From Candidatus Omnitrophota bacterium (GTDB lineage: Bacteria; Omnitrophota; Gorgyraeia; Gorgyraeales; Gorgyraeaceae): a stretch of DNA of 64,000 bases. This document shows positions 1 to 64,000 of the stretch, one piece after another (the first letter of the stretch is position 1; every line of letters begins with the position of its first letter). Below the pieces are notes generated by a model. That model did not search any database and was not told the origin of the DNA. It saw only the letters and a list, made by a program, of their open reading frames with translations. The stretch spans positions 4,858-68,857 of the forward strand of contig JBDRJN010000005.1 in the NCBI GenBank assembly GCA_043814965.1, in the 5' to 3' direction. Both the position numbers and the translations under genes were made by a program.

Positions 1-155
1 AAGTTTTTTGCAAAGACTCTCCGAAGGTAAAGTGTCCATTTCTAAACAAAGAAAAAACACATAGACAGAAACATTTTTTTCTTTAAGATACCCTGACAAA
101 CTCCTTATGCCATGAGATGCGATAGATAAATAAGGCGAGATCAGAGCTATTTTCA

Positions 156-1997
156 TTATATATATCCTTTAAACCAATAATAAACTATACCAAGATACTC
201 GTGAATAATAGCACTTATCTGTTGTAGTTTGACCCCGCATGTCCTATCATAAAACTGGGGATTTTTTACTGGCGTATAAATAACCTTGAGGCCTTTAGCA
301 TATACATTAAACACCAAAGACACTCTACGCATATTATAAGGTGAAGAAACTACCAATATTGAATCCCATTTGTTTCTCTCGATAATATCTTTTGAAAATT
401 TAACATTTTCATATGTAGAATTTGCTTTTTGCTCCAAAATAATATCTTTAGCAGAGACTCCTATAGATACAGCAAAAAGCCGCATGTTCTCGGCATCGTT
501 GTATCTATAGGTATACCCTGATGAAAAGATTATTTTATCTGCATATCCTTTTTTATATAACTCTGTAGCATATCTTGCTCTCTCTATAGTGCTTTTACCA
601 GGATTCCCTGTCTCGCCTACGCCGCCGCCAAACACTACTATCGCATCTGCTTGTTTAGGGGTTTGTTCTATTTTCAACGGTTCAGCCAAGAACCAAATAG
701 CTGTTGTCTTAAATAACAAGAAATATACAAAAAAGCAAGTCAGCGCTATCTTGAGGAACTTCCTTCCGGCCTGCTTATAAAACAGCAGGAAGTTCTCTTT
801 CCACTTTGATTCATTGTTTTCCTTCTTCTTTTCTATGGCTTCCTCTATGATCTTGCTCATTTTTTCTATGCGATTTTCCCAATTATTTTCTTTCGCGATC
901 TCGATACGCCTATTCTTTAAGGATATTTCTTTTTCTTCAAAAGCTTTGGATATCAGATCTTGAAATTCTTCTTTATCATTAGCAATATAAACAATATCTC
1001 CGTACTGCTCATTAAAAAAAGTTATTTCTGGTAATTTTGTAGAAACCACGGGCTTTCCCATTATTAGATATTCATTTAATTTTGTCGGATAAACAGTTTT
1101 TGTATATTCGTTTAAAATATATGGTATTATACATACATCAAAAAATTTTATATATGCTGGCAGTTCTTTGTGCTCTTTCATGTCTAAAAATATAATATTC
1201 TCTATCTTTTTAAAATATAAGGCATTATCCTGTATCGGTCCTATAAAAACAAAAGTCCAGCTAGGATTATTCTCTGCTAAAAATCTTATTAATCCAAAAT
1301 CTATATGCTTATGTACACCACCTATATATCCTATGATCTTTCCTTTAATGCAAACTATATCGTTAGGTCTTTTATTTGGATATCTATAATCATTAAAATT
1401 ATCTACATTAACTCCAAATGGGAAAATTGATACATTTTTATTATATTTCTCGCAGTGTTTTTTTATCTCTAGTCCTTGAGCAAATACAATATCAGATTTT
1501 TCTATGATATTCCTTTCACTCTTCCTGATTTTTATAGGATTTTTTACAAGCCTTTCAAAATCTGCAATACAATAATATACTGTTAATTTATTATAAATAT
1601 TGCTCAATAGATCGAAAGCTAAGGTAGTAGGTAAAAACGTCCATATAATAGGGTCTCTAAAGTCTACTGCTTTCATCCATTTATTAATAATAAACAAAAT
1701 AAAACGCCGATTAAACCAAGTTGCAATACGGGAATACGGAAAAGGCAGGACTATAGGAGAAAATATATAGAGATGTTCTTCTTCCTTTCTAATACCCTTC
1801 ACACCCTTAAGCCAGTTTTTTATCCTATGTTTGATGCGAGAGATATCTTTTATTCCCGGCGAACGCACTCCTGTATTCTCTATAAAAAGCACACGATTGC
1901 CGTTTTTGGCAAAAGTGGACATTATCTCCTGGTGCCCCTGCCATAAAAAATCCCAGTCTATGCTAGATATGCAGATTATATTTTGATTTTTAAGCAT
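156..1997 (-). CDS. Fusion protein: N-terminal GT-B-like glycosyltransferase domain, coiled-coil linker, transmembrane segment, and C-terminal DUF218 (YdcF/ElyC/SanA-like) domain
   Basis: The N-terminus 'IICISSIDWDFLWQGHQEIM...NGNRVLFIE' resembles the GT4-like N-terminal fold. A Lys/Glu-rich linker and a hydrophobic segment 'LKIALTCFFVYFLLF' follow. The C-terminus 'ADAIVVFGGGVGETGNPGKS...KIIFSSGYTYR...SKDIIERNKWDSILVVSSPYNMRR' matches the DUF218 signature. Confidence 0.55.
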   Translation of the reverse strand: MLKNQNIICISSIDWDFLWQGHQEIMSTFAKNGNRVLFIENTGVRSPGIKDISRIKHRIKNWLKGVKGIRKEEEHLYIFSPIVLPFPYSRIATWFNRRFILFIINKWMKAVDFRDPIIWTFLPTTLAFDLLSNIYNKLTVYYCIADFERLVKNPIKIRKSERNIIEKSDIVFAQGLEIKKHCEKYNKNVSIFPFGVNVDNFNDYRYPNKRPNDIVCIKGKIIGYIGGVHKHIDFGLIRFLAENNPSWTFVFIGPIQDNALYFKKIENIIFLDMKEHKELPAYIKFFDVCIIPYILNEYTKTVYPTKLNEYLIMGKPVVSTKLPEITFFNEQYGDIVYIANDKEEFQDLISKAFEEKEISLKNRRIEIAKENNWENRIEKMSKIIEEAIEKKKENNESKWKENFLLFYKQAGRKFLKIALTCFFVYFLLFKTTAIWFLAEPLKIEQTPKQADAIVVFGGGVGETGNPGKSTIERARYATELYKKGYADKIIFSSGYTYRYNDAENMRLFAVSIGVSAKDIILEQKANSTYENVKFSKDIIERNKWDSILVVSSPYNMRRVSLVFNVYAKGLKVIYTPVKNPQFYDRTCGVKLQQISAIIHEYLGIVYYWFKGYI

Positions 1998-2001
1998 ACA
2001 A

Positions 2002-3156
2002 TTATAAACTGACTCCTGAATAAATATTTACTATGCCCTGTATCATATTTTCATGACTAAATCTCATCATCAGCCTTTCTTTTCCTCTCGTAGCCAAAGA
2101 CTTGGCGTATCCATCATTTCTTAAAAGGGACAACATGGCTTCTTTTAGCTGTCCAACATTATAAGGAGCTACCAGTAATGCATTTTCCTTATCTGTCAAT
2201 ATCTCTCTAACGCCTCCTACATTAGTAGCTACGATAGGCGTTTCACACCACATGGCTTCAATTAATGTCAGAGGAAAACCTTCTGACAAAGATGGCAAAA
2301 CAAATAGATCCGAACCTTTCAATAAATCTTTGACTTCAAAATCCACATCTAAAAAAAGTAGTTTCTCTTGGATATCTAGTCTTTCCACTTCTTTTTTAAT
2401 ATATTTTTTTTGTTCGCCATGGCCTTTAAAAATAAAGACTACATTATCTATTTCATCAAGTAACTCCTTAATAGCCCTTAATAAATATATATATCCTTTT
2501 ATATGGTAAAAATTTGACACAACCGAGACGATCTTTATATCTTCTTTAAGCCCAAAACGTTCTCTGATATTTGACTCTGAAAAAATCGGATATTTAAAAT
2601 CTTCAATATGATATACAGTATAAATTTTATCTGACAGTACTTTTATCCCCTTTCTAGATATAAGATCTTCCTTGACAGCAACAGATACTACTATAACTTT
2701 GTCAAATAACATATAAATAGACCTATAAAAATACGAAAGTATCTTTTTTTTAAATCTTTTTATACCTTTATAATCCAATGGAGCAAAATAATATCCATGT
2801 ATTGTTGTAAAAAGTTTTTTGATGCCAGATAATCTAGCAGAAATTCCTGCAATAAAATCAGTTACAAACATATGTGTATGAATAATGTCTGGTTTTATCT
2901 CTCTTATTACCTTCATTATTAGAAACAGGCTTTTAAGATTAAAGATTCTATCTTGATCTATGCTGAAGACTTTTTCTGAACAAGCCTCAAACTTTCTTTT
3001 CATAATGCCATCTCCATGACAAATAATATAGATCTTATAGTCTCTTTCCTTTAAAGCAGTTGCCAAAAAACATAAAGCACTTTCAGCTCCTCCTATTTCA
3101 GAAGAACCTATAATATAAAGTATCTTTTTTATACTAATACGGCTATTGAGCTGCAT
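2002..3156 (-). CDS. Glycosyltransferase family 4 (GT-B, retaining)
   Basis: N-terminal 'IIGSSEIGGAESALCFLATAL' and C-terminal 'PSLSEGFPLTLIEAMWCETPIVATNVGGVREIL' (E-x7-E motif). Confidence 0.8.
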   Translation of the reverse strand: MQLNSRISIKKILYIIGSSEIGGAESALCFLATALKERDYKIYIICHGDGIMKRKFEACSEKVFSIDQDRIFNLKSLFLIMKVIREIKPDIIHTHMFVTDFIAGISARLSGIKKLFTTIHGYYFAPLDYKGIKRFKKKILSYFYRSIYMLFDKVIVVSVAVKEDLISRKGIKVLSDKIYTVYHIEDFKYPIFSESNIRERFGLKEDIKIVSVVSNFYHIKGYIYLLRAIKELLDEIDNVVFIFKGHGEQKKYIKKEVERLDIQEKLLFLDVDFEVKDLLKGSDLFVLPSLSEGFPLTLIEAMWCETPIVATNVGGVREILTDKENALLVAPYNVGQLKEAMLSLLRNDGYAKSLATRGKERLMMRFSHENMIQGIVNIYSGVSL

Positions 3157-3870
3157 TTACTTTTTTCCTATAACAATCAACTCTCTTGAGAGAACTCTAG
3201 GTCTATCTGTACCTCTTTCAATATAGTATATAAATCCTAATAGCTTGTACCATAACTTATTCAACATCCACCATAATATTCTTTTGGGCCGAAATTTTAA
3301 CCTTATTCTATCACCACGAACCATAATATCTCTAAAACCTGCTATACGCATCACCTCATACGCGCTTCTTTCAGTAAAACCTACCTCATGAGTGAAATCA
3401 ATATATCTTTGAAACAAACCGGATATACATGCCGTATTGGGAGTAGCATAAATAAATACGCCCTTATTCTTTAGAGAATAGTAAATTGTACGTAGACTGG
3501 GCAATAATTCACTTTTCAAAAGATGTTCTATTACATGATTCATTACAATAATATCATATTGCTCTTTCTTGCCTGATAAAAACTCAGATATTGAAGATAT
3601 TAAGCATCCTTTTATATCCATTTTTTTTAAAAAATCTATTTGTGCCTCACCTATATCTACTCCCTCCAGGTTACAATAGCCTTTTAACTTAAGATAATGT
3701 AAGAATTGTCCTGCACCACAGCCTATTTCTAATATTTTTGCGTTTTTATTGGCAGGCCAAAGATCTGAAAAGTTATCTTCATAGGCCTCTTGATTGCCTC
3801 TATGTATCTTTAAGTGATCAGAATCTTTATCTCCGAAATAGTCCTTAAAAAAATCTTTACTATAAGTCAT
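3157..3870 (-). CDS. Class I SAM-dependent methyltransferase
   Basis: Motif I 'ILEIGCGAGQFLHYL', followed by 'GVDIGEAQIDF' and 'DIIVMNHVIEHL'. Confidence 0.7.
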   Translation of the reverse strand: MTYSKDFFKDYFGDKDSDHLKIHRGNQEAYEDNFSDLWPANKNAKILEIGCGAGQFLHYLKLKGYCNLEGVDIGEAQIDFLKKMDIKGCLISSISEFLSGKKEQYDIIVMNHVIEHLLKSELLPSLRTIYYSLKNKGVFIYATPNTACISGLFQRYIDFTHEVGFTERSAYEVMRIAGFRDIMVRGDRIRLKFRPKRILWWMLNKLWYKLLGFIYYIERGTDRPRVLSRELIVIGKK

Positions 3871-4934
3871 TTTTTAAACTCCTTTATAATATTCAGAAAT
3901 TTTTCAAAGTTTACTTCTAGAGAATATTTTTCTTCTATTGTCTTTCTACCATTGATCCCAATTCTTTGCCTTAGACCAGGATCTTCGATCAAGCTAGAGA
4001 TAGCCCTGATCCACTCTTCGTCAGAATCAGCCAAGAACCCATTTACCTCATGCTGTATTATTTCCTTGGTCATGCCTACCGAAGAAGCTACCACAGGTAT
4101 TCCTGCAGACATATACTGGATTGCCTTAAAAGCTGCCTTACCCTTAGTCCATGGAATATCCGGCAAAGGATAGATTCCTATGTCTATGCTTTGAAAATCC
4201 TGAAGCTCCCTTTCTAATTCCCAGCTATAATTTATAACTTTTACTCCAGGAATCGAGATCTCCTCGCCAGCGCCAACGATCTTCAAGACAAAATCATAAG
4301 CCTTGCTTAATTCTCGCATAACTTTAAAGACAAGTCTCAGGTAAGATGCTGTTGTAGGGGAACCAACCCAACCTATGGTTAATTGACCGCTATCTTTTTT
4401 AATCACTCCAAAGCGTTTAGTATCGATTGGGGTAGGGATTATATCCACGGAAGGATTAAATCTAACAGCATATTCCTCCAAATATTGATTTGCCACAATA
4501 ATACGCGATGCCATTTTAATGATATTTTTAGTTTTGGATGGGAATTTAAAAAATCTATATATACTATTTGCTGGATTAAAATTTTGTAAAAAAATAGCAT
4601 CATCAAAATCAAATATAATAGGCTTTTTGAGTTTATATATAAGCCACTCAAAAACTGATGGCCCAAAAGGACAGCTTTCTCTGTGGATAAATACTAGATC
4701 ATACTTGTAAAGCCTTATGATATCAATAATTCTTGAAAAAAAAGCCTGTACAAAATAAAGCATCTTTGTAAAATATTTACCTTTAAGATAAAGTATCTTA
4801 TAAAACTTTTTGAATACAAAAGGCCTGACATCAAAATCAATATCTTCTTTTCGTAAATAGGGTAGGTACTGCTCTACTCTATACCTATTACTTGCGCCTT
4901 CAGATGAATACGGGACAATAAACAATATCTTCAT
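3867..4934 (-). CDS. Glycosyltransferase family 1 / GT-B
   Basis: C-terminal 'GKAAFKAIQYMSAGIPVVASSVGMTKEIIQHEVNGFL'. Start overlaps the upstream stop by 4 nt, suggesting translational coupling. Confidence 0.7.
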   Translation of the reverse strand: MKILFIVPYSSEGASNRYRVEQYLPYLRKEDIDFDVRPFVFKKFYKILYLKGKYFTKMLYFVQAFFSRIIDIIRLYKYDLVFIHRESCPFGPSVFEWLIYKLKKPIIFDFDDAIFLQNFNPANSIYRFFKFPSKTKNIIKMASRIIVANQYLEEYAVRFNPSVDIIPTPIDTKRFGVIKKDSGQLTIGWVGSPTTASYLRLVFKVMRELSKAYDFVLKIVGAGEEISIPGVKVINYSWELERELQDFQSIDIGIYPLPDIPWTKGKAAFKAIQYMSAGIPVVASSVGMTKEIIQHEVNGFLADSDEEWIRAISSLIEDPGLRQRIGINGRKTIEEKYSLEVNFEKFLNIIKEFKK

Positions 4935-6151
4935 AAAATAAGTCTTTTATAAACACCATAATACTGTTCAACACCGCGCTCTAAGGAAAAATCTCTTTCT
5001 GCAACATCCAAGCATCTTTTTTTAAGAGCCTCTCCTTCTTCTATCAACCTCAGCAAATTTTCAACACCTTTCACATACTCAGCATTATTAAAATCTTTAA
5101 TAACAACCCCTACACGATCACTGATAACTACTTCTTCTGTATCTCCAATATTAGAATTTATTATTACAGGGAGGCCGCAGGCAAGATATTCTGCGAATTT
5201 GGTGGGACTCGATGCGCTTTTTGAAAAAACAGGCTTTATAAAAAATATACCAACATCTGCAAGCTTAATATGATCTGATATATCTTTAAACTCTACTTTA
5301 TCTATTGTGATATCATCTCCCGAAATACCCCTTTTCTTACATAAATCATTGACTATTTGTAGATCTCCATGCGTTAATACTAAAAAATGCACATTACTAA
5401 TTATCCCTTTTGCAATACGAAAAAGATCCAGCATCTCATCGAGTAAATACCATGTGCCAATTGAGCCGACATATAAAAAAACAAACTTACCAGATAAATT
5501 ATATTTTTTCCTTAATCCTTCAGTTAGTTTACTACTTTTATTGAACCCCAACACATCAACACAACAAGGTATTATATCGATGTTTTTATTTTTATTTATC
5601 AAAACTTTTTTTATCTTCTTGGTAAGGACTATTAACTCATCAGCACTTTTCAAAAATATTTTTTCAAAATAAAAAACTAACCTATAAGAAAAACTGTCTC
5701 TTTTCCATATGCCTCCATCAACATATTCATCAGCCATTAGCCCTCTTACATCAAAAATAAACTTCTTACGAGTAACCCTTGATATCGCATATCCGATCGC
5801 TGCTGAAACAGTTCCACGCGCATGTATAATATCTATCCTTTTTGAGACACAAAGATATAAACCTACTATCACCCCGATAAGCATATCAAATAAAGTGGCA
5901 GGCAATGAAGGCCATTTATGGTACCTAAGAAAATACCATCTTATGCCATGGCTTTCTAATTCCTTTTGCAGTTTGCCTATATTCTTTCTGGTATATATTT
6001 CTTTCTGCTCAGGCTTTTCAAATGTCAAAAGAAAAGGCTTTATTCCCTTTTTAGATAGTCCCTTTAAATAGGAAATCCCTTGAGATTGCAATAAGGGTTC
6101 TAGAGCTCCGTTATAAGAGATAAACAAACTTTTTATATTCATTTTATTCAT
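4931..6151 (-). CDS. Glycosyltransferase family 1 / GT-B
   Basis: 'SPTKFAEYLACGLPVIINSNIGDTEEVV' is a GT-B C-terminal nucleotide-sugar binding motif. Confidence 0.7.
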   Translation of the reverse strand: MNKMNIKSLFISYNGALEPLLQSQGISYLKGLSKKGIKPFLLTFEKPEQKEIYTRKNIGKLQKELESHGIRWYFLRYHKWPSLPATLFDMLIGVIVGLYLCVSKRIDIIHARGTVSAAIGYAISRVTRKKFIFDVRGLMADEYVDGGIWKRDSFSYRLVFYFEKIFLKSADELIVLTKKIKKVLINKNKNIDIIPCCVDVLGFNKSSKLTEGLRKKYNLSGKFVFLYVGSIGTWYLLDEMLDLFRIAKGIISNVHFLVLTHGDLQIVNDLCKKRGISGDDITIDKVEFKDISDHIKLADVGIFFIKPVFSKSASSPTKFAEYLACGLPVIINSNIGDTEEVVISDRVGVVIKDFNNAEYVKGVENLLRLIEEGEALKKRCLDVAERDFSLERGVEQYYGVYKRLIL

Positions 6152-7487
6152 GCGCTGTGATCCGAAAATTATATTTATCCAAGCCTATCGCTATAAATAT
6201 AAAACAAAATGGCAATATCATAGCTCTATGCCTAAAGAGAGTCCCTATATTAGAATCTATCAAAGCTAAAATAGCGCTCGTAATAGATATGTATATTATT
6301 ATAAAAGCCCCCTGTTTAAATCTATTCTTTAAAATAAATCTTATTCCGTAGATCATGCTGGGTATACAACAATAAAATATTATCATTTCCGGCATAGCGA
6401 TTATTTGACTAAAACTCCCCAATTGCCACGGAAATGGTGCCAGCCATGCTGCTATTAATGCTATAGGCAAAAATATTATAAATATAGGTATGCTTGTTAT
6501 ATCCCAATCAGCTAAAAATGCCAGATTACCATAAGATCTGTAGGACCTCATCCTTTGCATCCATTCTAAAAGGGATTCGTATTCAAAGATCTTAGGAAGC
6601 GATGACTTAAATTTCTGTAAATAAAAAAAAGCTACGATAAGACCTATAAATATTATCAAAAAATACATCTCTTTCCTGATAGACAGACTAAATAATATAC
6701 TAAATAACAATGATACCAGAATAGCAAAAAGCGCAATTTCACGAAATTCTTTTAAAACCACCATTAAGCCAATAATCGAAAACAATAGATAAAATCTAAA
6801 TCTTCTTGTCAGGTTCAAAGCTATCCACATTAGAAAACATATTAAAAAAACTACGATCGGCTCTTTATAATTCTGGATTGACCACAAAAAAGTTGACGGC
6901 CAAAAACTAGTTAAAATAGCCGCTAACATAGCAGCTTTTCTATTAGAAAGCTGTTCCGTCATCTTGTAGGTCATTATAGCTACCAATGAACCTGCCAAGC
7001 AGTTGATAAACACTAAAGAAAGAGGACTTTTTCCTGTAAAAGAATAAATTCTGGCATTATAAAAATCATGATTACCAAGAGTCCCAGTATTACTTATTTT
7101 CAGCATATTTTTAGTAACTATACTCACATTTGTAATACCAGCTTTCCACATCTTGACTATCTCGTAACCATTTTCGCTATAAGCCCATCCATCTCCTAAA
7201 AGCCCACCCGTGCCTTTATACAGAAAGACGAGATTATACAAACATAAAGAGACTAAGATCCTTAATAAAAATGCTACTATGAATAAAGTTAAAAGAAAAT
7301 TAAAGTTTTTATAGTCTGAGTTTAAAAAAATTAAAAACATACCTATCGATAATCCCAAACATATGATGACAAAAGGAGACGTTGCTTCTAACGGCAAAAA
7401 ACTTATCAGAAAAGCTATCACAACCCCTGTTATTATTGATGTTTTGTCTCTTTTAAAAAAATCTGAGGTTAAAGGCTTTATCAACAA
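6144..7487 (-). CDS. Polytopic integral membrane protein; candidate polymerase/ligase-type or GT-C-type membrane glycosyltransferase
   Basis: More than 10 predicted hydrophobic helices across 447 aa, with a central soluble loop 'YKGTGGLLGDGWAYSENGYEIV'. No soluble enzyme motifs are visible. Confidence 0.4.
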   Translation of the reverse strand: MLIKPLTSDFFKRDKTSIITGVVIAFLISFLPLEATSPFVIICLGLSIGMFLIFLNSDYKNFNFLLTLFIVAFLLRILVSLCLYNLVFLYKGTGGLLGDGWAYSENGYEIVKMWKAGITNVSIVTKNMLKISNTGTLGNHDFYNARIYSFTGKSPLSLVFINCLAGSLVAIMTYKMTEQLSNRKAAMLAAILTSFWPSTFLWSIQNYKEPIVVFLICFLMWIALNLTRRFRFYLLFSIIGLMVVLKEFREIALFAILVSLLFSILFSLSIRKEMYFLIIFIGLIVAFFYLQKFKSSLPKIFEYESLLEWMQRMRSYRSYGNLAFLADWDITSIPIFIIFLPIALIAAWLAPFPWQLGSFSQIIAMPEMIIFYCCIPSMIYGIRFILKNRFKQGAFIIIYISITSAILALIDSNIGTLFRHRAMILPFCFIFIAIGLDKYNFRITAHE

Positions 7488-7996
7488 ACTCTTATCTCCA
7501 TTGGTATAAAATGTTCCGATGATAAGGACATTTCAATATGATTATCACGTTTTGCCTTCACTATAAATCCATTCTTTAGATAAAACTTCTTAGCTATGAT
7601 ATTTGAATCCACGACTTTAACGGTTATCTGATTTGTGTAGTTGTTGATTATATACATACAAAGGGCCTTTATGGCCTGTGACATCAATCCTTTATTTTTG
7701 TAATCTATTTTTCCTAAAATTACATTGTAAATATCAGCTATATCGCCTAGCAATCTAAAACCAATGCACCCGACACCTAAAGAATCATATTCAATAATAA
7801 ACATATGGTTATAAAGATCTTTCGTATAACCTAAAAACCACTTTCTTTGCTGTATGCTATCTATGGGATCTTGATGAAAAAATGCTTTACAATTTTCGTT
7901 TTTCCATGTCCTAAGATTTTCTATATCATCGATATTAATACTTCTTAGAACAAGACTTGATATTTTATCTGTATAAATTTTTAAATTTTTATTCAT
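7481..7996 (-). CDS. GNAT-family N-acetyltransferase (WecD-like, probably amino-sugar N-acetylation)
   Basis: 171 aa. The acetyl-CoA motif region 'ILGKIDYKNKGLMSQAIKAL...KFYLKNGF' is present. It sits immediately downstream of a DegT aminotransferase. Confidence 0.55.
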   Translation of the reverse strand: MNKNLKIYTDKISSLVLRSINIDDIENLRTWKNENCKAFFHQDPIDSIQQRKWFLGYTKDLYNHMFIIEYDSLGVGCIGFRLLGDIADIYNVILGKIDYKNKGLMSQAIKALCMYIINNYTNQITVKVVDSNIIAKKFYLKNGFIVKAKRDNHIEMSLSSEHFIPMEIRVC

Positions 7997-9408
7997 AATA
8001 TATCAAAGGCGAGTTTTTTTAATTTAAGATCGAGCTTGTCAGCTGCTTCATAGCCCATTTTTATCGCAATATGGGAATTTACATACTGAAATTTACCTTG
8101 CCTGCCTGCTACAGTCAAGTTCTCTATAGAATCTACTGCATTAAATAACTTTTCTAATATATTTTCAAATCCCAATTCGTATATAGGATATGCATGTTCG
8201 GTCTTGAAGACATGCGCTTCCTTTACGATCTCCATAGATATAAACCCTTCCCTGACAAGGTCATCCAGTACAGATCTTTTGCTAAATTCATCATCTTTCC
8301 AAAAACGATCATCAGTACCACAAGAGATCTCAGCCACCAGTAATGTATGGCCTTTTGGTTCCACATCAAAACCAAAATATGATGAATCAGTGATCCTATT
8401 AAAAGAATGTTCGCGAAAATACAAAAAAGATGCTGGTAAAACTTTTTCTTTTTTTATTAAAAAGCCTACAAAAACAAGTGCCCTAAACCTTAATCTTTCT
8501 GCGTTTTGGATGATATCAGCTGAAAAATACGGATTTATCATCCTGACCAACTCATTAATGGGGGCTGTACTTATCACACCATCACAATCAAACCTCTCAA
8601 GATCCTGACCGCTGACTATGTGGGTAATAAGGTTATTTTGGCGATTAACTCCTAACACTTTTTTATTCAAAAAGATATGGCCTCTTTTTCTTTCTATCTC
8701 TTCCTTGATCTTTTCAATGATCCCAAAAAACCCTTTTCTTGTTGTGTAGAGGTTGCCTTCTACTTTTTCCACATAATTGGACGTGTTTACTCTTCTTTTT
8801 AATAATATATCTAACTTTTCAATTAATTTAAAAAGCCAGCTTAAGACAGCAAGCTGAGGTATCCTTTGTTTCGCAAATTTTGGTGAAAACTTAGAAGGAG
8901 GAATACCCCATACATGTGTTATGTAAGATTTAAAAAATAACTCATAGAGCGTCTTCCCGTATGAACGCAGTAACACTGTTTCGGAAGTCTCAGGATTATG
9001 TCTTATAATACTTCCTTTTATAAAATAAAAAATAAAACTAAAAAAGGCCCTTAATATTGTAAGAGGAGGTAATTTCTTTATAACATCTGTAGTGGATAGT
9101 GGAAAATTAAAATATCTGCCTAGAAATTTAATAAGAATGGTCCTCTCTATGCAAAACATATCATCTCCGGCAATACTCTTTATATCCGAAAGAATATCTT
9201 TATCTATTGTATGGAATATGTGCGGGCCATATTCATAGATATTCCCATTTAATTTAGCTCCTCCACAGATACCTCCCGCATCAGGTTCTTTCTCAAAAAT
9301 AGACACATCGTATCCTTTTTCTATCATATGCAAAGCAGCAGCCAAGCCTGCGCATCCTCCTCCTATAACAGCAATCTTCTTTTTCGAACTTACTATAGTT
9401 TTATCCAT
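7993..9408 (-). CDS. UDP-galactopyranose mutase family flavoenzyme (Glf-like nucleotide-sugar pyranose/furanose mutase)
   Basis: The FAD Rossmann fold 'KIAVIGGGCAGLAAALHM' is followed by 'YGPHIFHT', 'FFKSYITHVWGIPPSKF' and C-terminal 'AGRQGKFQYVN'. These match conserved UGM blocks (YGPHIFHT, FFKGYTxKQWG, GRLGxYRY). Confidence 0.65.
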   Translation of the reverse strand: MDKTIVSSKKKIAVIGGGCAGLAAALHMIEKGYDVSIFEKEPDAGGICGGAKLNGNIYEYGPHIFHTIDKDILSDIKSIAGDDMFCIERTILIKFLGRYFNFPLSTTDVIKKLPPLTILRAFFSFIFYFIKGSIIRHNPETSETVLLRSYGKTLYELFFKSYITHVWGIPPSKFSPKFAKQRIPQLAVLSWLFKLIEKLDILLKRRVNTSNYVEKVEGNLYTTRKGFFGIIEKIKEEIERKRGHIFLNKKVLGVNRQNNLITHIVSGQDLERFDCDGVISTAPINELVRMINPYFSADIIQNAERLRFRALVFVGFLIKKEKVLPASFLYFREHSFNRITDSSYFGFDVEPKGHTLLVAEISCGTDDRFWKDDEFSKRSVLDDLVREGFISMEIVKEAHVFKTEHAYPIYELGFENILEKLFNAVDSIENLTVAGRQGKFQYVNSHIAIKMGYEAADKLDLKLKKLAFDIL

Positions 9409-10525
9409 TAAAAGCCTTTATTTTTTCTATAACATAACTTACATCTATCTCGCTTAAAGAAGGATGTATTGGAATATTGAGAGCAATATCATTAAGCTTC
9501 TCGGAGTTTGGTAATTTAACTTTGGATCTATATATTGGATTTAAATGCAATGGATGAAATCTAAGCGTTGTATATATCCCATTTTCATAAAGATACTTTG
9601 CCAGCTTATCCCTTTTTTTATTCTTCAACCTGATACAATAAGTAAAATAAGAATGCTGCTCATTACTTTCCGGCCCTTTTGGTAGGTCTAACCAATCAAC
9701 CACGACAAGTTCCTTTTGATATCTTTCCCATATATTTTTTCTTATAGCCTGGTGAGTGTCTATCTTTTTCAACTGTGCTATACCCATAGAAGCGCTGATA
9801 TCATCAGGTATCAGTTTTGGGAAAAAATCAACTATATTATACTCCCACCATCTATCTTTTGAAGCAGACGATTCAAAACCTGACTTACCTATACCGCAAT
9901 ATCTCAAGATCCGTGCCTTATCCACTAACTCCTTTTTTTTAGCTGTAAGCCCTCCTGCTTCTCCTATGCTTAAATTCTTAACAGCATCAAAGCTATATAC
10001 CCCGATATCACCCATAGAACCACAATATTTATTACCTATCTTAGAATCAACTGCGTGAGCAGCATCCTCTATAATAGGTATCCCAAATTTAATGATCTCT
10101 TGCATTTTAACAGGTTTACCGGCATAGTGGACTACCATTATTGCTTTTGTTTTTTTGGTAATACACGGCTTTATGGTTTTAGCTGTTACGTTTTGCGTCT
10201 CGAGATCAACATCGCAAAATACAGGCCTGCATCCAGCCAACACTATTGCATGAGCGCAGGCGATCCATGTAAATGACGGGACAATGACCTCTGAACCCTT
10301 TGGCAATTCCAAAAGCTTTACAGCCATATATAGGCTATTAGACCCACTATTAAGCATTGTAAAGTCTGCTAGATTCAGCCTTGTCCTGAATTCATCTTCA
10401 AATCTTTTTGTCTTAGGGCCAATACCTATCCATTGGCTTTCAATACTAGTTTTGATCTCTTCTATCTCTTCCTTTCCTACATTTGAACCGAATACAGAAA
10501 TCATCTTATCCCCCTTCTTCACCAT
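9401..10525 (-). CDS. DegT/DnrJ/EryC1/StrS-family PLP-dependent sugar aminotransferase
   Basis: 'VFGSNVGKEEIEEIKTSIESQWIG' and 'GDIGVYSFDAVKNLSIGEAGGL' (the PLP lysine lies in 'AVKNLS'). Confidence 0.8.
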   Translation of the reverse strand: MVKKGDKMISVFGSNVGKEEIEEIKTSIESQWIGIGPKTKRFEDEFRTRLNLADFTMLNSGSNSLYMAVKLLELPKGSEVIVPSFTWIACAHAIVLAGCRPVFCDVDLETQNVTAKTIKPCITKKTKAIMVVHYAGKPVKMQEIIKFGIPIIEDAAHAVDSKIGNKYCGSMGDIGVYSFDAVKNLSIGEAGGLTAKKKELVDKARILRYCGIGKSGFESSASKDRWWEYNIVDFFPKLIPDDISASMGIAQLKKIDTHQAIRKNIWERYQKELVVVDWLDLPKGPESNEQHSYFTYCIRLKNKKRDKLAKYLYENGIYTTLRFHPLHLNPIYRSKVKLPNSEKLNDIALNIPIHPSLSEIDVSYVIEKIKAFNG

Positions 10526-11841
10526 AGTTTCAAAGACTCCATTAGAAATTTACCTACTCCCAACATACTGGAAGAGTTCATGAACATATAAAAATTTAGA
10601 CAAAACCAAGACACCACCAAAAGAACTATCTTGCTTCTCGAAAATCTATAATATAAATAAGTCATAGAATAAGCTGCAAATATTATTAAGATCGGCTCTA
10701 TAGGCAAGCGAAACCTTGGCAATCCGCTGAAGACAACTGCCAGCAGATTGCAATAAACAATAGGTATTAATAGCGCTGTTAAGCGCTTAAAACTCTTTCT
10801 TAGGAAAATCAGCCCTAGGATACTAAATGGCAGAATAAATGCTGTAGAAAAATTATATACCCCTTCTCCCCCAAGAGTCTCCCAATCAAAGATGCTCCAA
10901 AAAAACAATATCTTAAGGGGCACTAACTTCATAACCTTGTCTGGGTGTTCTCTTATGTGTTTCACTGCCTCATTGACTAAATATCTATTTCTATCTACCT
11001 CACTATCTATCTTACCTGCTTTTTCCGTCAATTCATCTTTAGGTATTATACCAAACTTTTTGCCTTCTATCGGATTATAAGAATGATACAAAACCGTTCC
11101 AAAACCTGTCGTAAAAGGCACTAATGCATTATGAACACGATAATTTCTTAAAGTCCATATAGAAATCGGTAAAACTATCATCACAATCGAGACAGTTGCC
11201 CCAATAATAAAAGACTTGATATGATTTTGTCTTTTTTTTAAGGCTCGGGTAAACCCTGTAAATAAAAATATAAATGGCAGAAAGAACATATTTGGTTTAA
11301 ACATAATAGATAAAGATGAAAAACACCCAAATAAAAAAGCATCTCTTTTGGATAACTTTTCATCCCACTTGATCCAGTATAGGATAGAGGTTATTACAAA
11401 AAACATCTGCACTGAATCAGGCCGTAGTAACTGTATTGATTTTAGAAAAAAATAATGCCCCATACATAAGATAGCTGACAAAAACCCAACTCTTTTATCA
11501 AATAGTTTTCTAGCTATTTCGTATATAGCTATACACATCAAGCTATCAAGAACAGCCTGGGCTATTCTTATAGCTGCGAGACTATCCTGAAAAAATCGAT
11601 AGATAAAAGCAATGAATATCGAATATCCAGGCATGATAGAAGATGTCAGGTGTTCTCCGATCATATATCCTTTCCCTAGACATAACCCTCTCCCTGAAGA
11701 CTCATAAAATATTTCATCACCTGATAATATATCATTGCCTTTTAGGGCAAAGGCCGATCGTATAGCAAAGCCTAGTAGAAATATACCTACAGGGATTAAA
11801 AATTTTTCTTTTTCTCTTATATATTTTTTTATATTATACAT
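10519..11841 (-). CDS. GT-C fold membrane glycosyltransferase (ArnT/PMT, family 39/83-like)
   Basis: An N-terminal TM helix is followed by the loop 'LSGDEIFYESSGRGLCLGKGY', typical of the ArnT/PMT first periplasmic loop. There are about 11 TM segments. Confidence 0.55.
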   Translation of the reverse strand: MYNIKKYIREKEKFLIPVGIFLLGFAIRSAFALKGNDILSGDEIFYESSGRGLCLGKGYMIGEHLTSSIMPGYSIFIAFIYRFFQDSLAAIRIAQAVLDSLMCIAIYEIARKLFDKRVGFLSAILCMGHYFFLKSIQLLRPDSVQMFFVITSILYWIKWDEKLSKRDAFLFGCFSSLSIMFKPNMFFLPFIFLFTGFTRALKKRQNHIKSFIIGATVSIVMIVLPISIWTLRNYRVHNALVPFTTGFGTVLYHSYNPIEGKKFGIIPKDELTEKAGKIDSEVDRNRYLVNEAVKHIREHPDKVMKLVPLKILFFWSIFDWETLGGEGVYNFSTAFILPFSILGLIFLRKSFKRLTALLIPIVYCNLLAVVFSGLPRFRLPIEPILIIFAAYSMTYLYYRFSRSKIVLLVVSWFCLNFYMFMNSSSMLGVGKFLMESLKLW

Positions 11842-11845
11842 GTAC

Positions 11846-12997
11846 CTATTTCCTATTAAAACTCATATATATCTCTTCTAGCTGCCTGATTTGCTGTCTG
11901 ATATCAAAATCTCTTTTTACTTTTAGATAGCCGGATTCTGCTATATCGGACTTTTTAAACGGGTTTTCTATTAAATCAGCTATAGCATCCGATAACGCTC
12001 TGCAAGAAGAAGGTTTAACCAGAACTCCTTCTTTTTCGTTTGTAATGATCTCTTTTATACCATCAATGTCCGAAGCTATGCAAGGTATCTTCAATGCCAT
12101 TGCTTCTAGCAATACTATACCAAATCCTTCAGAATATATAGAAGGTAATATAAAAATATCAGAACATCCCACAACTTCTCTTATATCATCTCTATCTTTT
12201 AGAAAAATAATATTTTTTTCTAATTTCAAACTTTTAACTTCACTCTTAAGTTCGTTTTCCAATATTCCTTTTCCTACGATCAATAGTTTAATATTTTTAT
12301 TTTCTAATTTACTTTCTTTCAGGGCTCTTATTAAAAAGGTATGGCCTTTCTGTATATCCAGCCTTCCAACAGTTACCAGGACAATATCATCTTTAGATAA
12401 TGACAATCTCTGCCTTGTATCAAGTCTTTCCTTTTCAGTCAAGGCCTTGAATCTATCAAGGTCTATTGAATTATGGACCACACCTATATTTTTGAACCCT
12501 AAAATTCCTTCTGCTGACTTTTTGACAGCAGAAGAGACTGCTATGAAGGAATCATTAAACAACCTGCCTGTAAAACTATCCAACAGCCTTCTTCTTTCAA
12601 AAAAAAACCTGCTCCTAAAAATAGAATAAGGCTCATAATCTAAGCCATGTAAAGTAGTTACAATATGAGGCCTCCTGGCTATCCCTCCAGCTATTCTTCC
12701 ATAGATATTTGTGCTAAATAGATGTGTATGGATTATATCTATTTTTTCTTTCCTTATGATATTCAGCAGCCTTTTTATTACTTTGATCGGCGAATAGATG
12801 TTTTTCACATGAATTGGATAGACCTTTATCTGGAATCTCGCTAAATCGCGCAAAAAATAATCTTCATTGTTTAAATAAGTAACAATATTATTAAATCTAT
12901 CCTTATTTAAATAGGATAGATTGGTTGTTAAGAGCCTTTCAGCTCCACCCACGCCCAAACCTTCTATTGCATGAAGAATATTTATCTTACCCATCAA
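11846..12997 (-). CDS. Glycosyltransferase family 4
   Basis: 'INILHAIEGLGVGGAERLL' and 'PSIYSEGFGIVLLEAMALKIPCIASDIDGIKEII'. Confidence 0.8.
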   Translation of the reverse strand: MMGKINILHAIEGLGVGGAERLLTTNLSYLNKDRFNNIVTYLNNEDYFLRDLARFQIKVYPIHVKNIYSPIKVIKRLLNIIRKEKIDIIHTHLFSTNIYGRIAGGIARRPHIVTTLHGLDYEPYSIFRSRFFFERRRLLDSFTGRLFNDSFIAVSSAVKKSAEGILGFKNIGVVHNSIDLDRFKALTEKERLDTRQRLSLSKDDIVLVTVGRLDIQKGHTFLIRALKESKLENKNIKLLIVGKGILENELKSEVKSLKLEKNIIFLKDRDDIREVVGCSDIFILPSIYSEGFGIVLLEAMALKIPCIASDIDGIKEIITNEKEGVLVKPSSCRALSDAIADLIENPFKKSDIAESGYLKVKRDFDIRQQIRQLEEIYMSFNRK

Positions 12998-13001
12998 ACC
13001 C

Positions 13002-14162
13002 TCATTTGACTAAAATCTCTTCATATTCTTTTATTATCTTAGATATGTCAAATCTCTTTACTTTCTTAAAGGCATTATATCTTATTTTTTTTCTCAACTC
13101 ATTATCGGTCAAGAGAATATAAATAGCCTGGGATAATTCTTCTCCGTTTTTTGGAGCGACCAATATCCCGTCTTCACGATCATCCACTATCTCTTCCAAT
13201 GCTGGAGTACATCTTGACGCGACAACGCATACGCCGCATACCATTGCTTCCAAGATAGCATTTGGAAAACCTTCGGACATTGAAGGCAAGGCAAAAATAT
13301 CACATTTAGCTAAATATTTGAATGGATTTTTTTGCCATCCTAAAAACTGCACATTTTTTTCTATGCCATATTTCAAAGATAGGCTTTTAAGTCTATCTTT
13401 TTCTTCACCCTCACCCATAATAAGAACTCGTAATTGTATTTTATCCTTTAGATCTCTGACTGCCTCTAATAAATATTCTATGCCTTTTTCTTGAGAGAGC
13501 CTTGACATGATAGCAATATGATAGACATCTTTTTGAAATACCAGGTCGTCTACGCTCTCTTTGCTTAGGTTTTCTATATTTAAAATATCAATTGGATTAT
13601 ATATGACCCTTACCCTGTCTTTCCTGATGTAAAAAAGCCTCTTTCTTATCAATCTAGCTATATTTTCTGAGACAGCAACTATACAGTCTGCTGATCTATA
13701 TAAAAAATAGATCATGATCCTATAGCCTGCAGCCCAAACTCTTTCCTTTAATGTCGTTCTTTTGAATCTTACAAGAAATGCTTCGCAATGTTCTGTGATA
13801 ATTATCTTGGTGTCTATCTTGTTCAATAATCTTAATGCTAAAATTGCATAACAATTTGGTGAAAAACCAAAGGTCAATACCACGTCTGGTTTTTCTTCTT
13901 TACATACTAAAGCTATTGATCTTAATATACTCCATACGTTTTTTATCTTTCTTAAAATCCTTTTTTGTGGATTAACATCTAAATCTATTATTTTGATGTT
14001 TCTGTCTACAGGAAAATGTCTTTCAGCTATCTTTTCGATCAATAAAACGACTTCAAATCTATTCCTGTCAAAATTGTCTATTAAATTTTTCGCAACTGCG
14101 CAAACTCCATTAATTTCATATCTGGAGAGCATGATCAATACTTTTGATTTACGAGAGTTCAT
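13002..14162 (-). CDS. Glycosyltransferase family 4
   Basis: 'PSMSEGFPNAILEAMVCGVCVVASRCTPALEEIV'. Confidence 0.8.
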   Translation of the reverse strand: MNSRKSKVLIMLSRYEINGVCAVAKNLIDNFDRNRFEVVLLIEKIAERHFPVDRNIKIIDLDVNPQKRILRKIKNVWSILRSIALVCKEEKPDVVLTFGFSPNCYAILALRLLNKIDTKIIITEHCEAFLVRFKRTTLKERVWAAGYRIMIYFLYRSADCIVAVSENIARLIRKRLFYIRKDRVRVIYNPIDILNIENLSKESVDDLVFQKDVYHIAIMSRLSQEKGIEYLLEAVRDLKDKIQLRVLIMGEGEEKDRLKSLSLKYGIEKNVQFLGWQKNPFKYLAKCDIFALPSMSEGFPNAILEAMVCGVCVVASRCTPALEEIVDDREDGILVAPKNGEELSQAIYILLTDNELRKKIRYNAFKKVKRFDISKIIKEYEEILVK

Positions 14163-15007
14163 ATTTCTTCCCTGAATGAACTAAAACTATTTCTTTTTAT
14201 ATTCTTCAAAAAATTATACCCCTTGGGCCTAAGTATAAATTTAGCTATAGACCGAAATAGGTCTCCAAATAATATAAAATTCAAAATTTTCGCTAGCAAC
14301 AGTTCAAAAAAATTAAAATACATCTCAAAAAGCATCTTCCTCTCCATCAAGCGCAACTTTCTATGAGCATCACTATTGCTAATGCCGCCATATTGAAAAA
14401 CAGAGACGATCTGCCCTGTGTACATAGCCCGTGATCTTTTTCTATACAAAGCTCTTAAAAACCACTCGCAGTCTCCAGCGATCTTAAATCTAGTATCATA
14501 ATACCCTGTTTTTTCAAAAGCTGCCCTGCTAAAAAATGTGGCTGGATGGCCAATACTATCTCCAATAAAATGGATCTTCATAATAAAACGAGGGTACCTA
14601 TAACGCCATGTGATCTTGGCCCTAGGGTCATGATACAACATATCGCCATAGATAAAATCCACTTTTTTTCTCTTTTTAAAAAAATCCACTGCATTTTTTA
14701 CTGCATCTATGTTATAAAAATAATCATCAGAATTAAGAAAACAAAGTATCTCGCCTTTTGATGCAATGATCCCTTTATTCATTGCATCAAAAATGCCTTC
14801 ATCTTGCTCACTTAACAGATAACCTATCTTGCTCTTATACTTATCTAGTATCTCTAGAGTTCTGTCTTTTGATCCTCCATCTATTATTATGTATTCTATA
14901 TCTTCATAAGTCTGGGAGAGGACACTCTTGATAGTTCTTTCCAAGAACTCCTCAGAATTGAAACAAACTGTTACTACTGAGACTTTTGGTCTTTCACTTA
15001 GACTCAT
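14159..15007 (-). CDS. Glycosyltransferase family 2
   Basis: 'VSVVTVCFNSEEFLERTIKSVLSQTYEDIEYIIIDGGSKDRT', with the GT-A DxD region 'NSDDYF'. Confidence 0.8.
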   Translation of the reverse strand: MSLSERPKVSVVTVCFNSEEFLERTIKSVLSQTYEDIEYIIIDGGSKDRTLEILDKYKSKIGYLLSEQDEGIFDAMNKGIIASKGEILCFLNSDDYFYNIDAVKNAVDFFKKRKKVDFIYGDMLYHDPRAKITWRYRYPRFIMKIHFIGDSIGHPATFFSRAAFEKTGYYDTRFKIAGDCEWFLRALYRKRSRAMYTGQIVSVFQYGGISNSDAHRKLRLMERKMLFEMYFNFFELLLAKILNFILFGDLFRSIAKFILRPKGYNFLKNIKRNSFSSFREEI

Positions 15008-16032
15008 ACCCTTAATACCTTTTCATATACCTCGTAAGTTTCTGAAACTGTCTTGTCCCATGAAAATTCTTTATGTCTATCTTTACCTTTTTTAATATAT
15101 CCATCTCTAATATTATTGTCGTTAAGTATGGTTTTTATACACGAACATAGCTCATCCCTATCTTCTGGAGAAAAAAACAAGGCAGCATTGCCTGCAATTT
15201 CAGGAATAGAGCCTCCGCTAGATGCTACTACAGGGCACCCAGCACCCATCGATTCCAATATCGGCAACCCAAACCCTTCATAAAGTGACGTATGTACAAA
15301 AAGATAGGCATTTCTGTAATACCAGCATAACAAATCATCATTACCTGTGACATGCCTAACTGCGCTCCTTATTCCTCTTCTATCAAGATCTCTTTTTTCT
15401 TCCTGTGAAAAAATTTCTCCCCCAAAGCATACTAGATCAAATTCTTTTTTTAAATTCAATTTATGGAAGATTTCGAGCAATATTTTAAAATTTTTATAAA
15501 AACCTCTTTTTCCTACATAAAAAATATAGGGCCTTTTTGGTTTATCTATACTAGAAGCCTTATGAGATATTAAATCGCTCGCAAGATACACTACAGAAAT
15601 TTGATCATCATCTATATTGTATATATTTTTTAAATCTTCCTTTGTCTTATCTGAAATACATATTATATGATCCGCACTTTTTATAGACTCTTTTTTCATT
15701 TTAATATGGCCTTCTTTGCCAGTATAATCAAGTAAACCCAATTCATGGATCATATCGAACACTGTCAAAACCATCCTGGCTTTTTCCCTTTCTATAGCGT
15801 TGTATGGGTAATAAGTCGGGTGGTATATATCATACCCTGATATCTTCAATCTGAGATTTAATAGCATGTTATTCAATCTAGTGAGTCTCCCGGGGGATAT
15901 ATTTAGGCCTTTAAACAGACCGACTTTTGCTTTATCGTATAATGACATTCTTCCGATGATCTCATGAAAATATCTTGATATGCCGCCATGTTTCTGCAGG
16001 GAAAAAATTGTACTATCGTAAAGTATTTTCAT
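15004..16032 (-). CDS. Glycosyltransferase family 4
   Basis: 'TSLYEGFGLPILESMGAGCPVVASSGGSIPEIAG'. Confidence 0.8.
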   Translation of the reverse strand: MKILYDSTIFSLQKHGGISRYFHEIIGRMSLYDKAKVGLFKGLNISPGRLTRLNNMLLNLRLKISGYDIYHPTYYPYNAIEREKARMVLTVFDMIHELGLLDYTGKEGHIKMKKESIKSADHIICISDKTKEDLKNIYNIDDDQISVVYLASDLISHKASSIDKPKRPYIFYVGKRGFYKNFKILLEIFHKLNLKKEFDLVCFGGEIFSQEEKRDLDRRGIRSAVRHVTGNDDLLCWYYRNAYLFVHTSLYEGFGLPILESMGAGCPVVASSGGSIPEIAGNAALFFSPEDRDELCSCIKTILNDNNIRDGYIKKGKDRHKEFSWDKTVSETYEVYEKVLRV

Positions 16033-17002
16033 TGTATCCTTGCCGGATTATACCATTGTTCAATATAAAATCCTTTAAATAATCCGCTGTGATTCTATGT
16101 CCATAATCAGAAAGATGGCAATCATCTAAAAATATGCTATATCTATCACTTTGAGCCTTAAAAACAGCTGTAAAATCCAAAAAATAATACCCGTTATCCT
16201 GGCAAAACCTGCCTAATCTTTTAGATGGCCCAAAGGCCTCTTCTCTTGAGCTATAAACCTGAAAATCGTATGGCAGATAAGCTACCAATACATTCGAAGT
16301 CTTTTTTATTTCGTCAAAAACCTCTTTAAGCTTAGTAAATTCTTTCTCCCACATTGCATCCTTGACATCCCACTCATCAAATGCCCAATTATTATAACCT
16401 GCTTTTAATTTTACATAATTATATCTTTCTGCCAAAGTAAGATATAAAACACTTTTTGCTAGACATGACTTAAGATTGAAGTTATTTTTCTTTTTTACTG
16501 TAATGCCTCTTATGGTCATGTTGCTTTCGTCAGATATATGTTCCATATGTTCAAATCCCTCGATATCATTTAAACCAAATTGATAGATTATTAAATCAGG
16601 GCTGAATTCCATAGCACCTTTAAGAGCTTTTAAATTGTCAGATGTAGTATTTCCACCCCTACCTAAATTCATAACCTCTACATCATAGGGTATATCTTGA
16701 AGATACCTCTCTAAAATTTTAGGAAAGATGTTTTCTAACTCAACCCTATATCCTTCAGTAACAGAATCTCCTATGCATGCTATCCTAAAAATATCGATTC
16801 TTTTATCTTTTATGAACTCGCGGTCTTTCCAACCACGCGAATTTTTTTCTAACGTATATCCTGCCATAATTCGAGAATCGTAAGAATTATAGGTTTTGGA
16901 TAGATGGAATATACGTGCAAAGGCTTCAGCAATTACAAGACTTAGAAGAATAGCAATAATACATATAGTTATACTCAAAAATATTGAACTATGTTTTCTC
17001 AT
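16013..17002 (-). CDS. SGNH/GDSL-family hydrolase (candidate polysaccharide O-acetylesterase or O-acetyltransferase), N-terminal membrane anchor
   Basis: A signal-anchor 'IFLSITICIIAILLSLVIA' is followed by block I 'IACIGDSVTEG', block III 'FGLND' and block V 'DDCHLSDYGH'. Confidence 0.65.
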   Translation of the reverse strand: MRKHSSIFLSITICIIAILLSLVIAEAFARIFHLSKTYNSYDSRIMAGYTLEKNSRGWKDREFIKDKRIDIFRIACIGDSVTEGYRVELENIFPKILERYLQDIPYDVEVMNLGRGGNTTSDNLKALKGAMEFSPDLIIYQFGLNDIEGFEHMEHISDESNMTIRGITVKKKNNFNLKSCLAKSVLYLTLAERYNYVKLKAGYNNWAFDEWDVKDAMWEKEFTKLKEVFDEIKKTSNVLVAYLPYDFQVYSSREEAFGPSKRLGRFCQDNGYYFLDFTAVFKAQSDRYSIFLDDCHLSDYGHRITADYLKDFILNNGIIRQGYNENTLR

Positions 17003-17020
17003 CTATAATTTTAAAAAACG

Positions 17021-19504
17021 CTACCTTAGTTCAGCTAATAAAAAATCTCTCGATTTGCTACGCAATCTATCAATGCTTGAATGAACACTATAATAATCGA
17101 TCTTATTCATAAATACATCATAAGGTGAACCGTTCTCATCTATCATGCAATTTGACAATCCTAGGCCATCAAGAAAACTTCCCACTTTATTTTGCCGGTA
17201 AAGCGTTTTAAACATGCAGAACTCCTTAGAATTTAAAATAGAAAAAATCATACCATGATACATGGTAGTAACAACGCAAGCACTTTTTATAAAATATCCC
17301 AACCACTCAAAAGGACTCAAACTTGCTAAGCTGATATCACACCATGGACAATCATAACCTACTGAAATTGTTTTTTTCTTAATAAAACTTGCGTATTCTA
17401 AAATTTTTTGAATCATTTTATCGTTGAAAAAACCATACACTAGAATAAAATCTTCATATTTAGGCAAAATAGCCTCACTTTTAAAATCAACTAAAAAAAC
17501 AGGGTCTAATACAGTTTGTACTGGTTTAGGGCTTATGGAAGACATAATATTAGAAGAATTCTCATCCCTAACTGATATCCTGTCCAATCTGTTAAGCAAA
17601 TTCACGAGTTCTTTTGGAATGCATTCGTTATCTTCGACACTACCAAAACTTGCGGCATAAGATATGATACTTCTAGCTTTAAGAAATTTAGAGAAGTAAA
17701 CAGGGTCATAGCCTATCAATCTTGTCTTAAAATTCCAAACTTCATCACTTCCAATAATAATCTTATCAAAATAAAATTTTTTAAGTTTATTTTTACTAAA
17801 CACCCTCCTACTGTAATTTAATTGTTTTTGCGCTCTTTTGAATTTTGCAATCTTAACTACGTTCTTTAGGATTGTTCTTATAGAAAGTAGCGGATTTAAA
17901 AAAAACTTATACTCTCTAAAAGTAAACCCTATATCTTTATAATTAATAATAGTAGGTTCTAACCCATGTTTTTTTAAGAAACCTTGAAGGGCATAAGCTT
18001 GGAAAAAACCTCCATAGTTTATCCCATTGTGAAAAGTTAAAATACCTATATCAGAGTTATAGCTCTGTTTCTTGAAAGGCATTATTAATTTCACAATACT
18101 CTTTATCTTTTTGAAATACTTAATTAAGAAATGTAACCAATTTCTTTTACAACGGTATCTTTTATAAACTTTGTCTAAAGATTTTTCTAATACCTGGGCG
18201 TTATTTGGGTCAAACCTATGTTCTGTGTAAATAGAACGGCTTAATTCTCTTATCTCATCTCTTTGTTTCATATCCCAATTGCGGAAAAAATTTAAGCGCC
18301 TACTTGGAGAAAACCTTTTTCTAGGGATATAGGTATTTCTTTTCTTATCTTTGGAAAGAAGAAATAGCCTATGCCTCAGATCGCTCCTTTTTAAAAGCAT
18401 TACCCCTTTTTGCCTATCAGTTACTGCCTTCAAGGAAGCTCTATCTAGAATTATTTCTTCTCTTGAAGCTCCCTTTAATAGCAAATCTTTTATCATATTA
18501 GAACGGGCTATCACGAAGTTAGACCCTTTCGTGCCATAACTATACGGCTCTTCTATGGCATCTCCAAAAGAAACATCTGCTATCTCAGCTGTAATATCGT
18601 CGCAAAAATTACACGCATTTAATTTAAAATAATCCATCCCCCAGATCAAACTCATGCCTTCGCTCTGATAGACTTGACCTATTTTTTCTGTCCCTTCTTT
18701 AGTTTCATAAACAAATTCAAATCTATGATCAAGGTGATGCCGTTTTTCATCTTTTACTCTAAAAGCTACCCTTTTTATTTTTTCCGGATTTCTTTTTCCC
18801 AATCCACATAGGTATTCGGAAAAAAATTTACTTTTATTTTGACCACAAACTAAACCAACCAGGACCCTTATATTACTTTGCAGCTTAATATTGTGCAACA
18901 TAGCTAAGCGCAATGCCTTTAGCATGCATGGTAGCCCTACTATAGCATATGTTTTGTCACTATTTAAAATATCACTGATAATTGACGAAAGATTCACCGG
19001 GTAGTAATGAGACCTCGAGGCTTTTTGAATGCCTTCCAAGGAATTGATGACTTTATAAGAAAATAGCCTGTCTGGACCGTCTTCGGGGACTACACAACAT
19101 ATGCTATCTACAATATTTTCTTCTATTAGTTTTTCGAGTAAATATGTAGCCAAGCCTCCACTTGCACCTAAAGATCTATGGTTCCTTATGTTTGAAAAGC
19201 CGGCAAAAAGAGCCATATAAAACCCTGTTGTAGAATTATATCTTACGCTTTCATCTTTCTTAAATAACATCTTTCCTAAGATGCTTTCATTTTCATTGTC
19301 TTTCCAAAAAGGACAAACTTTTAGACATAAGCCGCATCTACTGCATTTACCATTAACCTCTACAGGATTGTATTCACCATAATTATTCCATTCTATCTTA
19401 AGTGCCTGCATAGGACATAACCCTGCACAAACCCCGCAGCCAACACATAATTCATTCCGCACAATAACATCACATACATTACGATAACTCAAAAAAATTG
19501 ACAT
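17021..19504 (-). CDS. Fusion: 2x[4Fe-4S] ferredoxin + coenzyme F420 hydrogenase/dehydrogenase beta-subunit-like (FrhB-like) domain + C-terminal polysaccharide pyruvyl transferase (CsaB/WcaK-like) domain
   Basis: The N-terminus carries 'CVGCGVCAGLCP' and 'CSRCGLCLKVCP', two CxxCxxCxxxCP clusters, then an FrhB-like region. The C-terminal third, 'IGILTFHNGINYGGFFQAYALQGFLKKHG...DEVWN', is typical of PS_pyruv_trans. Confidence 0.65.
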   Translation of the reverse strand: MSIFLSYRNVCDVIVRNELCVGCGVCAGLCPMQALKIEWNNYGEYNPVEVNGKCSRCGLCLKVCPFWKDNENESILGKMLFKKDESVRYNSTTGFYMALFAGFSNIRNHRSLGASGGLATYLLEKLIEENIVDSICCVVPEDGPDRLFSYKVINSLEGIQKASRSHYYPVNLSSIISDILNSDKTYAIVGLPCMLKALRLAMLHNIKLQSNIRVLVGLVCGQNKSKFFSEYLCGLGKRNPEKIKRVAFRVKDEKRHHLDHRFEFVYETKEGTEKIGQVYQSEGMSLIWGMDYFKLNACNFCDDITAEIADVSFGDAIEEPYSYGTKGSNFVIARSNMIKDLLLKGASREEIILDRASLKAVTDRQKGVMLLKRSDLRHRLFLLSKDKKRNTYIPRKRFSPSRRLNFFRNWDMKQRDEIRELSRSIYTEHRFDPNNAQVLEKSLDKVYKRYRCKRNWLHFLIKYFKKIKSIVKLIMPFKKQSYNSDIGILTFHNGINYGGFFQAYALQGFLKKHGLEPTIINYKDIGFTFREYKFFLNPLLSIRTILKNVVKIAKFKRAQKQLNYSRRVFSKNKLKKFYFDKIIIGSDEVWNFKTRLIGYDPVYFSKFLKARSIISYAASFGSVEDNECIPKELVNLLNRLDRISVRDENSSNIMSSISPKPVQTVLDPVFLVDFKSEAILPKYEDFILVYGFFNDKMIQKILEYASFIKKKTISVGYDCPWCDISLASLSPFEWLGYFIKSACVVTTMYHGMIFSILNSKEFCMFKTLYRQNKVGSFLDGLGLSNCMIDENGSPYDVFMNKIDYYSVHSSIDRLRSKSRDFLLAELR

Positions 19505-19510
19505 AGCTTC

Positions 19511-20389
19511 TCACTTCACTACTTCGATCAGTGCTACTGCACGTGCCGCCGCCGCATAGTCTGAATCAAAAGATCTTGTCGTATGTATATTGAAATATTC
19601 GACATCACGGCACCCTTCTTCTGTGCTTATATCCCAACCATTCTTTTTATATCTATAAAAAGATATAAAAATGCTAGCACAAGAAGAAAAAGATCTAAGC
19701 AAATCTTTAAGTAAAAGGCCATTAAACTGCTCAGCAAAAGGAGTACCGTTCCATTCTATTAATTGATGCTTACCAAAAACAACAGAGGCAAGGAACTTGC
19801 CACCTGGTCTCAACACTCTAATAAGCTCTTTCACCGCCTTCTCCGCTTCTAATCCGACCTTCCCTGCCGTATTCTTTCTTGTATATATCCTATTATCCAT
19901 GCCAACATGCCCCAATGTAGATATAGAACAAATCTCATCAAACCAATTATCTCTAAAAGGCAGCTCTCTTAAATCTCCATAATTATAAGAAATTCCTTTA
20001 TCTAAAAACGCATTCAATTCGGGAGCAAGAGTAAAAATTGTAATATTTTTATTACTAAGTTTTGGCATTTCTATTATTTCCTTAAAGTTAAGGACTGATC
20101 CAGCATCTAGTAATCTTGTCTTTTCAATCCCTAATCTAGAAAAAACCCAAGGGTACTCTATAACCCTTTCATCATATCCATGCCCATACCCATTTGGCAA
20201 ATGACCTGAAGAAAAAAATAACTCCATAAGATCTTCATTATTTAATGTTTCAACTATAAAATCAAACTTACTTGGTGTATACCCCCTAGACCAAGGTTTT
20301 TTCCCTTTCTTAATGTAGGCTGCTAGATCTTTCTGGCGTATTTTTTGTGCTATATAATTTTTAATAAACTCCGTTATTAGCCTTTTCAT
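19511..20389 (-). CDS. Probable class I SAM-dependent methyltransferase (Methyltransf_11/23-like)
   Basis: 'LLDAGSVLNF' and 'KAVKELIRVLRPGGKFLASVVFG' match the MTase post-motif II/III pattern. The motif I match is weak. Confidence 0.45.
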   Translation of the reverse strand: MKRLITEFIKNYIAQKIRQKDLAAYIKKGKKPWSRGYTPSKFDFIVETLNNEDLMELFFSSGHLPNGYGHGYDERVIEYPWVFSRLGIEKTRLLDAGSVLNFKEIIEMPKLSNKNITIFTLAPELNAFLDKGISYNYGDLRELPFRDNWFDEICSISTLGHVGMDNRIYTRKNTAGKVGLEAEKAVKELIRVLRPGGKFLASVVFGKHQLIEWNGTPFAEQFNGLLLKDLLRSFSSCASIFISFYRYKKNGWDISTEEGCRDVEYFNIHTTRSFDSDYAAAARAVALIEVVK

Positions 20390-21268
20390 TTAGTTACTCC
20401 CACCAGGTAGGACATCTTTGGTCCTTTTCCCAACAACTGTAAACAATTTTCGCTTTTCACCATAAAGCTTTTGATAATGATATGATACTGTGCTCTCTTC
20501 AAAACCAAGTATACCAAGAAATTTTACAATAACCTCTGGGGATAAAACCCACCAGGTATCTTTATGTGTAAGTGTCTTGAAATCTGGCAAAAACTCCATA
20601 TAAGGCACTTTATATTCATTCAAAACTTTTTTCTGAAAAAATATATTCCTCTTGATAGAAAGAATAAAACACTTAAAAAAAGAACCTGATGAGAAAGTAA
20701 GGGTATCTCTTGGAGCGATATCTGTCACTATAACAGTTTCTTTAACAAGGCTCAAAGTGCTTTGAAGCGCAAGGAATGGATTCTGCAGATGAAGCAAAAT
20801 ACAACAAAACGTAGCTATATCAACCTTACCGATCTCCTCTGGAATCTTGTAAACAGACCCGTAAACTGCTTTTGCCTTTGAATTGTATGCTTTATGCGCA
20901 TACCAGTATGAATTTTTAAGTCTCTTGCAATATTCTTTGAATTTTTGTATGTTTCCTCTATAATCGTATTGAGAAAACGGCACCATGTCCCACTCTTGAT
21001 TTTCGCCAATGTCATATGAGACTATTTCGGCTCCTCTTTTTTCCATTTCAAAACAAAGAAAACCACTTGCTGTACCTAACTCCAACACTCTCTTTGCCTT
21101 GAAATCAACGTTACCAAGATATTTGTCTACATTCCCTCTAAGATCCCATTTTCCAATAACAAGCCCATTGCCAGGGATATCCATATAATGGTAAAAATCA
21201 CACTCTTTAATATCTTCAACTGGGTATGGTTTTGCATAAATATTATTTTTAAAGTTTTCGATAGTCAT
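20390..21268 (-). CDS. Class I SAM-dependent methyltransferase
   Basis: 'RVLELGTASGFLCFEMEKRGAEIVSYDIG' (motif I plus acidic residue) and 'FCCILLHLQNP'. Confidence 0.55.
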   Translation of the reverse strand: MTIENFKNNIYAKPYPVEDIKECDFYHYMDIPGNGLVIGKWDLRGNVDKYLGNVDFKAKRVLELGTASGFLCFEMEKRGAEIVSYDIGENQEWDMVPFSQYDYRGNIQKFKEYCKRLKNSYWYAHKAYNSKAKAVYGSVYKIPEEIGKVDIATFCCILLHLQNPFLALQSTLSLVKETVIVTDIAPRDTLTFSSGSFFKCFILSIKRNIFFQKKVLNEYKVPYMEFLPDFKTLTHKDTWWVLSPEVIVKFLGILGFEESTVSYHYQKLYGEKRKLFTVVGKRTKDVLPGGSN

Positions 21269-21290
21269 ACCTAAACCTTTCTGTCGCCTT

Positions 21291-21980
21291 CTACATACAC
21301 TTTGAAGGATTATTTATCTCTGTATCTATTTTTTTTACTACACAAGCGGGATTACCTGCCACCATAGTATTAGATTCTACATCTTCAACTACAACTGATC
21401 CAGCTGCTATAATTGCATTATCTCCTATTGCAACTCCCCGGAATATAGCTGAATTAAAACCTATCCATACTCGTTTACCAATGCGAATTGGTGCAGACGG
21501 AACTATAGGCCTCGTACCATGTGTATCACCCATTTGAATTCGCCAATCTTGTTCTCTTAAATATGGGTCCAGGGGATGTCCTCTTGTATCGATAATATGG
21601 ACTCCATGTGCGATCATAGTTAGTTGCCCAATCTCTATATAATTTTCTGCGCTAATTATAGTATCGTCTCCTATATAGACTTCATCACCGATAAAAATGC
21701 AACCATTTCCTCTAGTGCCACACCTGAGTAACCCTCTACAAAACACTCTATTACCAAGTCTTATATCTTCACGCCTACCACTATTTACACACCATGCATT
21801 TGGTCCTATACGACAGTCTTGTCCCATAATACTATTTTTCTTAAATACTTCCCATGCTAACTGTGCTTTTTGTGTCTCAAACCATTTAATAAAAATACTA
21901 ATGAACGGAAAAAGAACAGAGAGCCTTTTGTCCTCAAAAATCTTTCCCCTCGCATAAGCATGAGACGAATCTCTTGGCAT
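21291..21980 (-). CDS. Left-handed beta-helix (hexapeptide-repeat) acyl/acetyltransferase
   Basis: Repeated hexapeptides 'IFIGDEVYIGDDTIISAENYIEIG' and 'IGKRVWIGFNSAIFRGVAIGDNAIIAAGSVVVEDVESNTMVAGNPA'. Confidence 0.7.
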   Translation of the reverse strand: MPRDSSHAYARGKIFEDKRLSVLFPFISIFIKWFETQKAQLAWEVFKKNSIMGQDCRIGPNAWCVNSGRREDIRLGNRVFCRGLLRCGTRGNGCIFIGDEVYIGDDTIISAENYIEIGQLTMIAHGVHIIDTRGHPLDPYLREQDWRIQMGDTHGTRPIVPSAPIRIGKRVWIGFNSAIFRGVAIGDNAIIAAGSVVVEDVESNTMVAGNPACVVKKIDTEINNPSKCM

Positions 21981-22050
21981 TTTTTCTCCTTTATTTAATA
22001 AAAGTATACTTTATAATATCAACTCGCAGAAACCGTATTACATACAAGCT

Positions 22051-23766
22051 TCATGAAAGACCAATCCAATCGTAATTAAGAAGATGGCGATATTTATTCT
22101 TTATCTGAATTTGAAACATCTTATACATCCTGTCCTCAGAGAATTTTGTATTCTGAACCATCTCCTTTGCATCCATCCAAAGACGCTTTTCGTCATAATC
22201 GCCAAAAGCACTAAATACAGGGCTAAGATCGCTTGTCACCTTAGACAAAACTAAATAAATATACGAAAAAACCTTTGCCTTTTCAACCTCTATTTTGCTC
22301 AATGACTTAAAAGTGTGTACATTTTTTAGGATCGAAAAATACTCGTCCTTTGTCTTTGGTTCATGGGTAAACCCCAAACCAGAATATATAGTTTCTCCGC
22401 CTATGACGCAAGGAATGCCAAAAACAGAATATTCATATCCAGCACTGCCATGCGTTGTCAATATAACATTCACTATAGATGGCAAAGAACCTGTATTAAC
22501 ATTTTCTGGAAAAAGCTTGATATGTTTACAATTTTTTGCCAACCTTTTATATTCTTTCTTCGCTGTTGTCTTAACATCATTTATCTCATCCCATGGATGG
22601 GGTTTTATTAACCAATTAACATGATCAAGGGCTTTAGCTTCCATTAACGTGACTCGAAGCCATGTTAATGGATCCTTGAATAAACTCCAGCTATTCGCAA
22701 ATACCACTTCTGTCATCATATTTGACATTACGCCAACAATAGGCCGATCAACATCCCATCCAAACCTGTCACATAACTCCTGACGTGAGATAACAGGATT
22801 CTCTTTTTTAAAAGCATCATAACTAACATCACTATCAATCTGTATATATTCTGACTTGAATCTTTTATTTATATATTTTCCGCCTGAACAAACTGCTTCT
22901 ATTCTATGACTCTGCCATACATATTCAAAAAGCTTGCGTTCAAACCTGCCAACATCTTTAAAAGCTCTATCTATACCTTTAAATCTACATACTGTAAAAC
23001 TCTTTGGCTTGCCGCCTCTAGAATACACTACGGTTCCATTTTTCAAAGCAACTTGATATACGATTGCTCCAGGCATAAACTGCCTATCAGATTGGATCAA
23101 AACAGGAAACGCGTTACAATCAAACAATTTTTTAAGATAATCCTGGTAGCATAGCGCTTCTCTCATATAACTAATAAAAACTGGCTGAATGCTGTCAGCT
23201 GTCCCGAAACCAGATGTTCTCAAATAAGTATCGTAAACTATCTTTCCTATATGGACATCTTCCAGCTTAAGATTCAAAAAATCATCAATATTTTTCAACT
23301 CTCCAAATATGTGTACAGCTTTAGAAGTATAGCGTATAAAATCCAGCGCACTATTATTTCTATCGCTCAGGTAGAAAAATTTACTAATACCGTAGGATTT
23401 GAATAAGAGTTCAAGCTTTCTGTCTCGTTTATGTAAAAGCGCTGCTCCTTGAATGCCATAAACATCCATAACATATCTTCCAATAATTAAATTCAGTAAA
23501 ACATACCCCATGTGATTGACAAGGCCTTCGATCAAAACATACTGTTGGCCATTTTTAATCACTTTTTTATCAACTTGCTGCCATAAAAAAGCATTGGTAT
23601 TCAAAAACTCCTGAAAAGCTTTTTCAATATCATCATTTTCTTTATCTGCTTTTGACAAAATATTAGGTCTGCTTTTAAGTTGTGCTATGCGTTTGGGTAG
23701 CGACATTAACAATAGAACAAAGTACTTAAACAGTAAGAAATAGGTTCTTAAATTATATTTAATCAT
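22051..23766 (-). CDS. GT-B-fold capsule/teichoic-type polysaccharide biosynthesis protein (KpsC/KpsS- or TagF-like). It is a candidate glycosyl- or nonulosonate-transferase
   Basis: C-terminal 'HVNWLIKPHPWDEIND...SIVNVILTTHGSAGYEYSVFGIPCVIGG' shows the HP catalytic motif and the SS/TT-x-gfE-x-G-P pattern shared by Capsule_synth and Glyphos_transf families. The precise family is uncertain. Confidence 0.4.
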   Translation of the reverse strand: MIKYNLRTYFLLFKYFVLLLMSLPKRIAQLKSRPNILSKADKENDDIEKAFQEFLNTNAFLWQQVDKKVIKNGQQYVLIEGLVNHMGYVLLNLIIGRYVMDVYGIQGAALLHKRDRKLELLFKSYGISKFFYLSDRNNSALDFIRYTSKAVHIFGELKNIDDFLNLKLEDVHIGKIVYDTYLRTSGFGTADSIQPVFISYMREALCYQDYLKKLFDCNAFPVLIQSDRQFMPGAIVYQVALKNGTVVYSRGGKPKSFTVCRFKGIDRAFKDVGRFERKLFEYVWQSHRIEAVCSGGKYINKRFKSEYIQIDSDVSYDAFKKENPVISRQELCDRFGWDVDRPIVGVMSNMMTEVVFANSWSLFKDPLTWLRVTLMEAKALDHVNWLIKPHPWDEINDVKTTAKKEYKRLAKNCKHIKLFPENVNTGSLPSIVNVILTTHGSAGYEYSVFGIPCVIGGETIYSGLGFTHEPKTKDEYFSILKNVHTFKSLSKIEVEKAKVFSYIYLVLSKVTSDLSPVFSAFGDYDEKRLWMDAKEMVQNTKFSEDRMYKMFQIQIKNKYRHLLNYDWIGLS

Positions 23767-25154
23767 GTCTGACGAAATCCTCTGAAGTTTAAGTTTTTTT
23801 CGTTATATAGTTTTTTGGCTTGTTCTGTGCACAATGACTGTCTTTTTTTAAAAAAATTGCCTATTAGCCTTGTATTTGCGTCCAATAGGCAAGAATAAAA
23901 TTCTGCATCGCTTAGATCTGTAAAATTCACTGTCAATAAATCAGAGTTTAGATGCTTATTTTCATAAAAATCTTCCACATCTTTTAATAATCCTTTTTCT
24001 ATAGCATAATAGTATAATGGACTGCCAGGATATGGAGTGACTGGCCTAATTGTCCTTAACTGAGAATCATCGCTATATCTCAGCAAAAATTCCAACCCTT
24101 TTTGTAAAGTTTCTTTTGTTTCACCAATATTTCCAAATATTATATTAAGGCCTGGGCTTATTCCAGAGTCAATTGTATTTCTCACTCCTTCATGAATAAT
24201 TTTAACCGTAAGCCCTTTTTTCATTATATCTAGGGCCTCTTGGTCCATAGATTCAATACCGTAATTAATAAACACGCAACCTGCTTTTTTCATCAATTTT
24301 AAAACTTTTGGTTTTGCAAAATTCAGCCTTCCATTGCAATCCCACCTGAATTTTACACCCGAATCAATTATCGCTTCGCATAATTCAATCGTTCTTTTTT
24401 CGGAACTCATTAAAAGATCGTCTGAAAATTCAATAGCTGAGATGTTATAGTCTTTTTGCAAAAGCTTAATTTCCTCTAAGATATTATCGGCACTCCTTGG
24501 CCTAAAACCTTTGTCCATCCTATAACAAAAATTACATTTAAAGATACATCCTCTTCCAGATAAAACAGGCATATGCCTATCGTTATTGGCAAAACCTTTT
24601 ACAGGCCTCATGAGCGCATAATGATCTATAGGAAACAGCTCATATGCTGGGAAATCTATGTCGTCAATATTTTGAATAAGCGGTCTTGGTAGGTTGATTA
24701 CACATTTCCCGGAATTATTATAAGCTATGCCCTTTATCAAAGAAAGATCTTTTCTGCTCTCCAGGGCTTCTACAATCTCAAGGATAGTTATCTCTCCTTC
24801 GCCAATAACTATCGCATCAGCTTGTGTTTTTTTCATAAAATAGCTAGGTTCAGGGGCTGAGCCATGGCCTCCTAGAATATAAAAAGGTCTGTTCTTTGAT
24901 TGATTGATGGCATCCGATAAAAGCAATAATTTTTTATACTGGTAATATCCGCCGATTATACTCAAGCCTACTATATCAAAATCCATATTGTTAAGATAAT
25001 TCTTTAGATGAAGCTCCGACCAGTGATAAACATCCTGGTTATATATTGTTACCTCATGCCCATTTTCTTTCAAAACCCTGGCAATATATGCAATACCCTG
25101 GGGAAAATATGACACAAGTGAATCATTATCATAAACGATCAGTAATATTTTCAT
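23763..25154 (-). CDS. Cobalamin-binding (class B) radical SAM enzyme
   Basis: An N-terminal B12-binding Rossmann fold 'KILLIVYDNDSLVSYFPQGIAYIARVLKENGHEVTIY' precedes the radical SAM CxxxCxxC motif 'SGRGCIFKCNFCY'. Confidence 0.8.
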   Translation of the reverse strand: MKILLIVYDNDSLVSYFPQGIAYIARVLKENGHEVTIYNQDVYHWSELHLKNYLNNMDFDIVGLSIIGGYYQYKKLLLLSDAINQSKNRPFYILGGHGSAPEPSYFMKKTQADAIVIGEGEITILEIVEALESRKDLSLIKGIAYNNSGKCVINLPRPLIQNIDDIDFPAYELFPIDHYALMRPVKGFANNDRHMPVLSGRGCIFKCNFCYRMDKGFRPRSADNILEEIKLLQKDYNISAIEFSDDLLMSSEKRTIELCEAIIDSGVKFRWDCNGRLNFAKPKVLKLMKKAGCVFINYGIESMDQEALDIMKKGLTVKIIHEGVRNTIDSGISPGLNIIFGNIGETKETLQKGLEFLLRYSDDSQLRTIRPVTPYPGSPLYYYAIEKGLLKDVEDFYENKHLNSDLLTVNFTDLSDAEFYSCLLDANTRLIGNFFKKRQSLCTEQAKKLYNEKNLNFRGFRQT

Positions 25155-25870
25155 TTGAGTGTTTTTTGTAAATCTGGAGATTTTTTATTAACTATAAATT
25201 CTGCGAATTTGAAATCCAGTTCATCGTCTATATCAAGTGATGGAATACGCCCCATTAAATAATAAGTAGTTTTCGGAGTATAAAAGGTTCTGTATTTTAA
25301 AAAATCTGAACATCTCATTATATAAATAGCTCCATTAACGATAAATAATTTCGATAAATCCTGCTGGCTAGAATCGGCAATAAACTCTTTCAAAAACCCG
25401 CTTGCCTGAATAGTTTTCGTCAAACAGGGATTTTTGTTTATCCTACCGATTGAAATTAATGATAGCGCTTTTTTAAAATTAACAAATTTTTTAATAGCTT
25501 TATCTAAATAGGCATGGTCTCTAAATGGAGAGGTAGGTTGTAACAGACAAAAAAAATCATACTGTTTGTTTTCCTTATTATTTAACCAATTAAGGGCATG
25601 AATAATAAACTCACTGCTTGGTGAAATGTCTGTCGCAAATTTAGCGGGTCTTTTAAATGGGACCTCAATATTATATTTTTTAGCTATAGAAACGACTTCG
25701 TCTGAATCCGTAGAAACAATTATTCTATCTATATATTCTGACTTCCTGGCCGCTTCTATAGTATATGCTATTAAAGGTCTACCTCCTAAGTCCCTCGTAT
25801 TCTTCCCAGTCACTCTTTTTGACCCTTTTCTTGCAGGGATCAAAGCTAACAATGTTTTTTTTCTATACAT
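25151..25870 (-). CDS. CMP-nonulosonic acid synthetase (acylneuraminate cytidylyltransferase family; NeuA/LegF/PseF-like)
   Basis: 'ALIPARKGSKRVTGKNTRDLGGRPLIAYTIEAARKSEYIDRIIVSTDSDEVVSIAKKYNIEV' matches the CTP_transf_3 N-terminus. The start was chosen at the internal ATG (MYRKK), which removes the overlap with the upstream gene. The six-frame ORF extends to 25960. Confidence 0.8.
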   Translation of the reverse strand: MYRKKTLLALIPARKGSKRVTGKNTRDLGGRPLIAYTIEAARKSEYIDRIIVSTDSDEVVSIAKKYNIEVPFKRPAKFATDISPSSEFIIHALNWLNNKENKQYDFFCLLQPTSPFRDHAYLDKAIKKFVNFKKALSLISIGRINKNPCLTKTIQASGFLKEFIADSSQQDLSKLFIVNGAIYIMRCSDFLKYRTFYTPKTTYYLMGRIPSLDIDDELDFKFAEFIVNKKSPDLQKTLK

Positions 25871-25895
25871 AGCAACCTGACGTCTGTTTAACTGA

Positions 25896-26957
25896 CTATA
25901 ACTTATTAAAGACTTTTTTGTACTCTTCCCATTGGCCAATATCCACGTAATCTCTTCCATTTATAGGGTACATCATGACTTTTTTATTGTTTTCTATAAG
26001 TTTTTTCACCAAATCTGTCATATCAAAATATGAATCTTTCGGTATAAACTGTAAGGATTCCTTGTTGAGTATGTAGACTCCGGCATTTACCGTAAAAGTG
26101 TACTCCGGCTTTTCTAAAATAGATTCGACTTCTCCGCCTTCCTTAAACTTTACTATCCCATAAGGAATTTTATAGTGCTGAATAGGGGATAAAATTGTCA
26201 TTACTGATCTCTGTTCTTTATGAAAACTCACCACGTCTTCAAAATCAGCTTTAACAATAACATCGCAATTAGAGACTATGAATAGATCTCCTATTTTGTT
26301 TTCTAAAAGCTTTAAACTACCTGCTGTTCCTAAAAATTCCTTTTCTACTAGATATTTAATCTCATAATCTCTTTCTATTCCATTAAAATATGACTTGATT
26401 ATCTCGCTTTTATGGTTTAACGTTATAAAATATTCATTGGCGCCCTGCTGTTTGAATTCCTCTATGATTATCTCGATGATAGGCTTATCGCCTATAGGGA
26501 TTAAGGGCTTAGGGAGGACCTTGGTAAATGGGTCTAACCTTGAACCTTTTCCACCTGCCATAATAACCACGGGTATATTGATCTTGCCATTATTGGTTAT
26601 TTTGGTTTTATCTTCAAAAAATACCTCGTTCCATGTAACAAAATCTACAACCTTATTTCCTTCATCTAATATTGGGAGTAAATCTATCCTATCCCTAATG
26701 AATATTTTTCTTACCAGATCTATTGAATAATTTTCTTTTTTGATATAATTAGGCTTCCTGTTATAGACTTCGCTGATATTGTTTTCCAAGCTTTTGCCGG
26801 TCAATATATAACGTCTGATATCCCCATCTGTTATAGTCCCCAATAATCTATTCTGGTCGTCTATCACCAGCAGAACTTTTTTCCCGCCTTCATTTAGACT
26901 TTTTAAAGCGTCTTTTATAGACTTTGATTGATAAATTAGAACATCCTTTTGGAACAT
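25896..26957 (-). CDS. CBS-domain nucleotidyltransferase (PtmE-like sugar-1-phosphate guanylyl/nucleotidyl-transferase)
   Basis: An N-terminal CBS pair 'LLGTITDGDIRRYIL' precedes the NTP_transferase motif 'VIMAGGKGSRLDPFTKVLPKPLIPIGDKPIIE'. Confidence 0.75.
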   Translation of the reverse strand: MFQKDVLIYQSKSIKDALKSLNEGGKKVLLVIDDQNRLLGTITDGDIRRYILTGKSLENNISEVYNRKPNYIKKENYSIDLVRKIFIRDRIDLLPILDEGNKVVDFVTWNEVFFEDKTKITNNGKINIPVVIMAGGKGSRLDPFTKVLPKPLIPIGDKPIIEIIIEEFKQQGANEYFITLNHKSEIIKSYFNGIERDYEIKYLVEKEFLGTAGSLKLLENKIGDLFIVSNCDVIVKADFEDVVSFHKEQRSVMTILSPIQHYKIPYGIVKFKEGGEVESILEKPEYTFTVNAGVYILNKESLQFIPKDSYFDMTDLVKKLIENNKKVMMYPINGRDYVDIGQWEEYKKVFNKL

Positions 26958-26959
26958 TT

Positions 26960-28138
26960 CTATCCTCTCTGTTTAAAGTCTATATCAAAAAAAGATTTTT
27001 TTAAACTATTGGGGACATCATACCTTTTTAATATATACTTGATTTTTTTTGCAGTATTGCCATTGCCATATGGGTTAGTTATGCTTTTAAGGGATCTTTT
27101 AAATTTTTTGGAATATATCCTTTTTATAGCTTTCCTTATATCTTCTTTTTGCGGTTTGCAATCTATAACGTTCTTCGCTTTAATCCTTCCCTTCTGTCTA
27201 TCCCCAATATTGACCGCTCCTATTTTGAAACTCGGGGCTTCTATAATAGCGCTGGATGAATTTCCGACTACAGCATCCATAAATCGCATTGTTGATAAAT
27301 ATAAGGTCTGGCCCATCGATGTAAACGCTTTAGCCTTATCTGGATTTTTAGACACATAATTATCTATCATTTTATTAATGATCCTGCCGTGGGTATCAGC
27401 ATTTGATCCTGTGAAAATTATATTTGTATCATTTAACTCATCTAGCGCAGCAATCAAGTTCTGGAATTGCTTGCCTGCTGTATCGTCTTCTAGAGTAACC
27501 GGATGAAAAGTAACTAACAAATTATGCTTATTCAACTTAAAACCTAATTTCGGCTCTAATGCTTTTCTGGTTAATAATTTCAGCTGCTTTATATTATCTA
27601 TTCCTATCGCTCCGACATTAAAAACTCTCTTAGGCGCTTCGCCTAATTGAATTATACGTTTTTTATACTTTTTAATGGCAGTAAAATGCAAATTACTCAT
27701 TTTAGTTATAGAATGTCTTATCGCCTCGTCAATGGCCCCAAAAGTAGCCTCACCTCCATATAAATGAGCTATAGGAATCCTTGAAACCATCGCTGCTATA
27801 ACTGCTGATAACATTTCAAATCTGTCTCCGATAATCACAATAATATCAGGTTTCAACCTATTATAAGCTTCACTTAAACTTATTAATCCTAATCCCATAG
27901 ACTTACTCAAACCTATAGGCGTATCAGAACTTAATAAGATCTCTATTTTTTCATTTATTTTAAAGCCATCTTTTTCCAACTCTTTATAAGTTAAATTAAA
28001 TTCCGGGGACATATGCATTCCAGAAACAATGAGCTGAAGCTGTAATTCTTTATCTTTTTTTATCTCATCCATTAAAGGCTTTAAAAGTCCGTATTCAGCC
28101 CTAGAACCTGTGAATATACAAATTTTTCTCTTCACCAT
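26960..28138 (-). CDS. UDP-N-acetylglucosamine 2-epimerase (hydrolysing), NeuC/LegG family
   Basis: 'KICIFTGSRAEYGLLKPLMDEIKKDKELQLQLIVSGMHMSPEFNLTY', 'IGDRFEMLSAVIAAM' and 'HLYGGEATFGAIDE'. Confidence 0.8.
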   Translation of the reverse strand: MVKRKICIFTGSRAEYGLLKPLMDEIKKDKELQLQLIVSGMHMSPEFNLTYKELEKDGFKINEKIEILLSSDTPIGLSKSMGLGLISLSEAYNRLKPDIIVIIGDRFEMLSAVIAAMVSRIPIAHLYGGEATFGAIDEAIRHSITKMSNLHFTAIKKYKKRIIQLGEAPKRVFNVGAIGIDNIKQLKLLTRKALEPKLGFKLNKHNLLVTFHPVTLEDDTAGKQFQNLIAALDELNDTNIIFTGSNADTHGRIINKMIDNYVSKNPDKAKAFTSMGQTLYLSTMRFMDAVVGNSSSAIIEAPSFKIGAVNIGDRQKGRIKAKNVIDCKPQKEDIRKAIKRIYSKKFKRSLKSITNPYGNGNTAKKIKYILKRYDVPNSLKKSFFDIDFKQRG

Positions 28139-28800
28139 GCCTCCTTTAGTATCATAAAGCTTTCCGCATACTTATATCCAGCTGTTGCTCCTCTGAATAT
28201 AGCTAAAGCTTTTATATTCTTCAGGCTTCTTGGAAATGGGTGCTGGTTAATTTCAGTCTTAAAAATTTTAATAATATCGATCTTTTTATCCAAATAATCA
28301 GTGATATCCACGAAATAATTAGGAATAAAAGCTATTTCTTTTAAGCTTGGAGCAAATTCAGTCTCGCTAATTATTTCCATCGCCAAAATTTTCTTAATGA
28401 ATGGGCAACGAAATTTCTTAGCAGAACTCCATGCTGCTTCAGAAATTATCCTATGATCACTATGTGTGTCCCCCATGAACGGCAAATAAAGTATATTTGG
28501 TTTGACTTGCTGCAAAATTTCTGAGATTTTTTTTATTACTTTATTTATAGGCCACCTCTCTACTTCTATTGTAGGAATTCCCAATTTATAAATACCATCG
28601 AAGCCATACTTTTTTGTGGCAATCTTTATTTCTCTTTCTCTTTGCAAAATCTTTTTTCTGCTAAAACCTTTCTTTTTCTTCATATCTGTGGCGATAAGCC
28701 AATAAACTTTGTCTCCATTCATCTTGTGCCTAAGTATTGTTCCGCCACAACCCAAAGTTTCATCATCAGGATGAACTGCTAATACTAAAACTTTATTCAT
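28132..28800 (-). CDS. PIG-L/LmbE-family N-acetyl-sugar deacetylase
   Basis: 'VLAVHPDDETLGCGGTIL' contains the HPDDE zinc motif. 'GDTHSDHRIISEAA' contains the second His motif. Confidence 0.7.
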   Translation of the reverse strand: MNKVLVLAVHPDDETLGCGGTILRHKMNGDKVYWLIATDMKKKKGFSRKKILQREREIKIATKKYGFDGIYKLGIPTIEVERWPINKVIKKISEILQQVKPNILYLPFMGDTHSDHRIISEAAWSSAKKFRCPFIKKILAMEIISETEFAPSLKEIAFIPNYFVDITDYLDKKIDIIKIFKTEINQHPFPRSLKNIKALAIFRGATAGYKYAESFMILKEAW

Positions 28801-29714
28801 AATAAATACTCCCCAATTTTTGGAAATTCATTAAATTCATGTTTTGTCAAAATAACTGCATTGTTATAACATTTCACTAGTATCTTATTATCGGTTATAT
28901 CCAACACCTTGCCGCTTTCGATATTATCTTGAGTTAACTCTACTTCTTTTGCTTCCCAAATCTTAATATTAACATCATTGTAAAAAATATGCGCCCCTAT
29001 ATATGGCTTTGTCAATGCTCTTACAAGATTATAAACCCCTCTGCTAGTCATTCTAAAATCTATCTTCCCGTCTTCCTCTCTTCTTTTCCGCCAAAAATTC
29101 GCTTTTGTATTGTCTTGGGAAATCCTGCAATAAGTCTTATTTTGTAGCTTTGGCAAAAAATCTCCCATTTGGGTTAAAGCTGTATTTGTAATCTTATTAT
29201 AGAGAGACTTTGCATTGTCTTCATAGGTTATATCTACATATTCTTGGCTTAAAAGATCTCCACCATCAATGCTATCATCTATAAAGAAAAACGTAGAAGC
29301 AGTTCTCTCTAGACCAAGGGCTAAGGCCCAAACAATAGGATGCCTGCCTCTGTTCTGAGGTAGGATTGCAGGATGAAATCCTACAATCCCCATCGGTGCG
29401 CTATATATAATTTCTTTTTTTAAGATCTGTGAAAATCCAAAACAGAAAATTATGTCCGGACTTAACTTTCTAATCCATTCTATATTATCCTGAGAATTGA
29501 TATCGGTAACATATCTGCAGGGAATACCCTTATGGCTACAAAGATCCGACAAATCTGAAAAATCGGCGTTAAAGTCAGATTTTTCTTTGGTTAACACCCC
29601 GACAACATTTGCCTTATAGAATATCAATTGTTTCAGCATGCTTTCACCGAATTTAACTGTTCCTATAAAAACTATTCTCATTAGTTTATTTTTCAAAACA
29701 TGATTTTTCGGCAT
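28797..29714 (-). CDS. Formyltransferase (Fmt/ArnA-N-like). It probably acts as a sugar N-formyltransferase using N10-formyl-THF
   Basis: 'MRIVFIGTVKFGESMLKQLI', 'IIFCFGFSQILKKEI' and 'VGFHPAILPQNRGRHPIVWAL' (the HxSLLPxxRG-type catalytic loop). Confidence 0.7.
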   Translation of the reverse strand: MPKNHVLKNKLMRIVFIGTVKFGESMLKQLIFYKANVVGVLTKEKSDFNADFSDLSDLCSHKGIPCRYVTDINSQDNIEWIRKLSPDIIFCFGFSQILKKEIIYSAPMGIVGFHPAILPQNRGRHPIVWALALGLERTASTFFFIDDSIDGGDLLSQEYVDITYEDNAKSLYNKITNTALTQMGDFLPKLQNKTYCRISQDNTKANFWRKRREEDGKIDFRMTSRGVYNLVRALTKPYIGAHIFYNDVNIKIWEAKEVELTQDNIESGKVLDITDNKILVKCYNNAVILTKHEFNEFPKIGEYLL

Positions 29715-30376
29715 TTTTTAATAGAAGACGCAAAATTTTTGTACACTATCAAACCGCATGGGCCGCTTCGCTCTGGATGAAATTGAAAAGCATGAATATT
29801 GCGATAGTGTATACTTGAACAAAATTCAATATCACCGTATCCTGACATTGTTAAGCACATGCCATGATTCTCTGGTATAACATAATACGAATGGACAAAG
29901 TACATAAACTCGCCGTTTTTTATCCCTTTTAAAAGTAATTCTTCGAATGGTTTATTGCTTAAATCTTTATTTGCTTTATATATCTGATTCCAGCCAACAT
30001 GAGGAACTTTCAGCTGTGTTTCTATATCGTTAACTGGCCTGTTGAAACGAACTGTTTTTCCATTTATGATTCCCAATCCTTCATGATGCCCAAACTCAAA
30101 GCTTTCTGACATTAAAAGCTGCATCCCAAGACATATGCCCATAAAAGGCTTGGATAATGCAGCTTCTTTTAATGCTTCTACTAAACCCAGTCTTCTAATA
30201 TTTTTCATTGCATCACCGAAAGCGCCCACCCCAGGCAAAATAACAGCGTCTGCAGAGTTAATATCATCTACTGACGAGGTAATTAGCCCTTCCATTCCGC
30301 TGTTTTCGCAGGCGTTTTTAACGCTGAATAGATTTCCCATACCATAATTCACAATAGCAACTCTCGGATCACTCAT
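29693..30376 (-). CDS. Glutamine amidotransferase, HisH paralogue (imidazole glycerol phosphate synthase subunit-like)
   Basis: 'VAIVNYGMGNLFSVKNACENSG', 'GICLGMQLL' (catalytic Cys) and 'HSYYV' / 'FHPE' (His-Glu). Confidence 0.8.
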   Translation of the reverse strand: MSDPRVAIVNYGMGNLFSVKNACENSGMEGLITSSVDDINSADAVILPGVGAFGDAMKNIRRLGLVEALKEAALSKPFMGICLGMQLLMSESFEFGHHEGLGIINGKTVRFNRPVNDIETQLKVPHVGWNQIYKANKDLSNKPFEELLLKGIKNGEFMYFVHSYYVIPENHGMCLTMSGYGDIEFCSSIHYRNIHAFQFHPERSGPCGLIVYKNFASSIKKCRKIMF

Positions 30377-31287
30377 TTTTCATTCTCTATGCTTTCCTGC
30401 ATCATATATCCGCATTTTATTCCATGTCTGGCCAAATATTTTTTGATTTCTATAGGTGTTATTTTTTGGATATTTACTGACTCCTGCCTTTTTTTAAAAA
30501 ACTCTATATTTCCCTCGCTTGAAAAATCATCTTCAAAATCATATTGTTCAATAAAAGCATAATGAAGCATGGAAGCTACGCTTACAGCATCTGCTTTTCC
30601 TTTAACTATCACATCTCTGATATGATCAAAATTTCCTGCGCCGCCACAGGCTATAACTGGGATTTGTACGGATCTTGAGATCTTCTGTGTTAATTCCAGA
30701 TCAAATCCACAGGCCGTGCCTTCCATGTCGATCGATGTAATCAATATCTCGCCTGCTCCTAATTTTTCTACATGCAATGCCCATTCAAAAGCATCAACAC
30801 CAGTCTGTTCTCGTCCGTTTTCGATATACGCCTCATAGGAACCGTCGGCTTTTCGCTTGGCTTCAATAGATACTGTAATTGTTGAAGAACCGAATTTTCT
30901 AGCAGCTTCTTTTATAAATTCTGGTTTTCGGATTGCGATTGTATTCAAAGAGACTTTGTCTGCCCCAGCTTGTAAAACAGTTTCTATGTCTCCTAGGTTC
31001 CTTAAACCACCTCCAACTGTTAAAGGTATAAAAATTTCCTTTGAAGTCTTTTTGATAATATCTAACAAGTTGTTTCGTCCATAGAGACTGGCGACTATAT
31101 CCATATATAAAAGTTCATCTGCGCCATTCTCATAATAATACCGCGCGAAACGCTCTGGTTTACCCATGACTCGTAACCCTTCTAGATTTACCCCCTTTAC
31201 AAGGTTTGGCCCTTTAATATCCAACCGTGGTATAAGTCTGATGTATTGTGGCATTTTGATCACGACACCTGCTGTTTCAGTTTCCAT
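30373..31287 (-). CDS. HisF paralogue (imidazole glycerol phosphate synthase cyclase subunit-like)
   Basis: 'RLIPRLDIKGPNLVKGVNLEGLRVMGKPERFARYYYENGADEL' and 'IPLTVGGGLRNLGDIETVLQAGADKVSLNT'. Confidence 0.8.
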   Translation of the reverse strand: METETAGVVIKMPQYIRLIPRLDIKGPNLVKGVNLEGLRVMGKPERFARYYYENGADELLYMDIVASLYGRNNLLDIIKKTSKEIFIPLTVGGGLRNLGDIETVLQAGADKVSLNTIAIRKPEFIKEAARKFGSSTITVSIEAKRKADGSYEAYIENGREQTGVDAFEWALHVEKLGAGEILITSIDMEGTACGFDLELTQKISRSVQIPVIACGGAGNFDHIRDVIVKGKADAVSVASMLHYAFIEQYDFEDDFSSEGNIEFFKKRQESVNIQKITPIEIKKYLARHGIKCGYMMQESIENEK

Positions 31288-32396
31288 TCATCTTTTTGTT
31301 TTTTCCATATATGAGGTAGCCTAAAACCATCTATTACTTTCCAGAAGTGCTCTTCTGTAATATCCATATATTCCAGGCATTCTTTGAAGTGTTTCTTGGG
31401 GAACTCGCCGTCATACTTCTTTACAAGAGCAACTCCTTCTTCTCTTGTTAAATGCCCGTCTCTTATTTCATGAGCTGCGTCAGATGTGGCTCGTCCAATA
31501 CCAAACTTTATGAACGCCAGATAGTAATGTATACCATCCAGGCGATCATCAAGGCTAGCATATTTTGAATATGTGCCTTCGGAACGTGTAAGATTGGGCC
31601 TAAATCCAGTATATTTGCATGCATAATAATAATTCTCTTGTGGTATCCATTTTGTATAATAAGCAAAATAACGGTAATCAACCTTTACTTTTTCAAGCTC
31701 TGCCTGATCTGGTAGCATATAACATTGCAAATCACTTAACTTCATGCCATATTTTGTCCAGTATTCAGGCGCAAAGCCAGAAAAATATGTCGGAGTCATA
31801 TCGTTAGAGACATTGATCGTAGACTTATCAGCATTTCTAGTTTCGCCACCGTATTCCACCTCCCCGTCTTCAGCATACATAACAAGAGGAATTCTATACT
31901 TCACAGCAATATGGAGGGGGAATGCCTTTACCCCATAAATAAATGGCTGAAAAGGATCTCCCATTTTTTCGAAGGCTAACCTGGTAACCTGCCTATGGAT
32001 TTTTCCATCTGGATTCATAAAAATGTTATCAAATCCGGATTTAATGAAATTATCGTAATTCTGTTTTCCTATATCCGTATAAATATGCGGCGAAAATGTC
32101 ACAGTTAGAGGATGCATGCCATATTTATGCTTGAGTTGATGTGCTATATATGCACTATCTTTGCCGCCACTGCACGGCACCACAACATCATAAGAACCAT
32201 CTTTTCTTCTATATTTATCTAAAAGTTCGCAGAGCTCATCTTTTCGTTTTGCCCAATCGGTATATTCTTTTTTTCTCTCAGCATGCTGGCAAGCGCTACA
32301 AACACCTTTTTCATCAAATGTAATCCTAGGTCTTTGATTAGAAATTACACATTTTGTACAATAAAGTACTTCTGTTCCATTGATGGTTTTAGTCAT
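31260..32396 (-). CDS. N-acetyl sugar amidotransferase (WbpG/WbuX/PseA-like PP-loop ATP pyrophosphatase)
   Basis: An N-terminal Cys pair 'CTKCVISNQRPRITFDEKGVCSAC' precedes the PP-loop 'VVVPCSGGKDSAYIAHQL'. Confidence 0.75.
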   Translation of the reverse strand: MTKTINGTEVLYCTKCVISNQRPRITFDEKGVCSACQHAERKKEYTDWAKRKDELCELLDKYRRKDGSYDVVVPCSGGKDSAYIAHQLKHKYGMHPLTVTFSPHIYTDIGKQNYDNFIKSGFDNIFMNPDGKIHRQVTRLAFEKMGDPFQPFIYGVKAFPLHIAVKYRIPLVMYAEDGEVEYGGETRNADKSTINVSNDMTPTYFSGFAPEYWTKYGMKLSDLQCYMLPDQAELEKVKVDYRYFAYYTKWIPQENYYYACKYTGFRPNLTRSEGTYSKYASLDDRLDGIHYYLAFIKFGIGRATSDAAHEIRDGHLTREEGVALVKKYDGEFPKKHFKECLEYMDITEEHFWKVIDGFRLPHIWKKQKDEWKLKQQVS

Positions 32397-32423
32397 TTTA
32401 TCTCTCCGTTCAGACTCTAAAAG

Positions 32424-33194
32424 TTACAGATTTATCTTAATAAAAGCCCATGGTTGTAAAATATACCCGTTGACTTGCCAATCGCCTATCATCTTTGTTG
32501 TGTTTTGCAGACTACCTCTTTTAAAATCCTTAGAGATACTTTTTGGATCAAAATCATTATCCGCTATGATTTCCCATTTTCTGATTCCAGGTAACCTAGA
32601 TAACATATGATCAATATAAGCTTTACTATAAATATTATAATAATTAAAACTTTTGGGTGAGCCATCTTTTTTAAATTCATCACCCATTCCTCGGACCTCT
32701 TTAATCCTAAAAGAGCGCTCACCGATAAGCGTTCTGATAAGAACATGTCTCCGGGAGACACGGCAGAGTTCCCTGAGCGGTTTCTCGATTGACGGCAGGT
32801 GAAGAAGAACATTATTCGACATCACTATTTCAAAAGATTTATTTTTAAATGGCAATTGGTAAATATTCCCTCTATAAAAAGCCACTCTTTTTAAACCTGA
32901 AAATACTTTTTTGGCTAATCTAATATATAAAGAACTATTATCAATGCCTGTATAGAAAAAATTACAGGTTATGCGATTTTTTATACTCTTTAGATAATGC
33001 CCTACTCCGCAACCAACATCAAGGATACTGTCGCCCTCATTAATCCATCCCGATATTATCTTTGCGGTTGCCTTGCTGCTTTCCATTTCAGGAAGTTCAC
33101 CTTTAGCGCGTTTATATAACACCTTGGAGTATTTTTCATTTTTATTTTTTCCCCAACCAGCACCATTATTCCAATCCTTAGTATAAATATTCAT
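32424..33194 (-). CDS. Class I SAM-dependent methyltransferase
   Basis: 'ILDVGCGVGHYLKSI', 'GIDNSSLYIRLAKK' and 'FEIVMSNNVLLHL'. Confidence 0.65.
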   Translation of the reverse strand: MNIYTKDWNNGAGWGKNKNEKYSKVLYKRAKGELPEMESSKATAKIISGWINEGDSILDVGCGVGHYLKSIKNRITCNFFYTGIDNSSLYIRLAKKVFSGLKRVAFYRGNIYQLPFKNKSFEIVMSNNVLLHLPSIEKPLRELCRVSRRHVLIRTLIGERSFRIKEVRGMGDEFKKDGSPKSFNYYNIYSKAYIDHMLSRLPGIRKWEIIADNDFDPKSISKDFKRGSLQNTTKMIGDWQVNGYILQPWAFIKINL

Positions 33195-33220
33195 ATTTTT
33201 GGTTTCTTTGTATACTGTGT

Positions 33221-34228
33221 TTATATTTCCAACAATTCATCTTCTTTAAAGTTTCTTTTTGCGTACGTGCCAATAACTCTATGCCACATCATTGGACTTA
33301 TGCCAGTGCCAGGCCTTTTAACAGTTATATCATCTTCTCTTATTTTATCTCCTTTTTCTATATTTCTTGATGCTACTATGCTTTTTCTGACAATAGGCTT
33401 GTTTTTGCCTTCTGAAGATGATATCTTTTTTATGCCATCGCCCATAGCTTTTTCAATATTCCTTATAGCCTCCACCATAGTCTCAAATTCATGCGGTTCC
33501 AATGATGCTCTATGGTCAGGACCCTTCATGGTTTTATCTAACGTAAAATGTTTTTCTATAACTCTTGCACCTAATGCTGCTGCTGCAATTGCTATTTCAA
33601 TACCAGCAGTATGATCAGAATAACCCACCTTTATCCCAAAAACATCTCTTATTGTAAGCATAGCCCTTAGATTTACATCTTTAATAGGAGTAGGATATTC
33701 CGTATTGCAATGTAGTATGGTTATGTTTTCTTTTAGCGTCCCGGCTTTTATTAAAATATCAAGCGCGCATTTTATATCCTCCAGATCTGACATCCCTGTT
33801 GACATTATAATCTTTTTATTCAACATCCCTAGTTTTATTAAATATGGGTAATTCGTTATTTCTCCCGAAGGAATTTTAAAAATTTTAAGCCCAAGCTTGA
33901 CAAGTACATCTATGCTCCCCAAGTCAAAAGGCGACGAAAGAAATAGAATACCTTTTTCCTTACAATAAGTCAAAAGCTTTATATGTGTATCTATATCTAT
34001 CTCTAATTTTTTTAGCATCTCGAGTTGGGATTCAGAAACCTTGCTTACTGTTCTTTTTTGATATTGTGCTTTAGGTGCAAAACTACTCGCAACTTTCTCT
34101 GCTATAAAAGATTGGAATTTTATAGCATCAGCTCCACATGATGCTGCTATTTTTATCATCTGTTTTGCCGTTGCAATATTTCCGTTATGGTTAACACCTG
34201 CTTCTGCTATAACAAAAACCTTATTCAT
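33221..34228 (-). CDS. Nonulosonic acid synthase (N-acetylneuraminate synthase family; NeuB/LegI/PseI-like) with C-terminal SAF domain
   Basis: 'MNKVFVIAEAGVNHNGNIATAKQMIKIAASCGADAIKFQSF' and a C-terminal SAF region 'IVASRNIEKGDKIREDDITVKRPGTGISP'. The start was taken at the internal ATG. The six-frame ORF extends to 34261. Confidence 0.85.
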   Translation of the reverse strand: MNKVFVIAEAGVNHNGNIATAKQMIKIAASCGADAIKFQSFIAEKVASSFAPKAQYQKRTVSKVSESQLEMLKKLEIDIDTHIKLLTYCKEKGILFLSSPFDLGSIDVLVKLGLKIFKIPSGEITNYPYLIKLGMLNKKIIMSTGMSDLEDIKCALDILIKAGTLKENITILHCNTEYPTPIKDVNLRAMLTIRDVFGIKVGYSDHTAGIEIAIAAAALGARVIEKHFTLDKTMKGPDHRASLEPHEFETMVEAIRNIEKAMGDGIKKISSSEGKNKPIVRKSIVASRNIEKGDKIREDDITVKRPGTGISPMMWHRVIGTYAKRNFKEDELLEI

Positions 34229-34886
34229 TTCTGACCAGCCTCTTTGCAGGAAGACCAGCATAAACCCCGCCGCCTATACCGATAGATGCTACAACAACCG
34301 AACCAGCCCCTATTACAGTATCTTCTGCTATCTTTATATTGTTCAATACCACAGCATTGCTTCCAACAAGCGTTCTTCCCCCTATAGAACAATCACCATT
34401 TATGACACTACCTGTCGAGATATGGCAGTGATCCTCTATTCTTGTGTCATGTTCTATAATAGCTCCTGTATTAATAATGCAATTTTTCCCTATATTTGCT
34501 TCAGAATTTATAAAGGCTTTATGCATTATAATCGCTCCTTCTTCTATAAAAGCTCTTTTCGATACATAAGCCAAAGGCGAGATAATTACAGGAAATTCTG
34601 CTCCTAGATTTTTCAGATATTCAAATCTTTTTTTTCTTTTGCTTCCACCTCTTATCTGGCCTATTGTTACCAAGAAATATCTATACTGTTTCACCAATTT
34701 TGGCAAATCCTCATCACTGGCTATTATTTCATACCCTGATACTTTTTGGTGCGATTTTTCTTTAAAATCTACTATTCCGGCTATCTTAAACTTATCTTCT
34801 TTTTCAATGACATCTATACATGCTTTACAATGTCCACCTCCGCCAAGCAAGACAATATTTTTCTTCATTTTTCTATTTATCCTCAT
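34221..34886 (-). CDS. NeuD/PglD/LegH-family hexapeptide N-acetyltransferase
   Basis: A Rossmann-like N-terminus 'KKNIVLLGGGGHCKACIDVI' precedes LbH repeats 'IGKNCIINTGAIIEHDTRIEDHCHISTGSVINGDCSIGGRTLVGSNAVV'. Confidence 0.7.
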   Translation of the reverse strand: MRINRKMKKNIVLLGGGGHCKACIDVIEKEDKFKIAGIVDFKEKSHQKVSGYEIIASDEDLPKLVKQYRYFLVTIGQIRGGSKRKKRFEYLKNLGAEFPVIISPLAYVSKRAFIEEGAIIMHKAFINSEANIGKNCIINTGAIIEHDTRIEDHCHISTGSVINGDCSIGGRTLVGSNAVVLNNIKIAEDTVIGAGSVVVASIGIGGGVYAGLPAKRLVRNE

Positions 34887-35980
34887 ATTAAATTTTTTAG
34901 CGTTTTACAAATACAATGTATGTCTTTTTTATTGTTAAGCGTAGAACCAGGCAAGCACAATCCTCTTTCGTAAATATGCTCAGCATTTTTATAAACTGTT
35001 TTTTTGTATTTTTTATACAATGGGAGCCTAGTTACTGGCATAAAAACCCTTCTTGTAGGTATTTTTTTTTCATTCAACTTTTTTTGCAAAGATACTATAT
35101 CTACTTTGTTTTTAAAAATAATACATGGCAGCCACCATGAACTGCTTGCCCCATCGTATTCCTGCTGAAAATTAATAAATCTTATACCTTTCAATTCCTC
35201 TTTATATATATTATTGAAGTTCATTTTTTTCTCTAAAAAAGAATCTAGCCTCTCTATCTGAGCCAATCCTAGAGCAGCCTCTATATTCGTCATTCTATAG
35301 TTAAAACCTATTTCTGGATAATGATATTCCCTGGATTCGTCTCTGCCCTGATTTACTAGAAATTTTATGTGATCTAATCTTCTCTCATCACTCCCAACTA
35401 CCATACCACCACCACCAGTAGTAATAACCTTGTTCCCGTTAAAACTAAAACATCCCAAATCTCCAAATGTCCCAGTATATCTATCGTTATACCTAGCTCC
35501 CAGACTTTCTGTTGCATCTTCTATTACATAAAGACCATTTTCTTTTGCTAAATTTATTATTGTATCCATTTCGCAAGGATTACCATAAAGATGAACAGGT
35601 ATTATTGCCTTTGTCTTTTTGGTTATTTTTTTTCTAATCTCTTGAGGAGAGATGTTCCAAGTTTTAGCATCTACATCGACAAAAACAGGCTTTGCTCCAA
35701 CATAAATAATAGGGTTTACCGTAGCAACAAATGTTAAAGCTGGGACAATAACTTCGTCATCTTTACCTATACCAAGTTCATATAACGCGACATGAAGCGC
35801 TGAAGTTCCACTTTGAGTTGAAACACCTTTTTTACCTCCGATATAGGCAACAAATTTTTCTTCGAATTGACTCACGAATGGGCCAACAGTAGAGACATAA
35901 CCCGTTGCCAACGCCTTATTGATATATTTTCTTTCACACTTTCCGACGTTTGGAGCATCAAGAAATATCTTGTTAGACAT
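34883..35980 (-). CDS. DegT-family PLP-dependent aminotransferase (LegC/PglE-like)
   Basis: 'LGCFSFNGNKVITTGGGGMV' (PLP lysine) and 'KPVFVDVD'. Confidence 0.8.
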   Translation of the reverse strand: MSNKIFLDAPNVGKCERKYINKALATGYVSTVGPFVSQFEEKFVAYIGGKKGVSTQSGTSALHVALYELGIGKDDEVIVPALTFVATVNPIIYVGAKPVFVDVDAKTWNISPQEIRKKITKKTKAIIPVHLYGNPCEMDTIINLAKENGLYVIEDATESLGARYNDRYTGTFGDLGCFSFNGNKVITTGGGGMVVGSDERRLDHIKFLVNQGRDESREYHYPEIGFNYRMTNIEAALGLAQIERLDSFLEKKMNFNNIYKEELKGIRFINFQQEYDGASSSWWLPCIIFKNKVDIVSLQKKLNEKKIPTRRVFMPVTRLPLYKKYKKTVYKNAEHIYERGLCLPGSTLNNKKDIHCICKTLKNLI

Positions 35981-36971
35981 TGTAAATATCCGGTTTATAT
36001 AACGTTAGAATATCCATCTTTTTAAACCATCCAATAGTCTCTTTTAAGCCTTTATCCAAAAAATACTCTTCTTTCCAGTCAGTAAGCTTTTTTATTTTCT
36101 CATTGCTACCAACTAATCGTTTTACTTCGCTTTTTTCTGGCCTTATCCTTAAGGTATCATGTGCAATTTTTGCCTTAGGATTTATGATATTTATAATTTT
36201 TGCTGCAAGATCACCTATTGATATCTCTCCTTGGGTCGCGATATTGATTTCTTCGCCTATTGTTTTATCTGATTTCGCTATTTGTATAAATCCGCTTACA
36301 GTGTCTCTAACAAAGGTAAAATCGCGCGTAGGATACAGCGAACCGAGTTTTATTTCTTTTTTTCCGGACAAAAGTTGTATTATGATAGATGGTATTATAG
36401 CTCTGGCTGACTGTCTGGGGCCATATGTATTAAATGGCCTCACTATAGTAACAGGTATTCCAAAAGAGCGGTAAAAAGACTCGGCTATCCTATCAGCAGC
36501 TATTTTCGTAGCGCTATAGGGTGATTGTCCCTGGAATGGATGTTCTTCATCGATAGGTATATATTTTGCTGTTCCATACACTTCAGAAGTAGATGTCACT
36601 AATACCTTTGAAGTGCCTAACTCACGCGCAGCTTGTAATATGTTCAGGGTGCCTTTTATATTTGTATCTACGTACGAATCTGGCGAATGATAAGAAAATG
36701 GTATACCTATTAAAGCAGCCAGATGAAAGACAACGTCAACCCCAGCCATAGCTTTTTTAACACCGTTTGGGTCCCTGATATCTCCGGTAAATACAGTTAT
36801 TTTCTTTAGTTTTTCCATGGAAAAATAATCAAGCCACCCCCAAGAATTAGAAAAGTTATAGTAACAAAAGGCTATTACCTTGCATTTGTGATCCAATAAA
36901 GATTCAACTAAATGGCTTCCTATAAACCCATCCGCCCCAGTAACTAAAACTGTTTTGTTTTTTAAGTTCAT
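35973..36971 (-). CDS. Extended-SDR NAD-dependent nucleotide-sugar 4,6-dehydratase (LegB-like)
   Basis: 'KTVLVTGADGFIGSHLVESL' (GxxGxxG), the catalytic 'YSATK' and the family-specific 'YYNFSNSWGWLD'. Confidence 0.65.
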   Translation of the reverse strand: MNLKNKTVLVTGADGFIGSHLVESLLDHKCKVIAFCYYNFSNSWGWLDYFSMEKLKKITVFTGDIRDPNGVKKAMAGVDVVFHLAALIGIPFSYHSPDSYVDTNIKGTLNILQAARELGTSKVLVTSTSEVYGTAKYIPIDEEHPFQGQSPYSATKIAADRIAESFYRSFGIPVTIVRPFNTYGPRQSARAIIPSIIIQLLSGKKEIKLGSLYPTRDFTFVRDTVSGFIQIAKSDKTIGEEINIATQGEISIGDLAAKIINIINPKAKIAHDTLRIRPEKSEVKRLVGSNEKIKKLTDWKEEYFLDKGLKETIGWFKKMDILTLYKPDIYNV

Positions 36972-36972
36972 T

Positions 36973-38295
36973 TCAACTTTCCTTAGTAAATAAATTTATT
37001 TGTTTTTTACTATCTATAAAACTTTCCGTTTTCCATTTAAGCTGAGGCCTTAAAAATGAATATTCAAAAGTACCATATTGAACATTATTGTACCCTTTAA
37101 ACTTTACCTCAAACTTTAACACCTTATTGAGGACTAAATGCTCAGTTTTAGGATAAAGTAACTGCACTGAGACATAGAAACATCTTTCACCAAAAGTATC
37201 CGGTAAGATAAAACAAGATGATTTATATGTGCCAGGCTGGTGTTCATAAAGATTAAGCTCGTCAGGATCATCTAGATTCTGGGTTATCAAAATAGGCCTA
37301 TTTTCTTCATCCACTATCTGAATGACTACACGCAAATCACTAACAGGGATCAGGCATTGATAGCTTACACTTATCCCGATAGCTTCATCTGAATAAAAGA
37401 TATCCTTTGGTAAACCATTTTTATCAAACAAGGCAATTTCTTTTAAGCAAATTGTAGGATTATCCTTTTTAATTACTCCTTCTATTTTTCTTTCAAAATC
37501 TTTTTCAGAAACCCTCGTTCCTTCATGCAAGTTCTGACCAAGATATTGAGAAATAGCTATTTCTGTATTTGCATCTAAGATTATCCCCCCGCCATCAAGC
37601 AAAATAGTCCTTTTGCATAGATTTTTTATAGCAGCCATATTGTGACTTACAAATAAGACCGTCCTGCCGCCTTCCGAAACCTCTTTCATCTTGCCCAAAC
37701 ATTTTTGCTGAAACTGCGAATCTCCAACCGCAAGGACTTCATCTACGATCAAAATCTCAGGATCCAAATAAGCTGCAACTGAAAAAGCAAGCCTCACCTG
37801 CATACCACTAGAAAATCTCTTCACGGGTGTATCAAGAAAATTCTCCACCCCTGAAAAATCGACTATTTTATCAAACTTTTTGTCTATCTCCCTTTTCTTC
37901 ATTCCAAGGATAGACCCATTAAAATATATATTTTCTCTTCCTGTAAGCTCAGGGTGAAACCCTGTCCCTACCTCAAGCAGGCTCCCTACGCGACCACACA
38001 AGCGAATCTCTCCTTTAGTAGGAGAAGTAATCCGAGAAAGTATTTTTAAAAGAGTGGTTTTTCCGGCGCCATTTCTGCCAATAATACCGACTACTTCACC
38101 TTGTTTAACGTCAAATGATATGTCCTTAAGCGCCCAAAAATCTTCTTTTGAAGAAAGGGGCGCTCTATTTCTAAAGATCTCAAAAGGTTTCTTGAGACAA
38201 GCAGCCATTATATCCCTTAAGGCAAGATAGCTTTCTTGATGGGTTATTCTGTATTTTTTTGATAAGTTCTTTACTTCGATTATAGGCCTGTTCAT
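36973..38295 (-). CDS. wzt: Polysaccharide ABC exporter ATP-binding protein, Wzt/TagH/KpsT type, with C-terminal extension (candidate glycan-binding domain)
   Basis: Walker A 'GIIGRNGAGKTTLLKIL', signature 'FSSGMQVRLAF', Walker B 'ILIVDE' and an additional domain of about 190 aa after the nucleotide-binding domain. Confidence 0.8.
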   Translation of the reverse strand: MNRPIIEVKNLSKKYRITHQESYLALRDIMAACLKKPFEIFRNRAPLSSKEDFWALKDISFDVKQGEVVGIIGRNGAGKTTLLKILSRITSPTKGEIRLCGRVGSLLEVGTGFHPELTGRENIYFNGSILGMKKREIDKKFDKIVDFSGVENFLDTPVKRFSSGMQVRLAFSVAAYLDPEILIVDEVLAVGDSQFQQKCLGKMKEVSEGGRTVLFVSHNMAAIKNLCKRTILLDGGGIILDANTEIAISQYLGQNLHEGTRVSEKDFERKIEGVIKKDNPTICLKEIALFDKNGLPKDIFYSDEAIGISVSYQCLIPVSDLRVVIQIVDEENRPILITQNLDDPDELNLYEHQPGTYKSSCFILPDTFGERCFYVSVQLLYPKTEHLVLNKVLKFEVKFKGYNNVQYGTFEYSFLRPQLKWKTESFIDSKKQINLFTKES

Positions 38296-38301
38296 TTTTT
38301 A

Positions 38302-40674
<2,373 letters not shown>

Positions 40675-40723
40675 AATATAACGTTCTTAAATTGAACGAT
40701 ATATTATTTTATATTACACTTTT

Positions 40724-41356
40724 TTACTTGTCAACTGTTTTATGCTGTGCCTTTAGTTTTTCGAGAAAATCTGAAAAAAAGGCATACATGCTTACGATTA
40801 AAAACGCAACCATAGCAGAAAGCATTATTTTTTTTACACTTTGCTTAGGTTGTTTCATACCATAAACAGCGGGATCGAGGACTTTCGCCATAGGTTTTTG
40901 AGGAGTGACATCTAATTCACTATTAATCTTATCAAGATTTTCTACTATAAAGTTCGCTATTTTCTCGGTAAGACCGGGGTTGGTCCCTTTTACATGTATC
41001 GCAAAAGTAGACATTCCCGAACTCGTATCAATCTTATAACGAAACTTTCTCTTTTTGTTTAATTCAAACTGTTTATTGATATCTTCTATCATTCGCCTAC
41101 TTTTAATTATAGAATCAATAACTGCAAAAGGAGATTCTCCTCCGATACTAGAAATACCTAAAATTTGTCCCAGGGGACCTGCCGACACCCCGGTCCCTCC
41201 TGCTGAGAGAAGCGTAACTGTCGATATATAGCTGGTTGGCTGAGACATTAAAAAAAACATTGTCAAAACTATACCTACAACAACAGCTTTAGTGATTTTT
41301 GCCTGCCATCTTTTAAACATATTAATATAATATAAAATATTAAACTCATAATTCAT
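40724..41356 (-). CDS. Short Wzz-like polysaccharide co-polymerase / chain-length determinant
   Basis: 210 aa with an N-terminal TM 'AVVVGIVLTMFFLM' and a C-terminal TM 'IMLSAMVAFLIVSMYAFF'. The region between them is hydrophilic and helical. It lies between the outer-membrane exporter and the ABC exporter genes. Confidence 0.5.
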   Translation of the reverse strand: MNYEFNILYYINMFKRWQAKITKAVVVGIVLTMFFLMSQPTSYISTVTLLSAGGTGVSAGPLGQILGISSIGGESPFAVIDSIIKSRRMIEDINKQFELNKKRKFRYKIDTSSGMSTFAIHVKGTNPGLTEKIANFIVENLDKINSELDVTPQKPMAKVLDPAVYGMKQPKQSVKKIMLSAMVAFLIVSMYAFFSDFLEKLKAQHKTVDK

Positions 41357-42783
41357 ACTATGCTCCTTTTGTAAGTTTTCCCCATTATAACTTTATAAAC
41401 GATACCTCTTGCTGATTTAAAAACATTCTTTATAAAACTAGGCAACATTCCATATATAAAAACAGACGCATGTTTTATCTTTTTTATTATATATGCCTTT
41501 GTAAAATTTCCTTTACTATAAACCTCCAGGTCAAATCTAAAAAATAGGTCTTTGATATCCTTTTTTGAAAGATTTGGAAGTTTTAAAATAGAATCTCCGT
41601 CTCCTATATAGCTAAATAGATGTCTTCCATCTTTTACATACCCCTTTTCTTCGCATAATTCTCCCAGCGGTGTTCCTGCGTATGGATAGAATATAGATAC
41701 CTGGACATAGGTCGGTTTGATCTTTTTATTAAGGTCTATGGTCTTTCTTATGCTGCTTTTATCCTCTCCCGGAAACCCTATCATGTTAAAAGACATTGTT
41801 TCAATGCCTTCTCTTTTTGCACAATCAAATGCCTTTAAAATTTGCTCATCTTTTATATTTCTCCCAAGAACCGTTCTTCTTAGGTTTTCATCCCCGGACT
41901 CGATCCCTATATTGATTTTCCGGCAGCCAGATTCTTTAAGCAATTTAGCACTTTTCTCATCAAGTAATTCAGGTCGCGTATTACAAACATAAGGGATATG
42001 TACCTTATTTTTGTACTCCAGGCAGAATTCTTCAAACCAACTTTTGTTTTTATTAAAACAATCATCATCAAAACTCAGCATGTTAGGTTTATATCTCTCA
42101 ACAAATATCTGTATCTCTTCTATAGCTTTTGATACACTTCTATGCCGTATCTTACTGCCTTTGTCCTTAAATATATTGTGAAATGCAGAATTACAACAAT
42201 AGCTGCATGAATAAGGACAACCTCTCGAAAATGTAAAATTAGCATAATCGATAAACACCTTATCTGGGAATATGCCTCTATCGGGAAAAGGTAATTTATC
42301 CAGATCTTCTATTAACATACTGACTTTATTCTTTATAATATTCCCATTGTTGTTAAAATAAAAATTTGATGTATTTTTAAAATCCAGGCCCTGGGAGATA
42401 TTATTTACGACATCCAAAAAATCATATTCTCCTTCTCCTATACAAAAACCATCTATATCCTTGCTTTCTTTGATAGACAAAGGGCAAACTATAGCATGCG
42501 TGCCGCCTACAAATATAGATATATTTTTTAATCTAGGGGAAGACTTTATTTTTCCTGATATCTCTTTTACATACTGCCAATAGTTTGATTTACATGAAAA
42601 TCCTATTATATCCGTATTAAAATCAGCGATCTTTCTTGTTATATCATCTGCTTTAGTATTATTGTTTACTATGGCTAATCTTACTAAATGGCCAGCTTGT
42701 TTCAAAACTGCTGCAACTGATGCCAATCCATAATTAAAACTAGCTGCATTTTCCTGGCACGGATAGATAAAAAAGATATTCAT
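41353..42783 (-). CDS. Cobalamin-binding (class B) radical SAM enzyme
   Basis: B12-binding 'MNIFFIYPCQENAASFNYGLASVAAVLKQAGHLVRLAIV' and the radical SAM motif 'FSRGCPYSCSYCCN'. Confidence 0.8.
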   Translation of the reverse strand: MNIFFIYPCQENAASFNYGLASVAAVLKQAGHLVRLAIVNNNTKADDITRKIADFNTDIIGFSCKSNYWQYVKEISGKIKSSPRLKNISIFVGGTHAIVCPLSIKESKDIDGFCIGEGEYDFLDVVNNISQGLDFKNTSNFYFNNNGNIIKNKVSMLIEDLDKLPFPDRGIFPDKVFIDYANFTFSRGCPYSCSYCCNSAFHNIFKDKGSKIRHRSVSKAIEEIQIFVERYKPNMLSFDDDCFNKNKSWFEEFCLEYKNKVHIPYVCNTRPELLDEKSAKLLKESGCRKINIGIESGDENLRRTVLGRNIKDEQILKAFDCAKREGIETMSFNMIGFPGEDKSSIRKTIDLNKKIKPTYVQVSIFYPYAGTPLGELCEEKGYVKDGRHLFSYIGDGDSILKLPNLSKKDIKDLFFRFDLEVYSKGNFTKAYIIKKIKHASVFIYGMLPSFIKNVFKSARGIVYKVIMGKTYKRSIV

Positions 42784-42797
42784 AATATAGAAAATTT

Positions 42798-45653
42798 TTA
42801 ATCCAAAGCTGCTATAATACCCACTCCGATAGCGATACGAGAGATCATCTCTACCATGTCCTTAAAAATATCATACGCAGGCCTTGTATATACGAATCTC
42901 TGAGGAATGACTATTGTATCACCTCTACCAACTGCCTTGGACATCATGAACTTACTGACTGCCTCGCCGTTAGCGCGAAGTACATATACGCCGGCTTTAT
43001 CAGCATGCCTTGTCAAGCCGCCTGTCTTTTTAATATAATATTCTATTCCTTTGCCTTGTTCAAAAGGTATTGACGTAGGATTATTGACGCTTCCCATCAC
43101 AGAAACAGCCGACGGTGTCTGGGGGATCTTTAGATTATCACCGTCTTCAAGCAAAATATCATATTTACTGTTCTTTAATTTTGAACCTGGTAAAAGTGTT
43201 ATAACCATGCGGCCTGTTATCTCAACCGAACTTATAAAATCCAGCATCTGCCTTCTTGTATCCAAAGACGATGTAGTAGCGCTGCTAGCCACTATCCCAG
43301 TAGTAGACCCTCTCAACAATATTGCCTGCTGCTCTTCCAGGAGAGACCTGTTTTCTTTTTCAAGAAACTTGTCCCGCATCTTTTCCTGTAATTCTTTTAT
43401 AGAAGTTCTAGTAAAAAATGCCCCATCTAGGAAAGCATCCTCTGTAAAGCCTCCTGCCCGCTCTATAAGAGAGCTTAATCTCTCGCCTCTTCTTATAGAA
43501 TAATTCCCAGGATATCTTATCTCTCCCTCTATAGCAATTACTTTTCTTTCAGTAAGTTTCGGCTCTGACTTAACAAAAAGCGTATCTCCAGGCCTAAGAT
43601 TGATATCTTTGTCTATAGATATATTGCCCTTCGAAAGATATTTTATAGAAATATTCCTTATAACAGGCTGATCTCCTGGGATTATATGGAACAGTTCCCC
43701 TCCTCTTATGACCTCGTCTTGTTTCACGCCCCCACCTCTAAAAACAAGATCTGATATCTTCATGTCCGGAGTAAACATATATTCTCCAGGCCTATTGACT
43801 GCTCCTTCTATCTTTACAAATAAAGGCGGCTGGACTTGCGATTCAGAATATACTATCAGGATATCCCACTCTTTTAAGTAAATATCCTCTTCTTCTTTAC
43901 CTAGCTCCAAAGCCTCCAAGTTCACTGGTATGATCTGGCGATGCCTGTCTTTTGTGACCCTTGATAGCTCTGCTCGATAAAGATGAGTAGCTGGCAGGAA
44001 ACCTTTTGCTGTCTTTATCAAATCGCTCACTTTCATATCTCTTGCCAGGGCATAGTCCCCTGGCCTCTCAACATTTCCTAAGATCGAGACAAAATTATGT
44101 TTTAATCTTACTATAGGAGAAATGATGACCATATCCCCGCTCTTTAATCTAGTATTTTTCATTGAAAGAGATATATCATCTGTTTTCTTGGTCTCGACAT
44201 CAAACATTGTACGTATCTCATTACCCTCCACGCGTTCTATCTGCAGTCTCTGTAGATCTCCTGTGGGAGTGACACCTCCTGAAAAAGCCAATAGATCAGA
44301 TAAAGTTGCTTCATCCTTTACTTCATATATCGCGGGACGCTTCACGTTCCCGGAGATAGCGACTACATCTCCTATCGTAGGGACAAATACAGTATCCCCT
44401 GATCGGATCTTTGCATAACCAACATCCTTGCCTTCCAAGAGAAATGGATAAAGATCCACTACTTCCTCTTTTCCGTCTCCATGTATAAGCTTGATCTTTC
44501 TCAATGAACCCGTCTTGATAGGCCCCCCGGCTTCATATAATGCTTGAAAAACAGTTGACTGCGAATTGATACTATATGAACCTGGCTTTCTTACCTCACC
44601 CATCACAAATATCTGTATGTCGCGTATCTTACCCATCGAGACATCAACATTGAAATTCGTATAGAACTGATTCAATCTTTCTTTGATCCTATCTTCAGCT
44701 TCTTCAAATCTTAATCCCCACAAATAAAGCGGCCCTGATTTTGGGAGCATGATCTTGCCCTCTCTATCTACTGTCACAGGAAAACTATTTTGTACGCTCC
44801 CCCAAATATTAACGACCAAGGTATCTCCGGGGCCTATGATATAGTCAGGCCCTATAGGCACAACTGACTGCTGCCCGCCTATGTCAGATTGGCTGGAAAA
44901 TACTGAAGATGTAGAGCTGCTACTGCCGCCGATCACAGCCTTTAGCATACCAAGAGCGCTAAAGGCATCGATTTTTTCTTTGTCTGCAGGAACTCCTTCA
45001 TTTTCGATAGGTTTCTCTGGCCTGGAAAATAAATTATAACCAAATTGCTCCAAGTCCCTGGAAGCTCCAAAAGGAATAGTTTTCAAAAAACTCGCTTCTA
45101 TGCTGGACAACTCATCGCCTAATAATCCTCGTAAAAGTTTTCTTGATTCTAACACATCTCCTTCCGGGAAAAAAGTATACCCATCATATGGACATTTTAT
45201 TTTTTGCCTGATCTTGTATTCTTTGGCCTCGAAAGACGCTTCTCCTGAAAAAGAGATATCTTTATCGCTAGGCCGATTAGAAATAGGCTTATTGTCAGTT
45301 CCAAATATATTAAGTAGACCACCCTTACCTATACCTATATTTTTTTCAGCTATTACGTTAGGAGAAGCACCGGCACCTCCTGAGCCTTCTTCTTTGGGGA
45401 TCTCATAATTAACCCAGTGAGAATGAGGAGTCTCTCCCCCTGGTATATAATAAAACTCCATATTGCATCGCGGACAACGAACTGATCTATATGTTTCTGC
45501 TTTTTGAGCAGGGTCTGTTATCTCCAAGGCCTCATCCTGCCATGCCCCTTTACCACTTTTGACTTCCTCAGAAAATAAAGGCCCTGGGAAAATCGTTGTC
45601 AATAAGAACGCTGCGCACAATAACACATTGAAATTAATTAACTTCCTGAACAT
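42798..45653 (-). CDS. Outer-membrane polysaccharide export protein (OPX; Wza/KpsD family) with multiple SLBB domains and a long N-terminal extension
   Basis: Signal peptide 'LLCAAFLLTTIFPGPLFS', Poly_export motif 'IIGPGDTLVVNIWGS...REGKIMLP' and repeated SLBB-like blocks ('GNVERPGDYAL', 'GAVNRPGEYMF', 'GEIRYPGNYSI', 'GSVNNPTSIPF'). 951 aa. Confidence 0.75.
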   Translation of the reverse strand: MFRKLINFNVLLCAAFLLTTIFPGPLFSEEVKSGKGAWQDEALEITDPAQKAETYRSVRCPRCNMEFYYIPGGETPHSHWVNYEIPKEEGSGGAGASPNVIAEKNIGIGKGGLLNIFGTDNKPISNRPSDKDISFSGEASFEAKEYKIRQKIKCPYDGYTFFPEGDVLESRKLLRGLLGDELSSIEASFLKTIPFGASRDLEQFGYNLFSRPEKPIENEGVPADKEKIDAFSALGMLKAVIGGSSSSTSSVFSSQSDIGGQQSVVPIGPDYIIGPGDTLVVNIWGSVQNSFPVTVDREGKIMLPKSGPLYLWGLRFEEAEDRIKERLNQFYTNFNVDVSMGKIRDIQIFVMGEVRKPGSYSINSQSTVFQALYEAGGPIKTGSLRKIKLIHGDGKEEVVDLYPFLLEGKDVGYAKIRSGDTVFVPTIGDVVAISGNVKRPAIYEVKDEATLSDLLAFSGGVTPTGDLQRLQIERVEGNEIRTMFDVETKKTDDISLSMKNTRLKSGDMVIISPIVRLKHNFVSILGNVERPGDYALARDMKVSDLIKTAKGFLPATHLYRAELSRVTKDRHRQIIPVNLEALELGKEEEDIYLKEWDILIVYSESQVQPPLFVKIEGAVNRPGEYMFTPDMKISDLVFRGGGVKQDEVIRGGELFHIIPGDQPVIRNISIKYLSKGNISIDKDINLRPGDTLFVKSEPKLTERKVIAIEGEIRYPGNYSIRRGERLSSLIERAGGFTEDAFLDGAFFTRTSIKELQEKMRDKFLEKENRSLLEEQQAILLRGSTTGIVASSATTSSLDTRRQMLDFISSVEITGRMVITLLPGSKLKNSKYDILLEDGDNLKIPQTPSAVSVMGSVNNPTSIPFEQGKGIEYYIKKTGGLTRHADKAGVYVLRANGEAVSKFMMSKAVGRGDTIVIPQRFVYTRPAYDIFKDMVEMISRIAIGVGIIAALD

Positions 45654-47317
45654 TAAAACCTCCTTTTTATCTCTATGCCTAATATATGATTTTTTCTCTT
45701 TGATGTTGTATTGTCATAGTTCTTGATATTTTCCAGGTCATAAAATATATTCATCTCCGCATCATCTATATTATACATCTTTAAAACATTTATTATACCA
45801 AAATTTATCTCTACCTCATCTATTATTTCAACATTAGCATTGCTTAGGCCTCGGCGTTTATGAGCCAGCGTAGAGCTTAGCCTATATTCATTGGGAAAAT
45901 TAAATATACCAGTGACAGCTACCTCTTCAGAATCCCCTCCAAGGCCATGGCCTATAAAATTGCCTCTATGAGTATAACCTGATCTGTATTTAAAATGCGT
46001 GTACCAGATCTTGTTAAACTTGGCAAATTCTATCTTTCCATCAAAACCCGGGATATTAAAAACATCTGTAAGATACATCCCTGTGATGTAAGCTAGGTCT
46101 ATAGGTGTATTACCCGCCTCATCTTCTCCGCCCCATTCTGTATAAAGCTTGGCGCCTGTAGCTATAGGGATAAATCTATCTATACGCCTTAAAAATAACT
46201 GGACGTCCCCTGAGATTATATGGTTCTCAGTCTCGCTCCCTCCTCCTGCAGCGCTAAATACTAAGGATGTGGCGCTCCAAAAATTGGCAAACCCTAATTT
46301 TTTTACTCCTTTTCCGCCAAACATCAAGATATGCCCAAATCCGAACTTTAAAAAATCACATGGAGTATAATCCAGCCTCCAACCCGAGACATATACATGA
46401 GGGACTGAACGTTTTTCCTCGAGCTTTGAGGTAAATACCTGGCCATTAAACCTGCCTATTTTTCTCAATATCCAGGGCAATCTGAAAGGCCGTACATTAT
46501 TGAACCTGGCCATATCCATAGGAAAGGCATTGTCTGTCATTAAAAGTGAGCCGTGAAAACCAGGCCCCCACCACATGGAGTTCCGGCCTGCTGCTAATTC
46601 CACATTGACTTTAGGATGGGAAAATCTTATATGAGCATCCTCAAGGTCTACGTCGGTATCATTTTCAGAATATCTGACACCAGGAGTAAGCGAGGCTGCA
46701 AAAAAATTAGCTATCTTTGCCCATGTAGTCAGCTTTGCCCTCAGATTAAAACCTTCTTTCAGCTTCCAGCCTTCTTTATTTTCAAAGAACACTTCTTTAA
46801 GGTCAGTCGTGACATAGGCCTTTTCAACTTTTAATCCCGGCTTGCCGAAAAGATATCTTTTTGAGCCCGAATCGCTGATAGATACCAGGTCGACCCCTAT
46901 AGTAACTAGCTCTTCCCTGAATTCATCTACTAATCCATACAAGATAGATTCTAGATAGTCCTGCTCTCCCAGCTCAAAACTCATTTCGTAATCACTGGCC
47001 TTCTCGAGAGCGCTCTTTATCATATATGCCATCTTTATGCGAGAAACAGGCCTAAAACCAATATCCGCGATATCAGCTAGGTTGAGTATCGCCAGCTTCT
47101 CAATGGCATCATAGCTCCAGTGCCTTACAGGGACATCTACCGAAGGATTTGCATAGCATTCGCTAACTGTAAAAAACAATATTAAGCATAATATTGTTCG
47201 AGCGAAGGCAAAATAGCCTCTATATAAGCTTGAAGAATATTTTGCCTGAGTCGAGAACGCTACCATTCTTTTTTCCATTCTCCTCTTATAAGTTTTTCTT
47301 TCTTTTCCCTGTTCCAA
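45653..47317 (-). CDS. Outer-membrane beta-barrel protein, Wzi-like (capsule assembly/anchoring)
   Basis: A signal peptide lies after the internal Met ('MVAFS...LILFFTVSECYA'), suggesting the true start is near 47266. 'VPVRHWSYDAIEKLAILNL' resembles the Wzi N-terminus. Alternating hydrophobic beta-strand patterns are present and the C-terminus ends in Phe ('KRRF'). Confidence 0.45.
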   Translation of the reverse strand: MEQGKERKTYKRRMEKRMVAFSTQAKYSSSLYRGYFAFARTILCLILFFTVSECYANPSVDVPVRHWSYDAIEKLAILNLADIADIGFRPVSRIKMAYMIKSALEKASDYEMSFELGEQDYLESILYGLVDEFREELVTIGVDLVSISDSGSKRYLFGKPGLKVEKAYVTTDLKEVFFENKEGWKLKEGFNLRAKLTTWAKIANFFAASLTPGVRYSENDTDVDLEDAHIRFSHPKVNVELAAGRNSMWWGPGFHGSLLMTDNAFPMDMARFNNVRPFRLPWILRKIGRFNGQVFTSKLEEKRSVPHVYVSGWRLDYTPCDFLKFGFGHILMFGGKGVKKLGFANFWSATSLVFSAAGGGSETENHIISGDVQLFLRRIDRFIPIATGAKLYTEWGGEDEAGNTPIDLAYITGMYLTDVFNIPGFDGKIEFAKFNKIWYTHFKYRSGYTHRGNFIGHGLGGDSEEVAVTGIFNFPNEYRLSSTLAHKRRGLSNANVEIIDEVEINFGIINVLKMYNIDDAEMNIFYDLENIKNYDNTTSKRKNHILGIEIKRRF

Positions 47318-47532
47318 TCTTTGATCTGTCTTTCTCTATTCCTCGCCTCTTCTATGTTTTCATGTTCTTCAATATAAACTATCTTTTTAACACCATGTAT
47401 AGAAGTATATTTGCTTCCTAACCCTGATATGTGTTGATCATATCTCAGATCAGGCTTCCATGTCATGCCTGTATAATATGTTTCATCTTTGCATTCAAGA
47501 ATATACACATACCATTTCCATGCTTCTTTCAT
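47260..47532 (-). CDS. Small GIY-YIG nuclease-superfamily protein (UPF0213/YhbQ-like)
   Basis: 'WYVYILECKDETYYTGMTWKPDLRYDQHISG' is a GIY-YIG core with catalytic Arg and Glu. The ORF is 90 aa, flanked by GC-rich repeat copies. Confidence 0.7.
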   Translation of the reverse strand: MKEAWKWYVYILECKDETYYTGMTWKPDLRYDQHISGLGSKYTSIHGVKKIVYIEEHENIEEARNRERQIKDWNREKKEKLIRGEWKKEW

Positions 47533-47545
47533 AAGCCCATTTTTA

Positions 47546-47592
47546 TCTTCTCGACTTCGTCCGCCTACGGCGAACTTCGCTCGAAGAATATT
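47546..47592. repeat. GC-rich about 48-nt intergenic repeat, copy 1 (imperfect inverted-repeat element 'TTCTCGACTTCGTCCGC-N5-GGCGAACTTCGCTCGAAGAATAT')
   Basis: Near-identical copies occur at 47639-47675 and 48667-48716. It forms a GC-rich island in AT-rich DNA and lies directly upstream of the GIY-YIG ORF start. Confidence 0.7.
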
Positions 47593-47638
47593 AAAAAGTT
47601 CTAAACCATTTTATCATCTCACTTAGCCCTTGCTCTAA

Positions 47639-47675
47639 TTTCACCTTCGGCGGACTTCGCTCGAAGAATATTCAG
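47639..47675. repeat. GC-rich repeat, copy 2 (right half only: 'CGGCGGACTTCGCTCGAAGAATATTCA')
   Basis: It matches the right arm of copies 1 and 3. It ends exactly at the TGA stop of the UDP-xylose synthase gene (47672-47674). Confidence 0.65.
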
Positions 47676-48610
47676 GAGGCCCTGAACCAAGTTATTGTCT
47701 CTTTTAATCCTTCTTCTAGCTTGACTCTAGGCCCCCAACCTAAAAGTTTTTTTGCTTTCGATATATCAGGCTGCCTTACTTTTGGGTCATCCTCAGGGAG
47801 TTCCTTATAAGCTATGTTACTCTTACTGCCTGTAAGCCTTAAGATCACTCTTACTAGGTCTATCAGCTTCATCTCATCAGGATTGCCTAGATTTACAGGT
47901 TCATTATGATCTACCTGCGTCAACTTATAAATGCCTTCTATAAGGTCAGTCACATAACAAAAGCTTCTCGTCTGCTTTCCATTTCCATATACTGTAATAG
48001 GCTCATTTTTCAATGCTTGAGTTATAAAATTAGGTATGGCCCTGCCATCATTTTTTCTCATCCTGGGGCCAAAAGTATTGAAAATACGCACTATCCTTGT
48101 ATCAACATCGTGAACTTTGTTATAAGCCATTGTTACTGCTTCTGCAAAACGCTTTGCCTCATCATATACTCCTCTTGGGCCTATACAATTGACATGGCCA
48201 TAATAAGTCTCAGGTTGCGGGTGTACCTTGGGGTCTCCGTAGACCTCAGAAGTTGAGGCAAGCAGGAATTTCGCTTTTTTTGCCTTGGCAACACCTAATG
48301 CGTTATGAGTCCCGAGAGATCCTACTTTTAAAGTCTGTATAGGATATTGTAAATAATCTATAGGAGATGCTGGAGAGGCAAAATGCAAGATAAGGCTTAT
48401 ATCCCCGTCTATATCTATATATTTTGAGACATCGTGTTTTATAAATCTAAAATTTGGATATTTTTCAAGATGCTCTATATTGGAAAGCGAGCCTGTTATA
48501 AGGTTATCCATACAGATCACCTTATAATCTTTCTCAATAAATTTTTCGCATAGGTATGAGCCTAAAAAACCAGCTCCGCCAGTGATCAGTACTTTTTTCA
48601 TGTAAACCAT
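47672..48610 (-). CDS. UDP-glucuronate decarboxylase (UDP-xylose synthase; UXS/ArnA-C-like SDR)
   Basis: '[20 protein letters not shown]', '[33 protein letters not shown]', '[12 protein letters not shown]' and '[11 protein letters not shown]'. Confidence 0.75.
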
Positions 48611-48613
48611 CCC

Positions 48614-48651
48614 AACCTCGTAGGTGACCCTTAAGGGTCACCTACGAGGTT
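48614..48651. repeat. Perfect 38-nt palindrome 'AACCTCGTAGGTGACCC-TTAA-GGGTCACCTACGAGGTT'
   Basis: A 17-bp perfect stem with a 4-nt TTAA centre. It lies between the gmd stop and the UXS start. No adjacent U-run is present on either strand, so it is not a canonical intrinsic terminator. It belongs to the same sequence family as 58800-58841. Confidence 0.75.
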
Positions 48652-48666
48652 TGTATTTCAATATTA

Positions 48667-48716
48667 CGCTTCTCGACTTCGTCCGCTTGCAGCGGACTTC
48701 GCTCGAAGAATATCAG
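48667..48716. repeat. GC-rich repeat, copy 3 ('CGCTTCTCGACTTCGTCCGC-TTGCA-GCGGACTTCGCTCGAAGAATATCA')
   Basis: A full-length copy with a 6-bp perfect inner stem GTCCGC/GCGGAC. It ends exactly at the TGA stop of gmd (48713-48715). Confidence 0.7.
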
Positions 48717-49690
48717 TCTATATTTAACCTCCTAATATCCTCATCCACCATCATCTTTACAAGTTCTTCAAAATTCACTTTAGGCTGCCATTTAAGGACC
48801 TTTTTAGCCTTTGAATAATCACCTTTCAGCTGATGGACCTCCGCAGGCCTGAATAGATTCTTGTCATTTTTAACATATTTTTTCCAGTCAAGGCCTACAT
48901 AGCCAAAAGCAACCTCAACAAATTTCCTTACCGTGTGTGTCTCGCCTGTAGCGATCACATAATCATCCGGCTTATCCTGCTGAAGCATAAGAAACATCGC
49001 TTCGCAGTAATCTTTTGCAAAGCCCCAATCTCTTTTAGCGTCCAGATTTCCAAGCTTGAGGTCTTTGGCAACGCCTAATTTGATCTTAGCTACCGTGCTA
49101 GTAATCTTTCTGGTAACAAATTCATAGCCTCTCATAGGAGATTCGTGGTTAAAAAGAATGCCGTTACAGGCAAAGATATTATATGCCTCGCGATAGTTAC
49201 GCGTGAGTTCAAATCCCGCGACTTTTGAGATGCCATACGGAGAACGCGGATAAAATGGCGTCTTCTCGGTCTGCGGCACCTCTCTTACATGACCGAATAC
49301 CTCACTAGAACAAGCAAAGTAAAATTTGCACTTAGGGGCTTTTTCTTTTATCGACGACAGCATAAAATGCGTGCCGTTGATATTGGTGCTTATCGTCGAG
49401 AATTCATCCTCGAATGAATAGCTTACAAAACTCTGCGCTGCCAGGTGATAGCACTCATCAGGCTTGATCTGCTCCACTATTTTAAATAGGCTCGCGTAGC
49501 TTTCCATAGAGCCTGAATGCAGGATCACTTTATCCAATATGTCTTTCAGCCTCCAGAGCCTGTGATCAGGGTCCTCCAGCGCAACGCGCCTCACTATGCC
49601 ATGGACCTCGTAGCCCTTATCTAAAAGCAATCTCGATAGATACGCTCCGTCCTGGCCTGTGATACCTGTGATCAATGCCTTCTTTTTCAT
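48713..49690 (-). CDS. gmd: GDP-mannose 4,6-dehydratase
   Basis: 'KKALITGITGQDGAYLSRLLLDKGYEVHGIVRR', 'YHLAAQSFVSYSFE', 'FYFACSSEVFG' and 'YGISKV'. Confidence 0.85.
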   Translation of the reverse strand: MKKKALITGITGQDGAYLSRLLLDKGYEVHGIVRRVALEDPDHRLWRLKDILDKVILHSGSMESYASLFKIVEQIKPDECYHLAAQSFVSYSFEDEFSTISTNINGTHFMLSSIKEKAPKCKFYFACSSEVFGHVREVPQTEKTPFYPRSPYGISKVAGFELTRNYREAYNIFACNGILFNHESPMRGYEFVTRKITSTVAKIKLGVAKDLKLGNLDAKRDWGFAKDYCEAMFLMLQQDKPDDYVIATGETHTVRKFVEVAFGYVGLDWKKYVKNDKNLFRPAEVHQLKGDYSKAKKVLKWQPKVNFEELVKMMVDEDIRRLNID

Positions 49691-49819
49691 AATACCTCCA
49701 ATATAGAATCAAATATAAAAAATTAAATATCAAAATTACATATAAAAATGTAAAAATTTAAAATCCTATGATAAAATCTTTGTTTTTAATCTTTGATTTG
49801 TATTTTTCATTTTTGCTTT
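49691..49819 (-). promoter_or_regulatory. AT-rich (>85% A+T) 129-nt intergenic region upstream of gmd; candidate internal promoter or UP-element region
   Basis: It is the largest clean intergenic gap in the locus. It contains repeated 'TTTAATTTTTAATTTT' and 'TAAAAAT' tracts. No explicit -35/-10 pair could be assigned with confidence. Confidence 0.3.
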
Positions 49820-50755
49820 TTAATTTTTAATTTTACTAAAGTATTCTATAGTCCTTTTAAGCCCTTCTTCAAACCCTACCTTAGGATCAAAACCTATCAG
49901 TTTTTTTGCCTTAGTTATGTCTGCAAGCGTATCTTTGACATCTCCTGGCCTAGTAGGTGTAAATTTTGGCTTTATATCCTTTCCCATCAATTTATTTAGT
50001 ATTTTTATTATATCTAAGACGCTGTTTGAGTTGCCGCAGGCTATATTTAACACTTCACATCTTATGCCTTTAGCTGCGGCTGATCTTATATTGGCCTGCA
50101 CTACATTCTCTACATAAGTAAAGTCTCTTGTCTGTAAGCCATCTCCATGCACAGGAGGCTCTTCCCCCTTTAACATACACGTAATAAATTTAGGTATTAC
50201 AACTGCGTATTCATTTTCAAGGCTTTGACGTGGGCCAAACACATTAAAATACCTGAGGCCTACTGTCTTTAGGCCATAAGCCTCACTAAATATCCTGCAA
50301 TAATACTCTCCCGCAAGCTTTGTAAGGGCGTATGGGGATATAAGAAGCGGCAAAAGATCCTCTTTTTCAGGAAGCTTGTCGGTTTCCCCGTAAATAGAGC
50401 TTGAGGAAGCAAAGACAACCCTTTTGACCTTTGCGCCCCTGGCCTCTTCTAATATATTCAATGTCCCGTTTATATTGACATCATTATAGATGTGAGGATT
50501 ACCTAGAGACTTAGGGACGCTTCTTAACGCTGCCTGGTGAAGCACGTAATCTACGCCTTTTACTGCTTTTTTCACTAAGCCCTTATCTCTTATATCCCCT
50601 CTTATTAGCTCTATTTTATTTCTTACAGCTTCAAGGTTTTCTTCCCTGCCTGAACTAAAATCATCTATGACTACCACATCATTATTATCTTTAATAAGCG
50701 CGTCGACTATATGTGACCCTATAAAACCAGCTCCTCCTGTGACTAAGAACTTCAT
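49820..50755 (-). CDS. NAD-dependent nucleotide-sugar epimerase (UDP-hexose/UDP-HexNAc 4-epimerase family, WbpP/Gne-like)
   Basis: 'MKFLVTGGAGFIGSHIVDAL', 'VLHQAALRSVPKS', 'FASSSSIYGE' and 'YALTK'. Confidence 0.65.
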   Translation of the reverse strand: MKFLVTGGAGFIGSHIVDALIKDNNDVVVIDDFSSGREENLEAVRNKIELIRGDIRDKGLVKKAVKGVDYVLHQAALRSVPKSLGNPHIYNDVNINGTLNILEEARGAKVKRVVFASSSSIYGETDKLPEKEDLLPLLISPYALTKLAGEYYCRIFSEAYGLKTVGLRYFNVFGPRQSLENEYAVVIPKFITCMLKGEEPPVHGDGLQTRDFTYVENVVQANIRSAAAKGIRCEVLNIACGNSNSVLDIIKILNKLMGKDIKPKFTPTRPGDVKDTLADITKAKKLIGFDPKVGFEEGLKRTIEYFSKIKN

Positions 50756-50773
50756 CTATTTTTCCTTTCTTAT

Positions 50774-52114
50774 TTAGAGCCCGACTACTTTTTGACTCTT
50801 TTTGAACTTTTTAAGAGTATTGCGTGTATCTACTATCAAATTAGAATTATCCATTATAAATCCGTAATCTATCGACGAGTGATCAGTGACTATAGCGACG
50901 CAATCGCTTGAAGCAAGCGCTTCTTTAGAAAGCTCTATAGAAGCTAGCTTCAGATCATCCACCTCAAAAGACTTGACCAGCGGATCGTAATAGCTCACTT
51001 TTGCATCTTTTTCTATTAAAGATTTTATGATCGTAAGCGCTGGAGATTCTCTCAGATCATTGATATCCTTTTTATACGTTACCCCTATTATTAGAATTTT
51101 AGAGCCTTTTAATGGTTTTTTCTTTTCATTAAGTACCTGGGTTATACGGTCGACTACGTAATGCGGCATATATAGGTTTATCTCATGAGCGAGTTCAATT
51201 AGTCTTGCCTCAAATCCATGGCTTCTAGCTTTCCAGGATAGATATATCGGATCGCAAGGCAAGCAGTGCCCGCCCAGGCCTGGCCCAGGATAAAACGGCA
51301 TAAAACCAAATGGCTTTGTCTTCGCAGCCTCGATAACTTCCCATATATCAAGGTTCATCTTATTGCACATAAGCGCAAATTCATTGATAAGCGCTATATT
51401 TACAGCTCTGAATGTATTTTCAAGGAGCTTTACCATCTCAGCTGAGCGGGTATTGGATACAGCTATCACATCTCTTATTATTGAAGAATAAAGGAGTTTT
51501 GCCAGTTCCGTACAAGTATCAGTGATGCCCCCTACTACCTTAGGGATGTCTTTGGTCTTATATTTAGCATTGCCTGGGTCCACTCTCTCAGGTGAAAACG
51601 CAAGAAAGAAATCCTTTCCAACCTTCAGTCCATCTGCGCCGAGCCTAGTATAGATGATCTCTTCAGTAGTCCCTGGATAAGTAGTGCTTTCAAGGACGAT
51701 CAATTGTCCTCTTCTCAAATTAACCTTTATATCATCTGTTGCCGCAAGGATAAAAGATATATCAGGCTCTTTGGTCTTTCGAAGGGGTGTAGGGACACAT
51801 ATGATGATGACATCCATTTCTTTTAATAGACTTTTATCTAAAGTAACTGTGAGTCTGTCTGAATCTAATAGGTCTTTGACATCCGAGGACGGCACATCGA
51901 GTATATAAGAAATGCCTTTTTTTATACTTGAAACCCTTCCCTTGTCAGTATCAAAGCCTGTTACCTTAAAACCGACTTTACCAAATTCAACTGCCAGAGG
52001 CAGGCCTACATAACCGAAACCTATTATTCCGATATTAGCTGTTTTATTGGTAAGCCTTCTTCTTAGTTCTTGCATGTCTTTTCCTTTGTTATCTATTTTT
52101 TTATGCTCTTCCAC
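50774..52114 (-). CDS. Nucleotide-sugar dehydrogenase, UDP-N-acetyl-D-mannosamine/glucosamine dehydrogenase family (WecC/WbpA/Cap5O-like)
   Basis: 'ANIGIIGFGYVGLPLAVEFGKVGFKVTGFDTD', catalytic 'GFMPFYPGPGLGGHCLPCDPIYL' and a C-terminal UDP-binding domain. Confidence 0.75.
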   Translation of the reverse strand: MEEHKKIDNKGKDMQELRRRLTNKTANIGIIGFGYVGLPLAVEFGKVGFKVTGFDTDKGRVSSIKKGISYILDVPSSDVKDLLDSDRLTVTLDKSLLKEMDVIIICVPTPLRKTKEPDISFILAATDDIKVNLRRGQLIVLESTTYPGTTEEIIYTRLGADGLKVGKDFFLAFSPERVDPGNAKYKTKDIPKVVGGITDTCTELAKLLYSSIIRDVIAVSNTRSAEMVKLLENTFRAVNIALINEFALMCNKMNLDIWEVIEAAKTKPFGFMPFYPGPGLGGHCLPCDPIYLSWKARSHGFEARLIELAHEINLYMPHYVVDRITQVLNEKKKPLKGSKILIIGVTYKKDINDLRESPALTIIKSLIEKDAKVSYYDPLVKSFEVDDLKLASIELSKEALASSDCVAIVTDHSSIDYGFIMDNSNLIVDTRNTLKKFKKSQKVVGL

Positions 52115-53049
52115 CAGGAGGCATTAGATGTATACCACTCCACTGTCTCTTTTATGGCGACATCAAAACTCTTCTTGGGTTTAAACCCAAGTTTTTTGAT
52201 CTTAGAGCAATCCAGGGAATAACGCCTATCATGCCCCAGCCTATCCTCAACAAGTTCTATCATATCGTCATCTTTGTTGAGAAGTTTCAGTATTGTACGG
52301 GTAAGCCGTATGTTGGGTATCTCATATTCTCCGCCTATATTATAGATCTCGCCTATCTTGCCTTTATGTAATATAAGGTCTATCGCCTTACAATTATCCA
52401 AGACATACAGCCAATCCCTTACATTAAGCCCATCCCCATAAAGCGGGACTTTTTTACCCTCCAGTAGATTTGTAATAAAAAGCGGGATGATTTTCTCCGG
52501 GTATTGATATGGCCCAAAATTATTACTGCTTCTTGTAATGACAATTGGAAGCTTAAACGTAGAGTAATAGGATAGAGCTAAAAGGTCTCCTGCGGCCTTG
52601 GACGCAGAATAAGGGCTGTTAGGATGCAAAGCATCTTCTTCCTTAAAAGACCCCTCTAGTATACTGCCATACACTTCATCAGTAGATACTTGGACAAACT
52701 TATCAATACCATTCCTCCTGGCTGATTCCAAAAGGATATATACACCTTTTACATTTGTAGATATAAAATCCGATGCATCAGCGATGGACCTGTCTACATG
52801 AGTATCAGCAGCAAAATTCACTATTACACTGGAGCTTTTGACAAGCTGATTCACTATACTTTCATCGCATATATCACCCTTTACGAATTTATAGTTAGGG
52901 TTATTTTCTATGTCAGTAAGGTTATCCAGGTTCCCGCAATAGGTAAGCTTGTCTAGATTGATGATCTTATAACCAGGATATCGGCCAAGTATATGCCTGA
53001 TAAAATTAGACCCTATAAAACCGCATCCCCCTGTAACTAGAATATTCAT
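52093..53049 (-). CDS. rmlB: dTDP-glucose 4,6-dehydratase
   Basis: 'MNILVTGGCGFIGSNFIRHIL', 'VNFAADTHVDRS', 'FVQVSTDEVYG' and 'YSASKAAGD'. Confidence 0.8.
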   Translation of the reverse strand: MNILVTGGCGFIGSNFIRHILGRYPGYKIINLDKLTYCGNLDNLTDIENNPNYKFVKGDICDESIVNQLVKSSSVIVNFAADTHVDRSIADASDFISTNVKGVYILLESARRNGIDKFVQVSTDEVYGSILEGSFKEEDALHPNSPYSASKAAGDLLALSYYSTFKLPIVITRSSNNFGPYQYPEKIIPLFITNLLEGKKVPLYGDGLNVRDWLYVLDNCKAIDLILHKGKIGEIYNIGGEYEIPNIRLTRTILKLLNKDDDMIELVEDRLGHDRRYSLDCSKIKKLGFKPKKSFDVAIKETVEWYTSNASWWKSIKK

Positions 53050-53056
53050 ATCGACC

Positions 53057-53779
53057 TTATCTAGCCTCTTTTTCTGCTACTAAGTTACTGGCTTTAAGTA
53101 AAGATTCATATATACCGCAATCAGTCCACCAGCCGTCCATCATGGAAAACGTCATCTCTCCCTTGGATATATACACATTATTCACATCTGTGATCTCAAG
53201 CTCTCCCCTACTAGACGGCTTTAAAGTCTTTATTATATCAAAGACTTTTTCATCATACATATATATTCCTGTAACTGCGTATTTAGAAATTGGGGTTTTT
53301 GGTTTTTCAACTATATTGACTACCTTGTCTTCTTTTACTTCAGCTACGCCAAATCGTTCCGGGTTATTTACTTCCTTAAGGAGTATCTTTGCGCCTTTTG
53401 GCTGTTTCTTAAAATCATCCACATGCTTTTTTATATTTTTTTCTACTATATTATCTCCCAGCATGACTATTATCTTATCCCCATCAACAAAATGTTCTGC
53501 TAATCTCAGCGCCTCTGCAATACCACCCTCGCCTTTCTGGTATGCATAATTGATATATTTAAGCCCGAATTCTTCACCATTCCCCAAAAGCCTTAAAAAA
53601 TCGCCAGCATGCTTTCCTCCTGTAACTATTAATATATCCTGGATGCCAGCTTCTACCAAGGTAGATATAGGATAGTATATCATTGGTTTATTGTATATAG
53701 GGAGAAGGTGTTTATTTGTTATCCTCGTCAATGGTTCAAGCCTTTTACCAAGTCCGCCAGCTAATATTATGCCTTTCAT
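53057..53779 (-). CDS. rmlA: Sugar-1-phosphate nucleotidyltransferase, short-form glucose-1-phosphate thymidylyltransferase-like
   Basis: 'MKGIILAGGLGKRLEPLTRITNKHLLPIYNKPMIYYPISTLVEAGIQDILIV' and 'MLGDNI'. 240 aa. Confidence 0.65.
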   Translation of the reverse strand: MKGIILAGGLGKRLEPLTRITNKHLLPIYNKPMIYYPISTLVEAGIQDILIVTGGKHAGDFLRLLGNGEEFGLKYINYAYQKGEGGIAEALRLAEHFVDGDKIIVMLGDNIVEKNIKKHVDDFKKQPKGAKILLKEVNNPERFGVAEVKEDKVVNIVEKPKTPISKYAVTGIYMYDEKVFDIIKTLKPSSRGELEITDVNNVYISKGEMTFSMMDGWWTDCGIYESLLKASNLVAEKEAR

Positions 53780-53863
53780 AATTCCTCCGATTTTTCTGTC
53801 GAATCACATGTTCGAAAAATCGTCCCGAGCCACCCTCGTTTTACATGTATGTGGCGAGGGACT

Positions 53864-54310
53864 TCATTTTTTCCAATCATACGGTATATCGTTTTTGAAA
53901 GCATCAAGCCTGTATTCATCAGGTTCTTTATAGTTATAAGGCATAGTAGGGACATTTATCACTATTGCCTCTTTATCGCCTACACATTTAAATCCATGAT
54001 ATACAAGTTTAGGTATCTTGACCAGCATTGGTTCTTCAATGCTTATAGTAAATTCATCTATCTCTTTATAGGTAGGCGAGGTTTCCCTTGAATCGAAAAG
54101 AGCAAGGCGCATCACGCCATTTATACATGTAAAATGGTCATCCTGCAGTTTATGATAATGCCATGCCTTGGCAATACCCGGATAGGCTGTAGTCATGTAT
54201 ACCTGCCCGAATCTCTCAAATATCGTCTCGTCAGACCGCAGGATCTCCATTAAACGGCCCCTATCATCCGGTATTACTTTAAGTTTTTTTACCACAACGC
54301 CTTTTATCAC
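53864..54310 (-). CDS. RmlC-like cupin: dTDP-sugar 3,5-epimerase or 3,4-ketoisomerase (FdtA/WxcM-like)
   Basis: 148 aa. 'VIPDDRGRLMEILRSDE...FGQVYMTTAYPGIAKAWHYHKLQDDHFTCINGVMRLALFD' matches the RmlC-fold His/Lys region. The short length favours a ketoisomerase. Confidence 0.55.
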   Translation of the reverse strand: MIKGVVVKKLKVIPDDRGRLMEILRSDETIFERFGQVYMTTAYPGIAKAWHYHKLQDDHFTCINGVMRLALFDSRETSPTYKEIDEFTISIEEPMLVKIPKLVYHGFKCVGDKEAIVINVPTMPYNYKEPDEYRLDAFKNDIPYDWKK

Positions 54311-54313
54311 GTA

Positions 54314-55603
54314 TTACCTCCCCATAGAGATATACTTAAAACCCAGCTTTTCCATTTTTATCAGCTCAAACATATTCCTGCCGTCTATTATAAAAGGTCT
54401 TCTCATAAGACCTTTTATACGCTTTAGGTCCATATTTTTGAACTCATCCCATTCTGTGACTATTAAAAGCATGTCAGTATCTTTTGCTGTCTCATAAGAG
54501 CTATCACAGAATTCAATGCCTTTTAATATATTCACTGCCTTAGGCATTGCTTTAGGGTCATAAGCCTTTACTATAGCCTTTTCCTTCTTCAGAAAATTTA
54601 TGATATCTATTGACGGGGCTTTTCTCATGTCATCTGTATTGGGTTTAAATGAAAGGCCTAGTACGCCTATTTTTTTACCTTTCAGGCTTTTAACACTGTT
54701 TTTGACCTTATTTATAAAACTCTTTTTTCTCTCTATATTGACTCTTTTTGCTGCCTTTAATATGCTGAAGTCATATCCCAGCTTATCCCCTATATGTATA
54801 AAAGCATCCACATCCTTCGGAAAACAATTACCCCCGTATCCTATGCCGCTATTCAAAAAACTCCTTCCGATCCTTTTATCAAGCCCCATCCCATGCGCAA
54901 CCTCTTCTATGTCAGCGCCTGTTGCCTCGCATATATCTGCTATAGAGTTTATAAAAGAGATCTTTGCCGCTAAAAACGAGTTTGAAGCGTGTTTTATGAT
55001 CTCAGCGCTTTCTATGTCTGTGACCATCTTTTCACCAGGCACATCTTTATAGAGTTTTAGAAGCAACTCCTTCGCCCTCTTAGAGTCTACGCCTATCACG
55101 ACCCTGTCTGGATGCATGAAGTCTTTGATAGCTGAGCCTTCCCTCAAGAATTCAGGATTACTCGCAATATCAAATTTTATACCTTTTTTAGCATTAGCTG
55201 TTATACTGCGTTTTACCCATTTTCCTGTCTCAACCGGGACTGTACTTTTTTGTACTATCAGCCTGTAGCTTGTCATATGCCTGGCTACTTCTCTAGTAAC
55301 AAGTTTTACATATGACAGGTCTGTCTCTCCGTTTGATTGGGATGGCGTACCTACACATATAAAGATAACCAGTGACTTTTTTACCCCTTCTTCTATATTG
55401 GTAGTAAAAGTAAGCCTTTTTGCCAAGACGTTCTTTTTGACCAGACCCTCTAATCCCAATTCATAAAAAGGCATCTTAAGGTTTTTTAACAGCTCTATCT
55501 TTCCTTTATCATTATCCACGCAAAAGACCTTGTGCCCCAACTCGGAAAAACACGCGCCTGTCACTAGCCCGACATATCCTGCTCCTATGACACATATATT
55601 CAT
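54314..55603 (-). CDS. ugd: UDP-glucose 6-dehydrogenase
   Basis: 'MNICVIGAGYVGLVTGACFSELGHKVFCVDND', 'GGNCFPKDV' (catalytic Cys) and a C-terminal UDP-binding domain. Confidence 0.8.
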   Translation of the reverse strand: MNICVIGAGYVGLVTGACFSELGHKVFCVDNDKGKIELLKNLKMPFYELGLEGLVKKNVLAKRLTFTTNIEEGVKKSLVIFICVGTPSQSNGETDLSYVKLVTREVARHMTSYRLIVQKSTVPVETGKWVKRSITANAKKGIKFDIASNPEFLREGSAIKDFMHPDRVVIGVDSKRAKELLLKLYKDVPGEKMVTDIESAEIIKHASNSFLAAKISFINSIADICEATGADIEEVAHGMGLDKRIGRSFLNSGIGYGGNCFPKDVDAFIHIGDKLGYDFSILKAAKRVNIERKKSFINKVKNSVKSLKGKKIGVLGLSFKPNTDDMRKAPSIDIINFLKKEKAIVKAYDPKAMPKAVNILKGIEFCDSSYETAKDTDMLLIVTEWDEFKNMDLKRIKGLMRRPFIIDGRNMFELIKMEKLGFKYISMGR

Positions 55604-55643
55604 GTATTTTTCTCCATCATATTTCTCATCTCTTCAAGCTATA

Positions 55644-57830
55644 TCAATGTACTTTGGGTATAGCGTAATAATCCTTAAAATCAAAAGGCACTTTAGGAGA
55701 GGCCTTTAACTTAAAAGAACACCACGCTGTTATTTCGCCGCCCCTTCCGCTATCCAGGCTCACTTCAGCTACCCAGCAGTGCAGGTCCTTTATTATAGAT
55801 ATGCCCCTGGTATCAAACCTATTTATTATCTTGTGGCCATTTGACTCTACTTCTTTAAGGTCGAACCTCGCAAAAAGCCTGACTGACCACGCGTTATTTA
55901 GTTTCTGCAGCAGCTCTGAAGTAAGTTCATGTTCTGTATCCTGCCAATATCTTGAGCCAAAACCAAATCTCGTATCTTCTTTTTTGTCAATAAATAGATC
56001 CAGGTTCCAATCCTCAAAATCTCTGGTAGAAGGATTGTAAGCTGTATCGGATTCAAGCATGAACCCATCGAGCGGCGTAAATTCAAGGTCAGCTTTAACT
56101 GTCTGGAACCTGCTGCCATCCTCAGGCTTATACGCATAATCCCCTGTCAATAAAAGATAACCCAGGTCTACTGTCTTTAATTTGCCGTCTATCTCCCGCT
56201 TTGTCTGAAACCTGTTCTGCAGCCCCAAGCCAAAGTTATTTTTCTTCGAGATACTGTCTATATCGTCGAACTGCTGGAGATCGCTAGACGTTATTGAAGG
56301 CTCATGCATATATTCATATTCTATGGTAGGGGTTATTATATGATGCAGTTTATTTAATTCTATGCCGAAGAATTTCCCAGCCGCATCAAATGTCTTCATG
56401 AATTTTGCGCTTAGGTCCACTCCTGTTGTAAAGGCTGTCCTGATGTCATCTCTTGAAGTTCCGGAATTATCTCTACTATAAAATGTATTCCTTGCCCCGA
56501 CAAAAGGCGCAAAGCTAAATATATTAGCTATTCTTAGAGGTGAGGATAATTTGTTAAGAGTATCAAGCCTTATAGTATCGCTATCTACCCCCGTATTGGC
56601 TGTTTTACTATTCAAGCTGGATACTGTTGAATCTGTCTTAAAATATACCGGCAGGCCCAGTAGTTCCTGGTCTTTAAGGTCGAACCTTACTTCAGGCAGC
56701 CTCTCTGTAGCGCTCTGGAATCTATTGATCCTCTTACGCGCCAAAAAACTTAAAGAGTACTCACTCTCTCTATTAAGTAAGTATAGATACGACTCTGGCG
56801 AAGATTCTCTCTCGTATTCTTCCCTGTAGAAGAAATCCTTTGTCATGTCCTGGTCGCTGTATCTATGTATCTCGGAGACCATCGTAAGGTTATCCTCTAT
56901 ATCCCAAAGATGCCTGATCTGAACTCTATACCTTTCCTCTTCCCGCCTTGTACCTGCTTCATTTCTATCTCTATCTCTTTGATTTGTGTAATAAGTCCTT
57001 ATAAGGCCTTTTCCAAGATCCTGGGAATTATATTTTAGGTCGATCCCCTCGCCAAGGCCCCAGTTCTCCCTCTCATCGATAAAAAGCGTTGCCCTCAAGT
57101 CTTCATCTAGATCATATCTATAGCTTGTAAGAGCGAATGCCCCCCATTCTTTCTTTCTTCCCGGGATCACGTTTACAGTAGGCCAGTCAGCATCGAGGGA
57201 ATAGTTGTACCTGGGTAAATAAAATACCGGGATATTCCCTGCTTTAAATACTACGTTTTTAGCAACAACCTGGTTGTCAGGCGTTATTGTGACTTTCTTG
57301 GAACTTATTTTGTAGTGCGGCTCTTCAAGATCACAGCTTGTTATATAGCCTTCTTTGATGCTGATAGAGCCGTCAGGAAGAAGCCTTCCTTCATCACCTC
57401 CGCTATACCATTCTCCGGACCTTACCCTTGCGTCTATGATCTCTCCTTCTTTAGTCTCGAAATTATATTTTACTCTTTCTCCTTTCATCTCGCTGGTAGG
57501 ACTGGTCAACACCACATTGCCCTCTGCCAATACATCTTTTGTGTCAGTATGTACCACTATACTGTCGCATCTTAAAGATATATCATTATAATCTATATTG
57601 ATATTGCCTTTTCCTACGACCTTTTTCTCGCTGAATAGATATTCTACTTCATCACCATTGACTTCAATAGGCCCTGCCTTTTCCTCTGCATAAATGATCT
57701 TATAAAATAATAATGAGCAGAAAAAGGCAAAAATTAAAATGTAAAAATTAAAATTACAATGCAAAATACAAGATTTTGAATTTTCATATATAATTTTGAT
57801 ATTTGATTTTTGATATTTGATTTTAAACAT
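55644..57830 (-). CDS. lptD: LPS-assembly outer-membrane protein LptD (OstA N-terminal domain + beta-barrel)
   Basis: The OstA-like N-terminal domain contains 'IEVNGDEVEYLFSEKKVVGKGNINIDYNDISLRCDSIVVHTDTKDVLAEGNVVLTSP' and 'VKYNFETKEGEIIDARV'. A long beta-barrel region rich in aromatic-ended strands follows. The N-terminus before the signal peptide is unusually long and the 5' end is uncertain. Confidence 0.7.
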   Translation of the reverse strand: MFKIKYQKSNIKIIYENSKSCILHCNFNFYILIFAFFCSLLFYKIIYAEEKAGPIEVNGDEVEYLFSEKKVVGKGNINIDYNDISLRCDSIVVHTDTKDVLAEGNVVLTSPTSEMKGERVKYNFETKEGEIIDARVRSGEWYSGGDEGRLLPDGSISIKEGYITSCDLEEPHYKISSKKVTITPDNQVVAKNVVFKAGNIPVFYLPRYNYSLDADWPTVNVIPGRKKEWGAFALTSYRYDLDEDLRATLFIDERENWGLGEGIDLKYNSQDLGKGLIRTYYTNQRDRDRNEAGTRREEERYRVQIRHLWDIEDNLTMVSEIHRYSDQDMTKDFFYREEYERESSPESYLYLLNRESEYSLSFLARKRINRFQSATERLPEVRFDLKDQELLGLPVYFKTDSTVSSLNSKTANTGVDSDTIRLDTLNKLSSPLRIANIFSFAPFVGARNTFYSRDNSGTSRDDIRTAFTTGVDLSAKFMKTFDAAGKFFGIELNKLHHIITPTIEYEYMHEPSITSSDLQQFDDIDSISKKNNFGLGLQNRFQTKREIDGKLKTVDLGYLLLTGDYAYKPEDGSRFQTVKADLEFTPLDGFMLESDTAYNPSTRDFEDWNLDLFIDKKEDTRFGFGSRYWQDTEHELTSELLQKLNNAWSVRLFARFDLKEVESNGHKIINRFDTRGISIIKDLHCWVAEVSLDSGRGGEITAWCSFKLKASPKVPFDFKDYYAIPKVH

Positions 57831-57835
57831 TCGAT

Positions 57836-58744
57836 TTATATTAATAATGAGGCCCCTATAATACCTGCGTTGTCACCCAGCCTTGCCTTAACGATCCTTA
57901 CGTGTCTTGCCTGGTCTCTCATGGCCCTTCTTTTTACTGTTAAACGCAATGGCTTAAATATAAAACTACCTGCCTTGCTTACACCGCCTCCGATCACGAT
58001 CTTATCAGGATTCAACAAATTCACTACGCCTGTAAGAGCTGTCCCCAGCTTTTCCGCAAGATCCTTCCAAATACCTTGAGCGTTTTTATTGCCTTTCCTG
58101 GCTAGATCGGTCAATCCTTCAAGTGTTATATCTTTACCAAATACTTTCCTTGATATATCTAAGATATATCTATTGCCTATATATCTTTCAAGGCATCCAT
58201 AGCCTCCACAATTGCACTTTGGCCCTGTCTCATTGATAGGCATATGCCCTATCTCACCTGCGCACATAGTAGAGCCCCTGTATATCTCGTTATTTATAAT
58301 AATACCTCCGCCTACGCCTGTTCCAAGCGTAAGGCAGACCAGGTTCCTGGCGCCTCTCCCAGCCCCAAATCTATGCTCCGCAAGGGTCATCACATTTACG
58401 TCGTTATCCAGCCTTACTTTTAGCCCTGTACGCTTCTTGAGTATAGAGGCTAGTGCTACATTGTCCCAGCCTTTTATATTGGGAAAATAATGGACTATCC
58501 CTTTTTCTGAATCTACTGGGCCTGGGACTCCTATTCCAAAACCAGCTATCTCATGCCTTTTGATCCCGGAAAGCCCCATGACATTAGACACACCCTGATC
58601 TATCGCGCTAAGAAGTCTCTCTCTATTGGAACTGACCGGCGTATCTATCTCTCTCCTAAAAGAGACTTTGCCAGTATCGCTCACTAAGCCTATTTTGATA
58701 CGTGTTCCGCCTAGATCGATCCCAATTTTAACTCGCTTATTCAT
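57836..58744 (-). CDS. ROK-family sugar kinase (glucokinase / N-acetylhexosamine kinase-like)
   Basis: 'KIGIDLGGTRIKIGLV', 'GTGVGGGII' and the zinc motif 'CNCGGYGCLERY'. Confidence 0.8.
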   Translation of the reverse strand: MNKRVKIGIDLGGTRIKIGLVSDTGKVSFRREIDTPVSSNRERLLSAIDQGVSNVMGLSGIKRHEIAGFGIGVPGPVDSEKGIVHYFPNIKGWDNVALASILKKRTGLKVRLDNDVNVMTLAEHRFGAGRGARNLVCLTLGTGVGGGIIINNEIYRGSTMCAGEIGHMPINETGPKCNCGGYGCLERYIGNRYILDISRKVFGKDITLEGLTDLARKGNKNAQGIWKDLAEKLGTALTGVVNLLNPDKIVIGGGVSKAGSFIFKPLRLTVKRRAMRDQARHVRIVKARLGDNAGIIGASLLI

Positions 58745-58799
58745 AGATAGTTATGATATCTTATTTCAGGTATGATTGCAAGAGGAAATTTAGAACATC

Positions 58800-58841
58800 T
58801 TTCTTCCGTAGGGGAGCCTTAAGGCTCCCCTACGGAAGAAA
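58800..58841. repeat. Perfect 42-nt palindrome 'TTTCTTCCGTAGGGGAGCC-TTAA-GGCTCCCCTACGGAAGAAA'
   Basis: A 19-bp perfect stem with a TTAA centre. It shares the core CGTAGGnGAnCC-TTAA-GGnTCnCCTACG with the 48614-48651 palindrome. It lies between the GGDEF gene stop and the ROK kinase start. Confidence 0.75.
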
Positions 58842-58875
58842 AACAAGGAAGAAAAACAAGTAGGCAAGGCTGACT

Positions 58876-60213
58876 TTAACACACTCTATTGCGGCCTGTT
58901 TCCTTGGCCTTGTATAGCGCCTTATCAGCTGATTCTATAAGGTCTTCTATACTTACACCGTCATCCGGAAACACGCTTATTCCCATACTTACTGTTATGG
59001 ATATTGTCTCATCATATGCCTTTAAGACCAGCCCTTCTATACTTTCCCTGATACGTTCTGCTACCTGAAAAGCCATATCCTTGTGGGTCGCAGAAAACAC
59101 TGCTATAAATTCTTCCCCTCCATATCTACCGATAAGATCCACCTCACGCAAGCTGATCTTAAGGATAGACGCCACATTCTTCAAGACAACATCCCCCACT
59201 AAATGGCCGTACTTATCATTGATCTTTTTGAAATGGTCTATATCCAACATCATGCACGACAAATTGACCTTGTGCCGCATGGACCTGTGGATCTCCTCTG
59301 TAAATCTTTCTAATAAGTACCTTCTTGTAGAGACACCTGTCAGGGAATCTGTGATAGAGATGTCCTCTATCTTTTTATACAACATGACCTTTTGGAACTG
59401 TATCGCAAATTGGCTCATCAATATCAAAAAGTTCTCATAATAAACATCCGGCAGGCCCTCGATATAAAATATACCTCCCAAGCTCTGCTCTACAAAAAGC
59501 GGGATGGATGTCAATGGCTCAAAATCCCTGGCCACCGAGAGGCGCCTTGATAAAGCGTTATTATCCGATAAGGCTATTGATCTTGCGCTTTTATCTTCGA
59601 GCATTATATCTCTTATTTCTCTATCAAAATCAGTCTCGACAGGCTTTGTAATATCCTGGCCGACATCTATCTCATGTATGCTAGCTATATCGTGGCCTTC
59701 TTTTAATAATATAAGCCTGGATGTCTTGAACCTAAAAAGTTTCTTCAGCGTATAAGAAAATATATCGAATATATCGTCGAATGAAAGAGAACTCGACATG
59801 TCTTTGGATACTTCATAAAGAGAGAGCAGCTTTTGAAGCTTTCTTTCCTTGTCCAGATTAGACCTTAATAGGTCACGGTCCTTTACCTCCAGGTCCTCAT
59901 ATCTTTTTTTTATATTATTAAATCTATCTTTTACGATCAGCTTCTCGCCTTCCATGATTTTTTTAAAATAAAAAGCTAAAAAAGGCATTATATTGATAAA
60001 TAGTATCCCCAAGAAGTCCTGGAATGAAATACCTCCGGACTCTTTTAAAAGTATAATGATAGACATGCTTATAGATAAAGCCAGCGCCCTTTTAAGCAAG
60101 GTGCTGTAACTTACAAAAAGCACTGCTATCGATAGTATTGAGTAAATAAAAAAATCCATCTTAACCACAAACCTTGTCTCTACCCTGCCTCTTGGCCATG
60201 TAGAGCCTTTCAT
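58876..60213 (-). CDS. Membrane-anchored GAF-like sensor diguanylate cyclase (GGDEF)
   Basis: N-terminal TM helices and C-terminal 'RYGGEEFIAVF' with the upstream 'DHFKKINDKYGHLVGD'. The likely true start is at the internal MDFF, near 60159. Confidence 0.8.
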   Translation of the reverse strand: MKGSTWPRGRVETRFVVKMDFFIYSILSIAVLFVSYSTLLKRALALSISMSIIILLKESGGISFQDFLGILFINIMPFLAFYFKKIMEGEKLIVKDRFNNIKKRYEDLEVKDRDLLRSNLDKERKLQKLLSLYEVSKDMSSSLSFDDIFDIFSYTLKKLFRFKTSRLILLKEGHDIASIHEIDVGQDITKPVETDFDREIRDIMLEDKSARSIALSDNNALSRRLSVARDFEPLTSIPLFVEQSLGGIFYIEGLPDVYYENFLILMSQFAIQFQKVMLYKKIEDISITDSLTGVSTRRYLLERFTEEIHRSMRHKVNLSCMMLDIDHFKKINDKYGHLVGDVVLKNVASILKISLREVDLIGRYGGEEFIAVFSATHKDMAFQVAERIRESIEGLVLKAYDETISITVSMGISVFPDDGVSIEDLIESADKALYKAKETGRNRVC

Positions 60214-61558
60214 CAGCCTTTTGTATCAATTCGTCAATCAGTTTTGCATCTTCCGGAAAACTCGCTACCCCTGCTGAGATCGTTATATGGGTCTCGACCC
60301 GGCGCAGCTCTATAGATTCTTTTTTAATGGCCTTTCTCAGGTCTTCTGCTGCTATCTTGGCCTTTTTTTTTGGAGCAGCAGGCAGCAATACGGAAAACTC
60401 TTCTCCGCCGTATCTAGCGACTATGGCTCCTTCAAAAGTCTTTTTAAGTAACTTTGAAAGCGTAACAAGCACTATATCGCCTGCTGCATGGCCATACTGG
60501 TCATTATAATTTTTAAAATTATCGATATCTATCATAAGCAGCGAACAGCTTATATCGTCATGCAAGGCTCTCGCAATCTCTTCATGCAGCCTCTCCAAAA
60601 AATACCTACGCAGGTATAGGCCCGTAAGTCCATCCCTGATAGCAAGGTCTAAAGTCTCTTTATAAAGATTGGCGTTTTGCAGGCTCACTGCTCCCAAGTC
60701 ACACAATATATCGAGGAGCCTGAGGTCTTCGGTAGTATAGTTCCCGGGTTTTATATGTTCAAGCCGTATCAATCCCAAAAAATGTTTGCCGGCGATCAGG
60801 GGGCATGATATGACAGACCTGAAATCCCTCCTATATTCATTGATGCCTTTCTCGCTAAAACGAAAGTCCTTCCTTATGTCATCGACTATAAGGCACTGCC
60901 TTTGTTTAAACACCCACTCATCCAATACATCTCCTTTTTTTGCCTTTATTTTATCTACGCTGTTTTCCATACGTGAAGAAAAAAGGCTGAGTTCTTGTTT
61001 TTCAGTGTCGACCAGGAACAGCATTATGTTCTTTGTCTTTCCTATTATCTGCAATGCATTGTCTATTATATGTTCTATCACTTCATCCAGTACAAGCGTT
61101 GAGCTCAATATAGACATGACCTTTTCGAGATGTTTATACCTATCTCCCTTCTTATCCAAAGACACTGCGTCCCTCGTGTGTTTCCTGAATTGGTCTTCCA
61201 ATAAGTTGATGTTCTCCTCCGTTTCTTCTATCCTGGTAGATATCATCCGCTCATGGTACTCGACCTTTTTTAACTGTGCTTTTATAATAAAAAAAACTGT
61301 TAAAAATAGCCCGATATGCAGTAAATAATAAAAATTAGCAGCTATGGACAATATGATGGTAAGGACAATGGAGGCGATAAGAAAAGATACCCCTCTATAA
61401 AATCCAAGATAATGCAGACTTATTATGATTATAAAATTATAAAGAAATATGCTGGGATCTTTTAAAAGGTGTGTCTTGAAGACAAGGAACGAGACCAAGA
61501 TAAAACCTAAACTCGAAAAAATGAATATTTTTAGTTTATTCAGATCGCCTGATCCCAT
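60161..61558 (-). CDS. Membrane-anchored GAF-GGDEF diguanylate cyclase
   Basis: About 3 N-terminal TM helices, a GAF-like region, and 'RYGGEEFSVLL' with 'DNFKNYNDQYGHAAGD'. Confidence 0.8.
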   Translation of the reverse strand: MGSGDLNKLKIFIFSSLGFILVSFLVFKTHLLKDPSIFLYNFIIIISLHYLGFYRGVSFLIASIVLTIILSIAANFYYLLHIGLFLTVFFIIKAQLKKVEYHERMISTRIEETEENINLLEDQFRKHTRDAVSLDKKGDRYKHLEKVMSILSSTLVLDEVIEHIIDNALQIIGKTKNIMLFLVDTEKQELSLFSSRMENSVDKIKAKKGDVLDEWVFKQRQCLIVDDIRKDFRFSEKGINEYRRDFRSVISCPLIAGKHFLGLIRLEHIKPGNYTTEDLRLLDILCDLGAVSLQNANLYKETLDLAIRDGLTGLYLRRYFLERLHEEIARALHDDISCSLLMIDIDNFKNYNDQYGHAAGDIVLVTLSKLLKKTFEGAIVARYGGEEFSVLLPAAPKKKAKIAAEDLRKAIKKESIELRRVETHITISAGVASFPEDAKLIDELIQKADERLYMAKRQGRDKVCG

Positions 61559-61589
61559 CCGGGAACCATTTTCTGGTAAAAAAACTAAC

Positions 61590-62705
61590 CTATACTATAA
61601 GCTTCTCCGTACCTATGTCAAAAAAGCGGGCCTTGCTCATATCAAATACAGCGTCAAGGTCCTGATTTACTTCAGGCTTATTATGAGAACTGATCCTTGC
61701 CACTAAGTGGCTTTTTCCGGCAGTGATATATAAAAATGCCTCTGCGCCCATCGGCTCCACTATCTCTACCGTAGCCCTCACTGTATTGTCCAGCGATGCC
61801 TCTGATACAAATAGTTTATCATATATATCCTCTGGCCTTATACCAAAGATAACATCTCTTCCTTCATGCTTAGATATCTCATCATACATATCCTCTACTA
61901 TCTTTACTACAAAACTTGTCTCCTTAAAGAAAAAACCATTGCCTTTTTTAATGACCTTGCCTTCTATAAAATTCATTGGAGGGGACCCTATAAAACCCGC
62001 TACGAACTTATTTACAGGCTTATCATAGACTGTAATAGGGTCATCTACCTGCTGTATAATGCCGTCCTTCATGACTACTATCCTGTTACCCATGGTCATG
62101 GCCTCTGTCTGGTCATGAGTAACATATATCATGGTAGACTGCAGTTTAATATGCAGTTTATTGAGCTCTGTCCTCATCTGGACCCTCATCTTGGCATCCA
62201 GGTTACTGAGAGGCTCATCAAACAAAAACACCTTTGGTTTCCTTACAATAGCCCTTCCTACAGCCACTCTCTGGCGCTGGCCTCCTGATAGTTCCATTGG
62301 CCGTCTATTAAGAAGATTTTTGATGCCTAGTATCTCTGCCGCCTCTTTTACCCTCGCATCTATCTCAGGTTTAGGAAATTTCCTCAGCCTTAGCGCAAAT
62401 GACATATTCTCATATACGGTCATATGCGGGTACAGCGCATAGTTCTGAAACACCATAGCGATGTCCCTGTCTTTTGCAGGCATGTCATTGACCAATTTAT
62501 CCGCTATCCATATCTCACCCTTGGTTACAGTCTCAAGCCCTGCTATCATGCGCAAGGTCGTAGATTTTCCGCAGCCAGAAGGCCCTACAAATACTAAAAA
62601 TTCTTTATTTTCTACTCCAAGATTAAAATCTTCGACTGCCACTACATTACCAGGAAAGACCTTTGATACATTTTTTAGGCTGACTTGTGCCATGGCTAAA
62701 GTCAC
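61590..62705 (-). CDS. ABC transporter ATP-binding protein, MalK/UgpC/MsmX-type (carbohydrate importer ATPase with C-terminal TOBE domain)
   Basis: Walker A 'VGPSGCGKSTTLRMIAGLE', signature 'LSGGQRQRVAVGRAI' and Walker B 'FLFDEPLSNLD'. Confidence 0.8.
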   Translation of the reverse strand: MTLAMAQVSLKNVSKVFPGNVVAVEDFNLGVENKEFLVFVGPSGCGKSTTLRMIAGLETVTKGEIWIADKLVNDMPAKDRDIAMVFQNYALYPHMTVYENMSFALRLRKFPKPEIDARVKEAAEILGIKNLLNRRPMELSGGQRQRVAVGRAIVRKPKVFLFDEPLSNLDAKMRVQMRTELNKLHIKLQSTMIYVTHDQTEAMTMGNRIVVMKDGIIQQVDDPITVYDKPVNKFVAGFIGSPPMNFIEGKVIKKGNGFFFKETSFVVKIVEDMYDEISKHEGRDVIFGIRPEDIYDKLFVSEASLDNTVRATVEIVEPMGAEAFLYITAGKSHLVARISSHNKPEVNQDLDAVFDMSKARFFDIGTEKLIV

Positions 62706-62721
62706 TCTCTTATAAGATTTA

Positions 62722-63567
62722 TCAATACACCATATAGTCTACTAATTGAGTTACTACATCCTTCATATTTTTGCGGCTCACTACCATATCTATCAGGCCA
62801 TGCTTCAGCAAAAATTCTGACCTCTGGAATCCTTCTGGAAGCTTCTGCCTTATTGTCTGCTCTATTACCCTCGGGCCGGTAAAACCAATAAGCGCGTTTG
62901 GCTCAGCTACTATCACATCCCCTAGAGAGGCAAAACTTGCCAATATCCCTGCCATAGTAGGATTCGTCAGGATCGATATAAATAAAAGCCCGGCTTCATT
63001 GTGTCTTGCCAGGGCAGCTGATGTCTTTGCCATCTGCATCAAGGATATCATGCCTTCATACATCCTGGCCCCTCCGCCAGAGCCAGAGATGATGACAAGA
63101 GGCAGTTTATTTTTTGTGGCGTATTCCGTTATACTTGTCAGTTTTTCGCCCACTACATATCCCATAGAGCCCATTATAAAACGTGAATCAGTAACACCCA
63201 ACGCAAGCTGTCTATTGTTTATGCGGCCTTTCCCTACTATTGCAGCCTCTTCCATGCCTGTAGCAAGCTTGTCTTTTTCGAGTTTTTCCTTATAGCTTTT
63301 AGGCCCCTTAAAATTCAGGATATCCCTGGGTTTCATGTCTTTATAAAATTCCTCGAAACTGCCTTCATCCAAAAACATCGATATACGCTCAAGCGCTGTC
63401 AGGATAAAATGGTAACCACATTTTGGGCAGACCTTGAGATTCTCGTCCAATGTCTTTTTATACATAAGGTCCGAGCATCCCTCGCACTTTACCCAAGTCC
63501 CGTCCGGCACGCCCTTGCGCTTTGAGACCTTTACGACCCTATATTTAGGTTTTCCAAAAATAGGCAT
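62722..63567 (-). CDS. accD: Acetyl-CoA carboxylase carboxyltransferase subunit beta
   Basis: An N-terminal zinc ribbon 'CEGCSDLMYKK...CPKCGYHF' and the carboxyltransferase core 'GSMGYVVGEKL...SGGARMYEGMISLMQMAKT'. Confidence 0.85.
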   Translation of the reverse strand: MPIFGKPKYRVVKVSKRKGVPDGTWVKCEGCSDLMYKKTLDENLKVCPKCGYHFILTALERISMFLDEGSFEEFYKDMKPRDILNFKGPKSYKEKLEKDKLATGMEEAAIVGKGRINNRQLALGVTDSRFIMGSMGYVVGEKLTSITEYATKNKLPLVIISGSGGGARMYEGMISLMQMAKTSAALARHNEAGLLFISILTNPTMAGILASFASLGDVIVAEPNALIGFTGPRVIEQTIRQKLPEGFQRSEFLLKHGLIDMVVSRKNMKDVVTQLVDYMVY

Positions 63568-63568
63568 A

Positions 63569-64000
63569 CTATATACCGCTGTTAAATATGTTTATCACTA
63601 ACCCTGTCAGGACCTTTGGATAAAAATAAGTGGACTTTTGAGGCATCCTCTGCCCCGAAAGCGCCTTATCCCTGATCTCAGTGATCTTGGTAGGATTTAC
63701 TATTATTGATATAGAGGCCCTGCCTTTTTCTACTTCTTCGATAGCATAATTCAGGTCCTTAGTAAAATCTATAGAAACATCCTCTTTTCTTTTGGATGCT
63801 ATTTTCTCTAACCTAGCTATGATGTCACCATGTAAGACAGTGACATCTAAAGACGCCTTATCTTTTATAGGTACAGACAATCCCAGAAAATCTCTTCCAT
63901 CATACAGGACAAACCTTTTTTCCAGAGCGCTAGCCTTTGATAAAAAATCCTTTATTTCTTGTCTCTCTATGGCCTCATGCCTAAAGTCTTCTTCCAGTTT
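63569..64000 (-). CDS. Hypothetical protein, 5'-truncated by the window edge. The reading frame stays open to position 64000
   Basis: The 103-aa six-frame ORF begins at a TTG. The frame continues without a stop to the window end ('...KLEEDFRHEAIERQEIKDFLSKASALEKKRFVLYDGRDFLG|LSVPIK...'). No motif was recognised. Position after accD is where folC lies in many genomes, but sequence support is lacking. Confidence 0.3.
   Translation of the reverse strand, partial: KLEEDFRHEAIERQEIKDFLSKASALEKRFVLYDGRDFLGLSVPIKDKASLDVTVLHGDIIARLEKIASKRKEDVSIDFTKDLNYAIEEVEKGRASISIIVNPTKITEIRDKALSGQRMPQKSTYFYPKVLTGLVINIFNSGI

Follow-up and report, generated by a model that had tools for sequence, protein, structure and literature searches.

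The window, the whole stretch of 64,000 nucleotides analysed here from a Candidatus Omnitrophota bacterium, encodes a protein of 827 residues in which an FrhB-like reductase module is fused to a PF04230 pyruvyl transferase (PvT) domain. Its most likely role is to decorate a sugar with an O-lactyl (1-carboxyethyl) ether, within the polysaccharide encoded by the surrounding ABC-transporter-type locus; to this reading we assign, from sequence comparisons, a probability of about 0.6. With a little less assurance, we favor the view that it would be the first single-polypeptide lactyl-ether synthase, combining enolpyruvyl transfer by the PF04230 domain with reduction in situ by a fused, ferredoxin-driven FAD/three-[4Fe-4S] module of the FrhB family. 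Lactyl ethers are acidic, antigenic groups found on many O-antigens, capsules and exopolysaccharides, and the FrhB-like genes that stand beside PvT genes are widely mis-annotated as F420 hydrogenase subunits. In the full-text literature that we searched, no gene assignment for lactyl ethers outside peptidoglycan came up, nor any role for FrhB-like genes located in polysaccharide loci; a 2017 paper by Knirel et al. on E. coli O69/O146 may contain a prior proposal.

The gene is one uninterrupted open reading frame from ATG to stop (ORF listing of the window), and every Pfam domain in it scores above cut-off. The fusion described in the first-pass annotation is thus genuine as encoded, and the PF04432/PF04422 plus PF04230 architecture that it proposed to look for is found in full. 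The protein is organized as follows.

17021..19504, minus strand: fusion ORF, FrhB-like reductase module plus PF04230 transferase, stop codon included (ORF listing, Pfam)
19307..19465, minus strand: ferredoxin-like N-terminal domain, residues 14-66, with two CxxCxxCxxxCP motifs (Fer4 and dicluster Pfam matches; eight Cys invariant in 32 homologues)
18977..19207, minus strand: FrhB_FdhB_N domain, residues 100-176 (PF04422, 40.7 bits, cut-off 22)
18446..18955, minus strand: FrhB_FdhB_C domain, residues 184-353, with a third predicted [4Fe-4S] site (PF04432, 90.1 bits, cut-off 23.3)
18056..18445, minus strand: clade-specific C-terminal extension of the reductase module, residues 354-483 (present in free-standing homologues, covered by no Pfam model)
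17024..18055, minus strand: PF04230 pyruvyl transferase domain, residues 484-827, short 'GILTFH…NYG' subfamily (Pfam, BLAST identities)

The two ferredoxin motifs are formed by C20/23/26/30-P31 and C54/57/60/64-P65, and Fer4, Fer4_7 and Fer4_10 all exceed their gathering cut-offs in the region of residues 14-66, as in bacterial-type 2x[4Fe-4S] ferredoxins. PF04422 and PF04432 follow in this order, both above gathering score, which places the module in the FrhB family. Within the latter domain, C193, C220, C298 and C301 (C…C…CxxC) are spaced like Cys104/134/192/195, the [4Fe-4S] ligands of the FrhB core (PMC3591093). Since these four residues are also invariant, three [4Fe-4S] clusters are predicted in the reductase module. 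Both CxxCxxCxxxCP motifs initially noticed in the protein are present, but the initial total of two clusters has to be raised to a predicted three. Poor conservation of the Cys ligands had been named as a possible refutation; all 12 cysteines of the module are invariant in our alignment of 32 homologues (29-56% identity). The same alignment shows conservation of G116-G117 and S165/Y167/P169, compatible with a putative cofactor site, and, in residues 354-480, of Q365, K372, K396, R397 and S422. The redox module covers about 480 residues, not the 350 first attributed to it, because free-standing FrhB-like homologues of 454-502 residues align to residues 6-471 of the query. Among GTDB species representatives, the best match to the window protein is 49% identical. 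In the PDB (phmmer), the relatives recovered with the N-terminal half were all of FrhB or ferredoxin type, and no solved relative was found for the transferase half.

In the transferase half, the PS_pyruv_trans model matches residues 496-765 with 106 bits (cut-off 25.3), over positions 1-276 of the 280 of the profile. The domain is 75-57% identical to free-standing proteins of 345 residues; with the PvT of E. coli O146 it shares 30% identity along its full length (E 9e-30). Its similarity to E. coli WcaK is limited to 24% identity over 130 residues (BLASTP, E 6e-4), and it scores 23.2 bits on the CsaB equivalog TIGR03609, for a cut-off of 213. The CsaB/WcaK-type label that it had received therefore does not apply in the narrow sense; by these comparisons, the domain falls in a short subfamily that is distant from both enzymes.

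In the reaction that we propose, the PF04230 domain would first take an enolpyruvyl group from PEP and attach it to a hydroxyl group on one of the sugars of the lipid-linked glycan in the cytoplasm, and would stop at, or release, the enol ether instead of closing a ketal. The N-terminal module would then reduce the C=C bond of the enol ether to give the lactyl ether. Electrons would come from a low-potential donor, for example ferredoxin, and would travel from the two N-terminal [4Fe-4S] clusters to the FrhB-core cluster, then to the flavin and, as hydride, to the substrate. Covalent linkage would allow the labile enol ether to be passed straight to the reductase. Donor, acceptor, product and electron source are all inferred.

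The association of the two modules extends well beyond the window. In species-representative genomes, an FrhB-like gene lies beside a PF04230 gene in 62 of 80 cases and is fused to it in 3, so that the two are together in 65 of 80. This agrees with the earlier remark that FrhB-like genes often adjoin PvT genes, and provides the comparison of fused and split arrangements that had been called for. Fusions occur as FrhB-PvT (P0183, P0196, P0200, P0203, P0238, L047), as PvT-FrhB (P0128, P0247, P0259) and as PvT-FrhB-PvT (P0209, L074, L081); these are independent fusions, in both orders. The widespread two-gene module is already visible in databases, and the window protein, fused and located in a polysaccharide locus, is its single-chain variant.

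Furthermore, the position next to the transferase can be occupied by other reductases. A nitroreductase is fused to a PvT 44% identical to that of the window in P0154, and a nitroreductase gene overlaps the gene of a PvT 39% identical to it in L088. In E. coli O146 and K. quasipneumoniae the order is nitroreductase–wzx–PvT, and in Proteus terrae it is MurB paralogue–wzx–PvT. This MurB paralogue matches Pfam FAD_binding_4 and reaches 152 bits on the MurB model (cut-off 259). Overall, the PvTs paired or fused with a nitroreductase or the MurB paralogue are 28-44% identical to the window PvT, and three unrelated reductase families are interchangeable in the slot beside related transferases. In one further protein, P0149, the N-terminal 320 residues match no Pfam family.

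Where structures are available, such gene pairs coincide with lactyl ethers. The E. coli O146 antigen contains lactyl-glucose, and O112ac, O149 and O156 are the only serogroups for which pyruvate ketals are listed (PMC7685785). Among 5,426 E. coli genomes, a DNA search detected the O146 nitroreductase and PvT genes in 17, each of which is an O146 strain. Other E. coli serogroups with lactyl groups are O58, O124, O69 and O150. Among 79 Klebsiella capsule types, nitroreductase genes are confined to K22 and K37, and K66 alone has an 'F420 hydrogenase' gene; a type-specific PvT gene accompanies the reductase gene in all three (PMC4616057 supplement). GlcA-Olac is listed for K22 and K37 and Glc-Olac (beta-D-Glcp-Olac) for K66 (PMC6856556 Table 1), and no pyruvylation is recorded for these three types despite their PvT genes. 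For FrhB-like genes, the link to lactyl ethers rests on one structurally characterised case, K66, whose genes are known here by annotation. These genotype-structure correlations suggest that reductase-paired PF04230 members end in a lactyl ether, not a ketal. Reduction to a lactyl-type ether, one of two possibilities raised by the first-pass annotation, thereby gains support of a correlative kind, from the nitroreductase and MurB-like partners as well as from the O146, K22/K37 and K66 gene pairs, which go with lactyl and without ketal.

We also considered the short PvT subfamily as a mark, by itself, of lactyl formation, and rejected it: FrhB-like genes pair about equally with WcaK-like (38) and short-type (35) transferases, and the PvT subfamily alone therefore does not predict the product. 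This distribution bears on the main alternative, namely that the transferase carries out ordinary ketal pyruvylation, that the redox step is unrelated (acting, for example, on a keto-sugar or another substituent), and that the fusion merely ensures co-expression. The PF04230 enzymes characterised so far do form ketals (review PMC6801904), half of the FrhB-like genes have WcaK-like partners, and the locus encodes many further tailoring enzymes. However, the pairing is specific to PF04230, with the frequency and the two fusion orders given above, and a co-expression role does not sit well with three unrelated reductase families filling one slot beside related transferases. In addition, the Klebsiella types with both PvT and reductase have lactyl and no ketal, whereas the other types, ketal-bearing ones included, are devoid of such a reductase (nitroreductase in 2 of 79, 'F420 hydrogenase' in 1 of 79). 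We therefore regard this alternative as rather unlikely.

The gene neighborhood fits a polysaccharide locus. Besides GT4/GT2 enzymes, an ABC-2 exporter, a Wza-like protein and many other tailoring enzymes, it includes the following genes.

19511..20389, minus strand: Methyltransf_11 gene, upstream, 6 nt from the fusion ORF (Pfam; same order in L003 and L086)
21291..21980, minus strand: hexapeptide-repeat acyltransferase gene (Pfam; synteny in L001, L002, L086 and L087)
16013..17002, minus strand: GDSL/SGNH gene, downstream (Pfam; L084 and L085 gene order)

The first two belong to a recurrent block made of Hexapep, methyltransferase, FrhB-like and transferase genes, and in P0211 the FrhB-like module is itself fused to Methyltransf_11. 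The GDSL/SGNH gene is missing in the closest syntenic relatives (L084 and L085), in which the transferase is directly followed by GT4-GT2. In L084, whose PvT is 71% identical to that of the window, the methyltransferase gene is immediately followed by the transferase gene, and the FrhB-like gene is absent from between them; the transferase can thus evidently exist without an adjoining reductase.

The source of the reducing power could be viewed differently, the module being F420-dependent, with F420H2 as hydride donor to the flavin and with Fe-S clusters that send electrons elsewhere. The family name points this way, the nearest solved relatives of the N-terminal half are F420 enzymes (8riu_B and Fsr 7np8, together with FpoF/FrhB models), and many FrhB-like homologues occur in methanogens. 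Against this, the module scores far below the equivalog cut-offs (PRK09325, 45 vs 269; FpoF, 38 vs 475; frhB TIGR03289, 27.7 vs 331.5). The source organism, a diderm bacterium, encodes an LptD-like protein as well as GGDEF proteins, and homologues are also found in Bacteroidota, Bacillus, Sphingomonas and Klebsiella K66. None of these taxa is known to make F420. Moreover, the FrhB fold can run on ferredoxin, as illustrated by BciB, an FAD/Fe-S enzyme annotated frhB that reduces a vinyl group with ferredoxin electrons (PMC4836224). F420 dependence is accordingly given little credence here.

The two halves of the protein meet at the following junction.

18047..18091, minus strand: fusion junction, residues 472-486, …KLIMPFKKQSYNS followed by DIGILTFH… (sequence; alignments with split relatives L001-L003, L084 and L085)

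At this place there is neither an in-frame stop nor a spacer with a ribosome-binding site, and alignment with L001-L003, L084 and L085 shows TCT (Ser484) at the position of the relatives' transferase ATG. The ATG of Met474 was rejected as an internal transferase start because the same ATG occurs within the reductase tail of L085, and because no ribosome-binding site goes with it. A missed stop between two genes, which the first-pass annotation had put forward as a way to overturn the fusion, is thus not what the junction contains. In L001, L002, L003, L085 and L086, the FrhB-like gene is directly followed by the transferase gene. The fusion is a recent event: relatives with a 69-75% identical PvT keep two separate genes while the PvT start codon is gone here.

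The same observations could be read as an assembly or sequencing artefact, or as a very recent pseudo-fusion, with halves that are separate in the cell and a function that is that of the split pair. This particular fusion is known from one sequence only, an exact look-up in public assemblies did not find an identical 827-residue protein, and the relatives, down to 75% PvT identity, all have two separate genes. In L085, the FrhB-like and transferase genes overlap by ATGA, so that a small net indel would suffice to fuse them. On the other hand, neither the transferase ATG nor the ribosome-binding spacer upstream of it is left, although a single erroneous indel would have spared them, and similar fusions exist in several lineages. 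Hence, we hold this reading to be improbable.

Finally, redox-gated pyruvylation, the other possibility raised at first, in which the Fe-S/flavin module would be a sensor switching the transferase and leaving its product chemically unaltered, is disfavored to the point of being very improbable: Fe-S clusters often serve as redox sensors and a covalent fusion would fit allosteric control, but Fe-S-free nitroreductase and MurB-like partners replace the FrhB-like module in the same slot, which therefore indicates a catalytic reductase more than a sensor, and the module retains the whole FrhB catalytic core together with a wire of three predicted clusters, as is typical where electrons are delivered to a flavin.

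If lactyl-ether formation by the fusion protein is confirmed, the thousands of unexplained genes named 'F420 hydrogenase beta subunit' in the polysaccharide loci of bacteria and archaea would encode enzymes that reduce enol ethers on glycans, and a large set of wrongly named genes would acquire a function. Lactyl-ether glycans could then be predicted from genomes by the presence of PF04230 with any of the three reductase types, and tools that predict serotypes in Klebsiella, E. coli, Proteus and Vibrio could recognize lactyl substituents from the sequence alone. The fused protein would also be a handy one-protein reagent for tests of the chemistry and for glyco-engineering.

Among known systems, WcaK, CsaB and Pvg1 share with the window protein Pfam PF04230 and PEP as presumed donor, but they need no reductase, form 4,6- or similar ketals and are of very low similarity (measured for WcaK and CsaB). 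FrhB, FpoF and the N-terminal half of Fsr possess the same FrhB_FdhB_N and FrhB_FdhB_C domains and the same four-Cys cluster pattern as the N-terminal half, and FpoF and Fsr have in addition an N-terminal ferredoxin domain like that of the window protein. The latter differs by its extra C-terminal extension of about 130 residues, its polysaccharide locus, its bacterial host and its doubtful use of F420.

The proposed logic is that of MurA/MurB, where enolpyruvyl is transferred from PEP to a sugar hydroxyl and then reduced by a flavoenzyme to a lactyl ether, and in Proteus terrae the neighbors of wzx and of the gene for a related PF04230 transferase include a MurB paralogue. However, MurA is not a PF04230 protein, and MurB is an NADPH-dependent FAD_binding_4 enzyme without Fe-S clusters. 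Their substrate is UDP-GlcNAc and not a polysaccharide repeat unit, and neither is homologous to the halves of the window ORF.

The nitroreductase and PF04230 pairs are modules of the same kind, with a dedicated flavin reductase, transferases related to the window PvT (30% identity for O146, 39% for L088, 44% for the fused P0154) and, where products are known (O146; K22/K37), O-lactyl sugars. They differ in having a reductase of the FMN nitroreductase fold without Fe-S and, in enterobacteria, wzx between the two genes. That such a partner can perform the chemistry is indicated by the C-terminus of FbiB, of nitroreductase fold, and by the stand-alone nitroreductases of F420 biosynthesis, which convert the enolpyruvyl group of dehydro-F420-0 to lactyl (PMC8498797); the reaction is therefore feasible for the type of partner fused to related transferases, although these enzymes act in another pathway, on another substrate, and have no homology to the FrhB-like module.

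In Klebsiella K66, HG203 ('coenzyme F420 hydrogenase') and wcqF (pyruvyltransferase) go with a capsule containing beta-D-Glcp-Olac and no pyruvate. This locus is the only one that we found with FrhB-like and PF04230 genes and a structurally characterised polysaccharide; the likeness is one of annotation, and the two genes are separate, unlike in the window protein. For the role of the N-terminal module, the best precedent would be the 8-vinyl reductase BciB, likened to it by description. BciB acts on a chlorophyll precursor and has no transferase partner. Its reaction is the reduction of a C=C bond, which its host carries out without F420.

The 827-residue protein is encoded by an uninterrupted ORF, from ATG to stop, in the ORF listing of the window (17021..19504, minus strand), and all its Pfam domains score above their curated cut-offs. 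Their placement shows that the first-pass annotation, which had described a fusion of a redox module with a pyruvyl transferase, was right in substance.

Pfam features of the 827-residue ORF (minus strand)
Residues 14-66: two ferredoxin-type 4Fe-4S motifs
Residues 100-176: FrhB_FdhB_N
Residues 184-353: FrhB_FdhB_C
Residues 496-765: PS_pyruv_trans (PF04230)

The redox module is longer than the 350 residues first assigned to it, at about 480 residues. The 120 best word-index matches are without exception free-standing FrhB-like proteins, 454-502 residues long, with a query coverage of 44-58%, and in an exhaustive search the best FrhB-like match, P0003 (485 residues, 55% identity), aligned over residues 6-471. 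The assignment of the transferase to the CsaB/WcaK type had to be given up: its score against the CsaB equivalog is 23 bits, where 213 is the cut-off, and it matches E. coli WcaK over 130 residues only (24%), so that it is a PF04230 member orthologous to neither.

Lactyl substitution of glucose is listed for E. coli O146 in a review of O-antigens, in which pyruvate ketals are restricted to O112ac, O149 and O156 (PMC7685785). In strain ATCC 8739, the O146 cluster includes genes for a nitroreductase and a PF04230 protein; the two were found in only 17 of the 5,426 complete genomes of E. coli searched, every one of them O146. Of 79 capsule loci of Klebsiella, just three have such a reductase gene: a nitroreductase gene in K22 and in K37, and a “coenzyme F420 hydrogenase” gene in K66, each together with a type-specific pyruvyl transferase (PMC4616057 supplement). 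Such transferase genes occur in K8, K22, K37 and K66, whose capsules are devoid of pyruvylation (PMC4616057), and a later compilation gives β-D-GlcpA-Olac in K22 and K37 and β-D-Glcp-Olac in K66 (PMC6856556). The three reductase-bearing K types would coincide by chance with the three lactyl-bearing ones once in 79,079, by our own arithmetic, which assumes just three lactyl types as read from the flattened table of PMC6856556. The FrhB-like reductase, as opposed to the nitroreductase, is tied to the lactyl ether by K66 alone, the gene of which was compared by annotation. Our literature search returned no paper assigning genes to lactyl-ether formation in polysaccharides. Set against these non-pyruvylated capsules, an ordinary ketal transferase accompanied by an unrelated redox step is improbable.

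The nearest relatives of either half of the protein are separate proteins; the top transferase homologues (P0265-P0267, 345 residues) are 75, 71 and 69% identical. At three split loci (L001, L002 and L003), the FrhB-like gene is followed, after a gap of 15-31 nt, by the transferase gene, and at a fourth (L085) they share an ATGA overlap. A missed stop between two genes was looked for by aligning the window junction, …KLIMPFKKQSYNS-DIGILTFH…, with split relatives. The junction contains neither a stop codon nor a ribosome-binding-site spacer, and TCT occupies the position of the transferase ATG. Because an ATG and a ribosome-binding site would survive one sequencing indel, yet both are missing here, we regard the fusion as genuine and recent in evolutionary terms, with a probability of about 0.9; an artefactual fusion, whatever the function, is correspondingly doubtful. 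No identical 827-residue protein is on record, this fusion being known from one sequence only.

Conservation of the cysteine ligands was checked in an alignment of 32 redox-module homologues (29-56% identity), in which 12 cysteines are invariant. Eight of them form the two CxxCxxCxxxC motifs already described. The other four (C193, C220, C298 and C301, arranged as C…C…CxxC) are spaced like the [4Fe-4S] cluster ligands of FrhB, Cys104/134/192/195 (PMC3591093). Hence, the two motifs stand, but the total of two clusters does not: three clusters and a flavin are predicted. HMM and ligand tests place the N-terminal half in the FrhB family, as an orthologue of neither FrhB nor FpoF. Dependence of the module on F420 is unlikely, given equivalog scores far below the cut-off, a bacterial host and homologues in taxa not known as F420 producers.

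The frequency of this pairing was surveyed with one genome per species. The 80 best loci of an FrhB-like profile scan were kept, and their ORFs were then searched with transferase profiles.

Where the PF04230 gene lies with respect to the FrhB-like one (80 best loci)
Directly downstream, same strand: 44
Directly upstream, same strand: 16
Adjoining, opposite strand: 2
Fused in one ORF: 3
At 0.4-1.7 kb: 7
Not found: 8, at least 3 of these loci being cut within 300 nt downstream

The claim that FrhB-like genes often lie beside pyruvyl transferase genes is thus confirmed, in hosts belonging to Planctomycetota, Chloroflexota, methanogens, Bacteroidota, Bacillota, Actinomycetota and Proteobacteria. 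The partners are 38 WcaK-like and 35 short-type transferases, so that the transferase subfamily is not diagnostic. Nine fusions to PF04230 were found within the top 150 cluster representatives of the exhaustive search: the reductase comes first in five and the transferase in three, and in one the reductase is flanked by two transferases. The last architecture, shown by protein P0209, is that of giant PvT–FrhB–PvT ORFs of 1,378-1,455 residues (PvT, pyruvyl transferase), as in Loktanella gaetbuli (L074:2108-6472) and an uncultured Rhodobacteraceae (L081:2354-6487). In the fusions with the reductase first, as in the window protein, the transferase subfamily differs from that of the window protein, so that the latter arose by an independent fusion event. 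The fused architecture is already visible in databases, uncharacterised, and the window protein adds a new variant.

Transferases 28-44% identical to that of the window have other reductase partners. In P0154, a nitroreductase domain is fused to a 44%-identical transferase; in L088, a nitroreductase gene overlaps that of a 39%-identical one. In E. coli O146 and K. quasipneumoniae, the nitroreductase gene lies two genes from the transferase, with wzx in between. In an O-antigen-type locus of Proteus terrae, the genes directly after that of a divergent MurB paralogue (L091:3415-4503; 152 bits on the MurB model, cut-off 259; matching Pfam FAD_binding_4) are wzx-like and PF04230 transferase genes, and this transferase shares 48% identity with its E. 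coli O146 counterpart. In peptidoglycan synthesis, it is MurB that reduces the enolpyruvyl ether, giving a lactyl ether. That three unrelated flavin reductases fill one slot beside related transferases favours generic catalytic reduction of the transferase product and speaks against redox sensing, making redox-gated pyruvylation very unlikely. Of the two functions first proposed, lactyl-ether formation is thus favoured and gating is not.

Chemical precedents exist for such a reduction. In FbiB, a nitroreductase-fold domain acts on dehydro-F420-0, reducing its enolpyruvyl group to a lactyl group (PMC8498797), and BciB, annotated frhB, is a FAD/Fe-S enzyme taking electrons from ferredoxin for the reduction of a vinyl group (PMC4836224). 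Partner exchange, solved structures and these precedents converge on the function of the pair. We infer that the PF04230 domain would move enolpyruvyl from PEP onto a sugar hydroxyl. Electrons, presumably from ferredoxin, would pass through the two ferredoxin-type clusters and the core cluster to the flavin, which would then reduce the enol ether, yielding an O-(1-carboxyethyl) sugar. In a fused protein, the hydrolysis-prone intermediate would be handed over and ketal closure blocked.

All window ORFs of credible size (1-64000) are on the minus strand. GC skew is negative throughout (-0.13 to -0.27), and G+C is about 33% in the glycan locus, rising to about 40% past 44 kb. Numerous GT4 and GT2 glycosyltransferases, two GT-C (PMT_2) proteins and several methyltransferases are encoded in the locus, and the window also encodes an LptD-like protein and two GGDEF proteins.

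Other features of the window (minus strand)
19511-21980: Hexapep–Methyltransf_11 block, recurring in L003, L086 and L001
22051-23766: 571-residue ORF without Pfam match
23763-25154 and 41353-42783: two B12-binding radical-SAM enzymes, inside the glycan locus
25151-36971: nonulosonic-acid pathway set
36973-39132 and 42798-45653: ABC-2 exporter pair (Wzm/Wzt-like, 440-residue ATPase) and 951-residue Wza-like protein with several SLBB domains

The host is, judging from its genes, a diderm bacterium with a glycan built in the cytoplasm, where an Fe-S flavoenzyme could act on it. The exporter pair and the Wza-like protein point to ABC-transporter-dependent export. The nonulosonic-acid set (NeuC-like 2-epimerase, cytidylyltransferase, NeuB, PglD-like acetyltransferase, DegT aminotransferase and dehydratase), with the adjacent HisH/HisF-like amidotransferase pair, formyltransferase and PIG-L deacetylase, suggests a heavily N-acylated legionaminic- or pseudaminic-type sugar. 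The radical-SAM pair may perform C-methylation or other radical sugar tailoring.

A gene order recurs across loci: Hexapep acyltransferase, at times a radical-SAM/SPASM gene, Methyltransf_11, FrhB-like, transferase. In P0211 (683 residues), Methyltransf_11 replaces the transferase as fusion partner of the FrhB-like module; with the recurrent order, this suggests that the methyltransferase may share a substituent or sugar target. The 571-residue ORF may belong to the same conserved block: a 531-residue protein of L003, likewise without Pfam match, is homologous to it (24% identity, E 2e-15) at the equivalent relative position. Similar-sized proteins without Pfam match lie directly upstream of the Hexapep gene in L002 (517 residues) and L086 (580 residues), and near the module in L001 (587 residues, opposite strand) and L087 (526 residues). 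In L084:1-1165, the second-closest transferase (71% identical) directly follows a Methyltransf_11 homologue with no FrhB-like gene between, and the downstream genes (GT4-GT2-GT4-GT4-PMT_2) are syntenic with the window. This natural variant without a reductase gene beside the transferase, which counts among the weak points of the lactyl-ether reading, is worth comparing; its contig ends within the methyltransferase gene, and a reductase farther upstream is possible.

On its own, the window protein is one more fusion. It makes two long-unanswered questions testable: how lactyl ethers of bacterial glycans arise, and what role the “F420 hydrogenase” genes of polysaccharide loci play. In its way of working it is likened to MurA/MurB, being homologous to neither; its nearest functional relatives would be the uncharacterised pairs of a reductase and a PF04230 protein in lactyl-bearing O-antigen and capsule loci.

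Follow-up and report, generated by a model that had tools for sequence, protein, structure and literature searches.

A predicted legionaminic acid operon with several tailoring modules and a B12-binding-domain radical SAM enzyme in Candidatus Omnitrophota

This locus encodes rSAM1, a radical SAM enzyme that carries a B12-binding domain, within a predicted operon for a nonulosonic acid resembling sialic acid. The locus lies in the window, the whole stretch of 64,000 nucleotides that was analysed, and is part of a polysaccharide locus of about 55 kb of the ABC-transporter (Wzm/Wzt) type in the MAG of an uncultured Candidatus Omnitrophota bacterium. With a probability of roughly 0.7, we consider that the operon leads to a CMP-activated, multiply tailored legionaminic acid (Leg), which would be used by a dedicated transferase inside this locus for an ABC-transporter-dependent surface polysaccharide.

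A coupled operon with a predicted legionaminic acid core

The range 23763-36971 holds 14 ORFs, every one on the minus strand (as are all genes described below), which either overlap by 4-8 nt, frequently in 4-nt ATGA-type overlaps, or are separated by gaps of at most 27 nt. On the basis of these overlaps and short gaps, the 14-gene block is a translationally coupled operon, and chance cannot be the origin of such a run of consecutive genes of one pathway. An earlier note, made by eye, had counted thirteen collinear genes; the collinearity holds, and the count rises to 14 when the rSAM1 gene (23763-25154) is added. Pfam and NCBIfam searches reproduced all of its functional calls in the block, including each of the seven core enzymes, with identical gene order, and the observation of a nonulosonate locus is confirmed as real.

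The 4,6-dehydratase LegB, acting on NDP-GlcNAc with NAD (35973-36971), matches TIGR04180 with 499.7 bits (cut-off 475) besides Pfam GDP_Man_Dehyd/Epimerase, and the PseB model reaches 84 bits on it against a cut-off of 408. The LegC-family PLP aminotransferase (34883-35980; Pfam DegT_DnrJ_EryC1, 374.6 bits) scores 416.5 bits with TIGR04181, 3.5 bits under the cut-off of 420, but this is still its top match and stands 139 bits above PseC (277 bits, cut-off 423.5). The LegH role is assigned to a hexapeptide N-acetyltransferase of the NeuD/PglD type (34221-34886), with PglD_N and Hexapep domains and 208.9 bits on the NeuD/PglB/VioB family model TIGR03570 (cut-off 160.8). The nonulosonate synthase NeuB/LegI (33221-34261) carries NeuB and SAF domains and matches TIGR03569 with 488.7 bits (cut-off 399.65) versus 281 bits for PseI (cut-off 340); its closest PDB relatives are SpsE, NeuB and PseI, each at about 175 bits. 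For the hydrolysing NDP-sugar 2-epimerase NeuC/LegG (26960-28138), TIGR03568 gives 499.7 bits (cut-off 235.9) and WecB merely 94.9. The sugar-1-P nucleotidylyltransferase (25896-26957) shows the PtmE-type architecture proposed for it earlier, with CBS (40.6 bits) and NTP_transferase (139.7 bits) domains in Pfam and zero NCBIfam equivalog models above cut-off. Finally, the CMP-nonulosonate synthetase in the NeuA/LegF role (25151-25960) matches CTP_transf_3 in Pfam (78.5 bits) from residue 39 onwards, and its true start probably lies some 30-37 codons inside the ORF; its top NCBIfam match is the PseF model, at 160.8 bits against a cut-off of 205.7. The top matches of the core enzymes are thus Leg-specific or Neu/Leg models, the majority above curated cut-offs; these HMMs cannot tell LegI and NeuB apart, nor LegF and NeuA. 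These matches support the presence of the full Leg set in the block.

The locus had been described as of legionaminic/pseudaminic type, and only the first half of this description stands, since Leg-type models were preferred over Pse-specific ones and PseB, PseC, PseI and PseF all fell under their cut-offs. A pseudaminic rather than a legionaminic acid derivative as product is extremely improbable: the PseF match of the CMP-synthetase and a weak match (36 bits) of the class I methyltransferase to a Pse-associated methylase model point that way, but the block showed neither a PseH-like (GNAT) nor a PseG-like gene, and a hydrolysing 2-epimerase of the NeuC type is part of the Leg/Neu routes and absent from the Pse route. 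We regard as very unlikely, too, a split in which NeuC, NeuB and NeuA make true sialic acid (Neu5Ac) and the dehydratase, aminotransferase and acetyltransferase serve an unrelated bacillosamine-type sugar. TIGR03569 and TIGR03568 do carry the names of sialic acid enzymes, neither separating Neu from Leg; against this, LegB exceeds the cut-off of a Leg-specific hypothetical equivalog (LegC being just under its own), the PtmE-type nucleotidyltransferase argues against Neu5Ac, and the seven core genes are contiguous and co-occur as a set in many other loci (for example L010, L013, L015, L019, L021, L063, L065 and L079).

Tailoring modules nested in the operon

As the earlier note had it, the genes for a methyltransferase, the WbuX (WbpG)/HisF/HisH triad, a formyltransferase and a PIG-L protein lie between NeuB and NeuC, and the radical SAM gene follows the core. 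Their distribution was compared across 80 related but independent radical-SAM-containing Leg-type loci, 37 of them fully flanked; PtmE-like homologues were found in 41 of the 80. WbuX, an N-acetyl-sugar amidotransferase family converting acetamido to acetamidino groups (31260-32396), scores 368.3 bits with TIGR03573 (cut-off 203.2), the Pfam search giving no match, and has homologues in 21/80 loci. Its partners form a glutaminase/ammonia-channel pair, HisF-like WbuZ (30373-31287; TIGR03572, 278.3 bits, below the cut-off of 299.7) and a HisH-like protein (29693-30376; TIGR01855, 199.4 bits, cut-off 105.4), and accompany WbuX in 21-22 of the 80. The N-formyltransferase is of the ArnA/Fmt type (28797-29714; Formyl_trans_N 83.5 and Formyl_trans_C 63.6 bits), and Fmt and the ArnA formyltransferase domain are the closest solved structures. 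The PIG-L/LmbE-family de-N-acetylase (28132-28800; PIG-L, 84.3 bits) has diacetylchitobiose deacetylase and LmbE-related proteins as closest PDB relatives, and homologues within Leg clusters at 5/80 loci. Wukongibacter (L011) and a Desulfobacula MAG (L087) also have these two genes side by side in their Leg clusters, with formyltransferases of 52-57% identity, and the L087 cluster has the order LegB-LegC-NeuD-NeuB-NeuC-Fmt-PIGL-PtmE-NeuA-rSAM. Similar combinations have been described: the Leg cluster of Ca. Kuenenia stuttgartiensis likewise holds a deacetylase and a formyltransferase, and mass data revealed CMP-nonulosonates with a free amine and N-formyl group in this organism (bioRxiv 10.64898/2026.04.20.719630), and a formyltransferase is also reported in the leg cluster of Halorubrum, an organism that makes 5-N-formyl-Leg (PMC6137143).

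The class I SAM methyltransferase (32424-33194; Pfam Methyltransf_31/25/11) belongs to a family of 45-68% identity that appears linked to nonulosonate clusters, as its homologues lie in NeuB clusters in 3/3 contexts examined. As a published precedent, PtmG yields CMP-Leg5Am7Ac, which PtmH then methylates (PMC3766260). The suggestion of an N-methyl-acetimidoyl group here found no specific support: TIGR03587, the sole Pse/Leg-associated methylase model, gave 36 bits (cut-off 112), and WbuX was present in only one of the three contexts (L089), the other two being Leg clusters without it.

The arrangement had been called undescribed and its set of tailoring enzymes unusual. The complete tailoring set was indeed found in 0/80 related loci, but each module on its own recurs in Leg clusters of other genomes, so that by this comparison the individual modules are not unusual and the full combination appears unmatched among these loci. 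It is unlikely that one or more of the tailoring genes, rSAM1 included, serve other amino sugars in this polysaccharide instead of the nonulosonate, FucNAm-type or 4-formamido-6-deoxyhexose residues being the candidates. The tailoring block is enclosed by NeuB and NeuC, with translational coupling to both, the modules recur specifically within Leg clusters of unrelated phyla, and formyl and free-amine CMP-nonulosonates were measured in the organism cited above with a comparable cluster. Because of this nesting and recurrence, we assign the tailoring genes to the nonulosonate pathway.

The radical SAM enzyme

The earlier call of a cobalamin radical SAM enzyme agrees with the domains of rSAM1 (23763-25154), namely B12-binding (46.3 bits, cut-off 32.1) and Radical_SAM (73.5 bits), with the motif C203-x3-C207-x2-C210 and three further conserved cysteines, of which C273 and C293 are invariant and C259 nearly so. 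Zero NCBIfam equivalogs pass, BchE being the top one (136 bits, cut-off 481). Homologues of 58-70% identity span phyla and both bacteria and archaea; NeuB, NeuC or NeuA occurs in 33 of the 37 fully flanked loci, and the immediate neighbours of the orthologues include NeuA (20/80), PtmE (18/80) and WbuX (8/80). Judged by these contexts, the family is a recurrent component of Leg clusters in many phyla. Our literature search found no paper connecting radical SAM enzymes with nonulosonic acids and no published function for this family.

C-methylation at an unactivated carbon is the most likely reaction predicted for rSAM1, because of the B12-binding-domain architecture. It is not assured, because the nearest solved relative, the diol dehydratase AprD4, acts on an amino sugar and, although its N-terminal domain is Rossmann-like, binds no cobalamin (PMC12931638). 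AprD4 (6fd2) is both the closest PDB sequence match (E 7.6e-16) and the highest TM-score (0.73/0.75) for the AF2 model (pLDDT 89.8), and C273, C293 and C259 could hold an auxiliary cluster. A less probable reading is that rSAM1 is no cobalamin-dependent methylase but resembles AprD4, or another radical enzyme that does not methylate, and acts on a Leg intermediate, catalysing for instance dehydration/deoxygenation, epimerisation or rearrangement. Against this, the B12-binding domain passes its cut-off, the sequence match to AprD4 is restricted to the radical SAM core (residues 199-409), and the model matches MgmA, TsrM, AprD4, OxsB, CysS and TokK about equally, the Foldseek E-values of the methylases MgmA, TsrM, CysS and TokK equalling that of AprD4. 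Moreover, Leg5Ac7Ac offers no vicinal diol, as an AprD4-type reaction would need.

Proposed pathway, transfer and export

With the core enzymes assigned by homology and their order taken from the characterised Campylobacter pathway, the PtmE-like enzyme would convert GlcNAc-1-P to NDP-GlcNAc, probably GDP-GlcNAc, followed by 4,6-dehydration by LegB, C4 transamination by LegC and N-acetylation of the new amine by the NeuD/PglD-type enzyme. NeuC/LegG would then strip the nucleotide and epimerise C2, NeuB/LegI would join the product with PEP, and NeuA/LegF would give CMP-Leg5Ac7Ac. From family chemistry and recurrence in other Leg clusters, WbuX may turn one N-acetyl into an acetimidoyl group with ammonia supplied by HisH/HisF, and the other may be removed by PIG-L and the amine formylated from N10-formyl-tetrahydrofolate by the Fmt/ArnA-type enzyme; the acetimidoyl and formyl groups may lie at N5 and N7 in either arrangement, and the modifications may fall on one molecule or on different ones. 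The class I methyltransferase would add a methyl at an O or N atom, and rSAM1 would contribute the radical step, C-methylation being favoured.

The candidate CMP-nonulosonate transferase is a 571-aa GT-B protein encoded just beyond the operon range (22051-23766). It had earlier been described as KpsC/TagF-like, and the KpsC-like assignment holds, as a divergent KpsC/KpsS-type member of the PF05159 superfamily, although it has no Pfam match at E<0.001 and PF05159 reaches 17.7 bits over residues 381-473 (cut-off 20), which two homologues (P0018 and P0022) pass. The prediction draws on the KpsC-like fold (AF2 model, pLDDT 90.7), the pair H390-P391, invariant across 36 homologues, and a NeuB gene at most 10 kb from a homologue in 4/4 contexts examined. 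This protein would move the finished sugar from CMP to the glycan made by neighbouring GT4/GT2 enzymes, possibly as a terminal residue, and the polymer would be exported via Wzm/Wzt and Wza/Wzi proteins. Directly upstream of the sugar operon (36973-39132) lie the exporter genes Wzt, an ABC ATPase (36973-38295; ABC_tran 87.9 bits, and a weak match of 23.9 bits to the carbohydrate-binding domain Wzt_C, below the cut-off of 30.4), and Wzm, an ABC-2 permease (38302-39132; ABC2_membrane 80.3 bits), with TagH/Wzt-type models as NCBIfam matches. In the Legionella serogroup 1 locus, wzm/wzt are likewise paired with a homopolymer of Leg (PMC3766260).

On the other side of the operon, a hexapeptide O-acetyltransferase of the WbbJ/Mac type (21291-21980) and two Methyltransf_23/11 methyltransferases (20390-21268 and 19511-20389), all identified with Pfam and NCBIfam, may add further decorations, for which the nonulosonate is only a candidate target. 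A homologue of the third methyltransferase, from this group at 19511-21980, occurs in locus L004 with 37% identity.

The predicted legionaminic acid operon and its tailoring genes

All transcription in the 64-kb window is encoded by the minus strand (GC 0.31-0.43), and the nonulosonate block at 23763-36971 (-) consists of 14 ORFs in which gaps never exceed 27 nt and many neighbours overlap by 4-8 nt, a close packing that indicates a translationally coupled operon. The earlier note had counted thirteen collinear genes in this range; the gene set was confirmed, but the range, which runs exactly from the start codon of the dehydratase to the stop codon of a radical SAM gene with a B12-binding domain (rSAM, 23763-25154, -), also takes in the latter, and a GT-B glycosyltransferase gene (22051-23766) lies just beyond it. 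Family assignments were made for every ORF with Pfam (E 0.001) and NCBIfam (E 1e-5) profiles judged against their curated cut-offs, and these searches bore out the gene-family calls made earlier by inspection.

The core begins with a LegB NAD-dependent 4,6-dehydratase (TIGR04180, 499.7 bits, cut-off 475) and a LegC-family aminotransferase, for which TIGR04181 is the top match (416.5 bits, cut-off 420). It continues with an acetyltransferase of the NeuD/PglB/VioB family, of LegH/PglD type at the family level (TIGR03570, 208.9 bits, cut-off 160.8; PglD_N and Hexapep domains), a NeuB/LegI PEP-condensing synthase (TIGR03569, 488.7 bits, cut-off 399.65) and a NeuC/LegG hydrolysing 2-epimerase (TIGR03568, 499.7 bits, cut-off 235.9), the last two models covering Leg and Neu enzymes alike without discriminating between them. 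A nucleotidyltransferase of PtmE-type architecture (CBS and NTP_transferase domains), for which no equivalog model reaches its cut-off and which is a candidate supplier of GDP-GlcNAc, and a CMP-nonulosonate synthetase in the LegF role, matching the general-family and not Leg-specific model CTP_transf_3 (78.5 bits, cut-off 22.6), complete the pathway. The backbone had been described as legionaminic/pseudaminic-type. The first half of that description holds, with LegB above its cut-off and LegC as top match, but the second does not, as none of the four pseudaminic acid (Pse) equivalogs of NCBIfam passes within the block (PseB 84 bits, cut-off 407.75; PseC 277, 423.5; PseI 281, 340.25; PseF 160.8, 205.7). 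Since every Pse-specific model falls below its cut-off, the backbone is predicted to be legionaminic-type and the core, judged from these profiles, an ordinary member of the legionaminic acid (Leg) pathway.

Among the tailoring genes, a WbuX N-acetyl sugar amidotransferase (TIGR03573, 368.3 bits, cut-off 203.2), a HisF/WbuZ-like protein (TIGR03572, 278.3 bits, under the cut-off of 299.7; Pfam His_biosynth, 226 bits) and a HisH-like glutaminase (TIGR01855, 199.4 bits, cut-off 105.4) are encoded by adjacent, overlapping genes, and this acetamidino triad is present in 21-22 of 80 rSAM-bearing loci from other genomes, each time within Leg clusters. The formyltransferase carries Formyl_trans_N and Formyl_trans_C domains, with Fmt and ArnA as closest structures, and the deacetylase matches PIG-L and lies closest to diacetylchitobiose deacetylase/LmbE structures. 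The same adjacent pair occurs in loci of Wukongibacter (L011) and of a Desulfobacula MAG (L087), the latter having the order LegB-LegC-NeuD-NeuB-NeuC-Fmt-PIGL-PtmE-NeuA-rSAM, which is approximately the order in the window minus a methyltransferase-WbuX-HisF-HisH insert. GC climbs to 0.39 across WbuX/HisF (30001-32000) against ~0.34 on either side, and the only true intergenic gaps of the block (26 and 27 nt) border the methyltransferase gene; set against the L087-type arrangement, both observations fit the insertion of this four-gene unit as a module.

The methyltransferase belongs to class I (Pfam Methyltransf_31/25/11), and its homologues, 45-68% identical, form a distinct family. A NeuB cluster surrounds the homologue in all three contexts examined, two of which have no WbuX within 7 kb of it. 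In the third, locus L089, WbuX is adjacent (71% identity), and Wzm/Wzt as well as a protein of PF05159 type are also encoded. By tblastn, no orthologue was present among 88 loci (L001-L088), where similarity was confined to the SAM-binding fold, and a metagenome scan returned merely three remote, uninformative relatives. The enzyme also fails the Pse/Leg-associated methylase model TIGR03587 (36 bits, cut-off 112). These results give no specific support to the N-methyl-acetimidoyl group mentioned earlier; given the NeuB contexts, the two that lack WbuX and the TIGR03587 score, we regard the protein as a putative nonulosonate methyltransferase, in preference to a PtmH-type amidine N-methylase.

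A radical SAM family in legionaminic acid clusters

The product of the last gene of the block matches the B12-binding (PF02310, 46.3 bits) and Radical_SAM (PF04055, 73.5 bits) domains, both above their cut-offs, and the cysteines of its CX3CX2C core motif (C203/C207/C210) are invariant in the family alignment. This architecture argues for a radical SAM enzyme with a B12-binding domain. Two further cysteines (C273 and C293) are likewise invariant, and C259 almost is; C273 and C293 are kept also in the second radical SAM protein of the window. The three residues could be ligands of an auxiliary Fe-S cluster or of some other metal.

The family is highly conserved. The best 120 database matches listed are 63-70% identical to rSAM. 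A further 58-67% identity was seen in 80 loci, the best 80 of ~4,500 homologues, when one genome of each GTDB species was scanned. The hosts include Firmicutes, Nitrospirota, Desulfobacterota, Beta- and Alphaproteobacteria, Planctomycetota (including Brocadiaceae), Omnitrophota and CPR groups among the bacteria, and Woesearchaeota, Methanomicrobiaceae and Methanolobus among the archaea. When these 80 loci were searched with all window proteins, a NeuB, NeuC or NeuA homologue was found in 58, and in 33 of the 37 with at least 8 kb available on both sides; in the remaining four well-flanked loci, LegB/LegC/PtmE, HisF/HisH or accessory genes typical of Leg clusters are present. Clustering the neighbours de novo returned the same pathway (NeuA in 53 of the 80 loci, PtmE in 41, NeuC in 40, NeuB in 39, LegC in 38 and LegB in 37), and the most frequent direct neighbours are NeuA (20 loci), PtmE (18) and WbuX (8). 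Many loci combine the full seven-gene Leg set with rSAM, which suggests that the enzyme extends the pathway and replaces none of its steps. No constant partner gene, such as an AprD3-like reductase, was found across the 80 loci, where the commonest neighbours other than core Leg and acetamidino genes are GFO/MocA-like (17), SDR (16) and Maf-like proteins (16) and class III aminotransferases (12). The Maf-like protein has 774 aa, and its presence makes flagellin the probable acceptor of the sugar in Firmicutes.

Archaeal orthologues (L025, L041, L054 and L077), mostly accompanied by NeuB, LegC and NeuA homologues, are as close to rSAM as the bacterial ones (61-64% identity), which implies gene transfer between the domains. 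In the clusters of Acetivibrio cellulolyticus (L007) and of two other loci (L012 and L058), LegC and PtmE are missing and a GmhA-like SIS_2 protein stands beside NeuB/NeuC; L007 also has a HAD phosphatase, and flagellar genes adjoin it. Clusters of this type could serve a heptose-derived route to a longer-chain ulosonic acid.

With regard to chemistry, rSAM could be placed in no named subfamily (e.g. BchE, HpnJ, PhpK, HpnR, AprD4), all 19 of its NCBIfam matches lying far below their cut-offs. Some database homologues carry the name BchE (anaerobic Mg-protoporphyrin IX monomethyl ester cyclase) or YgiQ; these names were rejected on account of the scores (136 bits, cut-off 481, and 31.6 bits, cut-off 462, respectively) and of the sugar-biosynthesis context. 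The nearest solved protein by sequence is AprD4 (E 7.6e-16, radical SAM core only; 76 bits with its own model, cut-off 500), a radical SAM diol dehydratase that acts on an aminoglycoside without cobalamin (2026 review, PMC12931638). The predicted structure (pLDDT 89.8) is about equally near MgmA, TsrM, AprD4, OxsB, CysS and TokK (Foldseek E-values 1e-16 to 1e-22), so that it fits the cobalamin-free AprD4 as well as the cobalamin-dependent methylases. With TsrM, MgmA/QCMT, CysS, TokK, OxsB and AprD4 it shares an N-terminal Rossmann-like domain of B12-binding type and the CX3CX2C core, but it lies outside every named subfamily model and sits in nonulosonate clusters, a context absent from the 2026 review of the class, which names no sugar or polysaccharide function (PMC12931638). 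Full-text literature searches linking radical SAM with nonulosonic, legionaminic or pseudaminic acids found nothing relevant, and the same was true of searches for legionaminic acid with cobalamin, B12-binding or C-methyltransferase.

Radical SAM enzymes with a B12-binding domain most often catalyse C-methylation, which is as such a candidate for the reaction of rSAM. We tentatively hypothesize, at a probability of about one in five, that the family is dedicated to nonulosonic acids in both prokaryotic domains and performs cobalamin-dependent C-methylation of Leg or its CMP ester. If this were true and the methyl group were placed on the terminal C9 methyl or elsewhere on the carbon backbone, a ten-carbon ulosonic acid would result. 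Mass spectrometry has revealed unexplained acids of this size in Magnetospirillum gryphiswaldense and Methanococcus (PMC8157484; preprint bioRxiv 10.64898/2026.04.20.719630), and a C-methylating rSAM would be one way to them, giving such higher-carbon acids an enzymatic origin. It might also explain the CMP-nonulosonates of Ca. Kuenenia stuttgartiensis that are heavier by 14 Da, a difference read by the authors of that work as O-methylation (bioRxiv 10.64898/2026.04.20.719630). In a Brocadiaceae MAG (L034), a member of the anammox family and a relative of Ca. Kuenenia, an rSAM orthologue directly follows NeuA. The family is embedded in Leg clusters from Firmicutes to methanogens and has culturable carriers (among them Acetivibrio cellulolyticus, Desulfoscipio geothermicus DSM 3669 at L015, Wukongibacter baidiensis DY30321 and Desulfosporosinus sp. 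Tol-M at L027), which makes it testable what radical modification the anaerobes make to these sugars and whether it accounts for the ten-carbon ulosonic acids.

The candidate transferase and the proposed route

The GT-B gene at 22051-23766 (-) encodes a 571-aa protein with no match in Pfam (E 0.001) or NCBIfam (E 1e-5). At a relaxed threshold, PF05159 (Capsule_synth) aligns to residues 381-473 with 17.7 bits, under the 20-bit cut-off, and two homologues exceed that cut-off (P0018, 29.2 bits; P0022, 30.6 bits). The profile aligns a C-terminal motif common to the 571-aa protein and KpsC, whose structure is also the closest to its GT-B fold, and the matching stretch contains H390-P391, invariant in 36 homologues. 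In GT99/GT107 enzymes and sialyltransferases, a conserved His-Pro motif contacts CMP. A database search returned 41 homologues only, all from MAGs or metagenomes and none from Legionella. Four independent contexts could be read, with homologues 46%, 42%, 47% and 29% identical (Omnitrophota, a 1.3-Mb contig, a further MAG and a scaffold from Tara Oceans), and each has a NeuB-family synthase no more than 10 kb away. The linkage to NeuB, the PF05159 motif and the invariant H390-P391 together give good support, as a hypothesis, to the earlier suggestion that this KpsC/TagF-like protein is the nonulosonate transferase.

The protein shares only 11-14% identity with the retaining beta-Kdo transferases KpsC/KpsS and WbbB (GT107/GT99, PF05159). 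It differs from them in having a single GT module with a ~65-aa N-terminal helical/hydrophobic extension, and in being tied genomically to NeuB and not to Kdo genes. To our knowledge few CMP-nonulosonate transferases are known, and this family adds candidates. The database entry (P0001) has 535 aa, starting 36 codons inside the longest ORF; the longer start is likelier, since the homologues have 557-588 aa and residues 9-23 of the longer form make up a hydrophobic segment at the N terminus, and the protein may be membrane-anchored.

By homology, the operon and its surroundings hold a complete Leg core and, for tailoring, an amidotransferase system with a deacetylase, formyltransferase, methyltransferase and rSAM, besides a KpsC-like GT-B and an ABC exporter. 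In the route that we propose, CMP-Leg5Ac7Ac would be made first and then tailored at the nucleotide-sugar level, the sequence of events known from the Campylobacter work that PMC3766260 cites; the SugarBase preprint likewise places tailoring at that level (bioRxiv 10.64898/2026.04.20.719630). One N-acetyl group would be converted to acetimidoyl, the other would be removed and replaced by formyl, possibly leaving a free amine in part of the pool, and methyl groups would be added by the class I enzyme and probably by rSAM. The GT-B would then move the sugar to a glycan that is built in the cytoplasm and leaves it through Wzm/Wzt. As a more speculative possibility, the nonulosonate may serve as a cap that ends the chain and is recognised by the transporter, since the Wzt carries a weak Wzt_C domain and enzymes of the KpsC/WbbB type can add terminal residues.

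Previous studies describe several parts of this system. The leg-ptm flagellin locus of Campylobacter jejuni/coli shares the seven-enzyme route, including the CBS-nucleotidyltransferase, and has a WbuX/PtmG-type amidotransferase that forms the acetamidino group at the CMP-sugar level, as well as a methyltransferase (PMC3766260). In the window, by comparison, the amidotransferase has dedicated HisH/HisF partners, the methyltransferase falls below the cut-off of the one Pse/Leg-associated methylase model applied (TIGR03587), and a deacetylase/formyltransferase pair and rSAM are added; the acceptor would be an ABC-exported polysaccharide, reached through a KpsC-like transferase, whereas Campylobacter modifies flagellin through Maf proteins. 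In Legionella pneumophila serogroup 1, the LPS locus for the poly-legionaminic acid O-chain has Leg genes adjoining wzm/wzt, as here, together with a PtmG homologue for Leg5Am7Ac and an N-methylation methyltransferase, and the available part of that account does not mention a formyltransferase, PIG-L or radical SAM protein (PMC3766260). Unlike the homopolymer of Legionella, the polysaccharide of the window appears to be a heteropolymer, as suggested by the many GT4/GT2 enzymes of the locus.

Deacetylation and formylation are found together in the Leg-type cluster of Ca. Kuenenia stuttgartiensis, likened to ours by its reported gene content, where both genes lie between leg genes; the CMP-nonulosonates measured there carry one free amine and one N-formyl, which indicates that tailoring happens at the nucleotide-sugar stage (bioRxiv 10.64898/2026.04.20.719630). 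The same preprint names no acetamidino triad and nowhere uses the word "radical", whereas the window has both the triad and rSAM. In the archaeon Halorubrum sp. PV6, legB/C/F/G/I share a transcript with a predicted formyltransferase gene, and 5-N-formyl-Leg occurs on the S-layer glycoprotein, in a system of N-glycosylation whose description names no deacetylase and, in the available part, no amidotransferase or radical SAM enzyme (PMC6137143). Acetamidino groups with methylation (Campylobacter, Legionella), formylation (Halorubrum), deacetylation with formylation (Kuenenia, in a preprint) and ABC-exported Leg polymers (Legionella) are thus already known. What is new is the stacking of all these decoration modules within one operon, the KpsC-like transferase family, and the rSAM family as a conserved component of Leg clusters in both prokaryotic domains with no published function found. 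No locus among those examined carries all tailoring modules together, which agrees with the claim in the earlier note that the combination had not been described. Nonulosonic acids play a major part in how phage, host and immune systems recognise the surfaces of bacteria and archaea, and their chemical diversity is still being catalogued; this locus indicates that the known acetamidino, formyl/free amine and methyl decorations can be stacked.

The surrounding polysaccharide locus

The Leg block forms the centre of a ~55-kb polysaccharide locus. Directly upstream are Wzm and Wzt, the latter an ABC ATPase, and farther upstream an SDR, an HTH_24 protein (40060-40674) and a 210-aa ORF without Pfam match (40724-41356), followed by another gene for a radical SAM protein of the B12-binding type (41353-42783, -), which lies between the ABC transporter and the gene for a Wza-like protein of 951 aa that contains SLBB repeats; Wzi is also found there, as are nucleotide-sugar enzymes. 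The second radical SAM protein is 27% identical to rSAM and is no orthologue of the nonulosonate-linked family.

The downstream side of the block encodes an O-acetyltransferase and two methyltransferases, besides a GDSL esterase and GT4/GT2 glycosyltransferases. Also on this side, the gene at 17021-19504 (-) codes for a protein of 827 aa that joins two 4Fe-4S ferredoxin motifs and FrhB_N/FrhB_C (F420 hydrogenase beta-like) to a polysaccharide pyruvyltransferase domain, a fusion that may serve a redox-linked ketal-pyruvate modification. At 6144-11841 (-), two PMT_2 membrane proteins (GT-C, ArnT/PMT-like) surround an amine-oxidase-like flavoprotein, a GNAT protein and a second DegT aminotransferase, a group that points to another unusual amino sugar and to a transfer step in the periplasm. 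Past the polysaccharide locus, at 55644-63567 (-), are a 728-aa protein without Pfam match, a ROK-family kinase, a MalK-type ABC ATPase, AccD and two GGDEF diguanylate cyclases, one of them with a GAF domain, and these adjoining cyclases may regulate polysaccharide production.
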